From assembly GCA_951406725.2 (NCBI GenBank), contig OX597842.1, positions 27,466,001 through 27,530,000 of the forward strand: a stretch of DNA of 64,000 nucleotides, in the 5' to 3' direction. The notes beneath the pieces are model-generated. The model searched no databases. It was not told where the DNA came from and saw nothing but the letters and a program-made list of their open reading frames with translations. Source of the stretch: Octopus vulgaris (lineage: Eukaryota). Made by a program: the position numbers and the translations under genes. Each line of letters starts with the position of its first letter. Position 1 is the first letter of the stretch. Below, one piece after another: positions 1 to 64,000 of the stretch.

Positions 1-1132
1 AACGAAGATAGGAAGTATAGATTGCATACAACAACAGGAGATAAAAGAAAGAGATGACAGTGTTGTATCTAGGGATAACCAAGGAATTTCATCATCCAAG
101 ATCTCCCTGAACACCAAGGGTATGTGACCCCTCCGATTCCTACTCTCCAACCCAAACAACTGGTTGTTTTTAAAGAGGCACGGGTGCCTCTTGTGTGTCA
201 CTCGTACAAGTGTCTTTCACGTGTCACCGACACTGGCCATGGCCACAATTTCACTGAGCTTGACTTGTCTTCTCAAGTACAGCAGATGGTCAGAAATCTC
301 GGTCACTGGTCATTGCTTCTGTGAAACTCAACATCTAAACATCATATTTCACCGACCCGTCCCAAATCTTACCGTGTCAACCTCTTCCATGGCTTGCCTC
401 CACAGTTAGAAATCGGTACTTCTTTACACAACTGTCGTTGTACATTTAATTTTAGAATGACATTATCGGATAGTTGAGAAACTTTAATATGGGCCAGATA
501 TGGTTGGTTTAATCCTTCAAGGTTCAGATCACTCTGTCAAGTGTAATGTTCATTCATTTGCATTGTTTTGAATTAATCATTCATTATCTTCTTACGACAT
601 TTTGATGATGTAATTGTTTATCTTTAAACTGACATTGTAGGGTAGGAGTGAGAGGCTGGATCTGGCCAATTTGAACATAAAACAGGTAGAATATTTGGCG
701 TGGATATGGCAAGTTTAAATACTAAACAATTAATTCTTTAGCATTTAGATTAATCTATCAAATGTAATGCTTATTAATTCAAAATGTTTTGAATTAATTA
801 TTCATTATCTTGTAGATTTCAGATTTAGATGATTGCTTAATTTTACAATGACATTGTAAGTTTGGTGTGAGAGGCTGGATCTGACCAGTTTGGATATAAG
901 AAAGGTGAAACATTTTGGCCAGACATGGCCAGTTTAAAAGCTAAATCGTTGTTAATGTTTGAACAGAGAACCACATGTTCAATGCCTTCTCTCACACTGC
1001 CACTGTATATAATGTGTAATTAGATCTACTCGTGTTAATTACTATTTAATTATCGTAACAGAAATAGGAAACAATCTTGTTGATCGAATGTAAAATCTGA
1101 AATTCAAAAGTCCTTGTATTCATCTTCCACAG

Positions 1133-1189
1133 ATTTGGCAAGTGCAAATGATTTGAGATCAGAAGGAGTTAAAAATTTCACCCAAAGTG
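1133..1189 (+). CDS. Linker mini-exon 1 (57 nt, phase 1-1) of tandem Ig-like membrane protein gene: DLASANDLRSEGVKNFTQS
   Basis: Acceptor catcttccacag|A and donor G|gtaagt; length divisible by 3 and open; paralogous, with its upstream intron, to mini-exon 5221-5259. Confidence 0.7.
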
Positions 1190-1889
1190 GTAAGTGGATT
1201 ACCTTATCCCCTTTCGCCTTCTAAACTAGACACAACTTTTTCAATTCTCTCTTCTGTTTCTTTAACTCAACTCATAAATTTTATTCACTGTTTCATTTGT
1301 GTTTTTTGATTTCTTAAAACATTTATTCCGACCAGGCAGTTCACTAGCACAACTCAGTCACTGATAGTGACTGCTCTTTAGATAAAACAACAGCTTTGAA
1401 TCTGCTCAGGTTTATCTTTCTCTGGAGTTTCCCATTGATAAAGGCCAATGAGCCAGAATCACTCATTGAGGAATCTACTAGAATAGTGGTTTTTAACCGG
1501 GGTCAATATGGCTGTTGGGGGTCCATATAGGATTTTGTTGTTAAAATTTATGTACAATTAATTGGTTTTAGCTTTACAGTACACCAAATTTTTAATCAAT
1601 TTTTTAAATACAATTCCTAATAATATTTAATTATAAAAATAGGATTTTTTAAAACATGAAATGGTTATAAGGGTCCACCTGAGTGAAATAGAAATCAAAA
1701 GGGTTGCATTGTGTTATAGGTAAGCACTGGGCAGATATGGTGTTTTCACACCTTTTACCATCAGTGAGAAATCCTTCTCTTTGGTAAATGCAGTAAATTT
1801 GCCTTTAGAAGTTAAAATATGTCACAAACATATTTTAACTAAAGAGGGATTACTTATGATTGGTAGTTTCACTCTTAGGGCACAAATAA

Positions 1890-2810
1890 TAATAATAATA
1901 ATAATCCTGGAAACATGGATCCTAGAAACAGTAGCCATGAACAAGGTAGCACCAATAATTATAAAATATATAAAACTCTCTATGAATAAATAGCGGACAG
2001 TGCTACAGCTCCAAACAAAAGGAGGACACATAAAAAGCAAAGCCTTTCTCATTAGAAGAGGAATATTCCAGGGAGACATGCTCTCTCCACTCCTTTTCTG
2101 CTTGGCACTGACAACTTTATCTGACATACTCAACAGAACTAGATGCAGATGGCAACAACAATCAGCCACCTCTTATATATATGGATGACCTAAAACTGTA
2201 TACTACAAATGATAAACAGCTGGAAACATTATTACAGGCAGTACATGGATTTACCAACGAAATAAATATGAAATTTAGCTTATAAATAAATATGAAATGT
2301 GCAAAACAATCTTGAAAAGAGGAAAACTAGTTAAGAGTAGCGACATCAAACTAAATAAAGCAAATGAAATAAGAGAATTAGAAGCCAGACATACAAATAT
2401 TTGGGAATAAAAAAAAAGAATACTATAGACAAGTTAGATTAATACTGAAAACAGAGCTCAATGCAAAAAACAAGATAATAGGTATCAACACTTTTGCCGT
2501 CCCAGTTATAAGTTACAGCTACAATATCCTTAACTTGACACTAAAGGAACTAATCAAAATAGACAGGAAAACAAGAAATATAATGACAGGATCTAGGATG
2601 CATCACCTAAAATCTGACACAGAAAGACTATATATGCAACGTATAGAAGGTGGTAGAGGCCTTATACAGCTGGTAAACTATTATAAATTAACCACCATAG
2701 GACTGCAAAAATACCTACTTCAGAAGCAAGGAAAACAAATACAAATAGCCACAAAACACAAACAAAACAAAAAAGAAAAACTGTTTTCAGTCTTTAAGGA
2801 AGCTGTCAAA
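1890..2810 (+). mobile_element. Decayed non-LTR retrotransposon RT fragment (R4/Dong-like)
   Basis: RRGIFQGDMLSPLLFCLAL, SHLLYMDDLKLY in a shifted frame, ERLYMQRIEGGRGL; several frameshifts. Confidence 0.8.
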
Positions 2811-3657
2811 AGAGACCGATGGAATAAGTACTAGGCTTCCAAAGAATAAGCTCTGGGGTTGATTTGCTCGACTAAAGGCAGTGCTCCAGCATGGCTGCAG
2901 TCAAATGACTGAAACAAGTAAAAAGAGTAAAAGAGTGAAGAGAATATATGTACATAAATATTTTAAATTTTTTTGCCACAAGGGCAGGTTGCGGAAGGTG
3001 GGGATGAGTGGATTACAGTGACCCCAGTATGCCACTGGTACTTAATTTATCAACCCCAAAAGGATGAAAGCCAAAGTCGACCTCATTGAAATTTGAATTC
3101 AGAACGTAGTGGCAGGTGAAATACCGCTTAGCATTTTGCCTGGCGTGCTAACAATTCTGCCAGGTTGCTGCCTTGACATATATATACATAACAACATACA
3201 TAGAAATAAGAGCTAAAGTGCTCTGGTGCTGCAGTCAATGCACACTCTTGTATACATACATACTGGCAGCAACTGCAAATGGGTGAAAGTGGCAGTCGTG
3301 GTATCCCTGGACTCTCGACAGTTTCAGTTTTAACACAGAAGCCTCATCACCGACCCTGTTGTTGAGTGCTTATTTTAAGCATGGTACTTATTCTATTGGT
3401 CGTTTTTGCCGAACTGCTAAGTTATAGGGATGTGAACACACCAACACTGGTTGTAAAAACAGTGGTGGGGGACAAACACTGACACACACACACACACACA
3501 CATGATGGACTTCTTATAGTTTCCGTCTACCAAATCTACTAGGTTTTGGTTGGTCCCAAGGTTATTGTAGAAGCTTACCCAGGGTGCCATGCAGTGGGAC
3601 TGAACCCAGAACCATGTGGTTGGGCTGTAATCTTCTTACTTGATTTCTTTATTTCAG

Positions 3658-3906
3658 AAAATGTTGTGCTTGGAGGAAGTGCTACTCTTTCAATATATAT
3701 TCCAAACATGAAGAGACCTGTGGTGTGGAAATGTGAAAACTATAAATACGAATGTGACAGAACATGCGCTAATGGCACTGAATATAAAGTTACCCACAAT
3801 GGTAACTATTCTGTTCTTTGGATCCGAAAAGTAACGAAGGAATGTTTGACTTGGATGTTTGTAGATGACAATATTAATTTTGGAATAATTCATTTGAAGA
3901 TAGACA
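3658..3906 (+). CDS. Ig-like domain exon A (249 nt, phase 1-1)
   Basis: tttctttatttcag|AA...GACA|gtaagg; ENVVLGGSATLSIYIP..VVW..ECDRTC..Y.V....SVLWIRKVT; same length as, and about 36% identical (30/83 aa, counted by eye) to, exon 5803-6051. Confidence 0.8.
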
Positions 3907-3920
3907 GTAAGGAAATGATT

Positions 3921-3970
<50 letters not shown>

Positions 3971-4606
3971 GATAAATGTGCAAAAGCTATCTTTATCAAA
4001 GGAAAAAATGATAGAAATATCCAACGTTAAGCAATGATGATGATGATGATGATTTCTTTTATTTGCTACACATGCTAAGGATAAGGGGACAACACAATGA
4101 TAGGCGTAAAGTGTAGGGAGTTTACATGTTATGGAATGATAATAAAATATATAAACGATTTAAATTAAACGAAGATAGGAAATATAGATTGCATACAACA
4201 ATACGAGATAAAAGAAAGAGATGACAGTGTTGTATCTAGGGATAACCAAGGAATTTCATCATCCAAGATCTCCCTGATGTGTCCCCTTCAATTCTTACTC
4301 TCCAACCCATAGGTCTACACTCAGAGTGAGATCATCCGCTTGTCGTTTTCGTAAATTTCACCCAAATTGGAATTAATAATAATGGTTTCAATTTTTGGCA
4401 CAACTCCAGCAATTTCAGGGAGGGGAGTTAAATCAATTACATTGACTCTAGTGCTCAACTAGTCCTTATTTTATTGACCGCAGAAGGATGAAAAGCAAAG
4501 GTGACGCCAGCGGAATTTGAACTCGGATTGTAAACATGGGTGAAATACCTCTTAGCATTTTGCTTGACAAACTAGTGGTTCAACCAGCTTGTCACCTAAT
4601 TGATAA

Positions 4607-4649
<43 letters not shown>

Positions 4650-4865
4650 CATAAAAATAATAATAATAATAATAATAATAATAAACAAACATAATTTTCT
4701 TATGGTTTATAAAACAAACATAATTTTCTTATGGCTTCTTATACATTCACTAGTACAACACTAGGCATAACACCAACATGAACTTCCAACTTGTTGTCTC
4801 TTGAGGTCTCTGGGTGAGACCATGAGCCAACTTGTACAAATGTAAAGCAAAAGTCAAACATAAAC

Positions 4866-4903
<38 letters not shown>

Positions 4904-5220
4904 TCGTTCACTTGATAACAATCTTTTTTTTTCCTTTGCTTCTATATACCTTCTGGAGAAGTTACCTCAATCTTATAAAATATTACCAAAAATGAATTAG
5001 ATTGACAAGTTTATTTTTACTCTCCATGACAATTTCAATATTCTCTTTCCATTCATTACAGTCTTGCCAACACAGACCCTTACCAATTTCTTTGGATTCT
5101 GTGAAGGCATTCAACCACATGTTCAACATCTTCACTCAAACTGCCACTCTATATAATATGTAATTAAATTGACATGTGTTAATTATTATTAAACAAAAAG
5201 TTTGTTTCCATCTTTTACAG

Positions 5221-5259
5221 ATTTGACAATTTCAGAAAATTATAAAATCTTCCAAAGAG
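5221..5259 (+). CDS. Linker mini-exon 2 (39 nt, phase 1-1): NLTISENYKIFQR
   Basis: ccatcttttacag|A ... AG|gtaaat; in frame between the two Ig exons; paralog of 1133-1189. Confidence 0.7.
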
Positions 5260-5802
5260 GTAAATAGATTTCTTGTCTTCTTGTCTTGAGACAGCATTCA
5301 CCCGGGGTGGGTTGAGCTGGCTTCATTCATCCTCAATGCTGCATCTCTCACAAACGCCGACCAGAACATGAAATTATTTATATTCAACATACATGCACGC
5401 ATAAATGTTCGTTAGCGTTTCAGAAAATATATTTCTCGCTATGGCACTTATGTAGCTGGAGTCAGGATTTATGTATAATGAAAACACTTATAAGTGATGG
5501 GTTTATCAATATACATCCCTACTGCAAAAGTTAAATATATTTATCCATTTCCAAATAGGAAACATATAAAAGTAGCGTTACACTAACAGTAAAAAAGCCA
5601 ACCAGAAAATATCCGCTATAAAAGGATAATGGAAATAAGGGAAGAAGTTGTTCTGGCAGGGGGAGTAAGTCGTAGGGGAAAGAAAATGGTAAGGGGTAAT
5701 ATGTGGCACTTTTGCTTCCAAATGAATACAGACATATGTATTGATGATGATGAAAAAATCCTTGAAACAAGTCAATAATATTGATTTATCTATTTATTTC
5801 AG

Positions 5803-6051
5803 GACCAGCTGAGCTTGGAGGGAACACTACCCTTCATATTGAAGTTCCAAATATGGAAAGAATTATTGGCTGGAGAAACAGGCATTATAATCTCGAATGT
5901 GACTGGTCTTGTTATAAGGATGGCAAATATGAAGTTAGCCATACTAATAATGCTTCAACTTTATCAATTCAAAATATCACTGAAAACGATTTATCTTGGA
6001 CTTTTTGTGACAGAAATTATTGCTCTCCAGAATTTAGTTTGGAGTTAAAAG
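5803..6051 (+). CDS. Ig-like domain exon B (249 nt, phase 1-1)
   Basis: tatttatttcag|GA...AAAG|gtaagg; GPAELGGNTTLHIEVP..IGW..ECDWSC..YEV....STLSIQNIT.NDLSW. Confidence 0.8.
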
Positions 6052-6071
6052 GTAAGGAAATTACTTCTGCT

Positions 6072-8560
6072 AATAATAATAATAATTTATTCTTTTTATT
6101 GGCCACAAGGGCTGACACACATAATTAGTAAACATAAAGGGACAAAACAGGACGAAAGGTTACAAAGGTTTGTAAAAATCCGTGTATAAAACTGTAACAA
6201 CAAAATATTTAACAATGAAAAACTCCCAATAGGGGGAGGTGCTTTGAAAGGTTCCTAGTGGAAAAAACCCATAAAAGCCAAAGGGAGCCTGGTCAAAAGG
6301 GGGGTAGAGAGCCCCTTTCTCCTTTTATAAAACCTTTTTCAATCACAGGCGAAACCTGAGAATTGGTCCATTTATACTGGCCATTCTTGCACAATTCACC
6401 CACCTTTCAGAAAACTTGCTATCGGACAGCACTCTCCTCTCTAACCTCATCTTCCTTTTCAAGTGAAACTTGAAAAAGTTGATGAGGCCTTGACCAAAGA
6501 GGAAAGTGTCTGACTTTAGCCCTTTCAAATGGGTCCACCATACAACCTGTTTCACCACAGCCACTCGGCACAGGAAAACGGCCTCGCCCTCCTTGTTAAA
6601 GGATGTCGGCGGGGCAATCTTCACTATGGATTCGGCTGATAGCCGGATCCGTCGTATACTTGACAGTAGCTGTTCGACATAAAACCATAGTTCAGCAATA
6701 CTCGGGCACTGGACGAGTGCGTGCAGAACGGTTTCGGCATCCTGGCAACACCTCGGGCAGGCCCGGCTGACGGCACTTCCGTGCCGGTAGAGTTTATCCC
6801 GAACAGGTAGGGCCCCTCGGTAGCTCTGCCTGGCGAGCGACCTCTGGAAATTATCCATTGGCCCCGGCCCGAAAGTCCTCCCGAACAGACCGCTCAGTTC
6901 GTTATCGTCAACGCCTAGAGTTTCCCCGAGAACGTTGTTGCATTTTTCCTCCACTAACCCTCTATAGAACGCTAGAGTGGAACTAAAACCGATCGCATTG
7001 CCCACCTGGCAGAGGGTGGAGAGAGCTTGACGGCACTCGAGGTGCCAAGCGCCCTTTCTCGGTCTACGTTTGATCCAGGTCTGCAGCTCTGTCAAAGAGA
7101 CGAGTTGCGGAAAGTCGTGTCTGACAAACGACGACCACACCTGTTCACCGTCTGGGAAACGCTTGAGATGTCACAGCCTGAGTGCATGTCTGCACATCAG
7201 TAACCATGGCATGCCAAGGCCTCTGTTCAGCGGTCGTTGACAGCAGATGGATCGCCTGTCCAGTGGCACCTGACCCTTCCACAAAAAGTCGAAGAGCAGG
7301 CATACCAGCTTGGCCAACCAACGGTCTGGACAAGGGACGATGGTCAAGCGGTAATAGATGACGGATGCGATGTACGCATTCGCCACCTCCGCTCTACCTT
7401 TCAGGGACAGCTTCCTCTCGGCCCATTTCTGGGTGAGACGTGCCACCCTGTTCGTCACTTCTTCCCAGTTTTTATCCACCTGGAGATCCGGACCGAACCA
7501 ACCCCAAGCAGTTTAACGGATCTGTCTCTCCAGCGTCCTACGCTGTTGGACGGCATGGGCTTACCTCTCCAGGTGCCCAGTTGCAAGCCCACACACTTTT
7601 CCACATTAATCTTTGCCCCTGTCACCGCTTCGTACTCGTTTAGTGTCTCGCCAATCAGGCCAATGTGCCTGTGGTTCGACACCATCACGGTGACGTCGTC
7701 GGCATAGGCAGACACGCTGTTACTGCCTCCTAGATCGCGCGGGATACCCCTCAAAGCCTCCAACTTGCGCAGTAATGGCTCGAGAGTCAATATGTACAAG
7801 AGGGAGGGGAGAGGGCATCCTTGGCAGACCGAACGCGAGATGTCAAACGGTTCCAAAAGGTGACCGTTCACCCGTATCACCGAGCAGATGTTGCTGTATA
7901 AAGCAGCGATCCACCCGCGGAAGACTGGACCGAAGCCAGCTGCCAGGTACCGATGGTCGACCCTATCGAAGGCTTTACTCTGATCTAAGTTGATCAAAGC
8001 CCCACCCGCACCAGCGTCATTACCCACCCTCTCTATGATGTAGCGCATGAGATGGAGGTTGTCGTGTATCGACCTGGTTGGCATGGCGCATGTCTGCGTC
8101 TTGCCAACCAGCTTGTCCACGACAAGCACCAATCTCTTGGCTAGCACCTTGGCCAAAATCTTCAACTCTGCATTGAGCAGAGTGATGGGCCGAAAATTCC
8201 CTATAACGTCCCCCTTGTTTGGGTCCTTTTTTAGCAAAGCCACCACCCCTCGACAGACAAAAGCAGGAATTCTCCCGTTTTGCTGCCAGTTGCAGTAGAC
8301 GTTTGCCAACAGGCCCGCAAACAAGTCTGGCATTGAAGTGTAAAGCTCGTAGGGCAGACCATCCAAACCCGGCGATCTACCTCTCGTGCAACTCTTCATC
8401 GCTTCCTCCACTTCCCAGGCAGATATTAGTCCTTCGCAGCACTCTGCCTCGCTGTCTGAGAGTTGTGGTAGGCTGTCCTGGTACACACCGAAGTCTGCAC
8501 CATTGTGCGTTCCACCGCTCGTCCCAAACAGTTGAGCAAAGTGCCACTGAAACACTGAAT
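6072..8560 (-). mobile_element. 5'-truncated Tx1/L1-clade LINE ORF2 (RT plus C-terminal Zn finger), frameshifted
   Basis: GRSPGLDGLP, FRPITLLN, LDQSKAFDRVDH, QGCPL, AYADD, CPRCCQDAETVLHALVQC across ORFs 7455-8555, 7171-7479 and 6343-7140; (TTA)n tail near 6072-6086. Confidence 0.9.
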
Positions 8561-8784
8561 AGTTCTTTCTAACTTTGGCACATGGTCAGCTGTTTCATGT
8601 GGAAGAGGTTCTTTGATTACATTAATTTGAGTATGTTTAGTCGGTCCTTTATTTCATCAACCCCAAAGGAATGAAAGGCAAAGCTGACCTTAGCAGTATT
8701 TGAACTCAGGACAGAAAGAGTCAGAAGAAATTCCACTGAAAATTTTTTTCTGGTGCAGCAACAAATCTCCCAGCTCACAACCTC

Positions 8785-8808
8785 AATGATAATAATAATA
8801 ATAATAAC

Positions 8809-8853
<45 letters not shown>

Positions 8854-8908
8854 CATAATAATAATAATAACGATAATGATAATAATGATAATGATGTTAA
8901 TGATAATG

Positions 8909-8942
<34 letters not shown>

Positions 8943-9010
8943 TAATAATAATAATGATAATAATGAGGATAATGATGATAATGATGATAATGACGATAAT
9001 GATAATAATG

Positions 9011-9047
<37 letters not shown>

Positions 9048-9121
9048 TAATAATGATAATAATGATAATAATAATAATAATAACGATAATGATAATAATG
9101 ATAATGATGTTAATGATAATG

Positions 9122-9164
<43 letters not shown>

Positions 9165-9238
9165 TAATAATAATAATGATAATAATGATAATGAGGATAA
9201 TGATGATAATGATGATAATGACGATAATGATAATAATG

Positions 9239-9272
<34 letters not shown>

Positions 9273-9289
9273 TAATAATGATAATAATG

Positions 9290-9350
<61 letters not shown>

Positions 9351-9358
9351 TAATAATG

Positions 9359-9399
<41 letters not shown>

Positions 9400-9435
9400 A
9401 ATAATAATGATAATAATAATAATAATAATAATAAT
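8785..9435. repeat. (AAT)n/(GAT)n compound microsatellite
   Basis: Directly visible. Confidence 0.97.
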
Positions 9436-9546
9436 TAAAGTCAAAATAAGGGTGAAAAAATTGAATATTAATTAGTAACATCAATTCAAACACCAAGTGG
9501 CCTAGTGTATAAAAGACTGGGATACAGTAAAAATTATTAATACAAC

Positions 9547-9667
9547 ACAATAACAGAGAGTCCTCTATATGGACGCTCTAACGCTGAACAATTCTTTGGT
9601 GGCGGATTCCTTTTGTGGATCTATATCTAGAGTTAGAGCGTCCACATAATGGACTCTCTCTTATTGT
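9547..9667. repeat. Imperfect inverted repeat (about 35-bp arms) next to a (TA)n tract
   Basis: acaataacagagagtcc..tggacgctctaac versus gttagagcgtcca..ggactctctcttattgt. Confidence 0.8.
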
Positions 9668-9669
9668 CT

Positions 9670-10182
<513 letters not shown>

Positions 10183-10395
10183 TGTTGAAATGGAAAGATG
10201 AATTATCTCGTTACGGATTATTCAAAAGTTTAACCGATACCTGGGTAGCAAAAATCACAGCAGAAAAAACACGGTTGGAGTTATGACCATAGGGTGTTGC
10301 AACCGTGCGTTGGCGCGGATAATTGAAGTTTAATATAATTAGTGAATGGAAGAAATGGAGCTGAACGAAGATTGTACAGAATTCCTTTTATTACA

Positions 10396-10475
10396 TTCTA
10401 CACATGTTTCAAAGGCCACAATTTTCCAAATTCTGATTAAATAAGGATACCATATTGCAGCTTTCTCTTCAGGAA
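10396..10475 (-). ncRNA. Hammerhead ribozyme motif (Penelope-type) in an inverted terminal segment at the PLE 5' end
   Basis: Minus strand: ttc-CUGAAGA-gaaagcugcaau/auuguggccuuu (stem II, 11 of 12 pairs)-GAAA-C-AUGU-GUA-gaa; palindromic stem III (ACAUGU) as in PLE hammerheads. Confidence 0.65.
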
Positions 10476-12330
10476 AATTCAGGAATTACGATGTCCAAAA
10501 CAAAACAAAGCCGCAGCAAGCAACTCGAACAAGAACGCTCTCTAGGAGCCCATGGGGTAAACTGTTTCTCAATGTACGATGAAATCGGGGGGTTGGTGGA
10601 GAAGTCACCCAGGAGAAATGAGCACCTCAGATACCTAGAGAAAGTTACTAAGGATATTAATAGGTTGGACGGAATCTTGGTCCAGTCTGACAAGACAAGG
10701 AACACGTATAAGTTACCCATTAGACAGTACTTAGATTTACTCGGAAAAGAGATCAAGAAGAATTGTAGAACAACTAATTGGAACACACTGAGAAAAGTAA
10801 ACTTGGAGATTAAGGAAATAATGTTTAAATACGGAATTCAAATGAGAACGCAGCCGCTTAGCCCTAAACAACCTAGATTCATAGTGAAGGACCACAAACC
10901 GAATTTCTACACCAACCCAGCGTTAAGACTCATATGCCCTGCTAGTTCCGATATCGGGACCATCAGTAAGTATATTTTAGATAAATATATCCCTAGTTTA
11001 GTAAATAAGCTGAAGCTTAGCCTCTGGGCTAACTCCTCGCAGGTCGTGAAGTGGTTCTCTTCTATCCCTGATAAGAACCGTACTAGGTTTATTCAGTTTG
11101 ATATTGCTAGCTTCTACCCCTCGATTAACCCTAGTGTACTTAATAAGGCCCTGTGGCATGCACATAATAAGGCAGGCCTCACTAGAGAAGAAATTGATAT
11201 TATCCTAGTTGCCAGAAAATCATTTATTAAGTTTGAAAATAAGTTGTGGATTCGTAAAGATACTCCCAACGAATTCGATGTGCCTATGGGTAGTTCGGAT
11301 AGCGCGCAGATAGCCGATTTGGTCGGAATCTATATTCTCTACGAATTATCCGACCAATTCCCGGATATTGGGGGGGGGAGCCTATATCGTGACGATTGTC
11401 TGTTTTACCTGCAAAACACCACGAACAGAATCGTACAGAAAACTAAGAATAGGTTAGCTAGGTTCTTTAATAGAATGGGCATGAATATAGTTTTTGATAA
11501 CGAACTTACTAAGGCTAATTTCTTAGACGTCACACTAAACCTCCATAGCGATTCTTACTGCTCTTACCATAAACCTTCCACTAATTTAAAGTATGTCAGT
11601 GTCTTCTCGAATCATGCCAAAACTATAACAGACAATTTGGTTAAAAATATCTCTCTAAGATTGACTAATTTGTCCGCTAGTGCCGACATTTTTAGGCAGA
11701 AAGCGGAATTTTATAACGCCGCACTGTCTAAAGCCGGTTATAGGCAGAAGGTAGTATATATAGATCCAGCCCTTCCGATGCCATCATTCGGTCATCAGGA
11801 TAGGGCAGTCTATAATAACATAAATAATTTAAGTAGTGATGGGAGTGGGGGGAGGGTCGGCACAAGTACTTCTGGAGTTAATTTGGGGAACATAGATAAT
11901 TTACGGTCCAGGGGAGACCATACTAAACCAAAACCTTTTATTCAGCCTAGAAACACCCACCTTAATGTCAGAGCTGGCTCCCCGACCCATTACAAAAATA
12001 GGAATAAACATATTTGGTTTGTAATTCCCTTTGGTAAGCAAATTAGAACTAATCTACCCCTACTGTTTCGCCAAGCCATTGCCAGTAACTTTCCCAGAAA
12101 TTCCAAATATTACGCCACAGTTAACTCACACAAAGTTAGGATAGCTTTCTCCAACACAAAAAACCTTTTCCAGATAATTGCCTCCCATAATAATAGGCTG
12201 CTTTTTAAGACCCTATCACCCTCGTCCGGAGGTGCAGCTCCGTCTAATTCCAGATTAATGCGCAGTAGGAATAATAATAGTAATAATGATAATAGAGCCA
12301 GCACAGAGACTGGTATTCTCCATACCATCC
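10455..12330 (+). mobile_element. Penelope-like element reverse transcriptase ORF, interrupted before the GIY-YIG domain
   Basis: DKTRN, KDHKPNF..P.LRLICP, FIQFDIASFYPSI, PMGSSDSAQIADL, LYRDD, FLDVTL, YHKP; 632-aa open frame. Confidence 0.88.
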
Positions 12331-12342
12331 ACTGCCTCCCTG

Positions 12343-13060
12343 TCAGGGGTTGAGAGAGAAGAACCTGTTTGTAGACCAGTCAACCCCGGGAAGGTTGAAG
12401 TCTTCCATCATTAAAATGTTGTCAGGTTGACACTGCTGAATGAAACACTTTATGCTGTTGAGGCATTCCTTGAAGCATGGTAGGGGCGTTTGGGGTGGTC
12501 TGTAGAGCCCAACTACTGTTAAGTTGTTGGTTTGACTGAATACAGCGACTGCTTCGCAGTATCCATTGGAAAATATGTTCATGGCTTCTGTTGAGAATGA
12601 ATCATGGACATAAATGGCAGTCCCACCCTTTCTTCTGCCAGCATGATCAGCACGAATGGTTTTGAAATTTTTAACTTTCACCTCGACTTCCAAGTGGAAG
12701 TCACTAAGGTGGGTTTCAGTGAGGACGAAGAAAGGGATGTGGTTTGGATGGGACTCGACCCAGTCCTCCAGGAATCTTATCTTCCATTTTTGTGTATTGG
12801 TGGAAGGGCTGATGCCTTGGGCATTAAGCAGAAATGTTGAGGCGAGAGTGGATGGTTTTAATTGTTTTGGTGATTTGTTTATTTGATTGCTTTTTAATGG
12901 CATGTGCAGTGGGGTAATAGTGGTGGATGGTGGTGGGTGATAGCTCGGATGTTTTTTCCAGTTCTTTTGCTAGATTCATTATAGCTAATAAAGAGGAAGA
13001 AGAGGTGGTTTCCTGTCTAGGGAACTGTAGGTGACTGTGGTTGTGGTTATTTTTATGTGA
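12343..13060 (-). mobile_element. LINE (CR1/L2/Jockey-group) apurinic-endonuclease N-terminal fragment
   Basis: LNAQGI, VLTETHL, RADHAGRRKGGTAIYV, VGLYRPP, DFNLPGVDW. Confidence 0.8.
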
Positions 13061-13091
13061 GTGGTTATCTTTAAATGTCCGACGAGTCCCC

Positions 13092-13172
13092 GGGAGATGG
13101 GTAAAGGGGCAATATATATATATGTATATATATATATGTACATATGTACATATATATATATATATGTATATA

Positions 13173-13241
<69 letters not shown>

Positions 13242-13270
13242 TTATATATATATATATTTATATATATATT

Positions 13271-13305
<35 letters not shown>

Positions 13306-13382
13306 ATTTATATATATATTTTTATATATATATATTTATATATATGTATATATATATTTATATATATATATATATATATATG
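13092..13382. repeat. (TA)n microsatellite; target site of the gypsy insertion, continuing at 19247-19412
   Basis: Directly visible on both sides of the LTR element. Confidence 0.95.
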
Positions 13383-13966
13383 TGTAAGAATTAGCACTTC
13401 CTTCTCAAAGCTTGGATTCGAAATCAGACCCAAGAATCATTGGTCGTAAAATACCAATGCACAAAAAGGCGCGAAATCAGAATCTCTTTGTTCTGACAAA
13501 AAATGATGGATCGTCTCCCTTCGACCTCTGACCCGAGCAGGTCAGGCGAAGTTTAACAGGACGACCAGCGACCTACTTTAATGATAACTCTCTTGCGGTA
13601 TATCTATTTTTCTGGCTATTTGAGATGTTATAAATAGAACGGAGAAATAGGTATCTAGAGAGAACCCGAATCAACGTTTAAGAGAACGCCACGCATTTAT
13701 GAGAACGACGAAAGAATATTCAGAAAGGTGACTCTGTCATGCATGATTTACACACACGCACACACACACACCATCAAACATATTCTGCTTTAATGTGTAT
13801 CCTGTATTATGCATTCCTTTAATATGTATTATTTGCAACCACTATTTAATATGCATTTTGTACAAGCGATGTGTAACATTGCTTACAAATTGATGTAGTG
13901 ATAATAAATCTTTAATTTATTACAAAGCACTTATGTATTTATTAATACATCCACGCATCCACTACA
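13383..13966 (+). repeat. 5' LTR
   Basis: tgtaagaatt...ccactaca; near-identical to 18663-19246. Confidence 0.97.
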
Positions 13967-13968
13967 TT

Positions 13969-13979
13969 TGGTGACCCCG
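13969..13979 (+). promoter_or_regulatory. Primer-binding site, tRNA-Trp type
   Basis: TGGTGACCCCG two nt after the 5' LTR; matches the first 11 nt of the tRNA-Trp PBS known from avian retroviruses. Confidence 0.8.
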
Positions 13980-14084
13980 TAAAACGAATCGCGCCTTCCC
14001 CGGAACCAGCTTCATCAACCGCGTCGAAGAATTACAGTTTGCACATCACCAGCAACGAAGCAACAGAAAATACCGACGAAAACA

Positions 14085-14960
14085 ATGAATCTCCCGGAAC
14101 AAAACCCAGCGGCCAACATCGACATGGCATTCCAAGCGGCGATCTCGTTAAAAATTCCACCATTCTGGACCCACGACCCGACATTGTGGTTTCACCATAT
14201 AGAGGCACAGTTTGCCTCTCACAGAATATCGAGCGATGCGGCTCGACTTTCTCACGTTATCAGTTCTCTGTCACCAGAAATAACGAACGTGATACGCGAC
14301 CTTATCATGGCACCACCCGGTTCTGTTTCATATGAAGTTTTTAAAACTACGTTAATAAACAGAACCTCAGAATCCCAACAAAAAAGACTTCACCAGCTTC
14401 TGATATCGGAAGAATTGGGTGACAAAACGCCGTCCCAGCTTCTTCGGAGAATGAAACAGCTTCTCGGAGATGAGACGCTCCCAGAAAAAATCTTCAAGCA
14501 ACTTTTTCTCCAGCGTCTGCCCTCCAATACCCAGGTTGTTCTCGCGTCCACCAGAGAAAACACATCCCTTGAAGAACTGGCGGAGCTAGCTGACAAAATA
14601 GCCGAAGTACCGCACAGATATCCAACGGTATCGACGGTGACGCCAGCCGCTCCCAGTACCAATCCTTTCCGTGCACAAACCAGTTCTTCAGAGATTTCGG
14701 ATTTGCGTGCATTAATGACGCAGCAAGCTGCGCAAATACAAATTCTCACAGCCCAAATACAAGCCCTAAAGTTTAGTCCCCAGCGTCGAAGCACCAGCCG
14801 ATCTCGACGAGATGGCAGACGGTCTCGAAGCCCCAGTGCTACCCGAAACTCACATGACACGTGTTGGTACCACCGAACATTCGGAACACGGGCACAAAAA
14901 TGTACGGTGCCGTGCTCGTTTTCCTCACCCAGTTCGGGAAACGGCACAGCCAGGAATTGA
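14085..14960 (+). CDS. gag: Gypsy Gag
   Basis: [52 protein letters not shown]. Confidence 0.9.
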
Positions 14961-14998
14961 ACGCGACGGAAGTTCCTGGTTCGCACCCACACAGTCGC
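14936..14998 (+). promoter_or_regulatory. -1 programmed ribosomal frameshift signal (slippery heptamer plus H-type pseudoknot)
   Basis: G GGA AAC in gag phase, 6-nt spacer, stem 1 gccaggaat/gttcctggt, stem 2 gcgac/gtcgc; pol is in the -1 frame. Confidence 0.8.
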
Positions 14999-17900
14999 CT
15001 GTTTTTCGTTTGCGATCGTGTAACAGGCACGCGTTTCCTGGTTGACACAGGTGCGGAAGTCAGCATCATACCAGTCTCCAACACTTCTGGAAAAAGAAAA
15101 GAGACATCAGTCTGTCTTCAGGCAGTCAACCATTCACCCATTCCAACCTACGGTGAACAGTCCCTAACATTAAACATAGGACTACGCCGCACATTTCAGT
15201 GGGTATTCGTCGTCGCTAAACTGCCGACCCCTATCTTAGGAGCCGATTTCCTGCATCATTTCGGTCTCCTGGTAGACATAAAGAACAGACGACTTGTCGA
15301 CACCACCACCAAGCTTACTGTGCGCGGTATAGCCGCTCGAATGGACACAGTCAGCCCAACTGTAATGCTTACGACAACGACTCGTCACAGTTCCATCCTG
15401 AATGATTATCCAGATGTCGCCCGGCCAGTTTTTCATAACCAGCCGATAAAGCACGACGTTACCCACCACATCAAAACCAGCGGTCCACCTGTTGCTGCAA
15501 GGCCCAGAAGGTTACCACCTGATCGTCTCCAGGCCGTCAAGCGGGAATTCCAGCACATGCTCGACCTCGGAATCATCCGCGTTTCCAGCAGCAACTGGTC
15601 CTCGCCGATACACTGCGTCCCCAAAAAATCATCGACCGATTGGCGGGTTTGCGGCGATTATCGATCACTGAATAAAAGCACTATCAGTGATGCCTATCCG
15701 GTGCCTTTTCTTCAGGACTTTTCGAGCTCGCTGCATGGAGCTCGCATCTTTTCAAAAATCGACCTGGTGCGAGCATACAACCAAATCCCAGTCGAACCTG
15801 CAGACATCTCAAAGACAGCAGTGACTACACCTTTCGGAATGTTTGAATTCCTGCGTATGCCTTTCGGTTTACGAAACGCGGCACAGACATTCCAAAGGTT
15901 TATCGACATGGTGACTAGAGGTTTGCCTTTCGTCTATGCCTACATAGACGACATACTCGTGGCCAGTAACTCGGACGAAGAGCATAATCAACACCTTCAC
16001 CTGCTATTCGAACGTTTACGTAATTCGGAATTGTTATCAACCCTACTAAATGTTTGTTCGGAGTTGCTTCCCTTCATTTTCTCGGCCATATAGTCGATAA
16101 AAATGGAATTCGTCCCCTTCCCGAGAAAGTCAAGGCCATCGTGGATTTTCCACCACCCACATCTCTCCGCAAATTAAGGGAATATCTCGGTCTAGCGAAT
16201 TTCTATCGACGGTTCGTGCCCCACCTCGCTGAAATAGCGCAACCGCTCACGGATTTGCTACGTCAGCGAACCTGCAAAAATGCAGATATAGCTCTGACCG
16301 AAGATCAACTCATTTCTTTCGCTGCCCTGAAAAAAGCGTTATCTAGCGCTACCATGTTGGTTTATCCAAAACCAGACGCCCCACGATGTTTACTCGTTGA
16401 TGCATCCGATTCCGGAATCGGAGCTGTGCTACAACAGCTTGTTGACGGTATATGGCAACCGTTGTCTTTCTTTTCTAAGCGGTTAAAACCCGCGGAAACC
16501 AAATACAGCACATTCAGTCGGGAATTATTGGCGGCATACCTGGCCGTTAAGCATTTCCGTCATATGCTAGAAGGTACCAATTTTGCCATATATACCGACC
16601 ACAAGCCATTAGTATACGCATTTAACACCAAACCGGATCGCCATTCGCCGAGAGAAATTCGTCACCTCGACTTCATATCGCAGTACACGACGGATATACG
16701 CCACATCAAAGGGACGACCAACGTGGCAGCCGATGCACTTTCACGTGCGCAGATCAATGCTATCCACACCACGTCTACAATTGATCTGGCACGTATAGCA
16801 GCTGACCAGGAGAATGACGAAGAACTTCTAAAGCTCCGGAATTCGTCATCTCTGAAATTTCAGCATGTTCCACTACCATCATCCACAGCCCATATTTGGT
16901 GTGATATTTCCACTGGTTACCAACGCCCTTATGTACCACAGAAATATCGTCGAGAAGTTTTCTCCGCTCTACATTCTCTGTCACATCCTGGTATTCGCTC
17001 CACTCAAAAGCTAATATCGACCCGTTTTGTGTGGACCAGTATCAACAAGGATATCAGAGAATGGACCAAGTGCTGTGTTGCGTGCCAAAAAGCGAAAATC
17101 CACCGGCACATAAAATCACCAATCGGTTCATTTTCGCAGCCCGATGCACGATTTCAGCACGTTCACATTGATATCGTTGGACCCCTACCACCTTCGCAGA
17201 ACTATTCATATTTGCTAACTTGCGTAGATAGGTTCTCGCGATGGCCCGAAGCCTGGCCCTTATCTGATATATCAGCAGAAACGGTCGCTAAAACACTGAT
17301 ATCACAATGGGTTTCGCGTTTTGGCACACCCGCAACAATTACCACCGACAGAGGACGTCAGTTCGATTCCCACCTTTTCACCGAGCTGACTCGTCTCCTC
17401 GGGTGTAAACACACCCGCACTACAGCTTACCACCCTGCAGCAAATGGCATGGTGGAGCGCTTTCACCGCCAACTCAAGGCATCTATAAAAGCAGCTCCAG
17501 ACAGTTCTCACTGGTTGGAACATCTCCCTCTCATCCTCCTTGGAATTCGATCCACGATTAAGGAAGAACTGGGATATACTCCGGCCGAACTCGTTTATGG
17601 CACAACACTCACCTTACCTGGGCAGATGATCGAACCTGTTTCACAAAACTTCCCTGACCCACAACAATATGTGCACCGATTACGAACATCCATGTCGCAA
17701 GTATCACCCTCAGGCCCTAGACAACAGAACGTCGTTTCACGTGTCCCAAAAGATATCAACACATGGACTCATGTCTTCGTGAGGAATGATGGGATACCCT
17801 CTCAACTTCGACCACCATATTCCGGGCCCTACAAGGTCATCAAAAGAGAACCCAAGTATTTCGTCCTCGATATTGGAGGTAAACGAAATACGGTCTCGAT

Positions 17901-18101
17901 TGATCGTTTAAAAAAGCTTTCATCGAGGAGGACTTACATTCAGTCCCCTCTTTTCCTCAAACAGACTCGGCAACTCCAGCGAACATCACAGATTCTGCAC
18001 AACCCCGACACACCAAATCAGGAAGAACAGTTCGATGGCCAGCAAGGTTTGTGCAAGTTTTTCGGGTAAGTTCTGAACTCCTAACGTATCCATCTTCCTA
18101 A
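14942..18101 (+). CDS. pol: Gypsy Pol (protease, RT, RNase H, integrase) with two single-base frameshifts near 16022 and 17912
   Basis: [10 protein letters not shown]; YIDD; LLVDAS; HHCC motif, [23 protein letters not shown]; GPY; C-terminal [12 protein letters not shown] is recovered by adding one A at the A-run. Confidence 0.92.
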
Positions 18102-18650
18102 TGAACACATAACTGCATCACCCACCCAGAGAAATCAAAGAACATTTGTGTACGTAAAGAAAAAAAAAATGAAAACAAAAACTGTCTGTATGAACTTTTA
18201 CGGAACATTTCAAAATCGAACTTTGCCGATGAACATTTCTTTCATTTTTGCATGTACATATTTTTTGTTTTCTCTTCAAAATGTTTGCTTTCTCATAAAT
18301 ATATTTTTTTTGTTAACTGTATATCCACACACATTTACAAATCTTGTTCTCATGCGTGCTATCACTCGATATTTTTTCGCCACTGAAAGACACCTTGCCT
18401 CTATTAGACCTCTAGTAGGTCGAGTAATCAATAGACGCACATCTCTTTCAACGCGCCAACATAATTCTGCCTGGGCACATATACATATTGCCCACCATAT
18501 AGCACACACAAATTGTAAACCTTTCATGCATATTTTTATCGTTCAATGTGTAAAAAAATTTTTTTTTCTACATGCCCACAATCAAAAAAAAAAAAAAAAA
18601 TAATAATAATACATTTCCAATATCGTTCGATCTCTATGGCTTTCTCACTA

Positions 18651-18662
18651 GAAGGGGGGTAG
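18651..18662 (+). promoter_or_regulatory. Polypurine tract
   Basis: agaaggggggtag immediately before the 3' LTR. Confidence 0.85.
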
Positions 18663-19246
18663 TGTAAGAATTAGCACTTCCTTCTCAAAGCTTGGATTCG
18701 AAATCAGACCCAAGAATCATTGGTCGTAAAATACCAATGCACAAAAAGGCGCGAAATCAGAATCTCTTTGTTCTGACAAAAAATGATGGATCGTCTCCCT
18801 TCGACCTCTGACCCGAGCAGGTCAGGCGAAGTTTAACAGGACGACCAGCGACCTACTTTAATGATAACTCTCTTGCGGTATATCTATTTTTCTGGCTATT
18901 TGAGATGTTATAAATAGAACGGAGAAATAGGTATCTAGAGAGAACCCGAAACAACGTTTAAGAGAACGCCAGGCATTTATGAGAACGACGAAAGAATATT
19001 CAGAAAGGTGACTCTGTCATGCATGATTTACACACACGCACACACACACACCATCAAACATATTCTGCTTTAATGTGTATCCTGTATTATGCATTCCTTT
19101 AATATGTATTATTTGCAACCACTATTTAATATGCATTTTGTACAAGCGATGTGTAACATTGCTTACAAATTGATGTAGTGATAATAAATCTTTAATTTAT
19201 TACAAAGCACTTATGTATTTATTAATACATCCACGCATCCACTACA
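18663..19246 (+). repeat. 3' LTR
   Basis: Direct repeat of 13383-13966. Confidence 0.97.
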
Positions 19247-19250
19247 TATG

Positions 19251-19285
<35 letters not shown>

Positions 19286-19286
19286 G

Positions 19287-19337
<51 letters not shown>

Positions 19338-19354
19338 ATATATATATATGTATG

Positions 19355-19385
<31 letters not shown>

Positions 19386-20377
19386 GTAAATTTATACATA
19401 TATATATATATATGGTGGGCTTCTTTCAGTTTCTGTCTATCAAATCCTCTCACAAGTCTTTGGTTAGCCTGAGGCTATAGTAGAAGACACTTGTCAAAGG
19501 TGCCACGCAGTGGGACTGAACCTAGAACCATGTGGTTGGTAAGCAAGCTACTTATCACACCCACTCCTGTGCCTATATATTTACTAATTATTCATTTTAT
19601 CATCGGATTTAAGTTTTGCTTAATGAAAGCTTATAGAATGTTGGTTATATTTATTTTACAGATATATTTACAATTTAAAATGACCCCCTTTTGCCTTCCC
19701 CGTAACCCTTAATATTTTCTCACCTCTTAATTCTTTACACCAGCCATTTTCAATGCTAGAATTTGTTAACATTTTGTTTGAGCCACCAAATTTAATTACA
19801 CAAGAATGTTAGGAAGCCTCGTGCAGAGTTTACAACTAATTTAATAAATAAGAAAGTTTCAGTTTCTATTTCAATAACGAGGAAATTAATTATGCTTAAA
19901 TAACGGGTAAATGTATGTGCTGCCCCTGGTAAATGATGGACTGATCTGTTGACCATCCACTTTTGTGTTTAAAAAGTCAGTCCCCCTTGTTAATGCTACG
20001 TAACCTTTCTAAATGATGGACTGATCTGAAGGGGGTCATTTAATCAGTTAGACATAATAGTCTTAAGATAATTGTGTGTGTTAATCCTTTTCTTACCAGA
20101 TTTCTGTTGAAATGCATTGCCTTTGTTTCAATAAATTTTGGAAATAGTAAAGAATTCAATGAAATAACCTCGTCCTTACTAAGCTAGTGTTTGGAATACA
20201 AGTTTATTTGAAGCCTTGATGGAAGGTTTTACTTTAGATCTCTTTAAAACAGGGAATTCATACAATAAAAACAAGGGTGGTTTTCAGCAGGTTGGGATCA
20301 AAAGGGTTCAGCCTTATTGATATTACTATCTTTTATTAAATACAAAAAGTATATGTTTTCTTGTTCATCTTTTGCAG

Positions 20378-20559
20378 CTGATGGATCAGGAACCAGCATC
20401 CCCACCTATGCCGTAGTCATCATTTCTGTACTTTGTCTTGTAGCCATCCTCATAATCTGCTGTGTCAGATTCAAATGTCCTCCTTACATTTGGTTCAGGA
20501 ACCGTGTCAACGAGTGGATATCTTATAATGAATACCAGCTTCCACCGGTTGAAGTATAA
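20378..20559 (+). CDS. Terminal exon 1: short stalk, transmembrane helix and cytoplasmic tail (..YAVVIISVLCLVAILIICCV RFK...EYQLPPVEV*)
   Basis: ttcatcttttgcag| phase-1 acceptor compatible with the Ig exon B donor; hydrophobic 20-mer followed by basic residues. Confidence 0.72.
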
Positions 20560-21911
20560 AAATGCTATGTTTTTTTATTTTTATTTTTATAGACTTTCAA
20601 TGATTGCATTAACATATTCTGTTGTGTCTGGGGAGAGTCATTTTCTTTTTGTGCCTTATGATGTAACACATTTGATGTAGCATATTTGGTTTCTACTATA
20701 TTCCTTCCATATTATATACACCTTCATCATCATCATTGGTTTAGCCTCATCTTTTCAAAAACCCTGCTCAAGTGGTGGGGGGAACAAACACAAAGACACA
20801 CACACACACACAGTTTCCACCTCAGAAAGATCACACTCCAGGCAGTTTCCTACTTGATGTGTGTTTATTGCCATACTGGGGCACTGCCTGGAAGAAATTT
20901 TTTGCTGTTGAAGCCTTGTACTTATTCTATTGATCTCTTTTGCGAAACTGCTAAGTTACAGGGACATAAACCCACCAACACCTGTTGTCAAGTAGTGAGG
21001 AGGGAGGACAAACAGACACAGACCCCTTCCCCCATACACACATATATCTGTGATTATAATTTAATACATTTTTATTATGGATATTCAGGTAATGCATGCA
21101 CCATGACACATAGTAACCACCCAGGGGCAATACCTGGGGCACATCTACACATGAATGCTCCAAAGACTTACCTCATGACTTTCACAAAAATCTATATTTT
21201 TTAAGGAAATTTTCTACAAATCCACTTCAGATGGTGTAGATTCTTTTTATACTGGAATTTGATGTGACAAAATTTTCTGCCAAAAAATGTGATTTTTTTC
21301 TGAAAGCTATTTCTAACAAGTCAAGAGACCACATAATAGTTATGTTTGTGTTAATCTCCATGGCAATAGCAATATGTGAACAATGGATGATTTCGATTGG
21401 CTAAAATTACTTAACTTTAAGTGCATGTAACTTTTTTATTATTTGTTTTTAGAAATAATGAGTGTGGTTTTCATTATCAGTATCCAAAACTACATCAGAA
21501 CTATATTTTTTTAAAAGTAATCAGGTGAAAATTTGACATATTGATACAGTTTTGTAAAGTAATGAATGCCATGAAATTCATTTTCACCGTAGATCAATAC
21601 ATAAACAGCTAATAGTATTTTAATTTTGCGAATTTTGGATAATTTTATGTAGGTGCCTGTTTCCATAACAACAAGCCAAGTTGCTTACCATGTGTTCTTT
21701 TTCTCACTTTTTAAAAGCTAGTGTTTGGAACACAAGTTTATTTGAAGTCTTGATGGAAGGTTTTATTTTAGATCGCTTTAAAACAGGGAATTTGTACAAT
21801 AAAAACAAAGGCAGTTTTGAGCAGGTTGGGATCAAAAGGGTTCAGCCTTATTAATATTACTATCTTTTATTAAATACAAAAAGTATATGTTTTCTTGTTC
21901 ATCTTTTGCAG

Positions 21912-22288
21912 ATGAGGGTGCCGGAAGCAGCAGATCAGCAAACGGATCAGGAAGCAGCAGATCAGCAAATGGATCTGGAACCAGCAGCGCAGCAAATGGA
22001 TCAGGAAGCAGCAGATCAGCAAATGGATCAGGAAGCAGATCAGCAAATGGATCAGGAATCAGCAAAGCAGTTAATGGATCAGGAACCAGCATCCCCACCT
22101 GCGCCGTAGTCATCATTTCTGTACTTGGTCTTGTAGCCATCCTTCTCTTAATCTTCTCTGTCATATTCAAGTGGCTTCTTTACATTTGGATCAGGAACTG
22201 TGTCACCTGCAGGATATCTCGTAATGAATACCAGAATCCACCGGTTGAAGCATACAAATGCTATGTTTTTTTATTTTTCTTCTTATAG
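21912..22288 (+). CDS. Terminal exon 2 (duplicate): six-repeat NGS stalk, TM helix and tail (..EYQNPPVEAYKCYVFLFFFL*)
   Basis: Same acceptor context ttcatcttttgcag|, phase 1; open frame through roughly 27-bp repeats; paralog of 20378-20559. Confidence 0.7.
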
Positions 22289-22989
22289 ACTTTCAATGAT
22301 TGCATTAACATATTCTGTTGTGTCTGGGGAGAGTCATTTTCTTTTTGTGCCTTATGATGTAACACATTTGATGTAGTGGTTTAGCATCATCTTTTCAAAA
22401 ACCCTGCTCAAGTGGTGTGGGGAACAAACACAAACCCACCAACACCGGTTGTCAAGTAGTGGGGAGGGAGGACAAACACAGACACAAAGACCCCTTCCCC
22501 CATACACACATATGTCTGTGATTATAATTTAATGCAACTCATTTTTATTATGGATGTTCAGGTAATGCATGCACCATGACACATAGTAACCACCCAGGGG
22601 CAATACCTGAGGCACATCTACACATGAATGCTCCAATGACTTGCCTCATGACTTTCACAAAAATGTATATTTTTTAAGGAAATTTTCTACAAATCCACTT
22701 CAGATGGTGTAGATTCTTTTTATAATGGAATTTGATGTGACAAAATTTTCTGCCAAAAAATGGGATTTGTGTTCGTACGTATCCCACCAATTTATTTTTT
22801 CATATTAAATTCTGATATAATTACAATCTACAAACTCTGAAAGGAATTTGTAGAAATTTTCATTTTTCTGAAAGCTATGAAGAGACAAAGTCAGTGGAGC
22901 ATATCTGTGTGTGTGTGTGCTAATTGGTTTCACATAAATATTTTTCATTATAATTTTAAAGACTACATTTTTATTATTATTATTATTGC

Positions 22990-23850
22990 CTTTGTTTCAA
23001 TAAATTTTGGAAATATAAAGAATTCAATGAAATAATTTTGTCCTTACTAAGCTAGTGTTTGGAACACAAGTTTATTTGAAGCCTTGATGGAAGGTTTTAC
23101 TTTAGATCTCTTTAAAACAGGGAATTCATACAATAAAAACAAGGGTGGTTTTCAGCAGGTTGGGATCAAAAGGGTTCAGCCTTATTGATATTACTATCTT
23201 TTATTAAATACAAAAGGGTATATGTGTTTATTGATCATCTTTTGAAGATTAGCAAACAACAAGATTTGGATCTAATGTATCCAGATGTATCCTACTCACT
23301 ACAGATAGCGAAACAACATTTAAGAAGTTGATTATCCAAGTGGGATCACTGCCAGAGCAGCTGTCTGGCTTCCGTTCCAGTGGGCACGTAAAAAGCACCA
23401 TTTGAGCGTGATCATTACCAGCGTCGCCTTACTGGCATGTGAACAAAACATCCTAGCGAGGTCGTTGCCAGTGCCGCTGGACTGACTCCTGTGCACGTGG
23501 CACATAAAAAACCACCATTTCGAGCATGGCCGTTGCCAGTACCACCAAACTGGCCCTCATGCCGGTGGTACGTAAAAAGCACCCACTACACTCTCGGAGT
23601 GGTTGGGCGTCCAGCTGTAGAAACTCTGCCAGATCAAGACTGGAGCCTGGTGCAGCCATCTGGTTCGCCAGCCCTCAGTCAAATCGTCCAACCCATGCTA
23701 GCATGGAAAGCGGACGTTAGATGATGATGAGGAGGAGGAGGAGGAGGAACCAGCATATACATCTATGCCATAGCCATCCTTCTCATAACCCATTCCATAC
23801 TTTCTAAAGAACACCAGAATTCAATGGAGGCATAAAAATGCTACATTCTG
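22990..23850 (+). pseudogene. Third, decayed copy of the terminal TM exon cassette
   Basis: Upstream intron copy matches 20120-20377; acceptor changed to tttgaag; SINE inserted at about 23350-23730; remnants ggaaccagcat..tatgcc..gccatccttctc..gaacaccagaat..gaggcataaaaatgcta. Confidence 0.6.
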
Positions 23851-24639
23851 TGAATTCCATTTTTCAACATTGGCCAACCTTGTTATAGACCTTCACAGAT
23901 TTCCATGCTGGCATGGGGCTGGACGCTTTGACCAGAGGTCATCAGCTGAGAAGCTGCACCGGGTCCCTGTCTGATTCAGCTTCATTTCTATGGCTGGATG
24001 ACCTTTCTAATGCCAACCACTCCTGAGAGCGTCCTAGGTGCTACTGGCAGGTGGGTTTTACCACATGGCAGAAGAACAAGCCAACCCTCTCCACTAGAGT
24101 GTGTTTCTTTAACACTCAGGCTGTGGTGGTTGGGTCCCCTTCAGTACAGGTCCCCTTCAGTACTTGTTGGCTATAATTTTAGAAACCCTGAAATTCAAAT
24201 TCAGGAAATATTCTTTTCTGCTCTAAGCACAAAGCCCGAAATTTTGGGAGAGGGGATCAGTCGCTTAGGTCGAACCCAGTATGCAACTGCTACTTAATTT
24301 ATTGACCCTGAGGGGCCGAAAGGCAAAGTTAACCTCAGAATGTAAAGACAGAAATACCTATTTCTTTACTACCTACAAGGGGCTAAATACAGAGGGGACA
24401 AACAAGGATGGATTAAGTCGATTATATCGACCACAGTGCGTAACTGGTACTTATTTAATCGAGCCCGAAAGGATGAAAGGCAAAGCCAACCTTGGCGGAA
24501 TTTGAACTCAGAACGTAGTGGCAGAAAAAATACAGCTAAGCATTTCGCCCAGCATGCTAATGTTTCTGCCAGCTTGCCGCCTTAGATATATTTTTATTCA
24601 AAATTCAGGAAATATTGAATTTTAAAGAAATAATAAATA

Positions 24640-24702
24640 AAAACAAAAAGGAAAATAAATAAAAACAAAAAGATGGTAGAATTTTGTTTATAAAATTTTA
24701 TT
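24640..24702 (-). terminator. Putative minus-strand polyadenylation site
   Basis: AATAAA (24702-24697), CA about 21 nt downstream (24675-24674), then a U/GU-rich tract (tctttttgtttttatttattttcctttttgttttt). Confidence 0.5.
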
Positions 24703-25282
24703 TTCGCTTCTGTAAATTTCATCATGAAATTCAAATCTGTCCTGATGCTTAGAACTTGTCAGAGACACAGCATTTACATAAAAGTATACGTCATACATAA
24801 AAGAAAAAACAACAAAAAAAAACAATGTACATATAGCAATAAGAGCACACACGGAGAAAAGGGGGCAAACTTAGGGTTTCTAGTATAGGGGGGGGGGAGG
24901 GGGCTGTTACACAGACACGTACACACATGCACTGAAACATGTGTGTATAAACTGTGCCCAACACAAGAGCTTGTTAAAAACTTGCAATACAAAATTGTGC
25001 GTGCGCGTGTGTATATATACACACACATAAATACATATACGTATTTACTCATACATACATATATATATATCATCATCATCATCGTTTAACGTCCGTTTTC
25101 CGCGCTAGCACGGGTTGGACGGTTTCGACCAGGGTCTGGGGAGCTCGGGACTGCCCCAGGCTCCAGTCTAGTCTGGCAGTGTTTCTACAGCTGGATGCCC
25201 TTCCTAACGCCAACCACTCCGCAAGTGTAGTGGGTGTTTTTTACGTGCCACCTGCACAGGTGCCAGAGGGGTCTGGCATCGG

Positions 25283-25324
<42 letters not shown>

Positions 25325-25966
25325 GGGAGTATATCCAAACTTATTACTTATTATATTATATTTAACTTTTGGTTAGTTAAAAAAAAAGGTTAAAAGTTTA
25401 AGAATTTAAAAATTTTAAATATAAATTAAAAATTTTTTAATTTTAAATTTTATATATATATATATTGTATATTATATTAATTATATTTATTTTTTGTTTT
25501 TTATGTTTTGGTTTATGTCTATCACTGTTTGAGTTGCCTAATAGTGGCTTTATCTCTAATTTATATATATATATATATTAATAAATGAAATAAAACATAT
25601 GCATATATATAAACATATATGTACGTACCTACCTCTACATGTACATATATACACGCATATATGAGTACAGGACACCAAAGGGACGTCGAACACAAAGAGA
25701 AACGGAAACATAGACACAAACCAAAGGAACTGGACATTTATTTAAAAACAGCAAATATATATATAAGGGGATGAAAACAATTTTATTCAAATTTCTTGGT
25801 ACTTCAAGTTTCAAAACATGACGCTAATCTTAGAAATTTCCAAGGGCTAACAATTAGCATCAAGCTTTGAAACTCGAAGTACAAAGGAAACTAAATGAAA
25901 CAAATTTGATCCACACATGTAACTCCCAATGAATGATTTGAGTGCCCTTCTTTTGTTTCTCCACTC

Positions 25967-25997
<31 letters not shown>

Positions 25998-26009
25998 ATA
26001 TATAAGGAA

Positions 26010-26455
26010 TTAAGATCTCATTACAGACCAAACTATAAACTCTTAGTAAAAGACAGTCTAAAAGCTTGAAAAAGCTATTAACAAAGGCAAGGTTTGGCCT
26101 TAGCAACAAAGACCAACCATTCACTGTGTCTATAGGCAATGATAACCGGTGTTGTACATGCCAATTAATTCATACTGGCCCATATATGAACACAAAAAAT
26201 GTGTTGTAGTGTCCCCAATGTATTGTAGTGTCCTCTCTGTCTAAACTCGTATGGTGACTAAAAAATAGTGCAGTTGAAACCAATGAACATGACCGTCACC
26301 AAAACCATATGAACCTGAAGATTGCATAAATGCAAGAAAGTATACTAGTCCAATAAGAATGGACAATTAATATTTCATTTGTTCGTTAAGAATGGACAAT
26401 TAATATTGTGTTTCATACCTTTTTACTGTTTTATTTTATATGATTATAAATAAAA
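26010..26455 (+). mobile_element. Penelope-like element 3' fragment (partly duplicated at 28168-28440)
   Basis: LSKRQSKSLKKLLTKARF...NRCCTCQLIHTG (linker Zn motif before GIY-YIG) followed by a hammerhead motif. Confidence 0.65.
26311..26351 (+). ncRNA. Minimal hammerhead ribozyme motif
   Basis: gaac-CUGAAGA-uugcau(aa)augcaa-GAAA-G-UAUA-CUA-gucc. Confidence 0.65.
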
Positions 26456-26546
26456 TGTGAAAAACAGAGTTGGAATTCCTTTGAGTAGTATATTCTTCTA
26501 TACACAATCATACATACCCCTTTGTATGTGTGTGTGTGTGTGTGTA

Positions 26547-26605
<59 letters not shown>

Positions 26606-26608
<3 letters not shown>

Positions 26609-26860
26609 CGTGACTGACCAGGCTATCAGATGTTGGTACACACCGCTGGTCACAGTGCGCTTCGCATTGTTTTCGCCTTCAAATGACAGGTTTATCACAA
26701 AATCGACATTCAAGAGAAAACATCCAGCTCAAGTTATGGCTTCGGGTGTTGTGGCTTCGGATGGAAAGAAAATTCCTATAAAATTCTACAAAGCTGATGA
26801 AAAGATCAATGTTAATACTTACTAAAAGACTCAGAGAAACCAGGTATTGACATGGCTTAA
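26606..26860 (+). mobile_element. Tc1/mariner terminus fused to an internal transposase fragment; fragment repeated at about 26972, 28680, 32940, 33785 and 34100
   Basis: Starts after a TA tract (caccgtgactgaccaggctatc); KHPAQVMASGVVASDGKKIP..FYKADEKINVNTY resembles the K-P-VMVWG region of maT/DD37D-type transposases. Confidence 0.72.
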
Positions 26861-27592
26861 TTTTATCCAAAATCCTCCAAAAATGCTCTCCGTATTGGTT
26901 GGCAAATATTTTGCAATAATAACATCCAAGAGATCAAAGGTGACATTGAAGATGTCAGAAACGGAATAAAAACACATCGCATTGTTTTAGCTTTCAAATG
27001 ACAGATTTATCACAAAATCGACATTCAAAACAAAACATCCAGCTCAAGTTATGGCTTCGGGTGTTGTGGCTTCCGATGGAAAGAAAATGCCTATAAAATT
27101 CTACAAAGCTGATGAAAAGATCAATGTTAATACTTACTAAAAGACTCAGAGATACCAGGTATTGACATGACTTAATTTTATCCCAAATCCTCCAAAGATG
27201 CTCTTTGTATTGGCTGGCAAATATTTTACTCTAATGACATCCAAGAAATCAAACGTGACATTGAAGATGTTACAAATGGAATAAAAACACATCCAGAAGC
27301 AATAACATTTTCTGCTTTAGAGTGACGCAAAATGTGACCTTGTTGCAGGTCAAAGAAATGATGCCACGAAACATTAAACAAAGGAACTCAAACAATCCAA
27401 GCGGTTTGTGTTTAAGTGTGATTCATTATATAAGCTCTTTGTCGGATCATTTTAGCTTCCTTCTACTTCTAATGCTTTGCTAAAAGCAAAAGAGAAGTGA
27501 AATATAGACAAGCAACAACCGGCGAGTGCAGTTCTGTTGTTTATCATTTACGAATTATTCACTTCTGCAGCTGGATAAGATAAGGAGAACTG

Positions 27593-27760
27593 CGGATCCA
27601 TGAAATAAGCTGCCAGATGAGATAGTGAAGATGCCGACGACCGCTCGGTTCAAAGTCTCCCTTGACCAGAAATGGCCTGAACTCTTTGTATGACCACCCT
27701 CCCTGTCCCACTACATGGCCTTGCTTTTGCTTTCTGAACCAATAAAAATTGAATTGAATC
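27593..27760 (+). mobile_element. CR1/L2 LINE 3'-end fragment
   Basis: ADP*NKLPDEIVKMPTTARFKVSLDQKW resembles the WNxLP...FKxxLD C-terminus. Confidence 0.6.
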
Positions 27761-28308
27761 AAAGCAATCTAAAGATGCCCAGTGAAATATAGACAAGCAA
27801 CAACCGGCGAGTGTGGTTCTAGTGTTTATCATTTATGAATTATGCAGGTTTGATAAGATTAGGAAGAAAATGGAGGAAGAGAACTTTAATTATGTTAAAG
27901 AATTTCTCCAAAAATATCCAAATAAAATAAGTTGTTCTTTGTATTTGCTGCTAAATATTTAACAATACTACCTTAAACTTCAGAAATGCTATTAAAAGCA
28001 GGAGCTGAACAATTCTGTCCTGGTGCGGACATAAAGTCGCTTTGGACAATACGAAAGGAACGCATCTTCTTAGACCCACGTTCAGTACTTCTTGACTGAT
28101 CCTTCATTTTTGGCAGAGTAGCTATATTCTTGGGGCCAATGTCCAACATACAATGCTTCCACGAATTTCATACTGGCCCATATATGAACACAAAAAATGT
28201 GTTGTAGTGTCCCCAATGTATTGTAGTGTCCTCTCTGTCTAAACTCGTATGGTGAATAAAAAATAGTGCAGTTGAAACCAATGAACATGACCGTTACCAA
28301 AACCATAT

Positions 28309-28349
28309 GAACCTGAAGATTGCATAAATGCAAGAAAGTATACTAGTCC
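28309..28349 (+). ncRNA. Minimal hammerhead ribozyme motif (duplicate of 26311-26351)
   Basis: Identical core, stem II and palindromic stem III. Confidence 0.62.
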
Positions 28350-30573
28350 AATAAGAATGGACAATTAATATTTCATTTGTTCGTTAAGAATAGACAATTA
28401 ATATTGCGTTTCATACCTTTTTACTGTTTTATTTTATAAGATTATACAGAAAACTTAGGAAGGGGACTAATTATATCAAAAGATTTATCAAAAGAAATCC
28501 AGATAAAGTAAAACCTTCTGGGTGTTGGCTTTTCAAAGTTTTTGAACAACATTGAAAATGTCGCAAATTTTATCCAAAATCCTCCAAAGATGCTCTCTGT
28601 ATTGGTTGGCAAATATTTTGCAATAATAACATCCAAGAGATCAAAGGTGACATTGAAGATGTCAGAAACGGAATAAAAACACATCGCATTGTTTTAGCCT
28701 TCAAATGACAGATTTATCACAAAATCGACATTCAAAACAAAACATCCAGCTCAAGTTATGGCTTCGGGTGTTGTGGCTTCCGATGGAAAGAAAATTCCTA
28801 TAAAATTCTACAAAGCTGATGAAAAGATCAATGTTAATACTTACTAAAAGACTCAGAGAAACCAGGTATTGACATGGCTTAATTTTATCCAAAATCCTCC
28901 AAAAATGCTCTCTGTATTGGTTGGCAAATATTTTGCTCTAATAAAATCATAGAAATCAAACGTGACATTGAAGATGTAACAAATGGAATAAAAACACATC
29001 CAGAAGCAATAAGTGGTTCTGCTTTGAAGTGTTGCAAAATGTGACCATGACACAGGTTCAGGAAATGATGCCACTACACTTTATACAAGACAATTGTGTC
29101 CCCAAAGTCCATCCCCTCCTCACCGTGGTGGGGACGCTGGCAACGGGTAGTGTCAGAGCTCTGCCGTCGGGAACTTCGGTTCCTGGTAGAGCCACCAAAG
29201 GCAGATTGGTCTGACACCGAGTGGTATTAGGGCCACAACCCTGCAGATGGGGCTCTAGTGAAAATCAAAGTGGTTCTGTTTTAAGTACGACCCGTTATAT
29301 AAGTTCTTCGTCTGATCATTTTAGCTTCTTTCTATTTCTAGCATCTTTCGTTGACAAGAAATGGAGTTTGATAAGATTGTGAAAGATGCTTAGGAGAAAT
29401 GAAACGAAACCATCAAACCCTTTGCAAAAAGAAAATGAGAAGTGAAATATAGACAAGCAACAACCGGCGAGTGTGATTTTATTGTTTCTCATTTAAGAAT
29501 TATTCACTTCTGCAGTTGGATAAGATAATGAGAATTGAGGAGGGAGAATTTAATTATCTATCTCTTTTCATTTTCTATAATTGCTAAGTTTATCAAAATG
29601 CACTTAAATTACACACATGTGCCACTATTGGTGCGTGGAAAGTGTCCGGTATGAAACCATTCTGTGGCACAAAAAAAAGGTTAGTGATCACTGCATTAGA
29701 CAAAACTCAGGTTTCCAGTATAAATGCCATTTTAAGTGAGATTTTAAAAACCATCACCTTCTTTGTATTATTGTTTACCTCTTTTTATAAGGGTTTTCTT
29801 CAAAATCCTATCACTATCAGCTCTTAGCATGTTCCACTCAAAAGATGGAACAGTGAAATATAGACAAGCAACAACCGGCGAGTGTGGTTCTAGTGTTTAT
29901 CATTTATGAATTATGCAGGTTTGATAAGATTAGGAAGAAAATTGAGGAAGAGAACTTTAATTATGTTAAAGAATTTCTCCAAAAATATCCAAATAAAATA
30001 AGTTGTTCTTTGTATTTGCTGCTAAATATTTAACAATACTACCTTAAACTTCAGAAATGCTATTAAAAGCAGGAGCTGAACAATTCTGTCCTGGTGCGGA
30101 CATAAAGTCGCTTTGGACAATACGAAAGGAACGCATCTTCTTAGACCCACGTTCAGTACTTCTTGACTGATCCTTCATTTTTGGCAGAGTTGCCATGTTC
30201 TTGGTGCAAAAAGTCCAACATACAATGCTTCCACGAATTTCATAAAAAGCATTAGAAAGTATCGACTTGTTTAATTAAGCAAGCAACTATATGCACAAGT
30301 CCATTAGGAGTAAAACAAAGAAAAGTCACTGAAGCATTGAAAATATCGCAAAATTTAGCCCAAACCATCCAAATGATAGAAGATGCTGTTTGTATTGTTT
30401 GGCAGATATTTAGCAGAAACGTTAAGGGAAATCAAAGAACGTGACATTGAAGGGGTCACAAATGGAATGAAAACACATCCAGAAGCAATAAGTGGTTCTG
30501 CTTTGGAGTGTTGCAAAATGTGACCATGACACAGGTCCAGGAAATGATGCCACTACACTTTATACAAGACAAT

Positions 30574-31756
30574 TGTGTCCCCAAAGTCCATCCCCTCCTC
30601 ACCGTGGTGGGGACGCTGGCAACGGGTAGTGTCAGAGCTCTGCTGTCCGGAACCTCGATTCCTGGTAGAGCCACCCAAGGCAGATTGGTCTGACACCGAG
30701 TGGTATTAGGGCCACAACCCGGGACGCTAGCAATGGGTAGTGTCAGAACTATGCCGTCGGGAACTTCGGTTCATGGTAGGGCCACCCAAGGCGGATTGGT
30801 CTGACACCGAGTGGTATTAGGGCCACAACCCAGGACGCTAGCAATGGGTAGTATAAGAGCTATGCCGTCGGGAACTTCGGTTCCTGGTAGGGCCACCCAA
30901 GGCAGATTGGTCTGACACCGAGTGGTATTAGGGCCACAACCCGGGACGCTAGCAATGGGTAGTGTCAAAACTATGCCATCGGGAACTTCGGTTCATGGTA
31001 GGGCCACCCAAGGCAGATTGGTCTGACACCGAGTGGTATTAGGGCCACAACCCAGGACGCTAGCAATGGGTAGTGTAAGAGCTATGCCGTCGGGAACTTC
31101 GGTTCCTGGTAGGGCCACCCAAGGCAGATTGGTCTGACACCGAGTGGTATTAGGGCCACAACCCGGGACGCTAGCAATGGGTACTGTCAGAGCTATGCCG
31201 TCGGGAACTTCGGTTCCTGGTAGGGGCCACCCAAAGCAGATTGGTCTGACACCGAGTGGTATTAGGGCCACAACCCGGGACGCTAGCAATGGGTAGTGTC
31301 AGAGCTATGCCGTTGGGAACTTCGGTTCCTGGTAGGGCCACCCAAGGCATTTTGGTTTGACACCAAGTGGTATTAAGGTCACAACCCGGCAGACGGGGCT
31401 CTGGTGAAAATCCTCAGAGTGTCTGCTTCGGCAACCGGTGGCTCCTCGGTCGTTCTGTCCCTGCGTCTGCGGACAATCTGTGGCAAACAGGATGTTCCTA
31501 CATGTGGGATTGTTGGGGACCGCTTGTGAAATCAACATATTCCCACAAAACTTCTTCCGGAGGACCTCTCCATGCTCACGGGATCGCAGGTGGTCAGCGT
31601 GCGCCGATGGAACCGTGACTGGCTCACTATCTCCAGTGAATTGGCGCAGGACCGTCGTGCGTGGGGTGCCATGGTTCAAGATGCCTCAAGGGTGGTAGAA
31701 GAAGCCGAATCAACCGGCCCCGGATGAATGTCACCACAAGTACAAATACAAGTAAG
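30574..31756 (+). mobile_element. Internally deleted RTE-clade element whose 5' UTR segment is amplified as about 7 x 111-bp tandem repeats
   Basis: 13-bp TSD tatacaagacaat (30561-30573 and 31757-31769); 3' end LAQDRRAWGAMV...*; (caagta)-like tail; unit resembles the Bov-A/BovB-type 5' motif GAGCYATGCCG..GTAGGGCCACCCAAG. Confidence 0.78.
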
Positions 31757-31910
31757 TATACAAGACAATCAAAAGAAAATAAGTTCTATTTGAAGGGTGA
31801 ACGATTTCAGAAGTTTTTTTTGCCAGACTATTTGAGTTTCCCTGTATTTCTAGCAGATTTCGTTGCAAAGAACTACAAGAAGGAAAGACTGATGTTGTGA
31901 AAAATATTTT

Positions 31911-31952
31911 GGTGGACAAGATGTTGTTTTAGAAATTGACGAATCCAAGTTT
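31911..31952 (+). mobile_element. 42-bp Merlin (IS1016/ISXO2-like) transposase motif fragment
   Basis: GGQDVVLEIDESKF. Confidence 0.62.
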
Positions 31953-34900
31953 ATGCATTTGATGCCACAAATCTTTACACGATGAGAAAATTTCTTCGAA
32001 ATAGGCCAAGTAAAAGAAAGTTCTTTCTTGCATTGGCGTCTCAAACTTAAGACAACACAACAAATGGAGATTGATAAACATTATAGATTGGTGCAGTCAA
32101 AAATATTTTAATAGTGTGAAGTGGGGAATGAAATTAAACCATGAAATGCTTTGTAAAGAAAATGAGAAGTGAAATATAGACCAGCAACAACCGGGGAGTG
32201 TGGTTCTATTCTTAATGTACTTGGATAAGATTATAAAGAAAATTAAGCAAGGTGACTTAAAATATGAGAAAATTTCTTCGAAATAGGCCAAGTAAAAGAA
32301 AGTTCTTTCTTGCATTGGTGTCTCAAACTTAAGACAACACAAGAAATGGAGGTTGTTGAAGTTGTTCTGCTTTATGTTGTCACAAAATATGGCCAAGTGA
32401 CAGGTCAAGGAAATGATGCCACAAATCTTTACACAAGACAATCCAAATAAAAAAGGGCTGCTCTATTGTAAGAGTGACCCATTTTAGAAGTTTTTCTTTG
32501 GACAATTTTGGTTTCCTTCTATTTCTAGCATCTTTTCCTCGCAAAGAAACGGAGGTTGATAACATTGCATATTGATGTTGTGAAAAATGTTTTAGGGGTC
32601 ATGGAAGGAAACCATTAAAGGACTTGTGAAACAAAACAGAAGTGAAATATAGGCAAGCAACAAGCGGCAAGTGTGCTTCTATCATTTATGAATTATTTAC
32701 ATCTGTAGTTTAATAAGATTATACAGAAAACTTAGGAAGGGGACTAATTATATCAAAACATTTATCAAAAGAAATCCAGATAAAGTATTGGCTTCTCAAA
32801 GTTGATGAACATTGAAAATGTCGCAAATTTTATCCAAAATCCTCCAAAGATGCTCTCTGTATTGGTTGGCAAATATTTTGCAATAATAACATCAATGAAA
32901 TCAAAGGAGACATTGAAGATGTCAGAAACGGAATAAAAACACATCGCATTGTTTTAGCCTTCAAATGACAGATTTATCACAAAATCGACATTCAAAAGAA
33001 AACATCCAGCTCAAGTTATGGCTTCGGGTGTTGTGGCTTCGGATGGAAAGAAAATGCCTATAAAATTCTACAAAGCTGATGAAAAGATCAATGTTAATAT
33101 TTACTAAAAGACTCAGAGATACCAGGTATTGACATGGCTTAATTTTATCCAAAATCCTCCAAAGATGCTCTTTGTATTGGCTGACAAATATTTTGCTCTA
33201 ATAAAATCAAAGAAATCAAACGTGACATTGAAGATGTAACAAATGGAATAAAAACACATCCAGAAGCACTAAGTGGTTCTGCTTTAGAGTGTCGCAAAAT
33301 GTGACCTTGTTGCAGGTCAAAGAAATGACGCCACGAAACATTAAACAAAGGAACTCAAACAATCCAAGCGGTTTGTGTTTAAGTGTGATTCATTATATAA
33401 GCTCTTTGTCGGACCATTTTAGCTTCTTTCTACTTCTAATGCTCTGCAAAAAGCAAAAGAGAAGTGAAATATAGACAAGCAACAAGCGGCAAGTGTGCTT
33501 TAATTCTATCATTTATGAATCCTTCACTTCTGTAGTTTGATAAGATTATACAGAAAACTTAGGAAGGGGACTAATTATATCAAAAGATTTATCAAAAGAA
33601 ATCCAGATAAAGTAAAACCTTCTGGGTGTTGGCTTTTCAAAGTTTTTGAACAACATTGAAAATGTCGCAAATTTTATCCAAAATCCTCCAAAGATGCTCT
33701 CTGTATTGGTTGGCAAATATTTTGCAATAATAACATCCAAGAGATCAAAGGTGACATTGAAGATGTCAGAAACAGAATAAAAACACATCGCATTGTTTTA
33801 GCCTTCAAATGACAGATTTATCACAAAATCGACATTCAAAACAAAACATCCAGCTCTAGTTATGGCTTCGGGTGTTGTGGCTTCCGATGGAAAGAAAATG
33901 CCTATAAAATTCTACAAAGCTGATGAAAAGATCAATGTTAATACTTACTAAAAGACTCAGAGAAACCAGGTATTGCCATGACTTAATTTTATCTAAAATC
34001 CTCCAAAGATGCTCTCTGTATTGGTTGGCAAATATTTTGCAATAATAACATCCAAGAGATAAAAGGTGACATTGAAGATGTCAGAAACGGAATAAAAACA
34101 CATTGCATTGTTTTAGCTTTCAAATGACAGATTTATCACAAAATCGACATTCAAAACAAAACATCCAGCTCAAGTTATGGCTTCGGGTGTTGTGGCTTCC
34201 GATGGAAAGAAAATTCCTATAAAATTCTACAAAGCTGATGAAAAGATCAATGTTAATACTTACTAAAAGACTCAGAGATACCAGGTATTGCCATGACTTA
34301 ATTTTATCCAAAATCCTCCAAAAATGCTCTCCGTATTGGTTGGCAAATATTTTGCTCTAATAAAATCAATGAAATCAAATGTGACATTGAAGATGTTACA
34401 AATGGAATAAAAACACATCCAGAAGCAATAACATTTTCTGCTTTAGAGTGTCGCAAAATGTGACCTTGTCGCAGGTCAAAGAAATGATGCCACGAAACAT
34501 TAAACAAAGGAACTCAAACAATCCAAGCAGTTTGTGTTTAAGTGTGATTCATTATATAAGCTCTTTGTCGGATCATTTTAGCTTCCTTCTACTTCTAATG
34601 CTTTTGCAAAAAGCAAAAGAGAAGTGAAATATAGACAAGCAGCAAGCGGCAAGTGTGCTTCTATCATTTATGAATCCTTCACTTCTGTAGTTTGATAAGA
34701 TTATACGGAAAACTGAGGAAGGGCACTTTATTCATAACAAAAGATTTATCAAAAACCTGATAGACACAAAATGTTCTCAGTATTGGCTTCTAAACGCCGA
34801 GCAACAGCATCACATTAAGTCAAGATGACATTGAAGATGTTTCAAAATTTATCGATAGACATCTAGATAAATCTATTTGTCTTTATTACCAATGCAAAAC

Positions 34901-34959
34901 GTCTGCTCATTGGTCAACAAACGGATGTTGTATACGCTTTATAAAAAAGCAACTGGAAA

Positions 34960-35520
34960 ACACATCACCACGACGGATTCGGTGGAGGTGCGGGCAGTCA
35001 AGTTTAAGGTTGACCCCCTCCAGAAGTAACCAAAAGGAGGACAGCGGTTTATAGAACACTGTCCATAAGCTGTAAAAAGATTGAGATAGCTTTGGAAGAA
35101 GCTATAGAGAAATGTCTGGAAGAAGTAAGGAGTGTTGCAACATTCTACACTCACTCCATTGTGATGCTGAGGTCGCGAGAATGGGTATGCCTGCCGACCT
35201 ACTGTGGCAGAAGAGTCACGAGAATTAAGATAGGCAGGGTACCACCAGAAATTGAAGAAGTGTGGCTGCTGGCAGCAGTGATGTACAGAACCCACAAAGA
35301 TGTAAAGATATTAAAAGTGGCAAGAACAAAGAAAACGAATTGCTGGGGTTATGGCCTGGAAATGGTCATCCAGGCCACCCAGCAAGACCTGAATGAAATA
35401 GCAGAAGAGGTGTTGCTGCCGGAAGACAGAGTTCATAGTGGTGGTAGAAGGGTGACCTCCGACATGCTACCGCTGTGGAGAAAAGGGGCACATCAAAATA
35501 AAGTGCCCCCGGAAAAACAA
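34960..35520 (+). mobile_element. LINE ORF1 (gag-like, CCHC knuckle) fragment
   Basis: PTYCGRRVTRIKIGRVPPEI..WL; shifted frame VVEG*PPTCYRCGEKGHIKIKCP (35465-35506). Confidence 0.65.
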
Positions 35521-35848
35521 TGAAACCAGCATGAACAAAGTGAGCGTAGCAAAATGAAAAACACAGCGTAGGTGGAGTGTATGGAAGATACAGAAGAGGG
35601 ATTTACAGAAGGGCCCAAAAGAACAAGAAAGGAAATAGATACAGCCCTGAAGAGTCCAAGCATTTACTGCAAAGACAGACAGAAAGGTGATTATACATGT
35701 GCAGCAAATGCTGTAAGTGTGAGTGGCCACCTGCACCCATAGAAGTGACACAAGTTGGTGCTCCAGCAAGAAATTGGAAAAGTCTCATCTGCTTGGAGTA
35801 GCACCCTTTTCCTCCAAACTGGGGATGAGGAAAAGAGGTCAAATAACT

Positions 35849-35905
35849 GACATCACAACGGGGTCTAGCGACTCTGCTCAGATAATGGACTTGGCTGCAA
35901 TTTAT
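35849..35905 (+). mobile_element. 57-bp Penelope RT motif fragment
   Basis: DITTGSSDSAQIMDLAAIY versus DVPMGSSDSAQIADLVGIY of the PLE at about 11277. Confidence 0.68.
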
Positions 35906-36290
35906 AATGTAAGCATATCCATGTTTATGCCTGGAAAATATAGAATCATATAATGAGGAAGATGAAATTACGAATCAAATCAAGAGCTAAAAGCACTTAC
36001 TCTTATTCCTTATAATGGAGGTCCTATCAGGACGTCTCCAGATGGCATCGTTCCTTATGAAGCTCATGAGTGAGAGTTTATCAAACATGTCTCAGAGTCT
36101 CATCAAATAAAACCAGATGAGAGAAGTTAGAAGCTTCTCATTGAAATATGAAGACGAAGAAATTACAAACTAAATCAAGAGCCAAACACTGTTATTCTTA
36201 TTGTTCTTGTAGTCGATAACGGGTCCGTCAGACTCAAAACAAATGACAGATAACGTAAGATATGTTGGCTGCCCATATCATTATATGTCC

Positions 36291-36356
36291 CCCACATTAT
36301 GAATGCATGATCCGACAGTGTGGTTTATACATTCTAGAGACACTGTTTTTGTCTCT
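36291..36356 (+). mobile_element. Gypsy gag N-terminal fragment
   Basis: PTL*MHDPTVWFIH-LETLF versus [19 protein letters not shown] of the element at about 14157. Confidence 0.6.
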
Positions 36357-37128
36357 GCGTACAAAGTTAGGCAGCACCTGCACATCTTATGTATTCACTG
36401 CCCTTCCATAGGATGTCCTGTTGGAGATCCAGGACTTGATTACATCTCTGGATGGCACTGTTCCTTATGGAACTCCCCAAGTGAGAGTTTATCAAGCCTA
36501 ACTCAGAGTCTCATCAAATAAAAGCAGGAGATGAGAGCAGAGGAAGTAGTTTGATGTTTGTCATTAAAATATGAAGAAGAGGAAATCACGAACTAAATCA
36601 GTTGTTCTAATTGTACTGGTAGTTGATAATGGGTCCATCAGACTCAAAACAAATGACAGATAACGTAAGATATACTGGCTGCCCATATGTTTGTCATTGA
36701 AATATGAAGAAGAGGAAATCACGAACCAAGTCAACAGCTAAAAATGCAAAGTGTCATTGTTCTTGTAGCTGATAATGGTTCCATCAGACTCAAATCAAAA
36801 GAGATGACTAAGATAAAACAAGATCAACAGAGGAAATAAAAAATAATCCTCCTATTGTCGCTTCAACGGCCAGGAAGAGCCTCATGGAAAGACAGGAAAC
36901 GGGTGGACCAGAGCAGTATTGAACCCATGGATTCCATGATCGGGTGAGAAAAATGGTTGCACATGCAATTGAAGCGAGGACTATAGTTACTCCAAAGGAC
37001 ACGTGTTGTAAGTTCAATAACAAAATATACCTCCAGGAAGATTGGTGCAGCCATGGGGCCCCAGCCAGCTCGTAATGGCATGGTGGGACGGTGGCCTGAA
37101 AGAAAATATGTCAAGTGAGACATTTTAT

Positions 37129-37957
37129 GAGGGTGTACAGTTATATACTGACGAATGGTCCAGTTATGTTGAACAGTTCCCACACCATAAAAAAATTGGG
37201 TGCCTGCTTCCATGCATCTCACAGAGATACGGAACCCTCAGGACCGATTCTTGGTGGTGGTGATGAGATTTTTTCTTGGGGATGGGGGGGTCACTTGTCT
37301 ATCCAACTGGATGCCTCCTCGGGGCCAGTTCTGCGGCCCACACACTTGTTTGAAGGACACCCTGAAGAGGCTGTAAATAAACAAACTCAACTCGGAGGCC
37401 TTGGTCGGACAAAAGAAGAACTTCAACAGGATGGGGGGGGGGGGGCCACTTGTCTGTCCAACTGGATGCCTCCTCAGGGCCAGTTCTGTGGCCCACACAC
37501 TTGTTTGAAGGACACCCTGAAGGGGCTGTAAATAAACAAACTCAACTCGGAGGCCTTGGTCGGACAAAAGAAGAATTTCAACAGGATGGGGGGGGCCACT
37601 TGTCTGTCCAACTGGATGCCTCCTCGGGGCAAGTTCTGTGGCCCACACACTTGTTTGAAGGACACCCTGAAGGGGCTGTAAATAAACAAACTCAACTCGG
37701 AGGCCTTGGTCGGACAAAAGAAGAATTTCAACAGGATGGGGGGGGGCCACTTGTCTGTCCAACTGGATGCCTCCTCGGGGCCAGTTCTGTGGCCCACACA
37801 TTTGTTTGAAGGACACCCTGAAGGGGCTGTAAATAAACAAACTCAACTCGGAGGCCTTGGTCGGACAAAAGAAGAACTTCAACAGAATGGACTGGCAAAC
37901 CTGGATTGCAGAGGGTTACAACCACACCACCACTGCAACCACCAAGAGTTTTACTTC
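37129..37957 (+). mobile_element. Merlin transposase fragments split by a 4 x ~150-bp tandem repeat (37285-37885)
   Basis: EGVQLYTDEWSSY (37129-37167); EGYNHTT/CNHQEFY (about 37910-37957) corresponding to GYxHxTVNH; repeat unit reads GGHLSVQLDAS and QLGGLGRT. Confidence 0.6.
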
Positions 37958-38597
37958 AGTATGGGACCCAACAGGAAAATGTCTCGTCAGGTACAACAAT
38001 TTTTACTGATAAATGAGCCAGTTACAAAGGGCCTTTCACCAAACTTGGCGCCTACATTCACCAAACAGTGAGTCATGCCAAGAATTTCTTGGTTCCAGAC
38101 AATGAAGCATGCACCAGCCGTATTTAGACCTATTCATCTCATGAAAACATTAATTGATGAAATTAATTATTCACAATGCCGACAGCTCCATAAAGTGCCA
38201 ATCTCTCAAAGTGGAAGATTTAGGATTGAGACTGCCGGTGCCTGGTTGTACTCAAGAAGACCCATACCTCACAGCAGAATTGCTAAGACCAAGTGGTGTA
38301 AAGCATTCATGGAAGTCAGGAGGCAGTGTTTGCAGTGGCGCATAAACAAACCTGTCTGGTCCTACATAAAAGTGCCAGTGTGGTGTCGCATAAAAAGCGC
38401 CCATGCTACCAAGATCCACCAACAAAACTGATCTAGTGTGGACCTACAATCAGATACCCATCTAAGTGGTGTAAAGCATTCATGGAAGTCAGGAGGCAGT
38501 GTTTGCAGTGGCGCATAAACAAACCTGTGTGGTCCTACATAAAAGTGCCAGTGTGGTGTCGCATAAAAAGCGGCCCATGCTACCAAGATCCACCAAC

Positions 38598-38752
38598 AAA
38601 ACTGATCTAGCGTGGACCGACAATCAGATACCCATCTAACCTGCTGATGTTCCAAACACAGCAATTGCCACGCCCTTCAGACTGAGTTTTTGTGGATGCC
38701 CTTCAGCTTCCAGAATGCAGCACAGACATTTCAATGCTTTATAGACACCGTC
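38598..38752 (+). mobile_element. Gypsy RT fragment (first part also duplicated at about 38424-38464)
   Basis: KTDLAWTDNQIPI*PADVPNTAIATPFR-EFLWMPFSFQNAAQTFQCFIDTV versus [53 protein letters not shown]. Confidence 0.8.
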
Positions 38753-38933
38753 AAAAATTGTCTCATTAAATAAATGGTTGTTTTTGCATAATAAGAATTT
38801 TTATAGAACCTAATAATCTAGGACGGTAATAAATGATGCCTGTAAACAAAAATAGCCTTTGTTTCTTTACTACCCTCAAGGGGCTAAACAGAGAGGGGAC
38901 AGACAAGGACAAACGGATTAAATTGATTATATC

Positions 38934-39947
38934 GACCCCAGTGTGTAACTGGTACTTAATTTAACGACCCCAGTGAGAAACTGGTAGTTAATTTATTGAC
39001 ACCAGTGTGTAACTGGTACTTAATTTATCGACCCCAGTGTGAAACTGGTAGTCAATTTATTGACACCAGTGCATAACTGGTACTTAATTTAACGACCCCA
39101 GTGAGAAACTGGTAGTTAATTTATTGACACCAGTGCGTAACTGGTACTTAATTTAACGACCCCAGTGAGAAACTGGTAGTTAATTTATTGACACCAGTGC
39201 GTAACTGGTACTTAATTTAACGACCCCAGTGAGAAACTGGTAGTCAATTTATTGACACCAGTGCGTAACTGGTACTTAATTTATCGACCCCAGTGAGAAA
39301 CTGGTAGTTAATTTATTGACACCAGTGTGTAACTGGTACTTAATTTATCGACCCCAGTGAGAAACTGGTAGTCAATTTATTGACACCAGTGCGTAACTGG
39401 TACTTAATTTAACGACCCCAGTGAGAAACTGGTAGTTAATTTATTGACACCAGTGTGTAACTGGTACTTAATTTAACGACCCCAGTGAGAAACTGGTAGT
39501 CAATTTATTGACACCAGTGCGTAACTGGTACTTAATTTATCGACCCCAGTGAGAAACTGGTAGTCAATTTATTGACACCAGTGCGTAACTGGTACCTAAT
39601 TTATCGACCCCAGTGAGAAACTGGTAGTCAATTTATTGACACCAGTGCGTAACTGGTACTTAATTTATCGACCCCAGTGAGAAACTGGTAGTTAATTTAT
39701 TGACACCAGTGTGTAACTGGTACTTAATTTATCGACCCCAGTGTGAAACTGGTAGTCAATTTATTGACACCAGTGCGTAACTGGTACTTATAAATGAGCC
39801 AGTTAATTTATCGACCCCAGTGAGAAACTGGTAGTCAATTTATTGACACCAGTGCGTAACTGGTACTTAATTTATCGACCCCAGTGAGAAACTGGTAGTC
39901 AATTTATTGACACCAGTGTGTAACTGGTACGTAATTTATCGACCCCA
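38934..39947. repeat. 32-bp minisatellite (alternating A/B monomers, 64-bp dimer, about 31 monomers) expanded inside a SINE (about 38870-40060)
   Basis: gaccccagtgagaaactggtagttaatttatt and gacaccagtgcgtaactggtacttaatttatc. Confidence 0.93.
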
Positions 39948-40152
39948 AAAGGATGAAAGGCAAAGTCGACCTCGGCAGAATTTGAACTCAGAACATAACG
40001 GCAGACAAAATACAGCTACGCATTTCACCCGGTGTGCTAATGCTTCTGCCAGCTCGACGTCCTATTGTTTCAATTCATACCATTGGTGGATTAGATTTAT
40101 TTTGGTACAATACATGAAGACAGGTATTATCATCCCGCAGTGGAAAATATCT

Positions 40153-41031
40153 GCGTCCCCAAAGTCCATCCCCTCCTCACCGTAGTGGGGATGCTGGCAA
40201 TGGGCAGTGTCAGAGCTATGCTATCGGGGAACTTCGGTTCCTGGTAGGGCCACAACCCGGGATGCTAGCAATGGGTAGTGTCAGAGCTATGCCGTCGGGA
40301 ACTTCGGTTCCTGGTAGGGCCACCCGAGGCGGATTTGTCTGACACCGTGTGGTATTAGGGCCACAACCCGGGACGCTAGCAATGGGCAGTGTCAGAGCTA
40401 TGCTGTCGGGGAACTTCGGTTCCTGGTAGGGCCAGCTATGCTGTCGGGGAACCGGTTCCTGGTAGGGCCACAACCCGGGATGCTAGCAATGGGTAGTGTC
40501 AGAGCTATGCCGTCGGGAACATCGGTTCCTGGTAGGGCCACCCGAAGCGGATTTGTCTGACACCGAGTGGTATTAGGGCCACAACCCAGGACGCTAGCAA
40601 TGGGCAGTGTCAGAGCTATGCCGTCGGGAACTTCGGTTCCTGGTAGGGCCACCCGAGGCGGATTTGTCTGACACCGAGTGGTATTAGGGCCACAACCCGG
40701 GACGCTAGCAATGAGCAGTGTCAGAGCTATGCCGTCGGGAACATCGGTTCCTGGTAGGGCCACCCGAAGCGGATTTGTCTGACACCGAGTCGTATTAGGG
40801 CCACAACCCGGGACGCTAGCAATGGGCAGTGTCAGAGCTATGCCGTCGGGAACATCGGTTCCTGGTAGGGCCACCCGAAGCGGATTTGTCTGACACCGAG
40901 TCGTATTAGGGCCACAACCCGGGACGCTAGCAATGGGTAGTGTAAGAGCTATGCCGTCGGGAACTTCGGTTCCTGGTAGGGCCACCCGAGGTGGATTTGT
41001 CTGACACTGAATGGTATTAGGGCCACAACCC
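40153..41031 (+). repeat. Second array of the 111-bp RTE 5' UTR repeat (about 8 full or partial units)
   Basis: Same start (gcgtccccaaagtccatcccctcctcaccg) and unit as 30574-31390; a single copy also at 29096-29266. Confidence 0.9.
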
Positions 41032-41565
41032 GGCCCTAATTAGATGAATGAGACACATCACGAAAACGACTGCAAATAGATATTCAAGACGACGACACGG
41101 AAAGCAAAGACCCTGCAATAACAGAAATACTTAAAGATATACATCAATGGAAATAGTAGTTGTGATACCGATCGTGGCCGTTTGCCAACCTCGTCTGGCA
41201 CCTGTGCTGGTGGCACGTAAAAAGCACCCACTACACTCTCGGAGTGGTTGGCGTTAGGAAGGGCATCCAGCTGTAGAAACACTGCCAGATCAGACTGGGC
41301 CCCTGGTGCAGCCCTTCTGGCTTCCCAGACCCCAGTTGAACCGTCCAACCCATGCTAGCATGGAAAACGGACCTTAAACGATGATGATGATGATGATGAT
41401 GATACCTACATCATTTGAAGATGATTGTCATGAACTCCATGGTAGTACACAAGTATCCCCTTTTTTATAGCCCCCCCCCCCCCCACATGTAGACTAGATC
41501 CAAATTAAGAAGGACAACACTGCATAAAAGATCAACACAGGAATTTGGCACTGATTATTTTTATG

Positions 41566-42240
41566 GGATCTTTTCCGTTTGACCGGCAGTTTTTTAAAAT
41601 AATTTCCACGTAACTAAACACTTTTAAACTTCGTATACTGGTAGAATGTGTTTATAAAACATCTTTTTCTCTTGGCTTTATTGAGAAAAGTCTATAGTTT
41701 GTAACATATTTGTTGTTTTTTGTTTCTTCAATTTCTGCAATTTCAGCCAATCAATGACGTCTATTGAGGTAAAAAAAAAACATTCTGTGCCGTATGAATA
41801 TGTCCCTCGTTTAAGAAATAGGATCTTTTCTGTTTGAACGGCAGATTTTTAAAATAATTTCCACGTAACTAAACACTTTTAAACTTCGTATACTGGTAGA
41901 ATGTGTTTATAAAACATCTTTTTCTCTTGGCTTTATTGAAAAAATTCTATAGTTTGTTTGATATTTGTTGTTTTTTTTTCTTCAATTTCTGCAATTTCAA
42001 CCAATCAATCACATCTGTTGATGTAAAAAATCATTCTGCACCGTATGAATATGTCCCTCATTTAAGAAATAGGATCTTTGCGGTTTGACCGGCAGTTTTT
42101 TAAATTAATTTCCACGTAACTAAACATTTTTAAACTTCGTATTCTGGTAGAATGTGTTTATAAAACATCATTTTTTTCTTGGCTTTATTGAGAAAATTCT
42201 ATAGTTTGTAAGATATTTCGTCTGAAAATCCAAGCATTTT
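41566..42240. mobile_element. Tandem partial copies (about 250 bp) of the Merlin-type MITE; similar arrays at 47490-48610 and 56360-57040
   Basis: Repeated TIR ggatcttttc(g/t)gtttga(a/c)cggcag followed by the same internal sequence. Confidence 0.8.
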
Positions 42241-43443
42241 GGCAATTTTAACCAATCGATTACCTCCATTGAACTAAAATCATTTGCTGCATCTAAAACT
42301 GAAACAACATCCTGTAACTAACCCTAACCCTAATTTTTTTTTCTTAATTGTTAATTGTTTAAATTATTTGAGGGTTAGTGACAGGATGTTGTCTCAGTTT
42401 TAGACGCAGCAAATGATTTTAGCTCAAAAGAGAGCACAGGATTTAGTATTTCTAAATTGAATTTTTCCCTGTAAGTTAGGAATAATGTTCCCTCAAATTA
42501 TTATTATTATTATATATATATATAGAGAGAGAGAAACAAATACTGGCACATTTTTTTGAGGGGATATCAACTCATTTGTCAGCATATTTCTGTTGAAATA
42601 CATTGCCACAGTTTCAACTAATTAAAAAAAAAATGTAATTGTGAAAAATAATTTTGTCATTATTAAGCTGGTGTAATTAACAAATTAGTTTGAATTTTGG
42701 GCAATTTAAAAAAAAAAAAACTTGAAAAAAAAAACAATGAATTTGTATCGTAGAACCAAGATGGGGATGTAGGTATCAAAATTAATTAAACCAAACTGTT
42801 AATTAATAGAGTTAAAATTTTCATTAATGACTTAACTTTGGAAATCGTTATTGGACTAATCAACTTTTGTTATATTTAACTCCTTTGTTTTAGTCATTTG
42901 TCTGCGGCCATGCTGGAGCACCGCCTTTAAGCGAGCACATCGACCCCGGGACTTATTCTTTGTAAGCCCAGTACTTATTCTATCGGTCACTTTTGCCGAA
43001 CCGCTAAGTCACGGGGACGAAAACACACCAGCATCGGTTGTCAAGTGATGTTGCGGGGACAAACAGACACACAAACATATACACGCACATACATATATAT
43101 GACGGGCTTCTTTCAGTTTCCATCTACCAAATCCACTCACAAGGCTTTGGTCGGCCCAAGGGTATAGTAGAAGACACTCGCTCAAGGTGTCACGCAGTGG
43201 GACTGAACCCGGAACCATGTGGTTCGTAAGCAAGCTACTTAACACACAGCCACTCCTGCACCTATATGAGTCTGTTAATTAAAGTCAACTTGAGTTTACT
43301 TATGTTAACTTCAATTTAATTGAAGTTAATGGATTTAATAGTTTTGGTACTTTTATAAAGGTGTTTTTAGGTGGGGTTTTTTTGAGCAAAAACGTATTTT
43401 TCGTTTTTTCTATAATATAAATGACGTTAACAATTTATTGATA

Positions 43444-45310
43444 ACTAGCAGTATCGCCCGGCGTTGCTCGGGTTTGTAAGGGAAATAACTATATAAGCAT
43501 TTTTAGAGAGTTACTTCCCTTATATAAACCGAGCAAAAAATGCATTAAAAATGCGGAAAAATGATGCTAAATTATTTTTTAAATCGTAGACTCATTGTAG
43601 ACGTGCGCTAATATTAGGCTGTTAAGAAAGGAGACAATAATTTTGGAAGGTATGGTGGGGAAAAAAAAAAAAAAAAAAAAAAAAAAAAACAAGAAAAAAA
43701 TGTGGTGAAATTTGAAACCAGACCGTTTAGTTTTACATATGAGACAAGACAGAACTATCTGCTGCTTTCTGGAAGGTCCCATTATCACACAGAAAGACAA
43801 CTATCGGCATTTTGGTCTTTCACATCAGGAACAGCGATTTGGTTGAGGAAATCTTTTAGGGTCAGAAAGAGCAGGTCACCGGCAGTTTCTGAAATGACAA
43901 GAATATAATACAAAATATTGACTTTTCTTTTAATTTGCCACCAGTGTGAAGGACGGACAGTGGGGCCAACAGAAAGTGTTAGGGTTTACATATAATGAAA
44001 TGAGAAAAGAATTATACACAGGCATGACATCTTGAGCAAGTGTCTTCTGCTATAGCCTCGGGCCGACCAATGCCTTGTGAGTGGATTTGGTAGACGGAAA
44101 CTGAAAGAAGCCTGTCGTATATATGTATATGTGTGTGTGTTTGTCCCCCTAGCATTGCTTGACAACTGGTGCTGGTGTGTTTACATCCCCGTCACTTAGC
44201 AGTTCAGCAAAATAGACCGACAGAATAAGTACTTGGCTTACAAAGAATAAGTCCCGGGGTCGATTTGCTCGACTAAAGGCGGTGCTCCAGCATGGCTGCA
44301 GTCAAATGACTGAAACAAGTAAAAGAGTAAAGAGTAAGAGAGAGGCATGACAGTGTGGTAACATGCTTGCTTCCCAACCACATGGTTCCGGGTTCAGTCC
44401 CACTACGTGGCACCTTGGGCAAGTGTCTTCTACTATAGCCTCAGGCCGACCAAAAGCCTTGTTAGTGGATTTGGTAGACGGAAACTGAAAGATGCTCATC
44501 ATATATATACATACTAGCAGCATAGTATGTATGAGCCCCTAGAAGGCAACAACTAATCCCAATCTAGTCCTTTCCCCCTAGGGAACGAAGGTGCATGTGT
44601 AGGTTGCAATGTCTTCTCTTCACTCGAATACTTCTGTGTATACGATGTTCCTAGCTGTCCTTTGGGCGAAAACATGAAAATATCATTGCGCCTCCCAAGA
44701 GAGTTAAAAAGGTCGAGTTGCGTCCCCTAGACAGTCTGTGGTTTGTGTTTAATACACAAATCGGTTTGCTATGTGTGCCACATATGATTTAATTAACCGA
44801 TTTTTTCCAGTAATAAAGTATCCTATTGGAATAAAAAGGGTCATATAGCTCCTTGGAGCAGACATGATGCTCGCTGTGAATTTAAAAAAAAATTCCTGCC
44901 AATTTGTGAAAGATATTGTCGAAAATATGTCATCTTGAATTTGAACGCGATTTCCCAAAATGGCATGATTTTATCGATTTTTTCTGATGGTAAGGTATTG
45001 CATGGAAAACTAACGTCAGAATTAAGTTTCTTAGGGTAACATTAAGCTTCACCATGAGTTTGGTGAAAATCGATTGCAAGTTGCGAAAACTACAACAGAA
45101 AATGTGTTGCATATAATAAGCTTAGATTCTTGACCCCATGTCGAATTTATTATTTTTTTTCAGAACTGGGAGAACTTTTCAAAATTTTCGCTGCGTTAGT
45201 TTTGAATTATGACATTGGGCTATGTGTGTGTCAAGTTTCATCAGAATCAGTTGAAAGCCATAGTCAGAGTGAGGGTACAACCTGACAGACACACAGACAG
45301 ACAAACTGCC

Positions 45311-45320
<10 letters not shown>
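43444..45320 (+). mobile_element. Helitron/Helentron-like non-autonomous element fragments (43444-43610 and 44513-45320)
   Basis: actagcagtatcgcccggcgttgctcggg-type start and (acag)n...tttatatat end typical of DINE/HINE-like elements; family assignment from recall. Confidence 0.4.
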
Positions 45321-45360
<40 letters not shown>

Positions 45361-46641
45361 TCATCGTTTAACATCCGTTTTCCATGTTAGCATGGATTGG
45401 ACGGTTCGACCGGGGTCTGGGAAGCCAGGAGGCTGCACCAGGCTCCAGTCTGATCTGGCAGTGTTTCTATAGCTGGATGCCCTTCCTAACGCCAACCACT
45501 CTGAGGGTGTAGTGGGTGCTTTTTACGTGCCACCAGCACAGAAGCCAGCACTGGCATTGGCCACGTTTGGATGGCGCTTTTTACGTGCCACCGGCACAGG
45601 TATCACAACTACAATTATATAAAGTGGAGGACAAACTTTCATTGGTCACATTCTTTTATGAAATTCATATATGGCATCAGACTAATCTTAAACTGTGAGA
45701 ATACCACATTGTCACCCATAATTATGACCCGAGTATCGATCTATTGCATTTCAATCTGTTTTAGGGTTAGGGGTGGGGGGGAAGGGTATCTTTTTTTCTT
45801 CAGAAATGTAAATAAACCCAATCTGTTTCTTAAACGAGGGACATATTCATACGGCACAGAATGTTTTTTTTACCTCAATAGACGTCATTGATTGGTTGAA
45901 TACAGACTGGTCAACAGAAGCGGACCAATTATTCTTCATGACCACATGTTTCACTAATATCAATCTTATCGAGTGGCCAGCATGGGAATAAAAAACCTTA
46001 CAAAGGTAATAATTATTTAAAACTATAAATTAGAGTATCTGAGAGAGACCACCATGCTGAAATAGCAGTCAAAACCCTGACCCTAAAAACACCTTTTGCA
46101 AGATTAGTTCTCTCCTAGCGTTATAGGAACATTTAAGGTGGTTTTAGGGTCAGGGTTTTGACTGCTATTTCAGCATGGTGGTATCTCTCAGATTCCCAAA
46201 TATTGACTCTCCCTCTCTTTTACTCTATTACCTGTTTCAGTCATTTGACTGCGGCCATGCTGGAGCACCGCCTTTAGTTGAGCAACTCGACCCCGGGACT
46301 TATTCTTTTTGTAAGCCCAGTACTTATTCTATCGGTCTCTTTTGCCGAACCGCTAAGTGACGGGGACGTAAGCACACCAGCATCGGTTGTCAAGCAATGC
46401 TAGGGGAACAAACACAGACACACAAACACACACACATACATATATATATACATATATACGACAGGCTTCTTTCAGTTTCCGTCTACCAAATCCACTCACA
46501 AGGCATTGGTCGGCCCGGGGCTATAGCAGAAGACACTTGCCCAAGATGCCACGCAGTGGGACTGAATCCGGAACCATGTGGTTGGTTAGCAAGCTACTTA
46601 CCACACAGCCACTCCTGCGCCTATGTATATATAGAAATTTA

Positions 46642-47058
46642 GGATCTTTTCGGTTTGAACGGCAGTTTTTTCTAGTGGTGTCATATGAAATTGTCACCCA
46701 TAATTATGACCCTAGTATCGATCTATTGCATTTCAATGTTTTAGGGTTAGGGGTGGGGGAAGGATATCTTTTTTTCTTCAGAAATGTAAATAAACCCAAT
46801 CTGTTTCTTAAACGAGGGACATATTCATACGGCACAGAATGTTTTTGTTTTTTTACCTCAATAGACGTCATTGATTGGTTGAAATTGCAGAAATTGAAGA
46901 AAAAGAAACAACAAATATCTTACAAACTATAGAATTTTCTCAATAAAGCCAAGAGAAAAAGATGTTTTATAAACACATTCTACCAGTATACGAAGTTTAA
47001 AAGTGTTTAGTTACGTGGAAATTATGTTAAAAAACTGCCGGTCAAACCGAAAAAATCC
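46642..47058. mobile_element. Complete Merlin-type MITE (417 bp)
   Basis: About 29-bp TIRs GGATCTTTTCGGTTTGAACGGCAGTTTTT / AAAAACTGCCGGTCAAACCGAAAAAATCC; 8-bp TSD gaaattta/gaaatttg. Confidence 0.8.
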
Positions 47059-49068
47059 GAAATTTGTAGTACCTACTTAGAATTAAGTAGTTCAAACTAT
47101 CCCTTTGTTTAATTTTATTTATCTCCAGCTGTCCCTTCCGGAATCCGTGGACACTTTATTTCTATCCGGTTATTCGTGTTTGGAAATACTTTAAATATTT
47201 CTTTCATCTCCTTTTACTTTCCTGTTTTGATAACATTAAGGATGGTCCAAATGGCAAAACAAATCCAGCATCTCAGTTGATAACATACAAATAAATCATC
47301 ATCATCATTGTTTAACGTCCGCTTTCCATGCTAGCATGGGTCGGACGATTTTGACTGAGGGCTGAGAAGACAGATCGATAGAGAGAGACAAATAAATAGA
47401 GATAGATAAATAGATAGGTCTTCCTGGGGCTATAAACAACAATAACACAGTCTTCTATAGGATCGCCACATTCAGTTGAGAAATATAATTTGTAAGATAT
47501 TTGTTGTTTTTGTTTCTTCAATTTCTGCAATTTCAACCAATCAATGGCGTCTATTGAGGTGAAGACGTTCTGTGCCATATGAATATGTCCCTCGTTTAAG
47601 AAAGAGGATCTTTTCGGTTTGAACGGCAGCTTTTTAAAATAATTTCCATGTAACTAAACACTTTTAAACTTCGTATACTGGTAGAATGTGTTTATAAAAC
47701 ATCTTTTTCTCTTGGCTTTATTGAGAAAATTCTATGGTTTGTAAGATATTTGTTGTTTTTGTTTCTTCAATTTCTGCAATTTCAGCCAATCAATGACGTC
47801 TATTGAGGTAAAAAAAAACATTCTGTGCCGTATGAATATGTCCCTCGTTTAAGAAATAGGATCTTTTCTGTTTGAACGGCAGATTTTTAAAATAATTTCC
47901 ACGTAACTAAACACTTTTAAACTTCGTATACTGGTAGAATGTGTTTATAAAACATCTTTTTCTCTTGGCTTTATTGAGAAAATTCTATAGTTTGTAAGAT
48001 ATTTGGGTCTTTTCGGTTTGACCGGCAGTTTTTTAACATAATTTCCACGTAACTAAACACTTTTAAACTTCGTATACTGGTAGAATGTGTTTATAAAACA
48101 TCTTTTTCTCTTGGCTTTATTGAGAAAATTCTATGGTTTGTAAGATATTTGTTGTTTTTTGTTTCTTCAATTTCTGCAATTTCAGCCAATCAATGACGTC
48201 TATTGAGGTAAAAAAAAACATTCTGTGCCGTATGAATATGTCCCTCGTTTAAGAAATAGGATCTTTTCGGTTTGAACGGCAGATTTTTAAAATAATTTCC
48301 ACGTAACTAAACACTTTTAAACTTCGTAATTATGGGTGGCAATTTCATATGACCCCATTAAAAAAAAACTGCCGTTCAAACCGAAAAGATCCGGTTTCTG
48401 TAGAAAAAAAAAATCCCCCGAAGATGGGTGTGGTCCATCTCCTTGCGCGTCGGGTCCACTTTTCTGTTTGACCGGCAGCTTTTTAAAATAATTTCCACCT
48501 AACTAAACACTTTTAAACTTCGTATACTGGTAGAATGTATCATAATTATGGGTGACAATTTCATATGACCCCATTAAAACAAACTGCCGTTCAAACCGAA
48601 AAGATCCGGTTTCTGTACAAAAAAAATCCCCCGAAGATGGGTGTGGTCCATCTCCTTTACCTTTGCCGCAATCCGATGAAATTTTAGGCAAGGTCTGCGC
48701 ATCGGGTCCACTCTTCTTGAGTAGTACCAAATGTTTTCTTAATAGACTGCTTCTGTCCTTTAGGATTTAGGCAACGATACATTCAACCCTCTCTCGTCCA
48801 CTGCGCACATTTAAAAGCTTTCTCTACGTAACCCACCGCGAGTCCTTAAAAAATATATCGACCAGCTTTTCAGGATCGTTCACAATACCAGTAATTATAA
48901 ATAACCCAAGTCGGTCCCCTTATAGCGTTAACATTTCAGGGCCCTTGTATCCCACTAGTCCCTAATTTGCCCTTAAATCACACTAAAAAAAGGTTTTTCG
49001 AATGTTTTCCACACGCGGGTAACCATACGATTATGCAAAAAACCAAAGCAAGGTACTACTTAAGAACA

Positions 49069-49312
49069 GAGGTCCCGGTGCGCGCACTCGGGCTAGCTAG
49101 TCGTGACTAATCGATCCTACGACTACCTTGCAAAGTAAATAGAGCACAAAATAAATAATTTTTTCACACAAAGTAAATAATTTTTGTTGAACAAGGCAAA
49201 TAAAACACAAAATAATTTTTTAAACAAAGTAAATAACACGCAAAAACACAAAGTAAGGATCGACTAGTCATGACTAGCTAGGGCGGATGTGCGAGTACGC
49301 GCACCAGGACTC
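49069..49312. mobile_element. MITE-like element with about 55-bp imperfect TIRs abutting the 63-bp satellite
   Basis: gtcccggtgcgcgcactcg..ctagctagtcgtgactaatcgatcct versus aggatcgactagtcatgactagctag..cgagtacgcgcaccaggac. Confidence 0.7.
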
Positions 49313-52300
49313 AAAGCAATACTTTCTTTGTGTGATTTAAAGTCGATTTAGCTGTTATTTCTAGCACATCTCATACCCCAAAGCAGTACTTTGTGATTTA
49401 AAGTCGATTTAGCTGTTATTTCTAGCACATCTCAGACCCCAAAGCAATACTTTGTGTGATTTAAAGTCGATTTAGCTGTTATTTTTAGCACATCTCATAC
49501 CCCAAAGCAATACTTTGTATGATTTAAAGTCGATTTAGCTGTTATTTCTAGCACATCTCATACCCCAAGGCAATACTTTGTATGATTTAAAGTCGATTTA
49601 GCTGTTATTTTTAGCACATCTCATACCCCAAAGCAATACTTTGTGTGATTTAAAGTCAATTTAGCTGTTATTTCTAGCACATCTCATACCCCAAAGCAAT
49701 ACTTTGTATGATTTAAAGTCGATTTAGCTGTTATTTCTAGCACATCTCATACCCCAAAGCAGTACTTTGTGTGATTTAAAGTCGATTTAGCTGTTATTTC
49801 TAGCACATCTCATACCCCAAAGCAGTACTTTGTGTGATTTAAAGTCGATTTAGCTGTTATTTTTAGCACATCTCATACCCCAAAGCAGTACTTTGTGTGA
49901 TTTAAAGTCAATTTAGCTGTTATTTCTAGCACATCTCATACCCCAAAGCAGTACTTTGTGTGATTTAAAGTCGATTTAGCTGTTATTTCTAGCACATCTC
50001 ATACCCCAAAGCAGTACTTTGTGTGATTTAAAGTCGATTTAGCTGTTATTTTTAGCACATCTCATACCCCAAAGCAGTACTTTGTGTGATTTAAAGTCAA
50101 TTTAGCTGTTATTTCTAGCACATCTCATACCCCAAAGCAGTACTTTGTGTGATTTAAAGTCGATTTAGCTGTTATTTCTAGCACATCTCATACCCCAAAG
50201 CAGTACTTTGTGTGATTTAAAGTCAATTTAGCTGTTATTTCTAGCACATCTCATACCCCAAAGCAGTACTTTGTGTGATTTAAAGTCAATTTAGCTGTTA
50301 TTTCTAGCACATCTCATACCCCAAAGCAGTACTTTGTGTGATTTAAAGTCAATTTAGCTGTTATTTCTAGCACATCTCATACCCCAAAGCAGTACTTTGT
50401 GTGATTTAAAGTCGATTTAGCTGTTATTTTTAGCACATCTCATACCCCAAAGCAGTACTTTGTGTGATTTAAAGTCGATTTAGCTGTTATTTCTAGCACA
50501 TCTCATACCCCAAAGCAGTACTTTGTGTGATTTAAAGTCGATTTAGCTGTTATTTTTAGCACATCTCATACCCCAAGGCAGTACTTTGTGTGATTTAAAG
50601 TCAATTTAGCTGTTATTTCTAGCACATCTCATACCCCAAAGCAGTACTTTGTGTGATTTAAAGTCAATTTAGCTGTTATTTCTAGCACATCTCATACCCC
50701 AAAGCAATACTTTGTGTGATTTAAAGTCAATTTAGCTGTTATTTCTAGCACATCTCATACCCCAAAGCAATACTTTGTATGATTTAAAGTCGATTTAGCT
50801 GTTATTTCTAGCACATCTCATACCCCAAAGCAGTACTTTGTGTGATTTAAAGTCGATTTAGCTGTTATTTCTAGCACATCTCATACCCCAAAGCAGTACT
50901 TTGTGTGATTTAAAGTCGATTTAGCTGTTATTTTTAGCACATCTCATACCCCAAAGCAGTACTTTGTGTGATTTAAAGTCAATTTAGCTGTTATTTCTAG
51001 CACATCTCATACCCCAAAGCAGTACTTTGTGTGATTTAAAGTCGATTTAGCTGTTATTTCTAGCACATCTCATACCCCAAAGCAGTACTTTGTGTGATTT
51101 AAAGTCGATTTAGCTGTTATTTTTAGCACATCTCATACCCCAAAGCAGTACTTTGTGTGATTTAAAGTCAATTTAGCTGTTATTTCTAGCACATCTCATA
51201 CCCCAAACCAGTACTTTGTGTGATTTAAAGTCGATTTAGCTGTTATTTCTAGCACATCTCATACCCCAAAGCAGTACTTTGTGTGATTTAAAGTCAATTT
51301 AGCTGTTATTTCTAGCACATCTCATACCCCAAAGCAGTACTTTGTGTGATTTAAAGTCAATTTAGCTGTTATTTCTAGCACATCTCATACCCCAAAGCAG
51401 TACTTTGTGTGATTTAAAGTCAATTTAGCTGTTATTTCTAGCACATCTCATACCCCAAAGCAGTACTTTGTGTGATTTAAAGTCGATTTAGCTGTTATTT
51501 TTAGCACATCTCATACCCCAAAGCAGTACTTTGTGTGATTTAAAGTCGATTTAGCTGTTATTTCTAGGTGTGTATGTATCTATGTATGTGTGTGTGATTT
51601 AAAGTCAATTTAGCTGTTATTTCTAGCACATCTCATACCCCAAAGCAGTACTTTGTGTGATTTAAAGTCAATTTAGCTGTTATTTCTAGCACATCTCATA
51701 CCCCAAAGCAGTACTTTGTGTGATTTAAAGTCAATTTAGCTGTTATTTCTAGCACATCTCATACCCCAAAGCAGTACTTTGTGTGATTTAAAGTCAATTT
51801 AGCTGTTATTTCTAGCACATCTCATACCCCAAAGCAGTACTTTGTGTGATTTAAAGTCAATTTAGCTGTTATTTCTAGCACATCTCATACCCCAAAGCAG
51901 TACTTTGTGTGATTTAAAGTCAATTTAGCTGTTATTTCTAGCACATCTCATACCCCAAAGCAGTACTTTGTGTGATTTAAAGTCAATTTAGCTGTTATTT
52001 CTAGCACATCTCATACCCCAAAGCAGTACTTTGTGTGATTTAAAGTCAATTTAGCTGTTATTTTTAGCACATCTCATACCCCAAAGCAGTACTTTGTGTG
52101 ATTTAAAGTCAATTTAGCTGTTATTTCTAGCACATCTCATACCCCAAAGCAGTACTTTGTGTGATTTAAAGTCAATTTAGCTGTTATTTCTAGCACATCT
52201 CATACCCCAAAGCAGTACTTTGTGTGATTTAAAGTCAATTTAGCTGTTATTTCTAGCACATCTCATACCCCAAAGCAGTACTTTGTGTGATTTAAAGTCA

Positions 52301-54160
52301 ATTTAGCTGTTATTTCTAGCACATCTCATACCCCAAAGCAGTACTTTGTGTGATTTAAAGTCAATTTAGCTGTTATTTCTTAGCACATCTCATACCCCAA
52401 AGCAGTACTTTGTGTGATTTAAAGTCAATTTAGCTGTTATTTCTAGCACATCTCATACCCCAAAGCAGTACTTTGTGTGATTTAAAGTCAATTTAGCTGT
52501 TATTTCTAGCACATCTCATACCCCAAAGCAGTACTTTGTGTGATTTAAAGTCAATTTAGCTGTTATTTCTAGCACATCTCATACCCCAAAGCAGTACTTT
52601 GTGTGATTTAAAGTCAATTTAGCTGTTATTTCTAGCACATCTCATACCCCAAAGCAGTACTTTGTGTGATTTAAAGTCAATTTAGCTGTTATTTCTAGCA
52701 CATCTCATACCCCAAAGCAGTACTTTGTGTGATTTAAAGTCAATTTAGCTGTTATTTCTAGCACATCTCATACCCCAAAGCAGTACTTTGTGTGATTTAA
52801 AGTCAATTTAGCTGTTATTTCTAGCACATCTCATACCCCAAAGCAGTACTTTGTGTGATTTAAAGTCAATTTAGCTGTTATTTTTAGCACATCTCATACC
52901 CCAAAGCAGTACTTTGTGTGATTTAAAGTCAATTTAGCTGTTATTTCTAGCACATCTCATACCCCAAAGCAGTACTTTGTGTGATTTAAAGTCAATTTAG
53001 CTGTTATTTCTAGCACATCTCATACCCCAAAGCAGTACTTTGTGTGATTTAAAGTCAATTTAGCTGTTATTTCTAGCACATCTCATACCCCAAAGCAGTA
53101 CTTTGTGTGATTTAAAGTCGATTTAGCTGTTATTTCTAGCACATCTCATACCCCAAAGCAATACTTTGTGTGATTTAAAGTCAATTTAGCTGTTATTTTT
53201 AGCACATCTCATACCCCAAAGCAGTACTTTGTGTGATTTAAAGTCGATTTAGCTGTTATTTCTAGCACATCTCATACCCCAAAGCAGTACTTTGTGTGAT
53301 TTAAAGTCAATTTAGCTGTTATTTCTAGCACATCTCATACCCCAAAGCAGTACTTTGTGTGATTTAAAGTCAATTTAGCTGTTATTTTTAGCACATCTCA
53401 TACCCCAAAGCAGTACTTTGTGTGATTTAAAGTCGATTTAGCTGTTATTTCTAGCACATCTCATACCCCAAAGCAGTACTTTGTGTGATTTAAAGTCGAT
53501 TTAGCTGTTATTTCTAGCACATCTCATACCCCAAGGCAATACTTTGTATGATTTAAAGTCGATTTAGCTGTTATTTTTAGCACATCTCATACCCCAAAGC
53601 AGTACTTTGTGTGATTTAAAGTCGATTTAGCTGTTATTTTTAGCACATCTCATACCCCAAAGCAATACTTTGTATGATTTAAAGTCGATTTAGCTGTTAT
53701 TTTTAGCACATCTCATACCCCAAAGCGATACTTTGTATGATTTAAAGTCGATTTAGCTGTTATTTTTAGCACATCTCATACCCCAAAGCGATACTTTGTA
53801 TGATTTAAAGTCGATTTAGCTGTTATTTCTAGCACATCTCATACCCCAAAGCAATACTTTGTATGATTTAAAGTCGATTTAGCTGTTATTTCTAGCACAT
53901 CTCATACCCCAAAGCGATACTTTGTATGATTTAAAGTCAATTTAGCTGTTATTTCTAGCACATCTCATACCCCAAAGCGATACTTTGTATGATTTAAAGT
54001 CGATTTAGCTGTTATTTCTAGCACATCTCATACCCCAAAGCAATACTTTGTATGATTTAAAGTCGATTTAGCTGTTATTTTTAGCACATCTCATACCCCA
54101 AAGCAATACTTTGTATGATTTAAAGTCGATTTGGCTGTTATTTCTAGCACATCTCATACT
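49312..54160. repeat. 63-bp tandem satellite, about 77 copies
   Basis: aaagcagtactttgtgtgatttaaagtc(a/g)atttagctgttattt(c/t)tagcacatctcatacccc; one short interruption at about 51568-51590. Confidence 0.97.
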
Positions 54161-54214
54161 GCTTTAATGTTTTTTTTGTGTTTTTTATAATGAACAATAA
54201 AGGCCAAAGGGTTT

Positions 54215-54360
54215 ACTTACCTTTAGAGGTGCAGACGTTTTTCGGCGGGTTTCAAATTGTCCAACGTCTCAACAACGGAAAAAACTGGGAGAATGATTAA
54301 AGAGCGAATTAGGGGACGTAAATAAGGGAGAACGAACTCGAGTGAGTGTGAGTGAGGCTA
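54215..54360 (-). promoter_or_regulatory. Putative non-coding first exon with a consensus splice donor, in a CpG-richer unique segment
   Basis: Minus strand ...cacctctaaag|GTAAGT; tcactcacactcactc initiator-like stretch about 120 nt upstream; no ATG. Confidence 0.45.
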
Positions 54361-55419
54361 AAAGGAAAACTTTGTGGATTCTGGGTGTGGCAGAATAACG
54401 AGGATCTTTAGATATTTCTCTGCTGTTAGGAAGGGCTAAAAAAGGTACGATGATTTTAGGCGGGATCCTTCACGGCAGAATAGTTTGCGCGCCGGGCGAA
54501 ATGCTTTGTGGTATTTCGTCTGCCGCTACGTTCTGAGTTCAAATTCCGCCGAGGTCAACTTTGCCTTTTATCCTTTCGGGGTCGATTAAATAAGTACCAG
54601 TTGCGCACTGGAGTCGATATAATCGACTTAATCCGTCTGTTTGTCCTCTTTGTGTTTAGCCCCTTGTGGGTAGTAAAGAAATAGGTATTTCGTCCGTCTT
54701 TATGTTCTGAGTTCAAATTCCGTCGAGGTCGACTTTGCCTTTCATCCTTTCGGGGTCGATTAAATAAGTACCGGTTACGCACTGGAGTAGATATAATCGA
54801 CTTAATCCGTGTGTCTGTCCTTGTTTGTCTCCTCTGTGTTTAGCCCCTTGCGGGTAGTAAAGAAATAGATTTCATTAGTCTGATACATGTTAGTAAACAT
54901 TTTTCTTCAGAGAAAAAACGGATTTCAAAAGACCAACTGAAATGAAAGTTTTCTCTCCTTTAGCACAAGCACCTGGGGAAACATAAGGGCACCGCCCAAC
55001 CATTTCGCCTGACCCACTTTTGAGGAGGAAGTAAAACTGAAGACAACTCCAACTAAGGCCATCATACCATCATCCGCCATGCCAGGTGACCAATACCCCA
55101 GATCGTTCCATTCCCGACCTGGTCTTCTGATCCATGTCAGGTTTAAGCATCATAGGGGCACCGGATGAACGGAACCCGGACACGAGTGGTGCCGACGACG
55201 ATCTTATCTCAGGAAACATGGTTATGGTACAATATAAAGATCTGTGGATAGCCCTGTTGAGGGTTGTTAGGGTTTGATCCTTCTTCAGACGTCCTGGAAG
55301 CATTAGATGTCCTTCTAGAAGAGGAGCTCATTCCGGCGGTGAAGGCTGGGGTTGCTTTCTTGCTAATGAAGCGGACCTCTGCACTTCTGAAGTTGGGTTG
55401 CGACCGATCCTTAACGAAT

Positions 55420-56360
55420 GACGACGGAAGAATGTATAGTGAAGGGGAGGGTGATAGTTATAGATGTATTATAAAAGGGGGAGGAGGTTTTGGTAGTAGA
55501 GAGAGGAAAAGAGGACGAAGATGTAGTGTGAAAGAGAGAGGGAGAGGATGAGAGTAAAAACATAATGGGAGTGGTAGTAATAGATGTACTGTAACAGGAG
55601 GAGGAGGTTTTGGTAGTAGGGAGAGAAAAGGAGGACGAAGATGTAGTGTGAAAGAGAGAGGGAGAGGATGACAGTAAAAACATAATCGGAGTGGTAGTAA
55701 TAGATGTACTGTAACAGGAGGAGGAGGTTTTAGTGGAGCGAGAGAGAGAAAGAGTAATGTGACAGCGAGACAGGAAGAGAGTAGCAGTTTATGGGAGTGA
55801 GAGTAATAGATGTACATTAACAGGAGGAGGAGGTTTCAGTCGAGGGAGGGGGAAAGGACGAAGGAATAAGGTGGATTGTGAGAGTATGAGGGTAGGAGTG
55901 GCAGTATTAGAGAGTTATAGGAAGAGGGAGTCATTGTGATTGGGTGACGTACTAATAAGTGTTATTGTGAAAGGGGGAGGAAGGTATTAGTGGGAGAGAA
56001 GGACTGGCGAAATAGTCAGAGAGATGAGAGAGGAAATAAGAATTTATGAAAGTAGAGAGAGAGTGTGTCGGGAAGCGGACGACACTGTAAGAAATAGGAG
56101 GGAGAGAGAGATATTAAGGGAGTGGTAGTAATAGGTGTACTGGGAAAGAGAGAGGAAGGTACGATGTGTGAGGGAGAGAAAAGAAGAAAGGGAAGGCGTA
56201 GTATGAGAGAGTTGAATAAGAGAGAGAGAGAGAGATATTGTAAGAGAGTGACGGGAAAGGAAGACAACGTGAAAGAGGAACAGTATGAGGTAATAATTGT
56301 GAGTGTTAGAGAGGAAAACACTGTGAGAGAGAGATACGGAGGTCGAGGAAGACACTATAA
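55420..56360. repeat. GA-rich low-complexity tract with about 120-bp tandem units
   Basis: Repeated gtaatagatgtactgtaacaggaggaggaggtttt... Confidence 0.8.
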
Positions 56361-57569
56361 GGCCTCATTGATTGGTTGAAATTGCAGAAATTGAAGAAAA
56401 ATAACCACAAATGGATCTTTTCGGTTTGACCGGCAGTTTTTTCTAGCGGTGTCATATGAAATTGTCACCCATAATCATGACCCTAGTATCGATCTATTGC
56501 ATTTCAATCTGTTTTAGGGTTAGGGGTGGTGGAAGGGTATCTTTTTTTCTTCAGAAATGTAAATAAACCCAATCTGTTTTTTAAACGAGGGACATATTCA
56601 TACGGCACAGAATGTTTTTTTTACCTCAATAGACGTCATTGATTGGTTGAAATTGCAGAAATTGAAGAAAAATAACCACAAATGGATCTTTTCGGTTTGA
56701 CCGGCAGGTTTTTCTAGCGGTGTCATATGAAATTGTCACCCATAATTAAGACCCTAGTTTCGATCTATTGCATTTCAATCTGTTTTAGGGTTAGGGTGTG
56801 GCGAAGGGTATCTTTTTTTCTTCACAAATGTAAATAAACCCAATCTGTTTTTTAAACGAGGGACATATTCATACGGCACAGAAAGTTGTTTTTTTTTACC
56901 TCAATAGACGTCATTGATTGGTTGAAATTGCAGAAATTGAAGAAAAAACAACAACAAATATCTTACAAACCACAGAATTTTCTCAATAAAGCCAAGAGAA
57001 AAAGATGTTTTATAAACACATTCTACCAGTATACGAGTAAGATAATTGAATAGAATAAAAGTAAAAAATCCATCGTCTCACAATCAAGATGAACCAAAAT
57101 TATAAACACTCATCAAATTTTTATTTTTCTAAATTCAAAAATTACAAAAAGAAAGAAAAGCGAGAGTAAAACCACTTGAGTAGGAAATAAAACAAAGGGT
57201 GAAACAGGATTTATCAAATTCTCAAAAGCCATGTAATCAAAACAAAACCAGAGAGGATAAAACGCCTATAACAGGCATCCGCAGGAGTGGCTGTGTGGTA
57301 AGTAGCTTGCTTACCAACCACATGGAATTTTGCAAAACAAATATTTAAAAATTGTTGTAAGTGGAGGTTCTTTTACTTTTTTATTCTTTTATTTGTTTCA
57401 GTCGCAGGAGTGGCTGTGTGGTAAGTAGCTTGCTAACCAACCACATGTTTGCGGGTTCAGTCCCACTGCGTGGCATCTAAGGCAAGTGTCTTCTGCTATA
57501 GTTCCGGGCCGACCAATGCCTTGTGAGTGAATTTGGTAGACGGAAACTGAAAGAAGCCTGTCGTATATG

Positions 57570-58090
57570 CATGCACACACATATGCATGCATGTATGTAT
57601 GTATGTGTGTGTATGTATGTATGTATGTATGTATGTATATGTGTGTGTGTATGTATTGTATGTATGTATGTATGTGTGTACTGTATGTATTGTATTTATG
57701 TATGTATGTATGTATTGTATGTATGTATGTATGTGAGTATGTATGTGTGTATGTATGTACTGTATGTATGTATGAATATATGTATGTATGTATTGTATGT
57801 ATTGTATGTATGTATGTATGTGTGTATGTATGTGTGTATGAATATATGTATGTATGTATGTATTGTATTTATGTATGTATGCATGCATATGTATGTATGT
57901 GTGTGCATGCATATGTATGTATGTGTGTGCATATGTATGTATGTATGTGTGTGCATCTGTATGTACGTACCCTGCATATTTATGTGCTTGCCCGTCTGTG
58001 TTTGTGTATTTTCTATGTATGCGTGTGTGAGCATGTGTTTGTATATGTATGCACCTCTGTCTCCTTGTGTGTGTGTGTGTGTGTTTTGCA
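57570..58090. repeat. (TATG)n/(TG)n compound microsatellite
   Basis: Directly visible. Confidence 0.95.
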
Positions 58091-58531
58091 TCAATGTACC
58101 TTGTTTGTATGTATGGATGTGCCTCTTTATATGTGTGGACCCGTGTCTCCATATACTCTGTTTACTCTTTTACTTGTTTCAGTCATTTGACCGCGGCCAT
58201 GCTGGAGCACCGCCTTTAGTCTATATATATATATAGTGGCTAATACCATAGCGGATTTATTTTTAGCGCAAGAGTCGACCATATGGTGGTCACCCTCTTA
58301 TATTTGTGTATATATGTATATATACTCTTTTACTCTTTTACTTGTTTCAGTCATTTGACTGCGGCCATGCTGGAGCACCGCCTTTAGTCGATCTAATCGA
58401 CCCCGGGACTTATTCATTGTAAGCCCAGTACTTATTCTATCGGTCTCTTTTGCCGAACCGCTAAGTGACGGGGACGTAAACATACCAGCATTGGTTGTCA
58501 AGCAATGCTAGGGGGACAAAAACACACACAT

Positions 58532-58572
<41 letters not shown>

Positions 58573-58573
58573 A

Positions 58574-58892
58574 GGGTGCGTGGCTTAGTGGTTAGGGCAT
58601 TCGGCTCATGATCGTAAGGTTGTGAGTTCGATTCCCGGCGACGCGTTGTGTCCTTGAGCAAGACACTTTATTTCACGTTGCTCCAGTCCACTCAGCTGGC
58701 AAAAATGAGTTGTACTTGTATTTCAAAGGGTCAGCCTTGTCACTCTCTGTGTCACGCTGATTATCCCCGAGAACTATGTTAAGGGTACACGTGTCTGTGG
58801 AATGCTCAGCCATTTGCACGTTAATTTCACGAGCAGGCTGCTCCGTTGATTGTATCAGCTGGGACCCTCGTCGTCGTAACCGGCGGAGTCTT
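58574..58892 (+). mobile_element. tRNA-derived SINE nested in an antisense copy of another SINE
   Basis: A box tggcttagtgg, B box gagttcgattccc, then gtgtccttgagcaagacac core; flanked by TA tracts inside SINE 58320-59075. Confidence 0.75.
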
Positions 58893-59208
58893 TAATATAT
58901 ATACATATATATGACAGGCTTCTTTCAGTTTCCGTCTACCAAATTCACTCACAAGGCATTGGTCGGCCCGGAACTATAGCAGAAGACACTTGTCCAAGAT
59001 GCCACGCAGTGGGACTGAACCCGCAACCATGTGGTTGGTTAGCAAGCTACATAGCACACAGCCACTCCTGCGCCTCATGTGGAGTAAAGTGTGTGTGTGT
59101 ATATATGGTCATGTGTTTCAGTCTCCATTTGCGTATGTGTGCTTGTCTGTTCTTGTAACCTATCTACCTATCCGTCTGTATCTTGATCTGTTTATTTTCA
59201 TATCCATA

Positions 59209-59607
59209 GGCGCAGGAGTGGCTGTGTGGTAAGTAGCTTGTTTACCAACCATATGATTCCAGGTTCAGTCCCACTGCGTGGCACCTTGGGCAGGTGTCTT
59301 CTACTATAGCCTCGGGCCAACCAAAGCCTTGTGAGTGGATTTGGTAGAAGGAAACTGAAAGAAGCCCGTCGTATATATGTGTGTGTGCGTGTATGTTTGT
59401 GTGTCTGTGTTTGTCCCCCTAGCATTTGCTTGACAACCGATGCTGGTGTGTTTACGTCCCCGTCACTTAGCGGTTCGGCAAAAGAGGCCAATAGAATAAG
59501 TACAAGGCTTACAAAGAATAAGTCCCGGGGTCGAGTTGCTCGACTAAAGGCGGTGCTCCAGCATGGCCGCAGTCAAATGACTGAAACAAGTAAAAGAGTA
59601 AAAGAGT
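59209..59607 (+). mobile_element. Full-length copy of the dominant SINE family (other copies at about 19415-19575, 42890-43262, 44030-44500, 46215-46620, 57400-57570, 61130-61550)
   Basis: ggcgcaggagtggctgtgtggtaag...ggttcagtccc...gcagtcaaatgactgaaacaagtaaaagag repeated many times on both strands. Confidence 0.88.
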
Positions 59608-60204
59608 ATATATATATATATATATATATATACAAAATAAGAAAATGGAGAAATACATCCAATTCAAATATCAACTACCAGATAATACCCAATCACATAA
59701 TTTATTAAAATAACTACATATGAACATCAAGGTCTCCTTCATGTACACTGTTTTGTTCTATATTATTATGTTTGACCTTAAAGTTTCTTATGTGGTGGTT
59801 CAATAAAGTATGTGATTGGGTATTATCTGGTAATTGATATTTGATTTGGATGTATTTCCCCATTTTCTTATTTTGTATTATTAATTTGTGGTGAAACATA
59901 TAATACATATAATACAGTAAATTAATTAATTGCATCGCAATCCTTAACATTTATGTATTAACTTTGTTGGGTGCTTCACTAGCAGTATATTGGATATATG
60001 TTATCCCATGGAGGGTTGCATTTACACACATATTAATATATATACACACACATATATTCAAATATATATATATAAACACACATACACACACACGCACATA
60101 TCAATATATATACACACACACACACACGCACACACATATCAATATACACACACATATCAATATATACACACACGCACGCACACACACATATCCATCTCAC
60201 CAAT

Positions 60205-60478
60205 AACAACACTGAACACCTTTTTGATCTCCATGTGTCTAACACACGTGGACATGCCTACAAAGTCAGAAAACAACACAGCTCCCATGACTTTCGGAAA
60301 CATTTCTTCACACTCAGAGTTGCTGAAGCGTGGAATAAACTGCCTGCGTGTCAGTTGTTGACTGCCATGACACTGCATCCTTTAAGGCCCTCATGCTTTC
60401 CGAAATCCGTCGAAACTACACCTGATTATATATACACTTTCGATGAGTTGTAGTGCACCTGAGCACTGTACACGATGT

Positions 60479-60500
<22 letters not shown>
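60205..60500 (+). mobile_element. CR1/L2 LINE 3' end with (TTA)n tail
   Basis: NTRGHAYKVRKQHSSHDFRKHFFTLRVAEAWNKLP. Confidence 0.8.
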
Positions 60501-60509
<9 letters not shown>

Positions 60510-61293
60510 CACACACACACACACATATCAATATACACACACACACACATATCAATATACACACACACATATCAATATATACACACACGCACACACACAT
60601 ATCCATATATATATATACACACACACACGGACACACATATCAATATATACACACACACATATCCATATACACACACACATCTATATATATATCCATATTC
60701 ATCATCATAAACATCATCGTTTAACGTCCGCTTTCCATGCTAGCATGGGTGTGATTGAGGAGTGGTGAACCAGATGGCTGCGCCAGGCTCCAGTCTGATC
60801 TGGCAAGGTATCTACAGCTGGATGCCCTTCCTAATGCCAACCACTCCGAGAGTGTAGTGGGTGCTTTTACATGGCACCGACACGAGGGCCAGTCTGGCGG
60901 TACTGGCAACGGCCACGCTCGAAATGGGATTTTTTACGTGCCGCCTGCACAGGAGTCAGTCCAGCAGCACTGGCAGTGACCTTGCTCGAATGTTTTGTTC
61001 CCGTGCCACTGCCACAAGTGCCAGTAAGGCACGCTGGTACCAATCATGCTGAAATGGTGCTTTTTATGTCCCCACCGGCACGGAAGCCAGACAGCTTCTC
61101 TGGCAGTGCTCCCACTCGGATGGAGCTGTTAGCTCCTGTGTGGTAAGTAGCTTGCTTACCAAACACATGGTTCTGGGTTCAGTCCCACTGCGTGGTACCT
61201 TGGGCAAGTGTCTTCTACTATAGCCTCAGGCTGACCAAAGCCTTGTGAGTGGATTTGGTAGACGGAAACTGAAAGAAGCCTGTCGTATATATG

Positions 61294-61327
<34 letters not shown>

Positions 61328-61693
61328 CGTGTGTGTATGTTTGTGTGTCTGTGTTTATCCCCCCATCATTGCTTGACAACCGATGCTGGTGTGTTTACGT
61401 CCCCGTCACTTAGCGGTTCGGCAAAAGAGAACGATAGAATAAGTACTGGGCTTACAAAAGAATAAGTCCCGGGGTCGAGTTGCTCGATTAAAAAGGCGGT
61501 GCTTCAGCATGGTCGCAGTCAACTGACTGAAACAAGTAAAAGAGTAAAGAGTAAATACGCTTACATACAAAAAAAAAATGCATACACACCCACTCACACC
61601 CTCACACACACATACATATATTTATCTACCTAACAGCCGACTAACTATTCTACTCTACCTGTGTAAACTGTGGGTATGGAGGTATGATATCTA

Positions 61694-61880
61694 CTAAATA
61701 TATTTCCTATTTAGTATTGGGGAGGTTTCACTTATAAGGATGTACTCCCGTATCTGTCTGAGTTTTGGGTCTTTTGGGGTGCTTGGATTAGATGCGGATG
61801 CCAAGTTGACCCAAGTTACCTCCATGGTGGTCTTTGGCATGTTGGTAGAGTACAGAGAACTGTTTTCTGTCATCATATTG
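61694..61880 (-). mobile_element. Possible Penelope GIY-YIG C-terminal remnant
   Basis: LRQIREYILISETSPILNR resembles the ExxxIxxxxPxLN end motif. Confidence 0.4.
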
Positions 61881-61917
61881 TCTTAGATGTTCATTTATTC
61901 GGTCCGCAATGCTCCTA

Positions 61918-64000
61918 GATGTCAATGGAATTATAATAGAAGACTAACACTAACTTAACCTTTCATTGTTGTGGGGTTGATAAAATAAAGTAGCAGTGAT
62001 ATACTGGGGTAGATTTAATATTCCTATAAAACATCCAAGATGTCAATGGAATTATAATAGAAGACTAACACTAACTTTACCTTTCATTGTTGTGGGGTTG
62101 ATAAAAGAAAGTAGCAGTGATATACTGGGGTAGATTTAATATTCCTATAAAACATCCAAGATGTCAATGGAATTATAATAGAAGATTAACACTAACTTTA
62201 CCTTTCATTGTTGTGGGGTTGATAAAAGAAAGTAGCAGTGATATACTGGGGTAGATTTAATATTCCTATAAAACATCCAAGATGTCAATGGAATTATAAT
62301 AGAAGACTAACACTAACTTTACCTTTCATTGTTGTGGGGTTGATAAAAGAAAGTAGCAGTGATATACTGGGGTAGATTTAATATTCCTATAAAACATCCA
62401 AGATGTCAATGGAATTATAATAGAAGATTAACACTAACTTTACCTTTCATTGCTGTGGGGTTGATAAAAGAAAGTAGCAGTGATATACTGGGGTAGATTT
62501 AATATTCCTATAAAACATCCAAGATGTCAATGGAATTATAATAGAAGATTAACACTAACTTTACCTTTCATTGTTGTGGGGTTGATAAAAGAAAGTAGCA
62601 GTGATATACTGGGGTAGATTTAATATTCCTATAAAACATCCAAGATGTCAATGGAATTATAATAGAAGATTAACACTAACTTTACCTTTCATTGTTGTGG
62701 GGTTGATAAAAGAAAGTAGCAGTGATATACTGGGGTAGATTTAATATTCCTATAAAACATCCAAGATGTCAATGGAATTATAATAGAAGACTAACACTAA
62801 CTTTACCTTTCATTGTTGTGGGGTTGATAAAATGAAATAGCAGTGATATACTGGGGTAGATTTAATATTCCTATAAAACATCCGAGATGTCAATGGAATT
62901 ATAATTGAAGACTAACATTAACTTTACCTTTCATTGTTGTGGGGTTGATAAAATAATGTAGCAGTGAAATACTGGGTAGATTTAATATTCCTATAAAACA
63001 TCCAAGATGTCAATGGAATTATAATAGAAGACTAACACTAACTTTACCTTTCATTGTTGTGGGGTTGATAAAATAAAGTAGCAGTGATATACTGGGGTAG
63101 ATTTAATATTCCTATAAAACATCCGAGATGTCAATGGAATTATAATAGAAGACTAACACTAACTTTACCTTTCATTGTTGTGAGGTTGATAAAATAAAGT
63201 AGCAGTGATATACTGGGGTAGATTTAATATTCCTATAACACATCCAAGATGTCAATGGAATTATAATAGAAGACTAACATTAACTTTACCTTTCATTGTT
63301 GTGGGGTTGATAAAATAAAGTAGCAGTGATATACTGGGGTAGATTTAATATTCCTATAAAACATCCAAGATGTCAATGGAATTATAATAGAAGACTAACA
63401 CTAACTTTACCTTTCATTGTTGTGGTGTTGATAAAATAAAGTAGCAGTGATATACTGGGGTAGATTTAATATTCCTATAAAACATCCAAGATGTCAATGG
63501 AATTATAATAGAAGACTAACACTAACTTTACCTTTCATTGTTGTGGGGTTGATAAAATAAAGTAGCAGTGATATACTGGGGTAGATTTAATATTCCTATA
63601 AAACATCCAAGATGTCAATGGAATTATAATAGAAGACTAACACTAACTTTACCTTTCATTGTTGTGGGGTTGATAAAATAAAGTAGCAGTGATATACTGG
63701 GGTAGATTTAATATTCCTATAAAACATCCGAGATGTCAATGGAATTATAATAGAAGACTAACACTAACTTTACCTTTCATTGTTGTGGGGTTGATAAAAT
63801 AAAGTAGCAGTGATATACTGGGGTAGATTTAATATTCCTATAAAACATCCAAGATGTCAATGGAATTATAATAGAAGACTAACACTAACTTTACCTTTCA
63901 TTGTTGTGGGGTTGATAAAATAAAGTAGCAGTGATATACTGGGGTAGATTTAATATTCCTATAAAACATCCAAGATGTCAATGGAATTATAATAGAAGAC
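61918..64000. repeat. 121-bp tandem satellite, at least 17 copies, running off the window
   Basis: agatgtcaatggaattataatagaaga...gggttgataaaataaagtagcagtgatatactggggtagatttaatattcctataaaacatcca. Confidence 0.97.

What the first reader, a model, noticed from the sequence alone, without database searches (positions are those of the whole stretch)
24674..54350. Coherent minus-strand exon-intron skeleton of a ~30-kb non-coding transcript whose ~14-kb last exon is the TE mosaic
Seen on the minus strand: donor AAG|GTAAGT at 54221 after an ATG-less CpG-richer segment; acceptor ttcttgtcatttcag| at 43888 (donor unclear); exon 41519-41406 (ttgatcttttatgcag| ... TAG|gtat); exon 41112-40081 (tttctgttattgcag| ... 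ATG|gtatga) containing the RTE array in antisense; acceptor tttttgtttacag| at 38839, at the right edge of the mosaic; and AATAAA-21nt-CA-U/GU-rich at 24702-24640. The satellites, MITE arrays and most SINEs would be intronic. No long ORF. Inference: a Pol II, spliced, polyadenylated precursor converging tail-to-tail with the Ig-like gene.
Basis: inference. Interest (0 to 1): 0.75.

Follow-up and report, generated by a model that had tools for sequence, protein, structure and literature searches.

The report
Dead HAUS7 copy turned transposon archive
A broken copy of an octopus cell-division gene (HAUS7) has kept its first and last splice signals, lost its protein-coding middle, and is followed by 12 kb of jumping-gene scraps whose recognisable pieces all face backwards, so it likely makes a long RNA that would be cut into small silencing RNAs (piRNAs) against transposons.

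Summary
All motifs are at the stated places, but they are not equal. Donor 54221 and acceptor 43888 are the first-exon donor and last-exon acceptor of a decayed duplicate of HAUS7 (parent 8.3 Mb away on the same contig); exons 2-9 are gone and the ATG is lost. A spliced cDNA fragment elsewhere in the genome, closest to this copy, shows the 43888 acceptor was once used in this lineage. The sites at 41519, 41406, 41112, 40081 and 38839 score no better than background, no joint was seen, and one contig reads through 38839. The 26.6-38.9 kb mosaic is unusual (no SINE, no simple repeat; 0 of 45 control tiles alike), is covered by contigs of three runs guessed to be RNA, and its TE-protein hits are 8 of 8 antisense. 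The parent HAUS7 and a second duplicate carry their own antisense mosaics, the parent's with parvovirus-like pieces. Best reading: a uni-strand piRNA-cluster-like precursor born by duplicating a read-through host gene. piRNAs, strand and 3' end are untested. The scan noted similar archives elsewhere in this genome, without HAUS7.

The parts
54221..54350 (-). Decayed HAUS7 exon 1 with intact donor AAG|GTAAGT; ATG replaced by ACG; probable promoter-proximal exon
   Evidence: score 100.5 vs max 47 of 137 donor-anchored controls, max 64 of 2000 shuffles; exon encodes the N-terminus of P0005/P0008; 79 of 130 identical; donor 8 of 9; single copy
55451..55863 (-). CT-rich repeats resembling the sequence upstream of HAUS7 exon 1 (low complexity, weak)
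   Evidence: 70-75% identity, same orientation
49326..54159 (.). 63-bp satellite, 76.8 copies, inside the inferred first intron
43610..43917 (-). Copy of HAUS7 last exon (exon 10) with acceptor at 43888, 34 decayed codons, TGA-TAA and start of the 3' UTR; no clear donor after it
   Evidence: 70.6% aa; 80.6% nt to parent; acceptor 16 of 16 identical
41406..41519 (-).
40081..41112 (-).
38871..40080 (.). SINE-derived 64-bp array with 15 minus-strand AATAAA; either spliced out or a site of early polyadenylation
38756..38870 (.). Fragment of a ~1.57-kb element with terminal inverted repeats; holds the 38839 AG (CAG here, not CAG in the 9 other copies aligned)
26610..38870 (-). TE mosaic: SINE-free, simple-repeat-free, T-rich on minus, internally duplicated; candidate piRNA-source body
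38586..38767 (+). Gypsy reverse-transcriptase fragment (antisense to the inferred RNA)
36824..37182 (+). Penelope-like RT fragment (antisense); a second weak one at 35807-35905
35014..35550 (+). LINE ORF1-like fragment with zinc knuckle (antisense)
   Evidence: (zf-CCHC E 1.1e-5)
26664..34299 (+). Six Tc1/mariner transposase fragments inside duplicated 315-bp modules (antisense)
30574..31760 (+). 111-bp array plus RTE-like 3' end (family and strand from a recalled C-terminal motif)
   Evidence: (printed frame)
24640..24702 (-). AATAAA, CA at +21, U-rich tract; single-copy; candidate 3' end, untested

Best explanation
The locus is a decayed genomic duplicate of the HAUS7 gene that keeps the first-exon donor and last-exon acceptor, has lost the coding exons between them, and likely transcribes the antisense transposon mosaic behind it as one long minus-strand RNA that would be processed into piRNAs. 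Shown: HAUS7 origin of exon 1 and the 43888 exon; loss of exons 2-9 and of the ATG; past use of the 43888 acceptor in this lineage (spliced retro-inserted fragment); antisense orientation and odd make-up of the mosaic; like mosaics behind the parent gene and a sister duplicate. Inferred: Pol II starts at the inherited HAUS7 promoter, splices 54221 to 43888, passes the lost or bypassed HAUS7 poly(A) region, and ends near 24.7 kb; the parent was already a read-through (piC-DoG-like) piRNA host, duplication copied that property, and the daughter, freed from coding, collected its own TE fragments. Untested: piRNA output and silencing.
For: Parent identity: P0001 matches human HAUS7 (E 6.4e-13), Pfam PF06694, named HAUS7 in one source. 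Exon 10 copy. Exon 1 copy. No other HAUS7 exon in the window or in 326 kb of neighbouring/control DNA. G000:C1:22896733-22896881 joins the end of exon 8 directly to the start of exon 10 and is 89.8% identical to the window copy against 81.6-84.2% to the others, with 7 columns shared only with the window copy versus 2, 0, 0. Acceptor 16 of 16 identical against 81% in the exon (P about 0.04, post hoc). Mosaic: 0 SINE/MITE cover, 0 simple repeats, AT skew 0.118, 4 minus-strand AATAAA; 0 of 45 control tiles equal it on any measure. TE-protein hits antisense to the HAUS7 direction: window 8 of 8 (5 independent fragments), sister at C29:29.34 Mb 3 of 3, parent downstream 8 of 8; controls 26 plus, 22 minus. 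Two-strand Pfam scan of the parent's mosaic: 9 of 49 antisense ORFs hit (Parvo_NS1, ISXO2, Tc1 domains; one weak), 0 of 51 sense ORFs. Contigs of three runs from three studies, guessed to be RNA and only 57-104 million letters in all, tile single-copy parts of the mosaic (X1: eight pieces of 387-1622 nt, 0-3 other letters).
Against: No small-RNA data. No splice joint of the model was seen (15 of 559 joints shown, all at repeats), and X10 record 15 runs unspliced across 38839 with 51 letters beyond. Contigs give no strand; the runs' RNA nature is a guess and no silent control stretch was laid. HAUS7's own introns also show 4 of 4 antisense hits, so orientation alone is not specific to piRNA clusters. 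The low AATAAA count is what the base composition predicts (4 seen, 4.7 expected). Pfam found no TE family in 83 mosaic frames. Modules shared with the sister locus give a sub-threshold Pox_VLTF3 hit on the sense strand; if real, not all cargo is antisense. The two C45 duplicates have no such mosaic. The retro-fragment records an exon 8-10 junction of an ancestor, not today's isoform.
Confidence: 0.6

Rival explanations
1. A transcribed HAUS7 pseudogene with a long 3' tail and no piRNA role: antisense TE bias comes from ordinary selection against sense-strand poly(A) and splice signals, and the mosaic grew by local duplication.
For: HAUS7 introns 4 of 4 antisense; many mosaic pieces are local duplicates; no small-RNA evidence; C45 duplicates lack a mosaic.
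Against: Total absence of SINEs and simple repeats over 12 kb (0 of 45 tiles); short fragments of many unrelated families plus viral-like pieces in the parent's mosaic; three loci with the same layout.
Confidence: 0.22
2. The reader's exact exon chain (54221, 43888, 41519-41406, 41112-40081, 38839) is the main isoform, with a 14-kb last exon.
For: Motifs present; 40080-38840 holds 15 AATAAA that splicing would remove; the 38839 AG is CAG here but not in 9 other copies of the element; cover at 41471 in X1 and X10.
Against: Inner sites rank 28-277 among background sites; no homology support; X10 bridges 38839 unspliced; no donor found after 43888.
Confidence: 0.2
3. The mosaic is transcribed from the plus strand as read-through or long 3' UTR of the neighbouring membrane-protein gene, or from both strands.
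For: That gene ends about 2-4 kb from the mosaic; contigs give no strand.
Against: 27 plus-strand AATAAA in the mosaic against 4 on minus; parent and sister mosaics follow the HAUS7 direction regardless of neighbours.
Confidence: 0.07
4. The locus is now silent; the covering runs hold it as DNA.
For: The runs are only guessed to be RNA and no silent stretch was laid; exon 1 is separated from upstream HAUS7-like sequence by later insertions.
Against: Runs of 57-104 million letters tile kilobases of a single-copy region of a 2,800-million-base genome in three studies; splice sites better kept than their exons.
Confidence: 0.08

Closest known systems
piC-DoGs, piRNA clusters downstream of genes (mouse, human, hamster; PMC11615739, passages read)
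   Same: Host-gene promoter and splice pattern, dense antisense TE fragments behind the last exon, new distal poly(A) site. The parent HAUS7 locus fits this layout best.
   Different: piC-DoGs preserve the host coding sequence; the window's copy is a duplicate that lost it. piRNAs not shown here; mollusc, not mammal.
Mosquito core piRNA clusters made by read-through, traps for viral elements (bioRxiv 10.1101/2022.08.22.504762; abstract and outline seen)
   Same: Read-through from an upstream gene; antisense non-retroviral viral fragments (Parvo_NS1-like in the parent's mosaic).
   Different: There the upstream genes are conserved, working genes; duplication into a non-coding daughter is not in the abstract.
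flamenco and flam-like uni-strand clusters of Drosophila (PMC10643416, passages read)
   Same: Discrete promoter, spliced 5' exons, single-strand precursor, antisense TE load.
   Different: flam-like bias is driven by Gypsy elements over far larger spans; here 12 kb of short fragments of DNA transposons, LINEs, Penelope-like and one Gypsy piece, with a skeleton traceable to a housekeeping gene.
Uni-strand piRNA clusters of slugs (Arion, PMC11615739; Deroceras, PMC12506671; passages read)
   Same: Mollusc; densely packed TE fragments on one strand, RNA from the other.
   Different: Defined by small-RNA data; their promoters and origin were not in the passages read.
Unprocessed pseudogenes in primate piRNA clusters (PMC6461890, passages read; Assis and Kondrashov 2009 seen only as cited there)
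   Same: Speculates that genes overlapping a cluster are duplicated with it and then decay.
   Different: There the pseudogene is a by-product; here it appears to supply promoter and splice sites, and the daughters carry mostly different cargo from the parent.

Membership tests
Unprocessed HAUS7 pseudogene | Homology to parent exons with flanking intronic splice signals, same order and strand | tested here: met
   Exon 1 and exon 10 with donor and acceptor
Unprocessed HAUS7 pseudogene | Loss of coding capacity | tested here: met
   ATG lost, exons 2-9 absent
Uni-strand piRNA cluster (flam-like, slug type) | Dense TE fragments biased to one strand | tested here: met
   8 of 8 hits, 5 independent; controls 26/22; caveats
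Uni-strand piRNA cluster (flam-like, slug type) | Long precursor transcribed across the TE array | tested here: inconclusive
   Cover by contigs of runs guessed to be RNA; no strand, no continuity
Uni-strand piRNA cluster (flam-like, slug type) | Discrete promoter and spliced 5' exons | tested here: inconclusive
   Inherited exon 1 donor and exon 10 acceptor; fossil spliced fragment; no present-day junction seen
Uni-strand piRNA cluster (flam-like, slug type) | 1U, phased, PIWI-bound 26-32-nt RNAs from one strand | not testable with these tools
   No small-RNA run available
flam-like clusters in the strict sense | Strand bias driven by Gypsy elements | tested here: not met
   1 of 8 hits is Gypsy
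piC-DoG | Lies behind the last exon of a host gene, same strand | tested here: met
   Window, sister and parent
piC-DoG | Host coding sequence preserved | tested here: not met
   Not met for the window copy; met for the parent at C29:19.2 Mb
piC-DoG | Read-through past the host poly(A) site shown by RNA | not testable with these tools

The most novel reading that the evidence does not exclude
Octopus breeds new transposon-silencing loci by duplicating a read-through host gene: HAUS7 carries a piRNA cluster behind its last exon, and its duplicates shed the coding exons, keep promoter and outer splice sites, and become dedicated flamenco-like precursors that each gather their own TE and viral fragments. 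This would be a traceable series from gene to piC-DoG to non-coding cluster within one chromosome.
Probability: 0.45. Interest if true: 0.8.

Novelty: new variant of a known kind. Interest (0 to 1): 0.64.

Why it matters
Where the promoters and gene models of transposon-silencing piRNA clusters come from is stated as little known (PMC11615739, passage read). Here parent, intermediate duplicate (exons 8-10 plus mosaic) and stripped daughter (exons 1 and 10 plus mosaic) sit on one contig, with a fossil spliced cDNA, so the origin of a cluster can be followed and tested with existing kinds of data. It would also give cephalopods a mapped candidate cluster family; nine literature searches listed no paper describing an octopus piRNA cluster at HAUS7.

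Tried and rejected
Contig depth rises towards 26.6 kb in X1, X4 and X10 and is flat in the large run X17, as a minus-strand 3' bias would give, but contig depth cannot rank parts of a gene, so it is not counted. Junction search was swamped by repeats (15 of 559 joints, 24 of about 1424 loose ends shown). AATAAA depletion as independent evidence: rejected, composition explains it. Pfam on mosaic ORFs: no TE family in 83 frames; only zf-CCHC. Pox_VLTF3-like reading of the shared modules: below cut-off, no homologue in two protein searches. Idea that the 43888 exon is a zinc-finger-gene 5' exon: rejected once it proved to be HAUS7 exon 10. Searches for further copies or retro-fragments of exon 1, of 41405-41565 and of the 3' end: single copy each (the search skips common words). 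150-bp array: no copy elsewhere. ISXO2-like pieces at 31.9 and 38.0 kb: recalled motifs only, no Pfam or tblastn hit. Supplement of PMC12479628 searched for HAUS7: 0 hits in the one file held; piRNA locus tables of other papers were not seen and may bear on novelty.

Full report
Setting. The window is G000:C29:27466001-27530000 of a 2.8-Gb genome. Proteins of the parent gene found below match Octopus records.

Observation. With weight matrices built from recalled splice-site frequencies, donor 54221 is the best of 1687 minus-strand GT sites in 24.7-54.4 kb. The acceptors rank 12, 28, 32 and 45 of 1529 and the other donors 120 and 277 of 1687; stronger acceptors lie inside the proposed last exon. 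Score alone therefore supports one site of seven. No ORF exceeds 225 aa.

The skeleton is a HAUS7 duplicate. The 43888 exon has five further matches in the genome; in four the similarity starts at the pyrimidine tract and the acceptor is identical. Following them gave a ten-exon gene at C29:19.165-19.206 Mb whose protein matches human HAUS7 (E 6.4e-13; PF06694). The 43888 exon is its last coding exon (70.6% aa; 80.6% nt). The segment ending at donor 54221 is its first exon: donor-anchored score 100.5 against at most 47 for 137 other donor-like sites and at most 64 for 2000 shuffles; the parent exon encodes the first 16 residues of P0005 and P0008; ATG is ACG in the window. No other HAUS7 exon is found in the window or in the 326 kb of neighbouring and control DNA searched. 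Other duplicates hold exons 8-10 (C29:29.34 Mb; two on C45). The window copy groups with the 29.34-Mb copy (7 shared columns against 0 and 0).

Fossil junction. At C1:22896733-22896881 the end of exon 8 abuts the start of exon 10 without intron, inside what reads as a LINE (family recalled). The exon-10 part is 89.8% identical to the window copy, 81.6-84.2% to the others, and shares 7 columns only with it. I infer that an ancestor of this copy was transcribed, spliced at the 43888 acceptor and reverse-transcribed in the germ line. It does not show today's 54221-43888 junction. The acceptor is 16 of 16 identical to the parent against 81% in the exon (P about 0.04, post hoc) and the donor 8 of 9 against 79 of 130, a weak hint of continued use.

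Inner sites. 41519, 41406, 41112 and 40081 have no homology support. The 38839 AG lies in a fragment (38756-38870) of a multi-copy element with terminal inverted repeats; it is CAG here and not in the nine other copies aligned. Contigs of three runs guessed to be RNA (X1, X4, X10; three studies) and one genome-sized run (X17) were laid on 26650-42650. None of the 15 joints shown (of 559) fits the model; all lie at repeats. X10 record 15 crosses 38839 unspliced by 51 letters. The 14-kb last exon is thus not supported; the terminal exon may begin further upstream. The 40080-38840 segment holds 15 AATAAA, so splicing or early termination there remains plausible for some molecules.

Transcription. 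X1, X4 and X10 hold only 57-104 million letters yet tile single-copy parts of the mosaic, for example 34636-37331 in X1 with 1-3 other letters per contig. This fits transcription, but RNA is a guess, no silent stretch was laid, and contigs give no strand, start or end.

The mosaic. 26610-38839 has no SINE or MITE cover (control median 16%), no simple repeat (median 15), AT skew 0.118 (median 0.031) and 4 minus-strand AATAAA; none of 45 control tiles of equal size reaches any of these (no tile dropped). The AATAAA count follows from composition (4.7 expected). It is built of internal duplications in one orientation. With TE proteins whose strand was checked in part by Pfam, 8 of 8 merged hits are on the plus strand, antisense to the HAUS7 direction: Tc1 (four merged hits, one family), LINE ORF1, two Penelope-like pieces, Gypsy RT. 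Controls gave 26 plus and 22 minus. Against: HAUS7's introns give 4 of 4 antisense; direct Pfam scans of 83 mosaic frames found no TE family; modules shared with the sister locus give a sub-threshold Pox_VLTF3 hit on the sense strand with no homologue.

Parent and sister. The 29.34-Mb copy is followed by a related mosaic (3 of 3 antisense). The intact parent is followed, 10-20 kb past its stop codon, by its own SINE-free, T-rich, internally duplicated mosaic, 8 of 8 antisense; a two-strand Pfam scan hit 9 of 49 antisense ORFs (Parvo_NS1 E 1.4e-13, ISXO2, Tc1 domains, one weak) and 0 of 51 sense ORFs. The cargo of parent and window is largely different. The C45 copies are followed by satellites instead.

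Mechanism. Most likely (0.6): the inherited HAUS7 promoter drives a spliced, non-coding minus-strand RNA through the mosaic, which feeds primary piRNA biogenesis and silences matching elements in trans. Origin: HAUS7 was a read-through host, was duplicated, and the copies lost coding exons and gathered cargo. The homology, loss and layout are shown; promoter activity, strand, splicing today, 3' end and piRNAs are inferred or untested. Octopus has PIWI genes and piRNAs (PMC6128900 passages; PMC12479628 passages and section 22).

Comparison. It works like piC-DoGs and mosquito read-through clusters and looks like slug uni-strand clusters. It fails the strict flam-like test (not Gypsy-driven) and, for the window copy, the piC-DoG test of preserved coding. 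Duplication of clusters with decay of an overlapping gene has been speculated for mammals. Nine searches listed no paper on this locus. The scan's earlier notes report other one-strand archives in this genome, one behind a gene and one with sister loci; none names HAUS7.

Noticed in passing
G000:C29:19145700-19156200 (L082:5700-L083:6200): Antisense mosaic behind the intact HAUS7 gene with Parvo_NS1-like (E 1.4e-13), ISXO2 and Tc1 fragments; a candidate piC-DoG in its own right.
   Followed up: partly
G000:C29:29338900-29352300 (L057-L059): Sister duplicate (exons 8-10, frameshifted) with related mosaic, an assembly gap, then a C2H2 zinc-finger exon on the same strand.
   Followed up: partly
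G000:C1:22896733-22896881 (L078:1451-1599): Spliced HAUS7-derived cDNA fragment inserted in a LINE-like sequence together with a piece of another repeat.
   Followed up: yes
G000:C45 (L088-L097): 95-kb contig with a 26-kb duplicate at 99.5% identity, each with HAUS7 exons 8-10, a SINE in exon 8 and a satellite; may be partly an assembly duplicate.
   Followed up: partly
L058:4236-8380; window modules 27.2-34.4 kb: Repeated module with a sub-threshold Pox_VLTF3 match on the sense strand; dispersed relatives on other contigs; origin unexplained.
   Followed up: partly
G000:C29:27328362-27329393 (L037) and 26424824-26425012: Copies of the window's mosaic module at 96-97% identity, one next to an assembly gap.
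   Followed up: no
window 13382-19246: Full-length Gypsy-like element with near-identical LTRs and gag/pol frames.
   Followed up: no
window 1133-22290; G000:C29:27.40 and 27.44 Mb: Plus-strand membrane-protein gene with a duplicated last exon (20378 and 21912) and nearby paralogues; no Pfam Ig match.
   Followed up: no
window 38291-38463: 174-bp tandem duplicate absent in X10 and X17 contigs: a structural polymorphism in the mosaic.
   Followed up: no
window 10437-12353: 638-aa open frame resembling a Penelope-like RT; no Pfam hit.
   Followed up: no

Follow-up and report, generated by a model that had tools for sequence, protein, structure and literature searches.

A one-way transposon mosaic on an amplified ankyrin-gene exon in Octopus vulgaris: a candidate uni-strand piRNA cluster

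We analysed a window of 64,000 nt from Octopus vulgaris (contig OX597842.1, positions 27,466,001 to 27,530,000, forward strand). It contains a mosaic of 15,098 bp (26003..41100 of the window) built of decayed copies of an ankyrin-gene exon together with fragments from seven transposon groups. By hand annotation, 8,034 of the 15,098 bp (~53%) are transposon-derived, and much of the remainder is host-gene exon. A + strand Ig-transmembrane gene ends near 22.3 kb, and the mosaic begins 3.7 kb downstream. The polarity of the fragments was read from the reading frames of matching dispersed genomic copies. The individual features are as follows.

26003..26500, +, Penelope 3′ part with an internal deletion, 91% and 79–83% identical to dispersed copies; a duplicate of one part lies at 28167-28455
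26606..26686, −, tRNA-derived SINE 3′ tail of opposite polarity; 28-bp remnants at 26975, 28682, 32942 and 33786
26705..26860, +, Tc1/mariner transposase fragment (DDE_3), a single insertion in six local copies (also 26996, 28703, 32963, 33807 and 34122)
27255..34871, +, 19 decayed, tandemly arranged full or partial copies of an ankyrin-repeat family's first coding exon plus flanking sequence, with degenerate splice donors
27482..34675, no strand, one arm of a MITE-like inverted repeat of a dispersed family, eight copies duplicated along with the exon unit (starts at 27482, 27781, 29412, 29840, 32141, 32629, 33448 and 34594)
27591..27759, +, CR1-type LINE 3′ end, 95% to dispersed copies
29095-29266 and 30574-31765, +, RTE-like non-autonomous element, high-copy; the second has a sevenfold 111-bp expansion
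29561..29707, polarity undefined, dispersed-repeat end, 77%
31909..31957, +, Merlin (ISXO2-like) catalytic-motif fragment; same-family piece also at 30216-30282
34997..35660, +, LINE ORF1 fragment with CCHC zinc knuckle, ~80% to dispersed copies (Pfam zf-CCHC, E 3e-6)
35807..35905, +, Penelope RT fragment (a weak match, E 0.008)
36275..36470, +, Gypsy gag fragment, broken (36275-36355: DNA 69%, pairwise E 2.6e-5)
36837..37057, +, second Penelope-like RT fragment, 70–75% to dispersed copies, assigned to its family by motifs (no family from Pfam)
37284..37890, no strand, fourfold 150-bp tandem repeat
37846..38142, +, Merlin C-terminal fragment
38222..38640, +, RTE-type LINE 3′ tail with a 175-bp local duplication
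38597..38756, +, Gypsy RT fragment, 79%
38755-38870 and 40082-40153, +, 3′ end of a second Tc1 family, split in two by a SINE
38860..40054, −, tRNA-derived SINE grown into a 64-bp array, of opposite polarity
40152..41033, +, further RTE-like copy with a sevenfold 111-bp expansion

The dispersed copies bear out the + sense that a sequence-only reading of the window had assigned to the Penelope 3′ part (confirmed over 26003-26198), Penelope RT, Tc1/mariner, CR1, LINE ORF1 CCHC, Gypsy gag and Gypsy RT fragments. The Merlin motifs of that reading were recovered at 31909-31957 and 37846-38142, and the one at 37129 was not recovered by the Merlin profile. For 29095-31765, we take the RTE label and the polarity from a familiar motif and a short-repeat tail. 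The six Tc1 copies of that reading represent a single insertion multiplied by local tandem duplication, and the RTE-like copies at 29095 and 30574 are likewise local tandem duplicates without independence. A Pfam search of 194 stop-free peptides (100 on +, 94 on −) returned the zinc knuckle as its sole match; it gave no support to an actin-like motif noticed by eye in 35660-36830, an interval for which no DNA match elsewhere was found at first-look sensitivity.

The earlier description of a one-way fragment library stands as to layout, but it missed the amplified exon between the fragments. The exon copies retain their intron flanks and were hence copied as DNA. The gene family from which they derive is expanded, and we found no literature report of an ankyrin expansion in Octopus vulgaris. 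No ankyrin-repeat exon motif occurs in 27.396-27.61 Mb; such motifs are present in a gene on the minus strand (27.612-27.624 Mb), which lies ~105 kb to the right of the mosaic. MIB2, suggested by a resemblance of the exon, was rejected as its source: in a search for the Mind-bomb SH3_15 domain, all 18 matches fell on C26 and C13, none of them near either this mosaic or its sister (below). In a protein search with a family exon, vertebrate ankyrin-2 dominated the matches and no name emerged. We name the family by its ankyrin repeats only. Helitron capture also seems unlikely: element ends were not recognised by eye, and the copies have not been scattered as one block. A hairpin at 25775-25905 folds better on the minus strand (z −9.7 versus −7.1), but was discarded both as strand evidence and as a miRNA, given its 79% match to dispersed copies and G-U pair counts of 5 versus 2; an Rfam search gave 8 matches, all sub-threshold.

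Microsatellites delimit the mosaic independently of the transposon annotation. They occupy 0 bp in 14.5 kb of the mosaic compared to 6.2% and 4.8% in the flanks, and the interval 26604-42496, the longest stretch free of them within 254 kb, encloses nearly the same fragments. The right edge had been set at 38839, which is too early: it stops just short of the minus-strand SINE that splits the Tc1 end, and the mosaic reaches ~41.1 kb. Identities to dispersed copies range from 69 to 95%, corresponding to different ages, and because they differ we consider the fragments to have been added piecemeal.

The sequence-only reading had proposed a tblastn search with a binomial test of strand bias against the flanks. 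We performed this search with 54 transposon reading frames for 26.0-41.1 kb and 239 kb of flank, and merged the matches. Inside the mosaic, all 12 merged protein-level matches lie on +, compared to 18 on + and 25 on − in the flanks (n = 43). The bias extends to DNA transposons (Tc1, Merlin), beside Penelope, CR1 and LINE ORF1. After duplicates were collapsed, 9/9 independent matches remained on + (binomial p 0.004, Fisher p 0.0018), p-values that are optimistic because the interval was first picked by eye. The claim that every fragment is sense on + fails for the tRNA-derived SINEs at 26606-26686 and 38860-40054, which face minus; if these two are counted, the tally is 13/15 at best (p 0.007).

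A sister mosaic with 20 copies of the ankyrin exon lies 1.85 Mb away (G000:C29:29.344-29.352 Mb). Its transposon fragments differ from those of the first mosaic and have the same polarity relative to the exon: 5/5 matches (~3 independent) share the polarity of the exon copies, and its flanks hold 14 on + and 8 on −. Microsatellites amount to 0.4% of the sister compared to 7.3% and 5.6% of its flanks. Across both mosaics, the tRNA-SINE insertions found are opposite to the other transposon fragments in 4/4 cases. A C2H2 zinc-finger exon directly adjoins the sister and runs antisense to its transposons, so that the sister's bias could stem from this host gene. One rival explanation is chance and local duplication, with a transposon graveyard whose borders were picked afterwards. 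Duplication does account for six Tc1 and three RTE-like copies, two SINEs are opposite and the borders were initially set by eye, yet we regard this explanation as very improbable: nine of nine matches are left after collapsing, the longest same-strand runs in the flanks comprise 6 of 43 matches at the first mosaic and 4 of 22 at the sister, the sister repeats the pattern, and the absence of microsatellites marks the same interval independently.

Four runs, each from a different study and guessed to be RNA (45–104 million letters per covering run versus a genome of 2,800 million bases), yield contigs that cover 26610..38850 unspliced, reach 1,646 nt and fill 30, 30, 29 and 30 of 30 bins in the individual runs. 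None of the 24 runs considered is catalogued as RNA, and four runs of the same label contained almost no sequence words of the region, which carries no weight either way. None of the 13 joints in these contigs requires an intron, which, together with the degenerate donors and the lack of nearby ankyrin-repeat exons, argues against a working ankyrin gene that uses alternative first exons. A 173-nt joint at 38290-38464 with CT..AC ends, seen in one run, was rejected as an intron since it coincides with a tandem duplication, and is read as a copy difference. Loose contig ends in one run match the sister mosaic. Depth drops from left to right in two of the four runs (rho −0.83 and −0.95; −0.31 and −0.43, not significant, in the others), a fall that fits the 3′ bias of a minus-strand RNA and equally + strand read-through or alternative polyadenylation of the Ig-transmembrane gene. 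Between 26610 and 38850, AATAAA occurs 27 times on + and 4 times on −, an asymmetry inflated by duplication and A-skew. A>G and T>C differences in the contigs are balanced and give no editing signal for the strand.

Two further explanations dispense with silencing. Plus-strand RNA, from Ig-transmembrane read-through or a decayed ankyrin pseudogene, might have captured sense fragments by reverse-transcriptase template switching or RNA-templated repair, in which case polarity would reflect the capture route. This would suit a mosaic 3.7 kb downstream of a + gene from which depth declines in two runs, the many pieces that are internal rather than 3′ ends, and the shared sense of exon and transposons. 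We consider it unlikely, as the exon copies with their intron flanks are DNA-copied, fragment ages differ widely, a SINE interrupts the Tc1 end, the + strand carries 27 AATAAA, and the 50 kb examined at the sister, whose polarity is the same, contain no Ig-transmembrane exon. Alternatively, a minus-strand transcript that gives rise to no piRNAs might include the mosaic as a long non-coding exon or 3′ UTR, and insertions sense to it would have been purged for their polyadenylation or splice signals. Unspliced coverage, the absence of microsatellites and the few AATAAA on minus suit any long exon, and a minus-strand ankyrin gene lies ~105 kb to the right. Such purging filters usually bias LINEs and LTR elements partially and DNA transposons little. 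Here, DNA transposons are also biased, and internal fragments of 49–300 bp hold few such signals, yet are one-way in two loci; we therefore find this explanation, too, rather doubtful.

We retain as the best reading a uni-strand piRNA cluster whose transcript would come from the minus strand, with a probability of roughly 0.6, because the bias survives a systematic test, the sister repeats the pattern and the putative RNA contigs are unspliced. According to this model, a piece of an ankyrin gene would have been duplicated and lost its coding function; the dead piece would then have undergone tandem amplification and separated into two sister loci, both of which would have retained transposon pieces antisense to its RNA and grown by local duplication. 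The minus strand would yield one long unspliced RNA and, from it, antisense piRNAs that silence matching transposons. A promoter was not located. We gauged this potential as sequence complementarity, matching 28-mers of the fragments to fetched dispersed copies at ≤2 mismatches. Matches were obtained for 142/142 28-mers of CR1, 334/462 of the RTE-like element, 73/129 of Tc1 and 93/169 of Penelope; old fragments match poorly, with 0/194 for Penelope RT and 4/144 for Merlin. The younger fragments (CR1, RTE-like, Tc1 and Penelope 3′) could still guide silencing, and the oldest fragments and the ankyrin copies for the most part could not. In O. bimaculoides, arm tissue has been reported to contain piRNAs (PMC12479628).

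A more speculative extension, to which we assign little likelihood, is that the sister clusters originated in a defunct portion of the expanding ankyrin family: antisense piRNAs of the exon would first have restrained the family as it spread over the same chromosome, and the antisense RNA would then have trapped transposons independently in each sister. If true, this origin would provide a replicated record of a uni-strand cluster starting from a host-gene duplicate. A shared backbone with different transposons of the same polarity constitutes a natural replicate for studying how piRNA clusters originate and how they maintain their orientation. Octopus genomes are rich in transposons, and the two mosaics offer exact loci for small-RNA work in octopus.

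The class itself is not new, uni-strand transposon-antisense piRNA clusters being already known in slugs; in the Creative Commons PMC and bioRxiv literature we found no report of such a cluster in a cephalopod or on an ankyrin exon. Some mammalian pachytene clusters bear pseudogenes, with antisense gene remnants in their precursor. The possible octopus precursor resembles them in carrying such remnants, but here a single exon that was duplicated as DNA and amplified 19 times is involved and not a processed pseudogene. Closest in kind are the slugs: in Arion vulgaris, the clusters are uni-stranded and the opposite strand is dense in transposon fragments (PMC11615739), and the octopus mosaic shares with Arion vulgaris and Deroceras laeve (PMC12506671) a molluscan host and transposon fragments packed on one strand, while its backbone is an amplified host exon, a feature that the excerpts of the slug reports do not describe, and its piRNA output is a prediction. 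According to PMC6128900, clusters of Lymnaea stagnalis contain ~59% transposon with DNA transposons enriched, similar to the ~53% found here; clusters of Lymnaea stagnalis and Crassostrea gigas favour young elements, whereas half of the mosaic's fragments are old (69–80% identity). With Drosophila flamenco and flam-like clusters (PMC10643416), the octopus locus has in common transposon remnants of one orientation over a long and, in octopus, presumably unspliced region. The bias of flam-like clusters is described there as driven only by Gypsy, and the clusters analysed exceed 35 kb, smaller ones being set aside; the mosaic spans ~15 kb and combines seven groups including DNA transposons and Penelope, with Gypsy below 400 of 15,098 bp, so that the term 'flamenco-like' of the sequence-only reading does not apply in its published sense. 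Finally, mammalian piC-DoGs, as outlined in PMC11615739, are likewise transposon-dense regions just downstream of a gene. The mosaic's transposons are sense to the upstream + gene, the reverse of piC-DoGs, and a read-through cluster of this type was rejected on that ground; the minus-strand ankyrin gene 105 kb away may be a source of read-through.

We searched the genome (2.80 Gb, 227 contigs; window at G000:C29:27,466,001-27,530,000) with seven pieces of the transposon mosaic at window 26.0-41.1 kb, scoring the best 23-40 candidates per search and taking the polarity of each fragment from the reading frames of fetched dispersed copies. By these frames, the Penelope 3' part, Tc1, the CR1 end, two Merlin fragments, LINE ORF1, two Penelope RT fragments, gypsy gag, gypsy RT, the RTE tail and a second Tc1 end are all sense on +, and nearly all labels of the sequence-only reading hold; a search of 756 tiles did not turn up the Merlin motif claimed at 37129. 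Genome search shows that the element at 29095-31765 is repeated in high copy number, and its RTE-like name and polarity are our assumption. Six Tc1 copies are indeed present, but self-comparison shows them to be a single insertion multiplied by nested tandem duplication. The fragments are between 95% (CR1) and 69-75% (gag, Penelope RT) identical to dispersed copies, and they therefore accumulated over a long time. A unit that recurs three to four times in window 35950-36830, its copies diverged (77%), had no match elsewhere in the genome at first-look sensitivity.

The proposed strand bias relative to the flanks was borne out when 54 transposon frames were run by tblastn against 254 kb. Merged hits within 26.0-41.1 kb lie on + in 12 of 12 cases, whereas the 43 outside the mosaic divide into 18 on + and 25 on −, with a longest same-strand run of 6; because the frame library was drawn partly from relatives of the mosaic fragments, detection inside is favoured, with neither strand favoured. 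Collapsing the hits to 9 independent ones gives a binomial p of 0.004 and a Fisher p of 0.0018, and coincidence as the source of the common polarity appears very improbable. The statement that every element is sense on + fails for two SINEs inside the mosaic:

26606-26686, minus strand: tRNA-derived SINE
38860-40054, minus strand: tRNA-derived SINE, splits a Tc1 end

The second lies just beyond the right border originally placed at 38839 and interrupts a Tc1 end; the mosaic therefore reaches about 41.1 kb. Flanking SINE families, already described as lying on both strands, are balanced between them. Immediately left of the mosaic, at 25775-25905, lies a dispersed palindromic repeat with a strong hairpin.

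The repeated DNA between the fragments matches C27:36.374 Mb on another contig. There it forms an intact exon that has a start codon and a GT donor, and an ankyrin-repeat exon (Pfam Ank_4, E 4e-13) lies 3.3 kb further along. Of 24 matches in a protein search, 17 are intact copies of the exon with the start codon, 14 of them on C29, the contig of the window; the expanded ankyrin-repeat family is represented by 17 or more intact first coding exons, at G000:C29:12.9-30.3 Mb, C27 and C10. A profile of the intact exons alone gives 16 hits within 27255-34910, all on +, and a second-round profile that includes these hits finds 19 copies in 27255-34871 with degenerate donors, the weaker hits at E up to 0.2. 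Elsewhere in 444 kb, the latter finds only three intact exons and a sister locus. The backbone copies retain intron flanks and were therefore duplicated as DNA; their unit contains one arm of a dispersed MITE-like inverted repeat. Against the 17 intact exons, only 22 of 7,723 28-mers match with 4 or fewer mismatches (control strand 0), so that, judged from sequence, present-day regulation of the ankyrin family by the backbone is unlikely.

The sister locus, C29:29,343,900-29,352,500, carries 20 exon copies on the minus strand and has its backbone in common with the window at about 70-85% identity; at the DNA level, none of its transposon pieces (LINE ORF1, RTE, mariner) matched those in the window. 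All five of its protein hits run in the direction of the exon, against 14+/8− in its flanks, and both of its SINEs point in the opposite direction, as in the window. Across both mosaics, tRNA-derived SINEs thus oppose the protein-coding transposon fragments in 4 of 4 cases, a small number for which chance is possible. A C2H2 zinc-finger exon on + adjoins the sister locus, with an ankyrin gene 12 kb beyond. Microsatellites occupy 0 of 14,491 bp in the mosaic vs 6.2% and 4.8% in its flanks, and 0.4% of the sister vs 7.3% and 5.6%; in each region the longest stretch free of microsatellites contains or overlaps the mosaic, and in both mosaics the transposon-sense strand is A-rich. Copies of two mosaic pieces, 1 kb and 0.2 kb long, also lie at C29:27.328 and 26.425 Mb (fetched loci L068:8372-9393 and L072:4824-5012, 96-97% identical), at the same insertion site in two segmental duplicates, beside an internal CR1 fragment; SRCR-like exons were seen nearby by eye.

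A + strand gene with Ig-like (labelled by eye) and transmembrane exons spans window 3.6-22.3 kb; a Pfam search of its Ig-type exons gave no match at E 1e-4.

3651-3926, 5799-6080, 20359-20556, 21911-22288, plus strand: Ig-like/transmembrane exons, tandem family of small genes

Paralogues lie at G000:C29:27.396-27.466 Mb, and the family has duplicated Ig and transmembrane exons. An intron of the gene holds a gypsy-type LTR retrotransposon (13983-18069) with long gag and pol frames, pol being split over two frames (protease, RT, RNase H, integrase). A Penelope-like element (10437-12353) has a 638-aa open frame on + adjoining a LINE endonuclease frame on minus. Young satellites occupy 49326-54159 (63 bp x 77, 97% matches) and 61913-64000 (121 bp, at least 17 copies, 98% matches). 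On another contig, a Mind-bomb SH3_15 exon cluster lies at G000:C26:0.73-2.54 Mb (16/18 matches).

The stretch 31400-38850 is present in 20 of 24 sequencing runs. In 16 of these 20, from five studies and guessed to be RNA, with contig sets of 46-105 million letters, 50-79% of its words are present; three large runs that carry the labels of three organisms contain 44-58%. Four of the 16, aligned to 26610-38850, cover 30, 30, 29 and 30 of 30 bins with contigs of up to 1,646 nt. Contig sets at 2-4% of genome size with nearly full cover of 12 kb are best read as transcriptomes. In run X1, loose contig ends match the sister locus. None of 13 joints requires an intron. Depth over eight single-copy contigs falls rightward in two runs and is unclear in two, the contigs being strandless; this slope is compatible with a minus-strand RNA ending near 26 kb and equally with + read-through.

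The simplest account, to which we assign a probability of roughly 0.6, is that a minus-strand piRNA precursor was selected for its antisense content, since long-lived polarity spans retrotransposons and DNA transposons and is repeated in two loci. The opposite-facing SINEs are not accounted for by it. A long exon producing no piRNAs and capture of fragments on the plus strand are both unlikely alternatives. From their sequences, near-perfect pairing with dispersed copies is possible for young fragments but not for old ones. The original observation is thus largely real, with corrections, and the locus is probably a piRNA cluster.

Literature searches (Creative Commons PMC, bioRxiv) returned no description of a cephalopod piRNA cluster; in O. 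bimaculoides, piRNAs were examined in arm tips (PMC12479628). Most Arion clusters are described as uni-stranded, and in one example the piRNAs come from the minus strand across dense plus-strand transposon fragments; mammalian read-through clusters are described as containing antisense transposons (PMC11615739). Lymnaea clusters are reported to be 59% transposon and enriched in DNA transposons (PMC6128900), and 170 clusters are reported in Deroceras, with a unidirectional example (PMC12506671). New clusters are reported to originate via duplication or activated insertions (PMC9114089). The flamenco-like label does not apply, as the locus is not a flamenco member; the driver of flam-like strand bias is reported to be Gypsy only (PMC10643416). 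An amplified host-exon backbone and a sister locus set the octopus locus apart as a variant.
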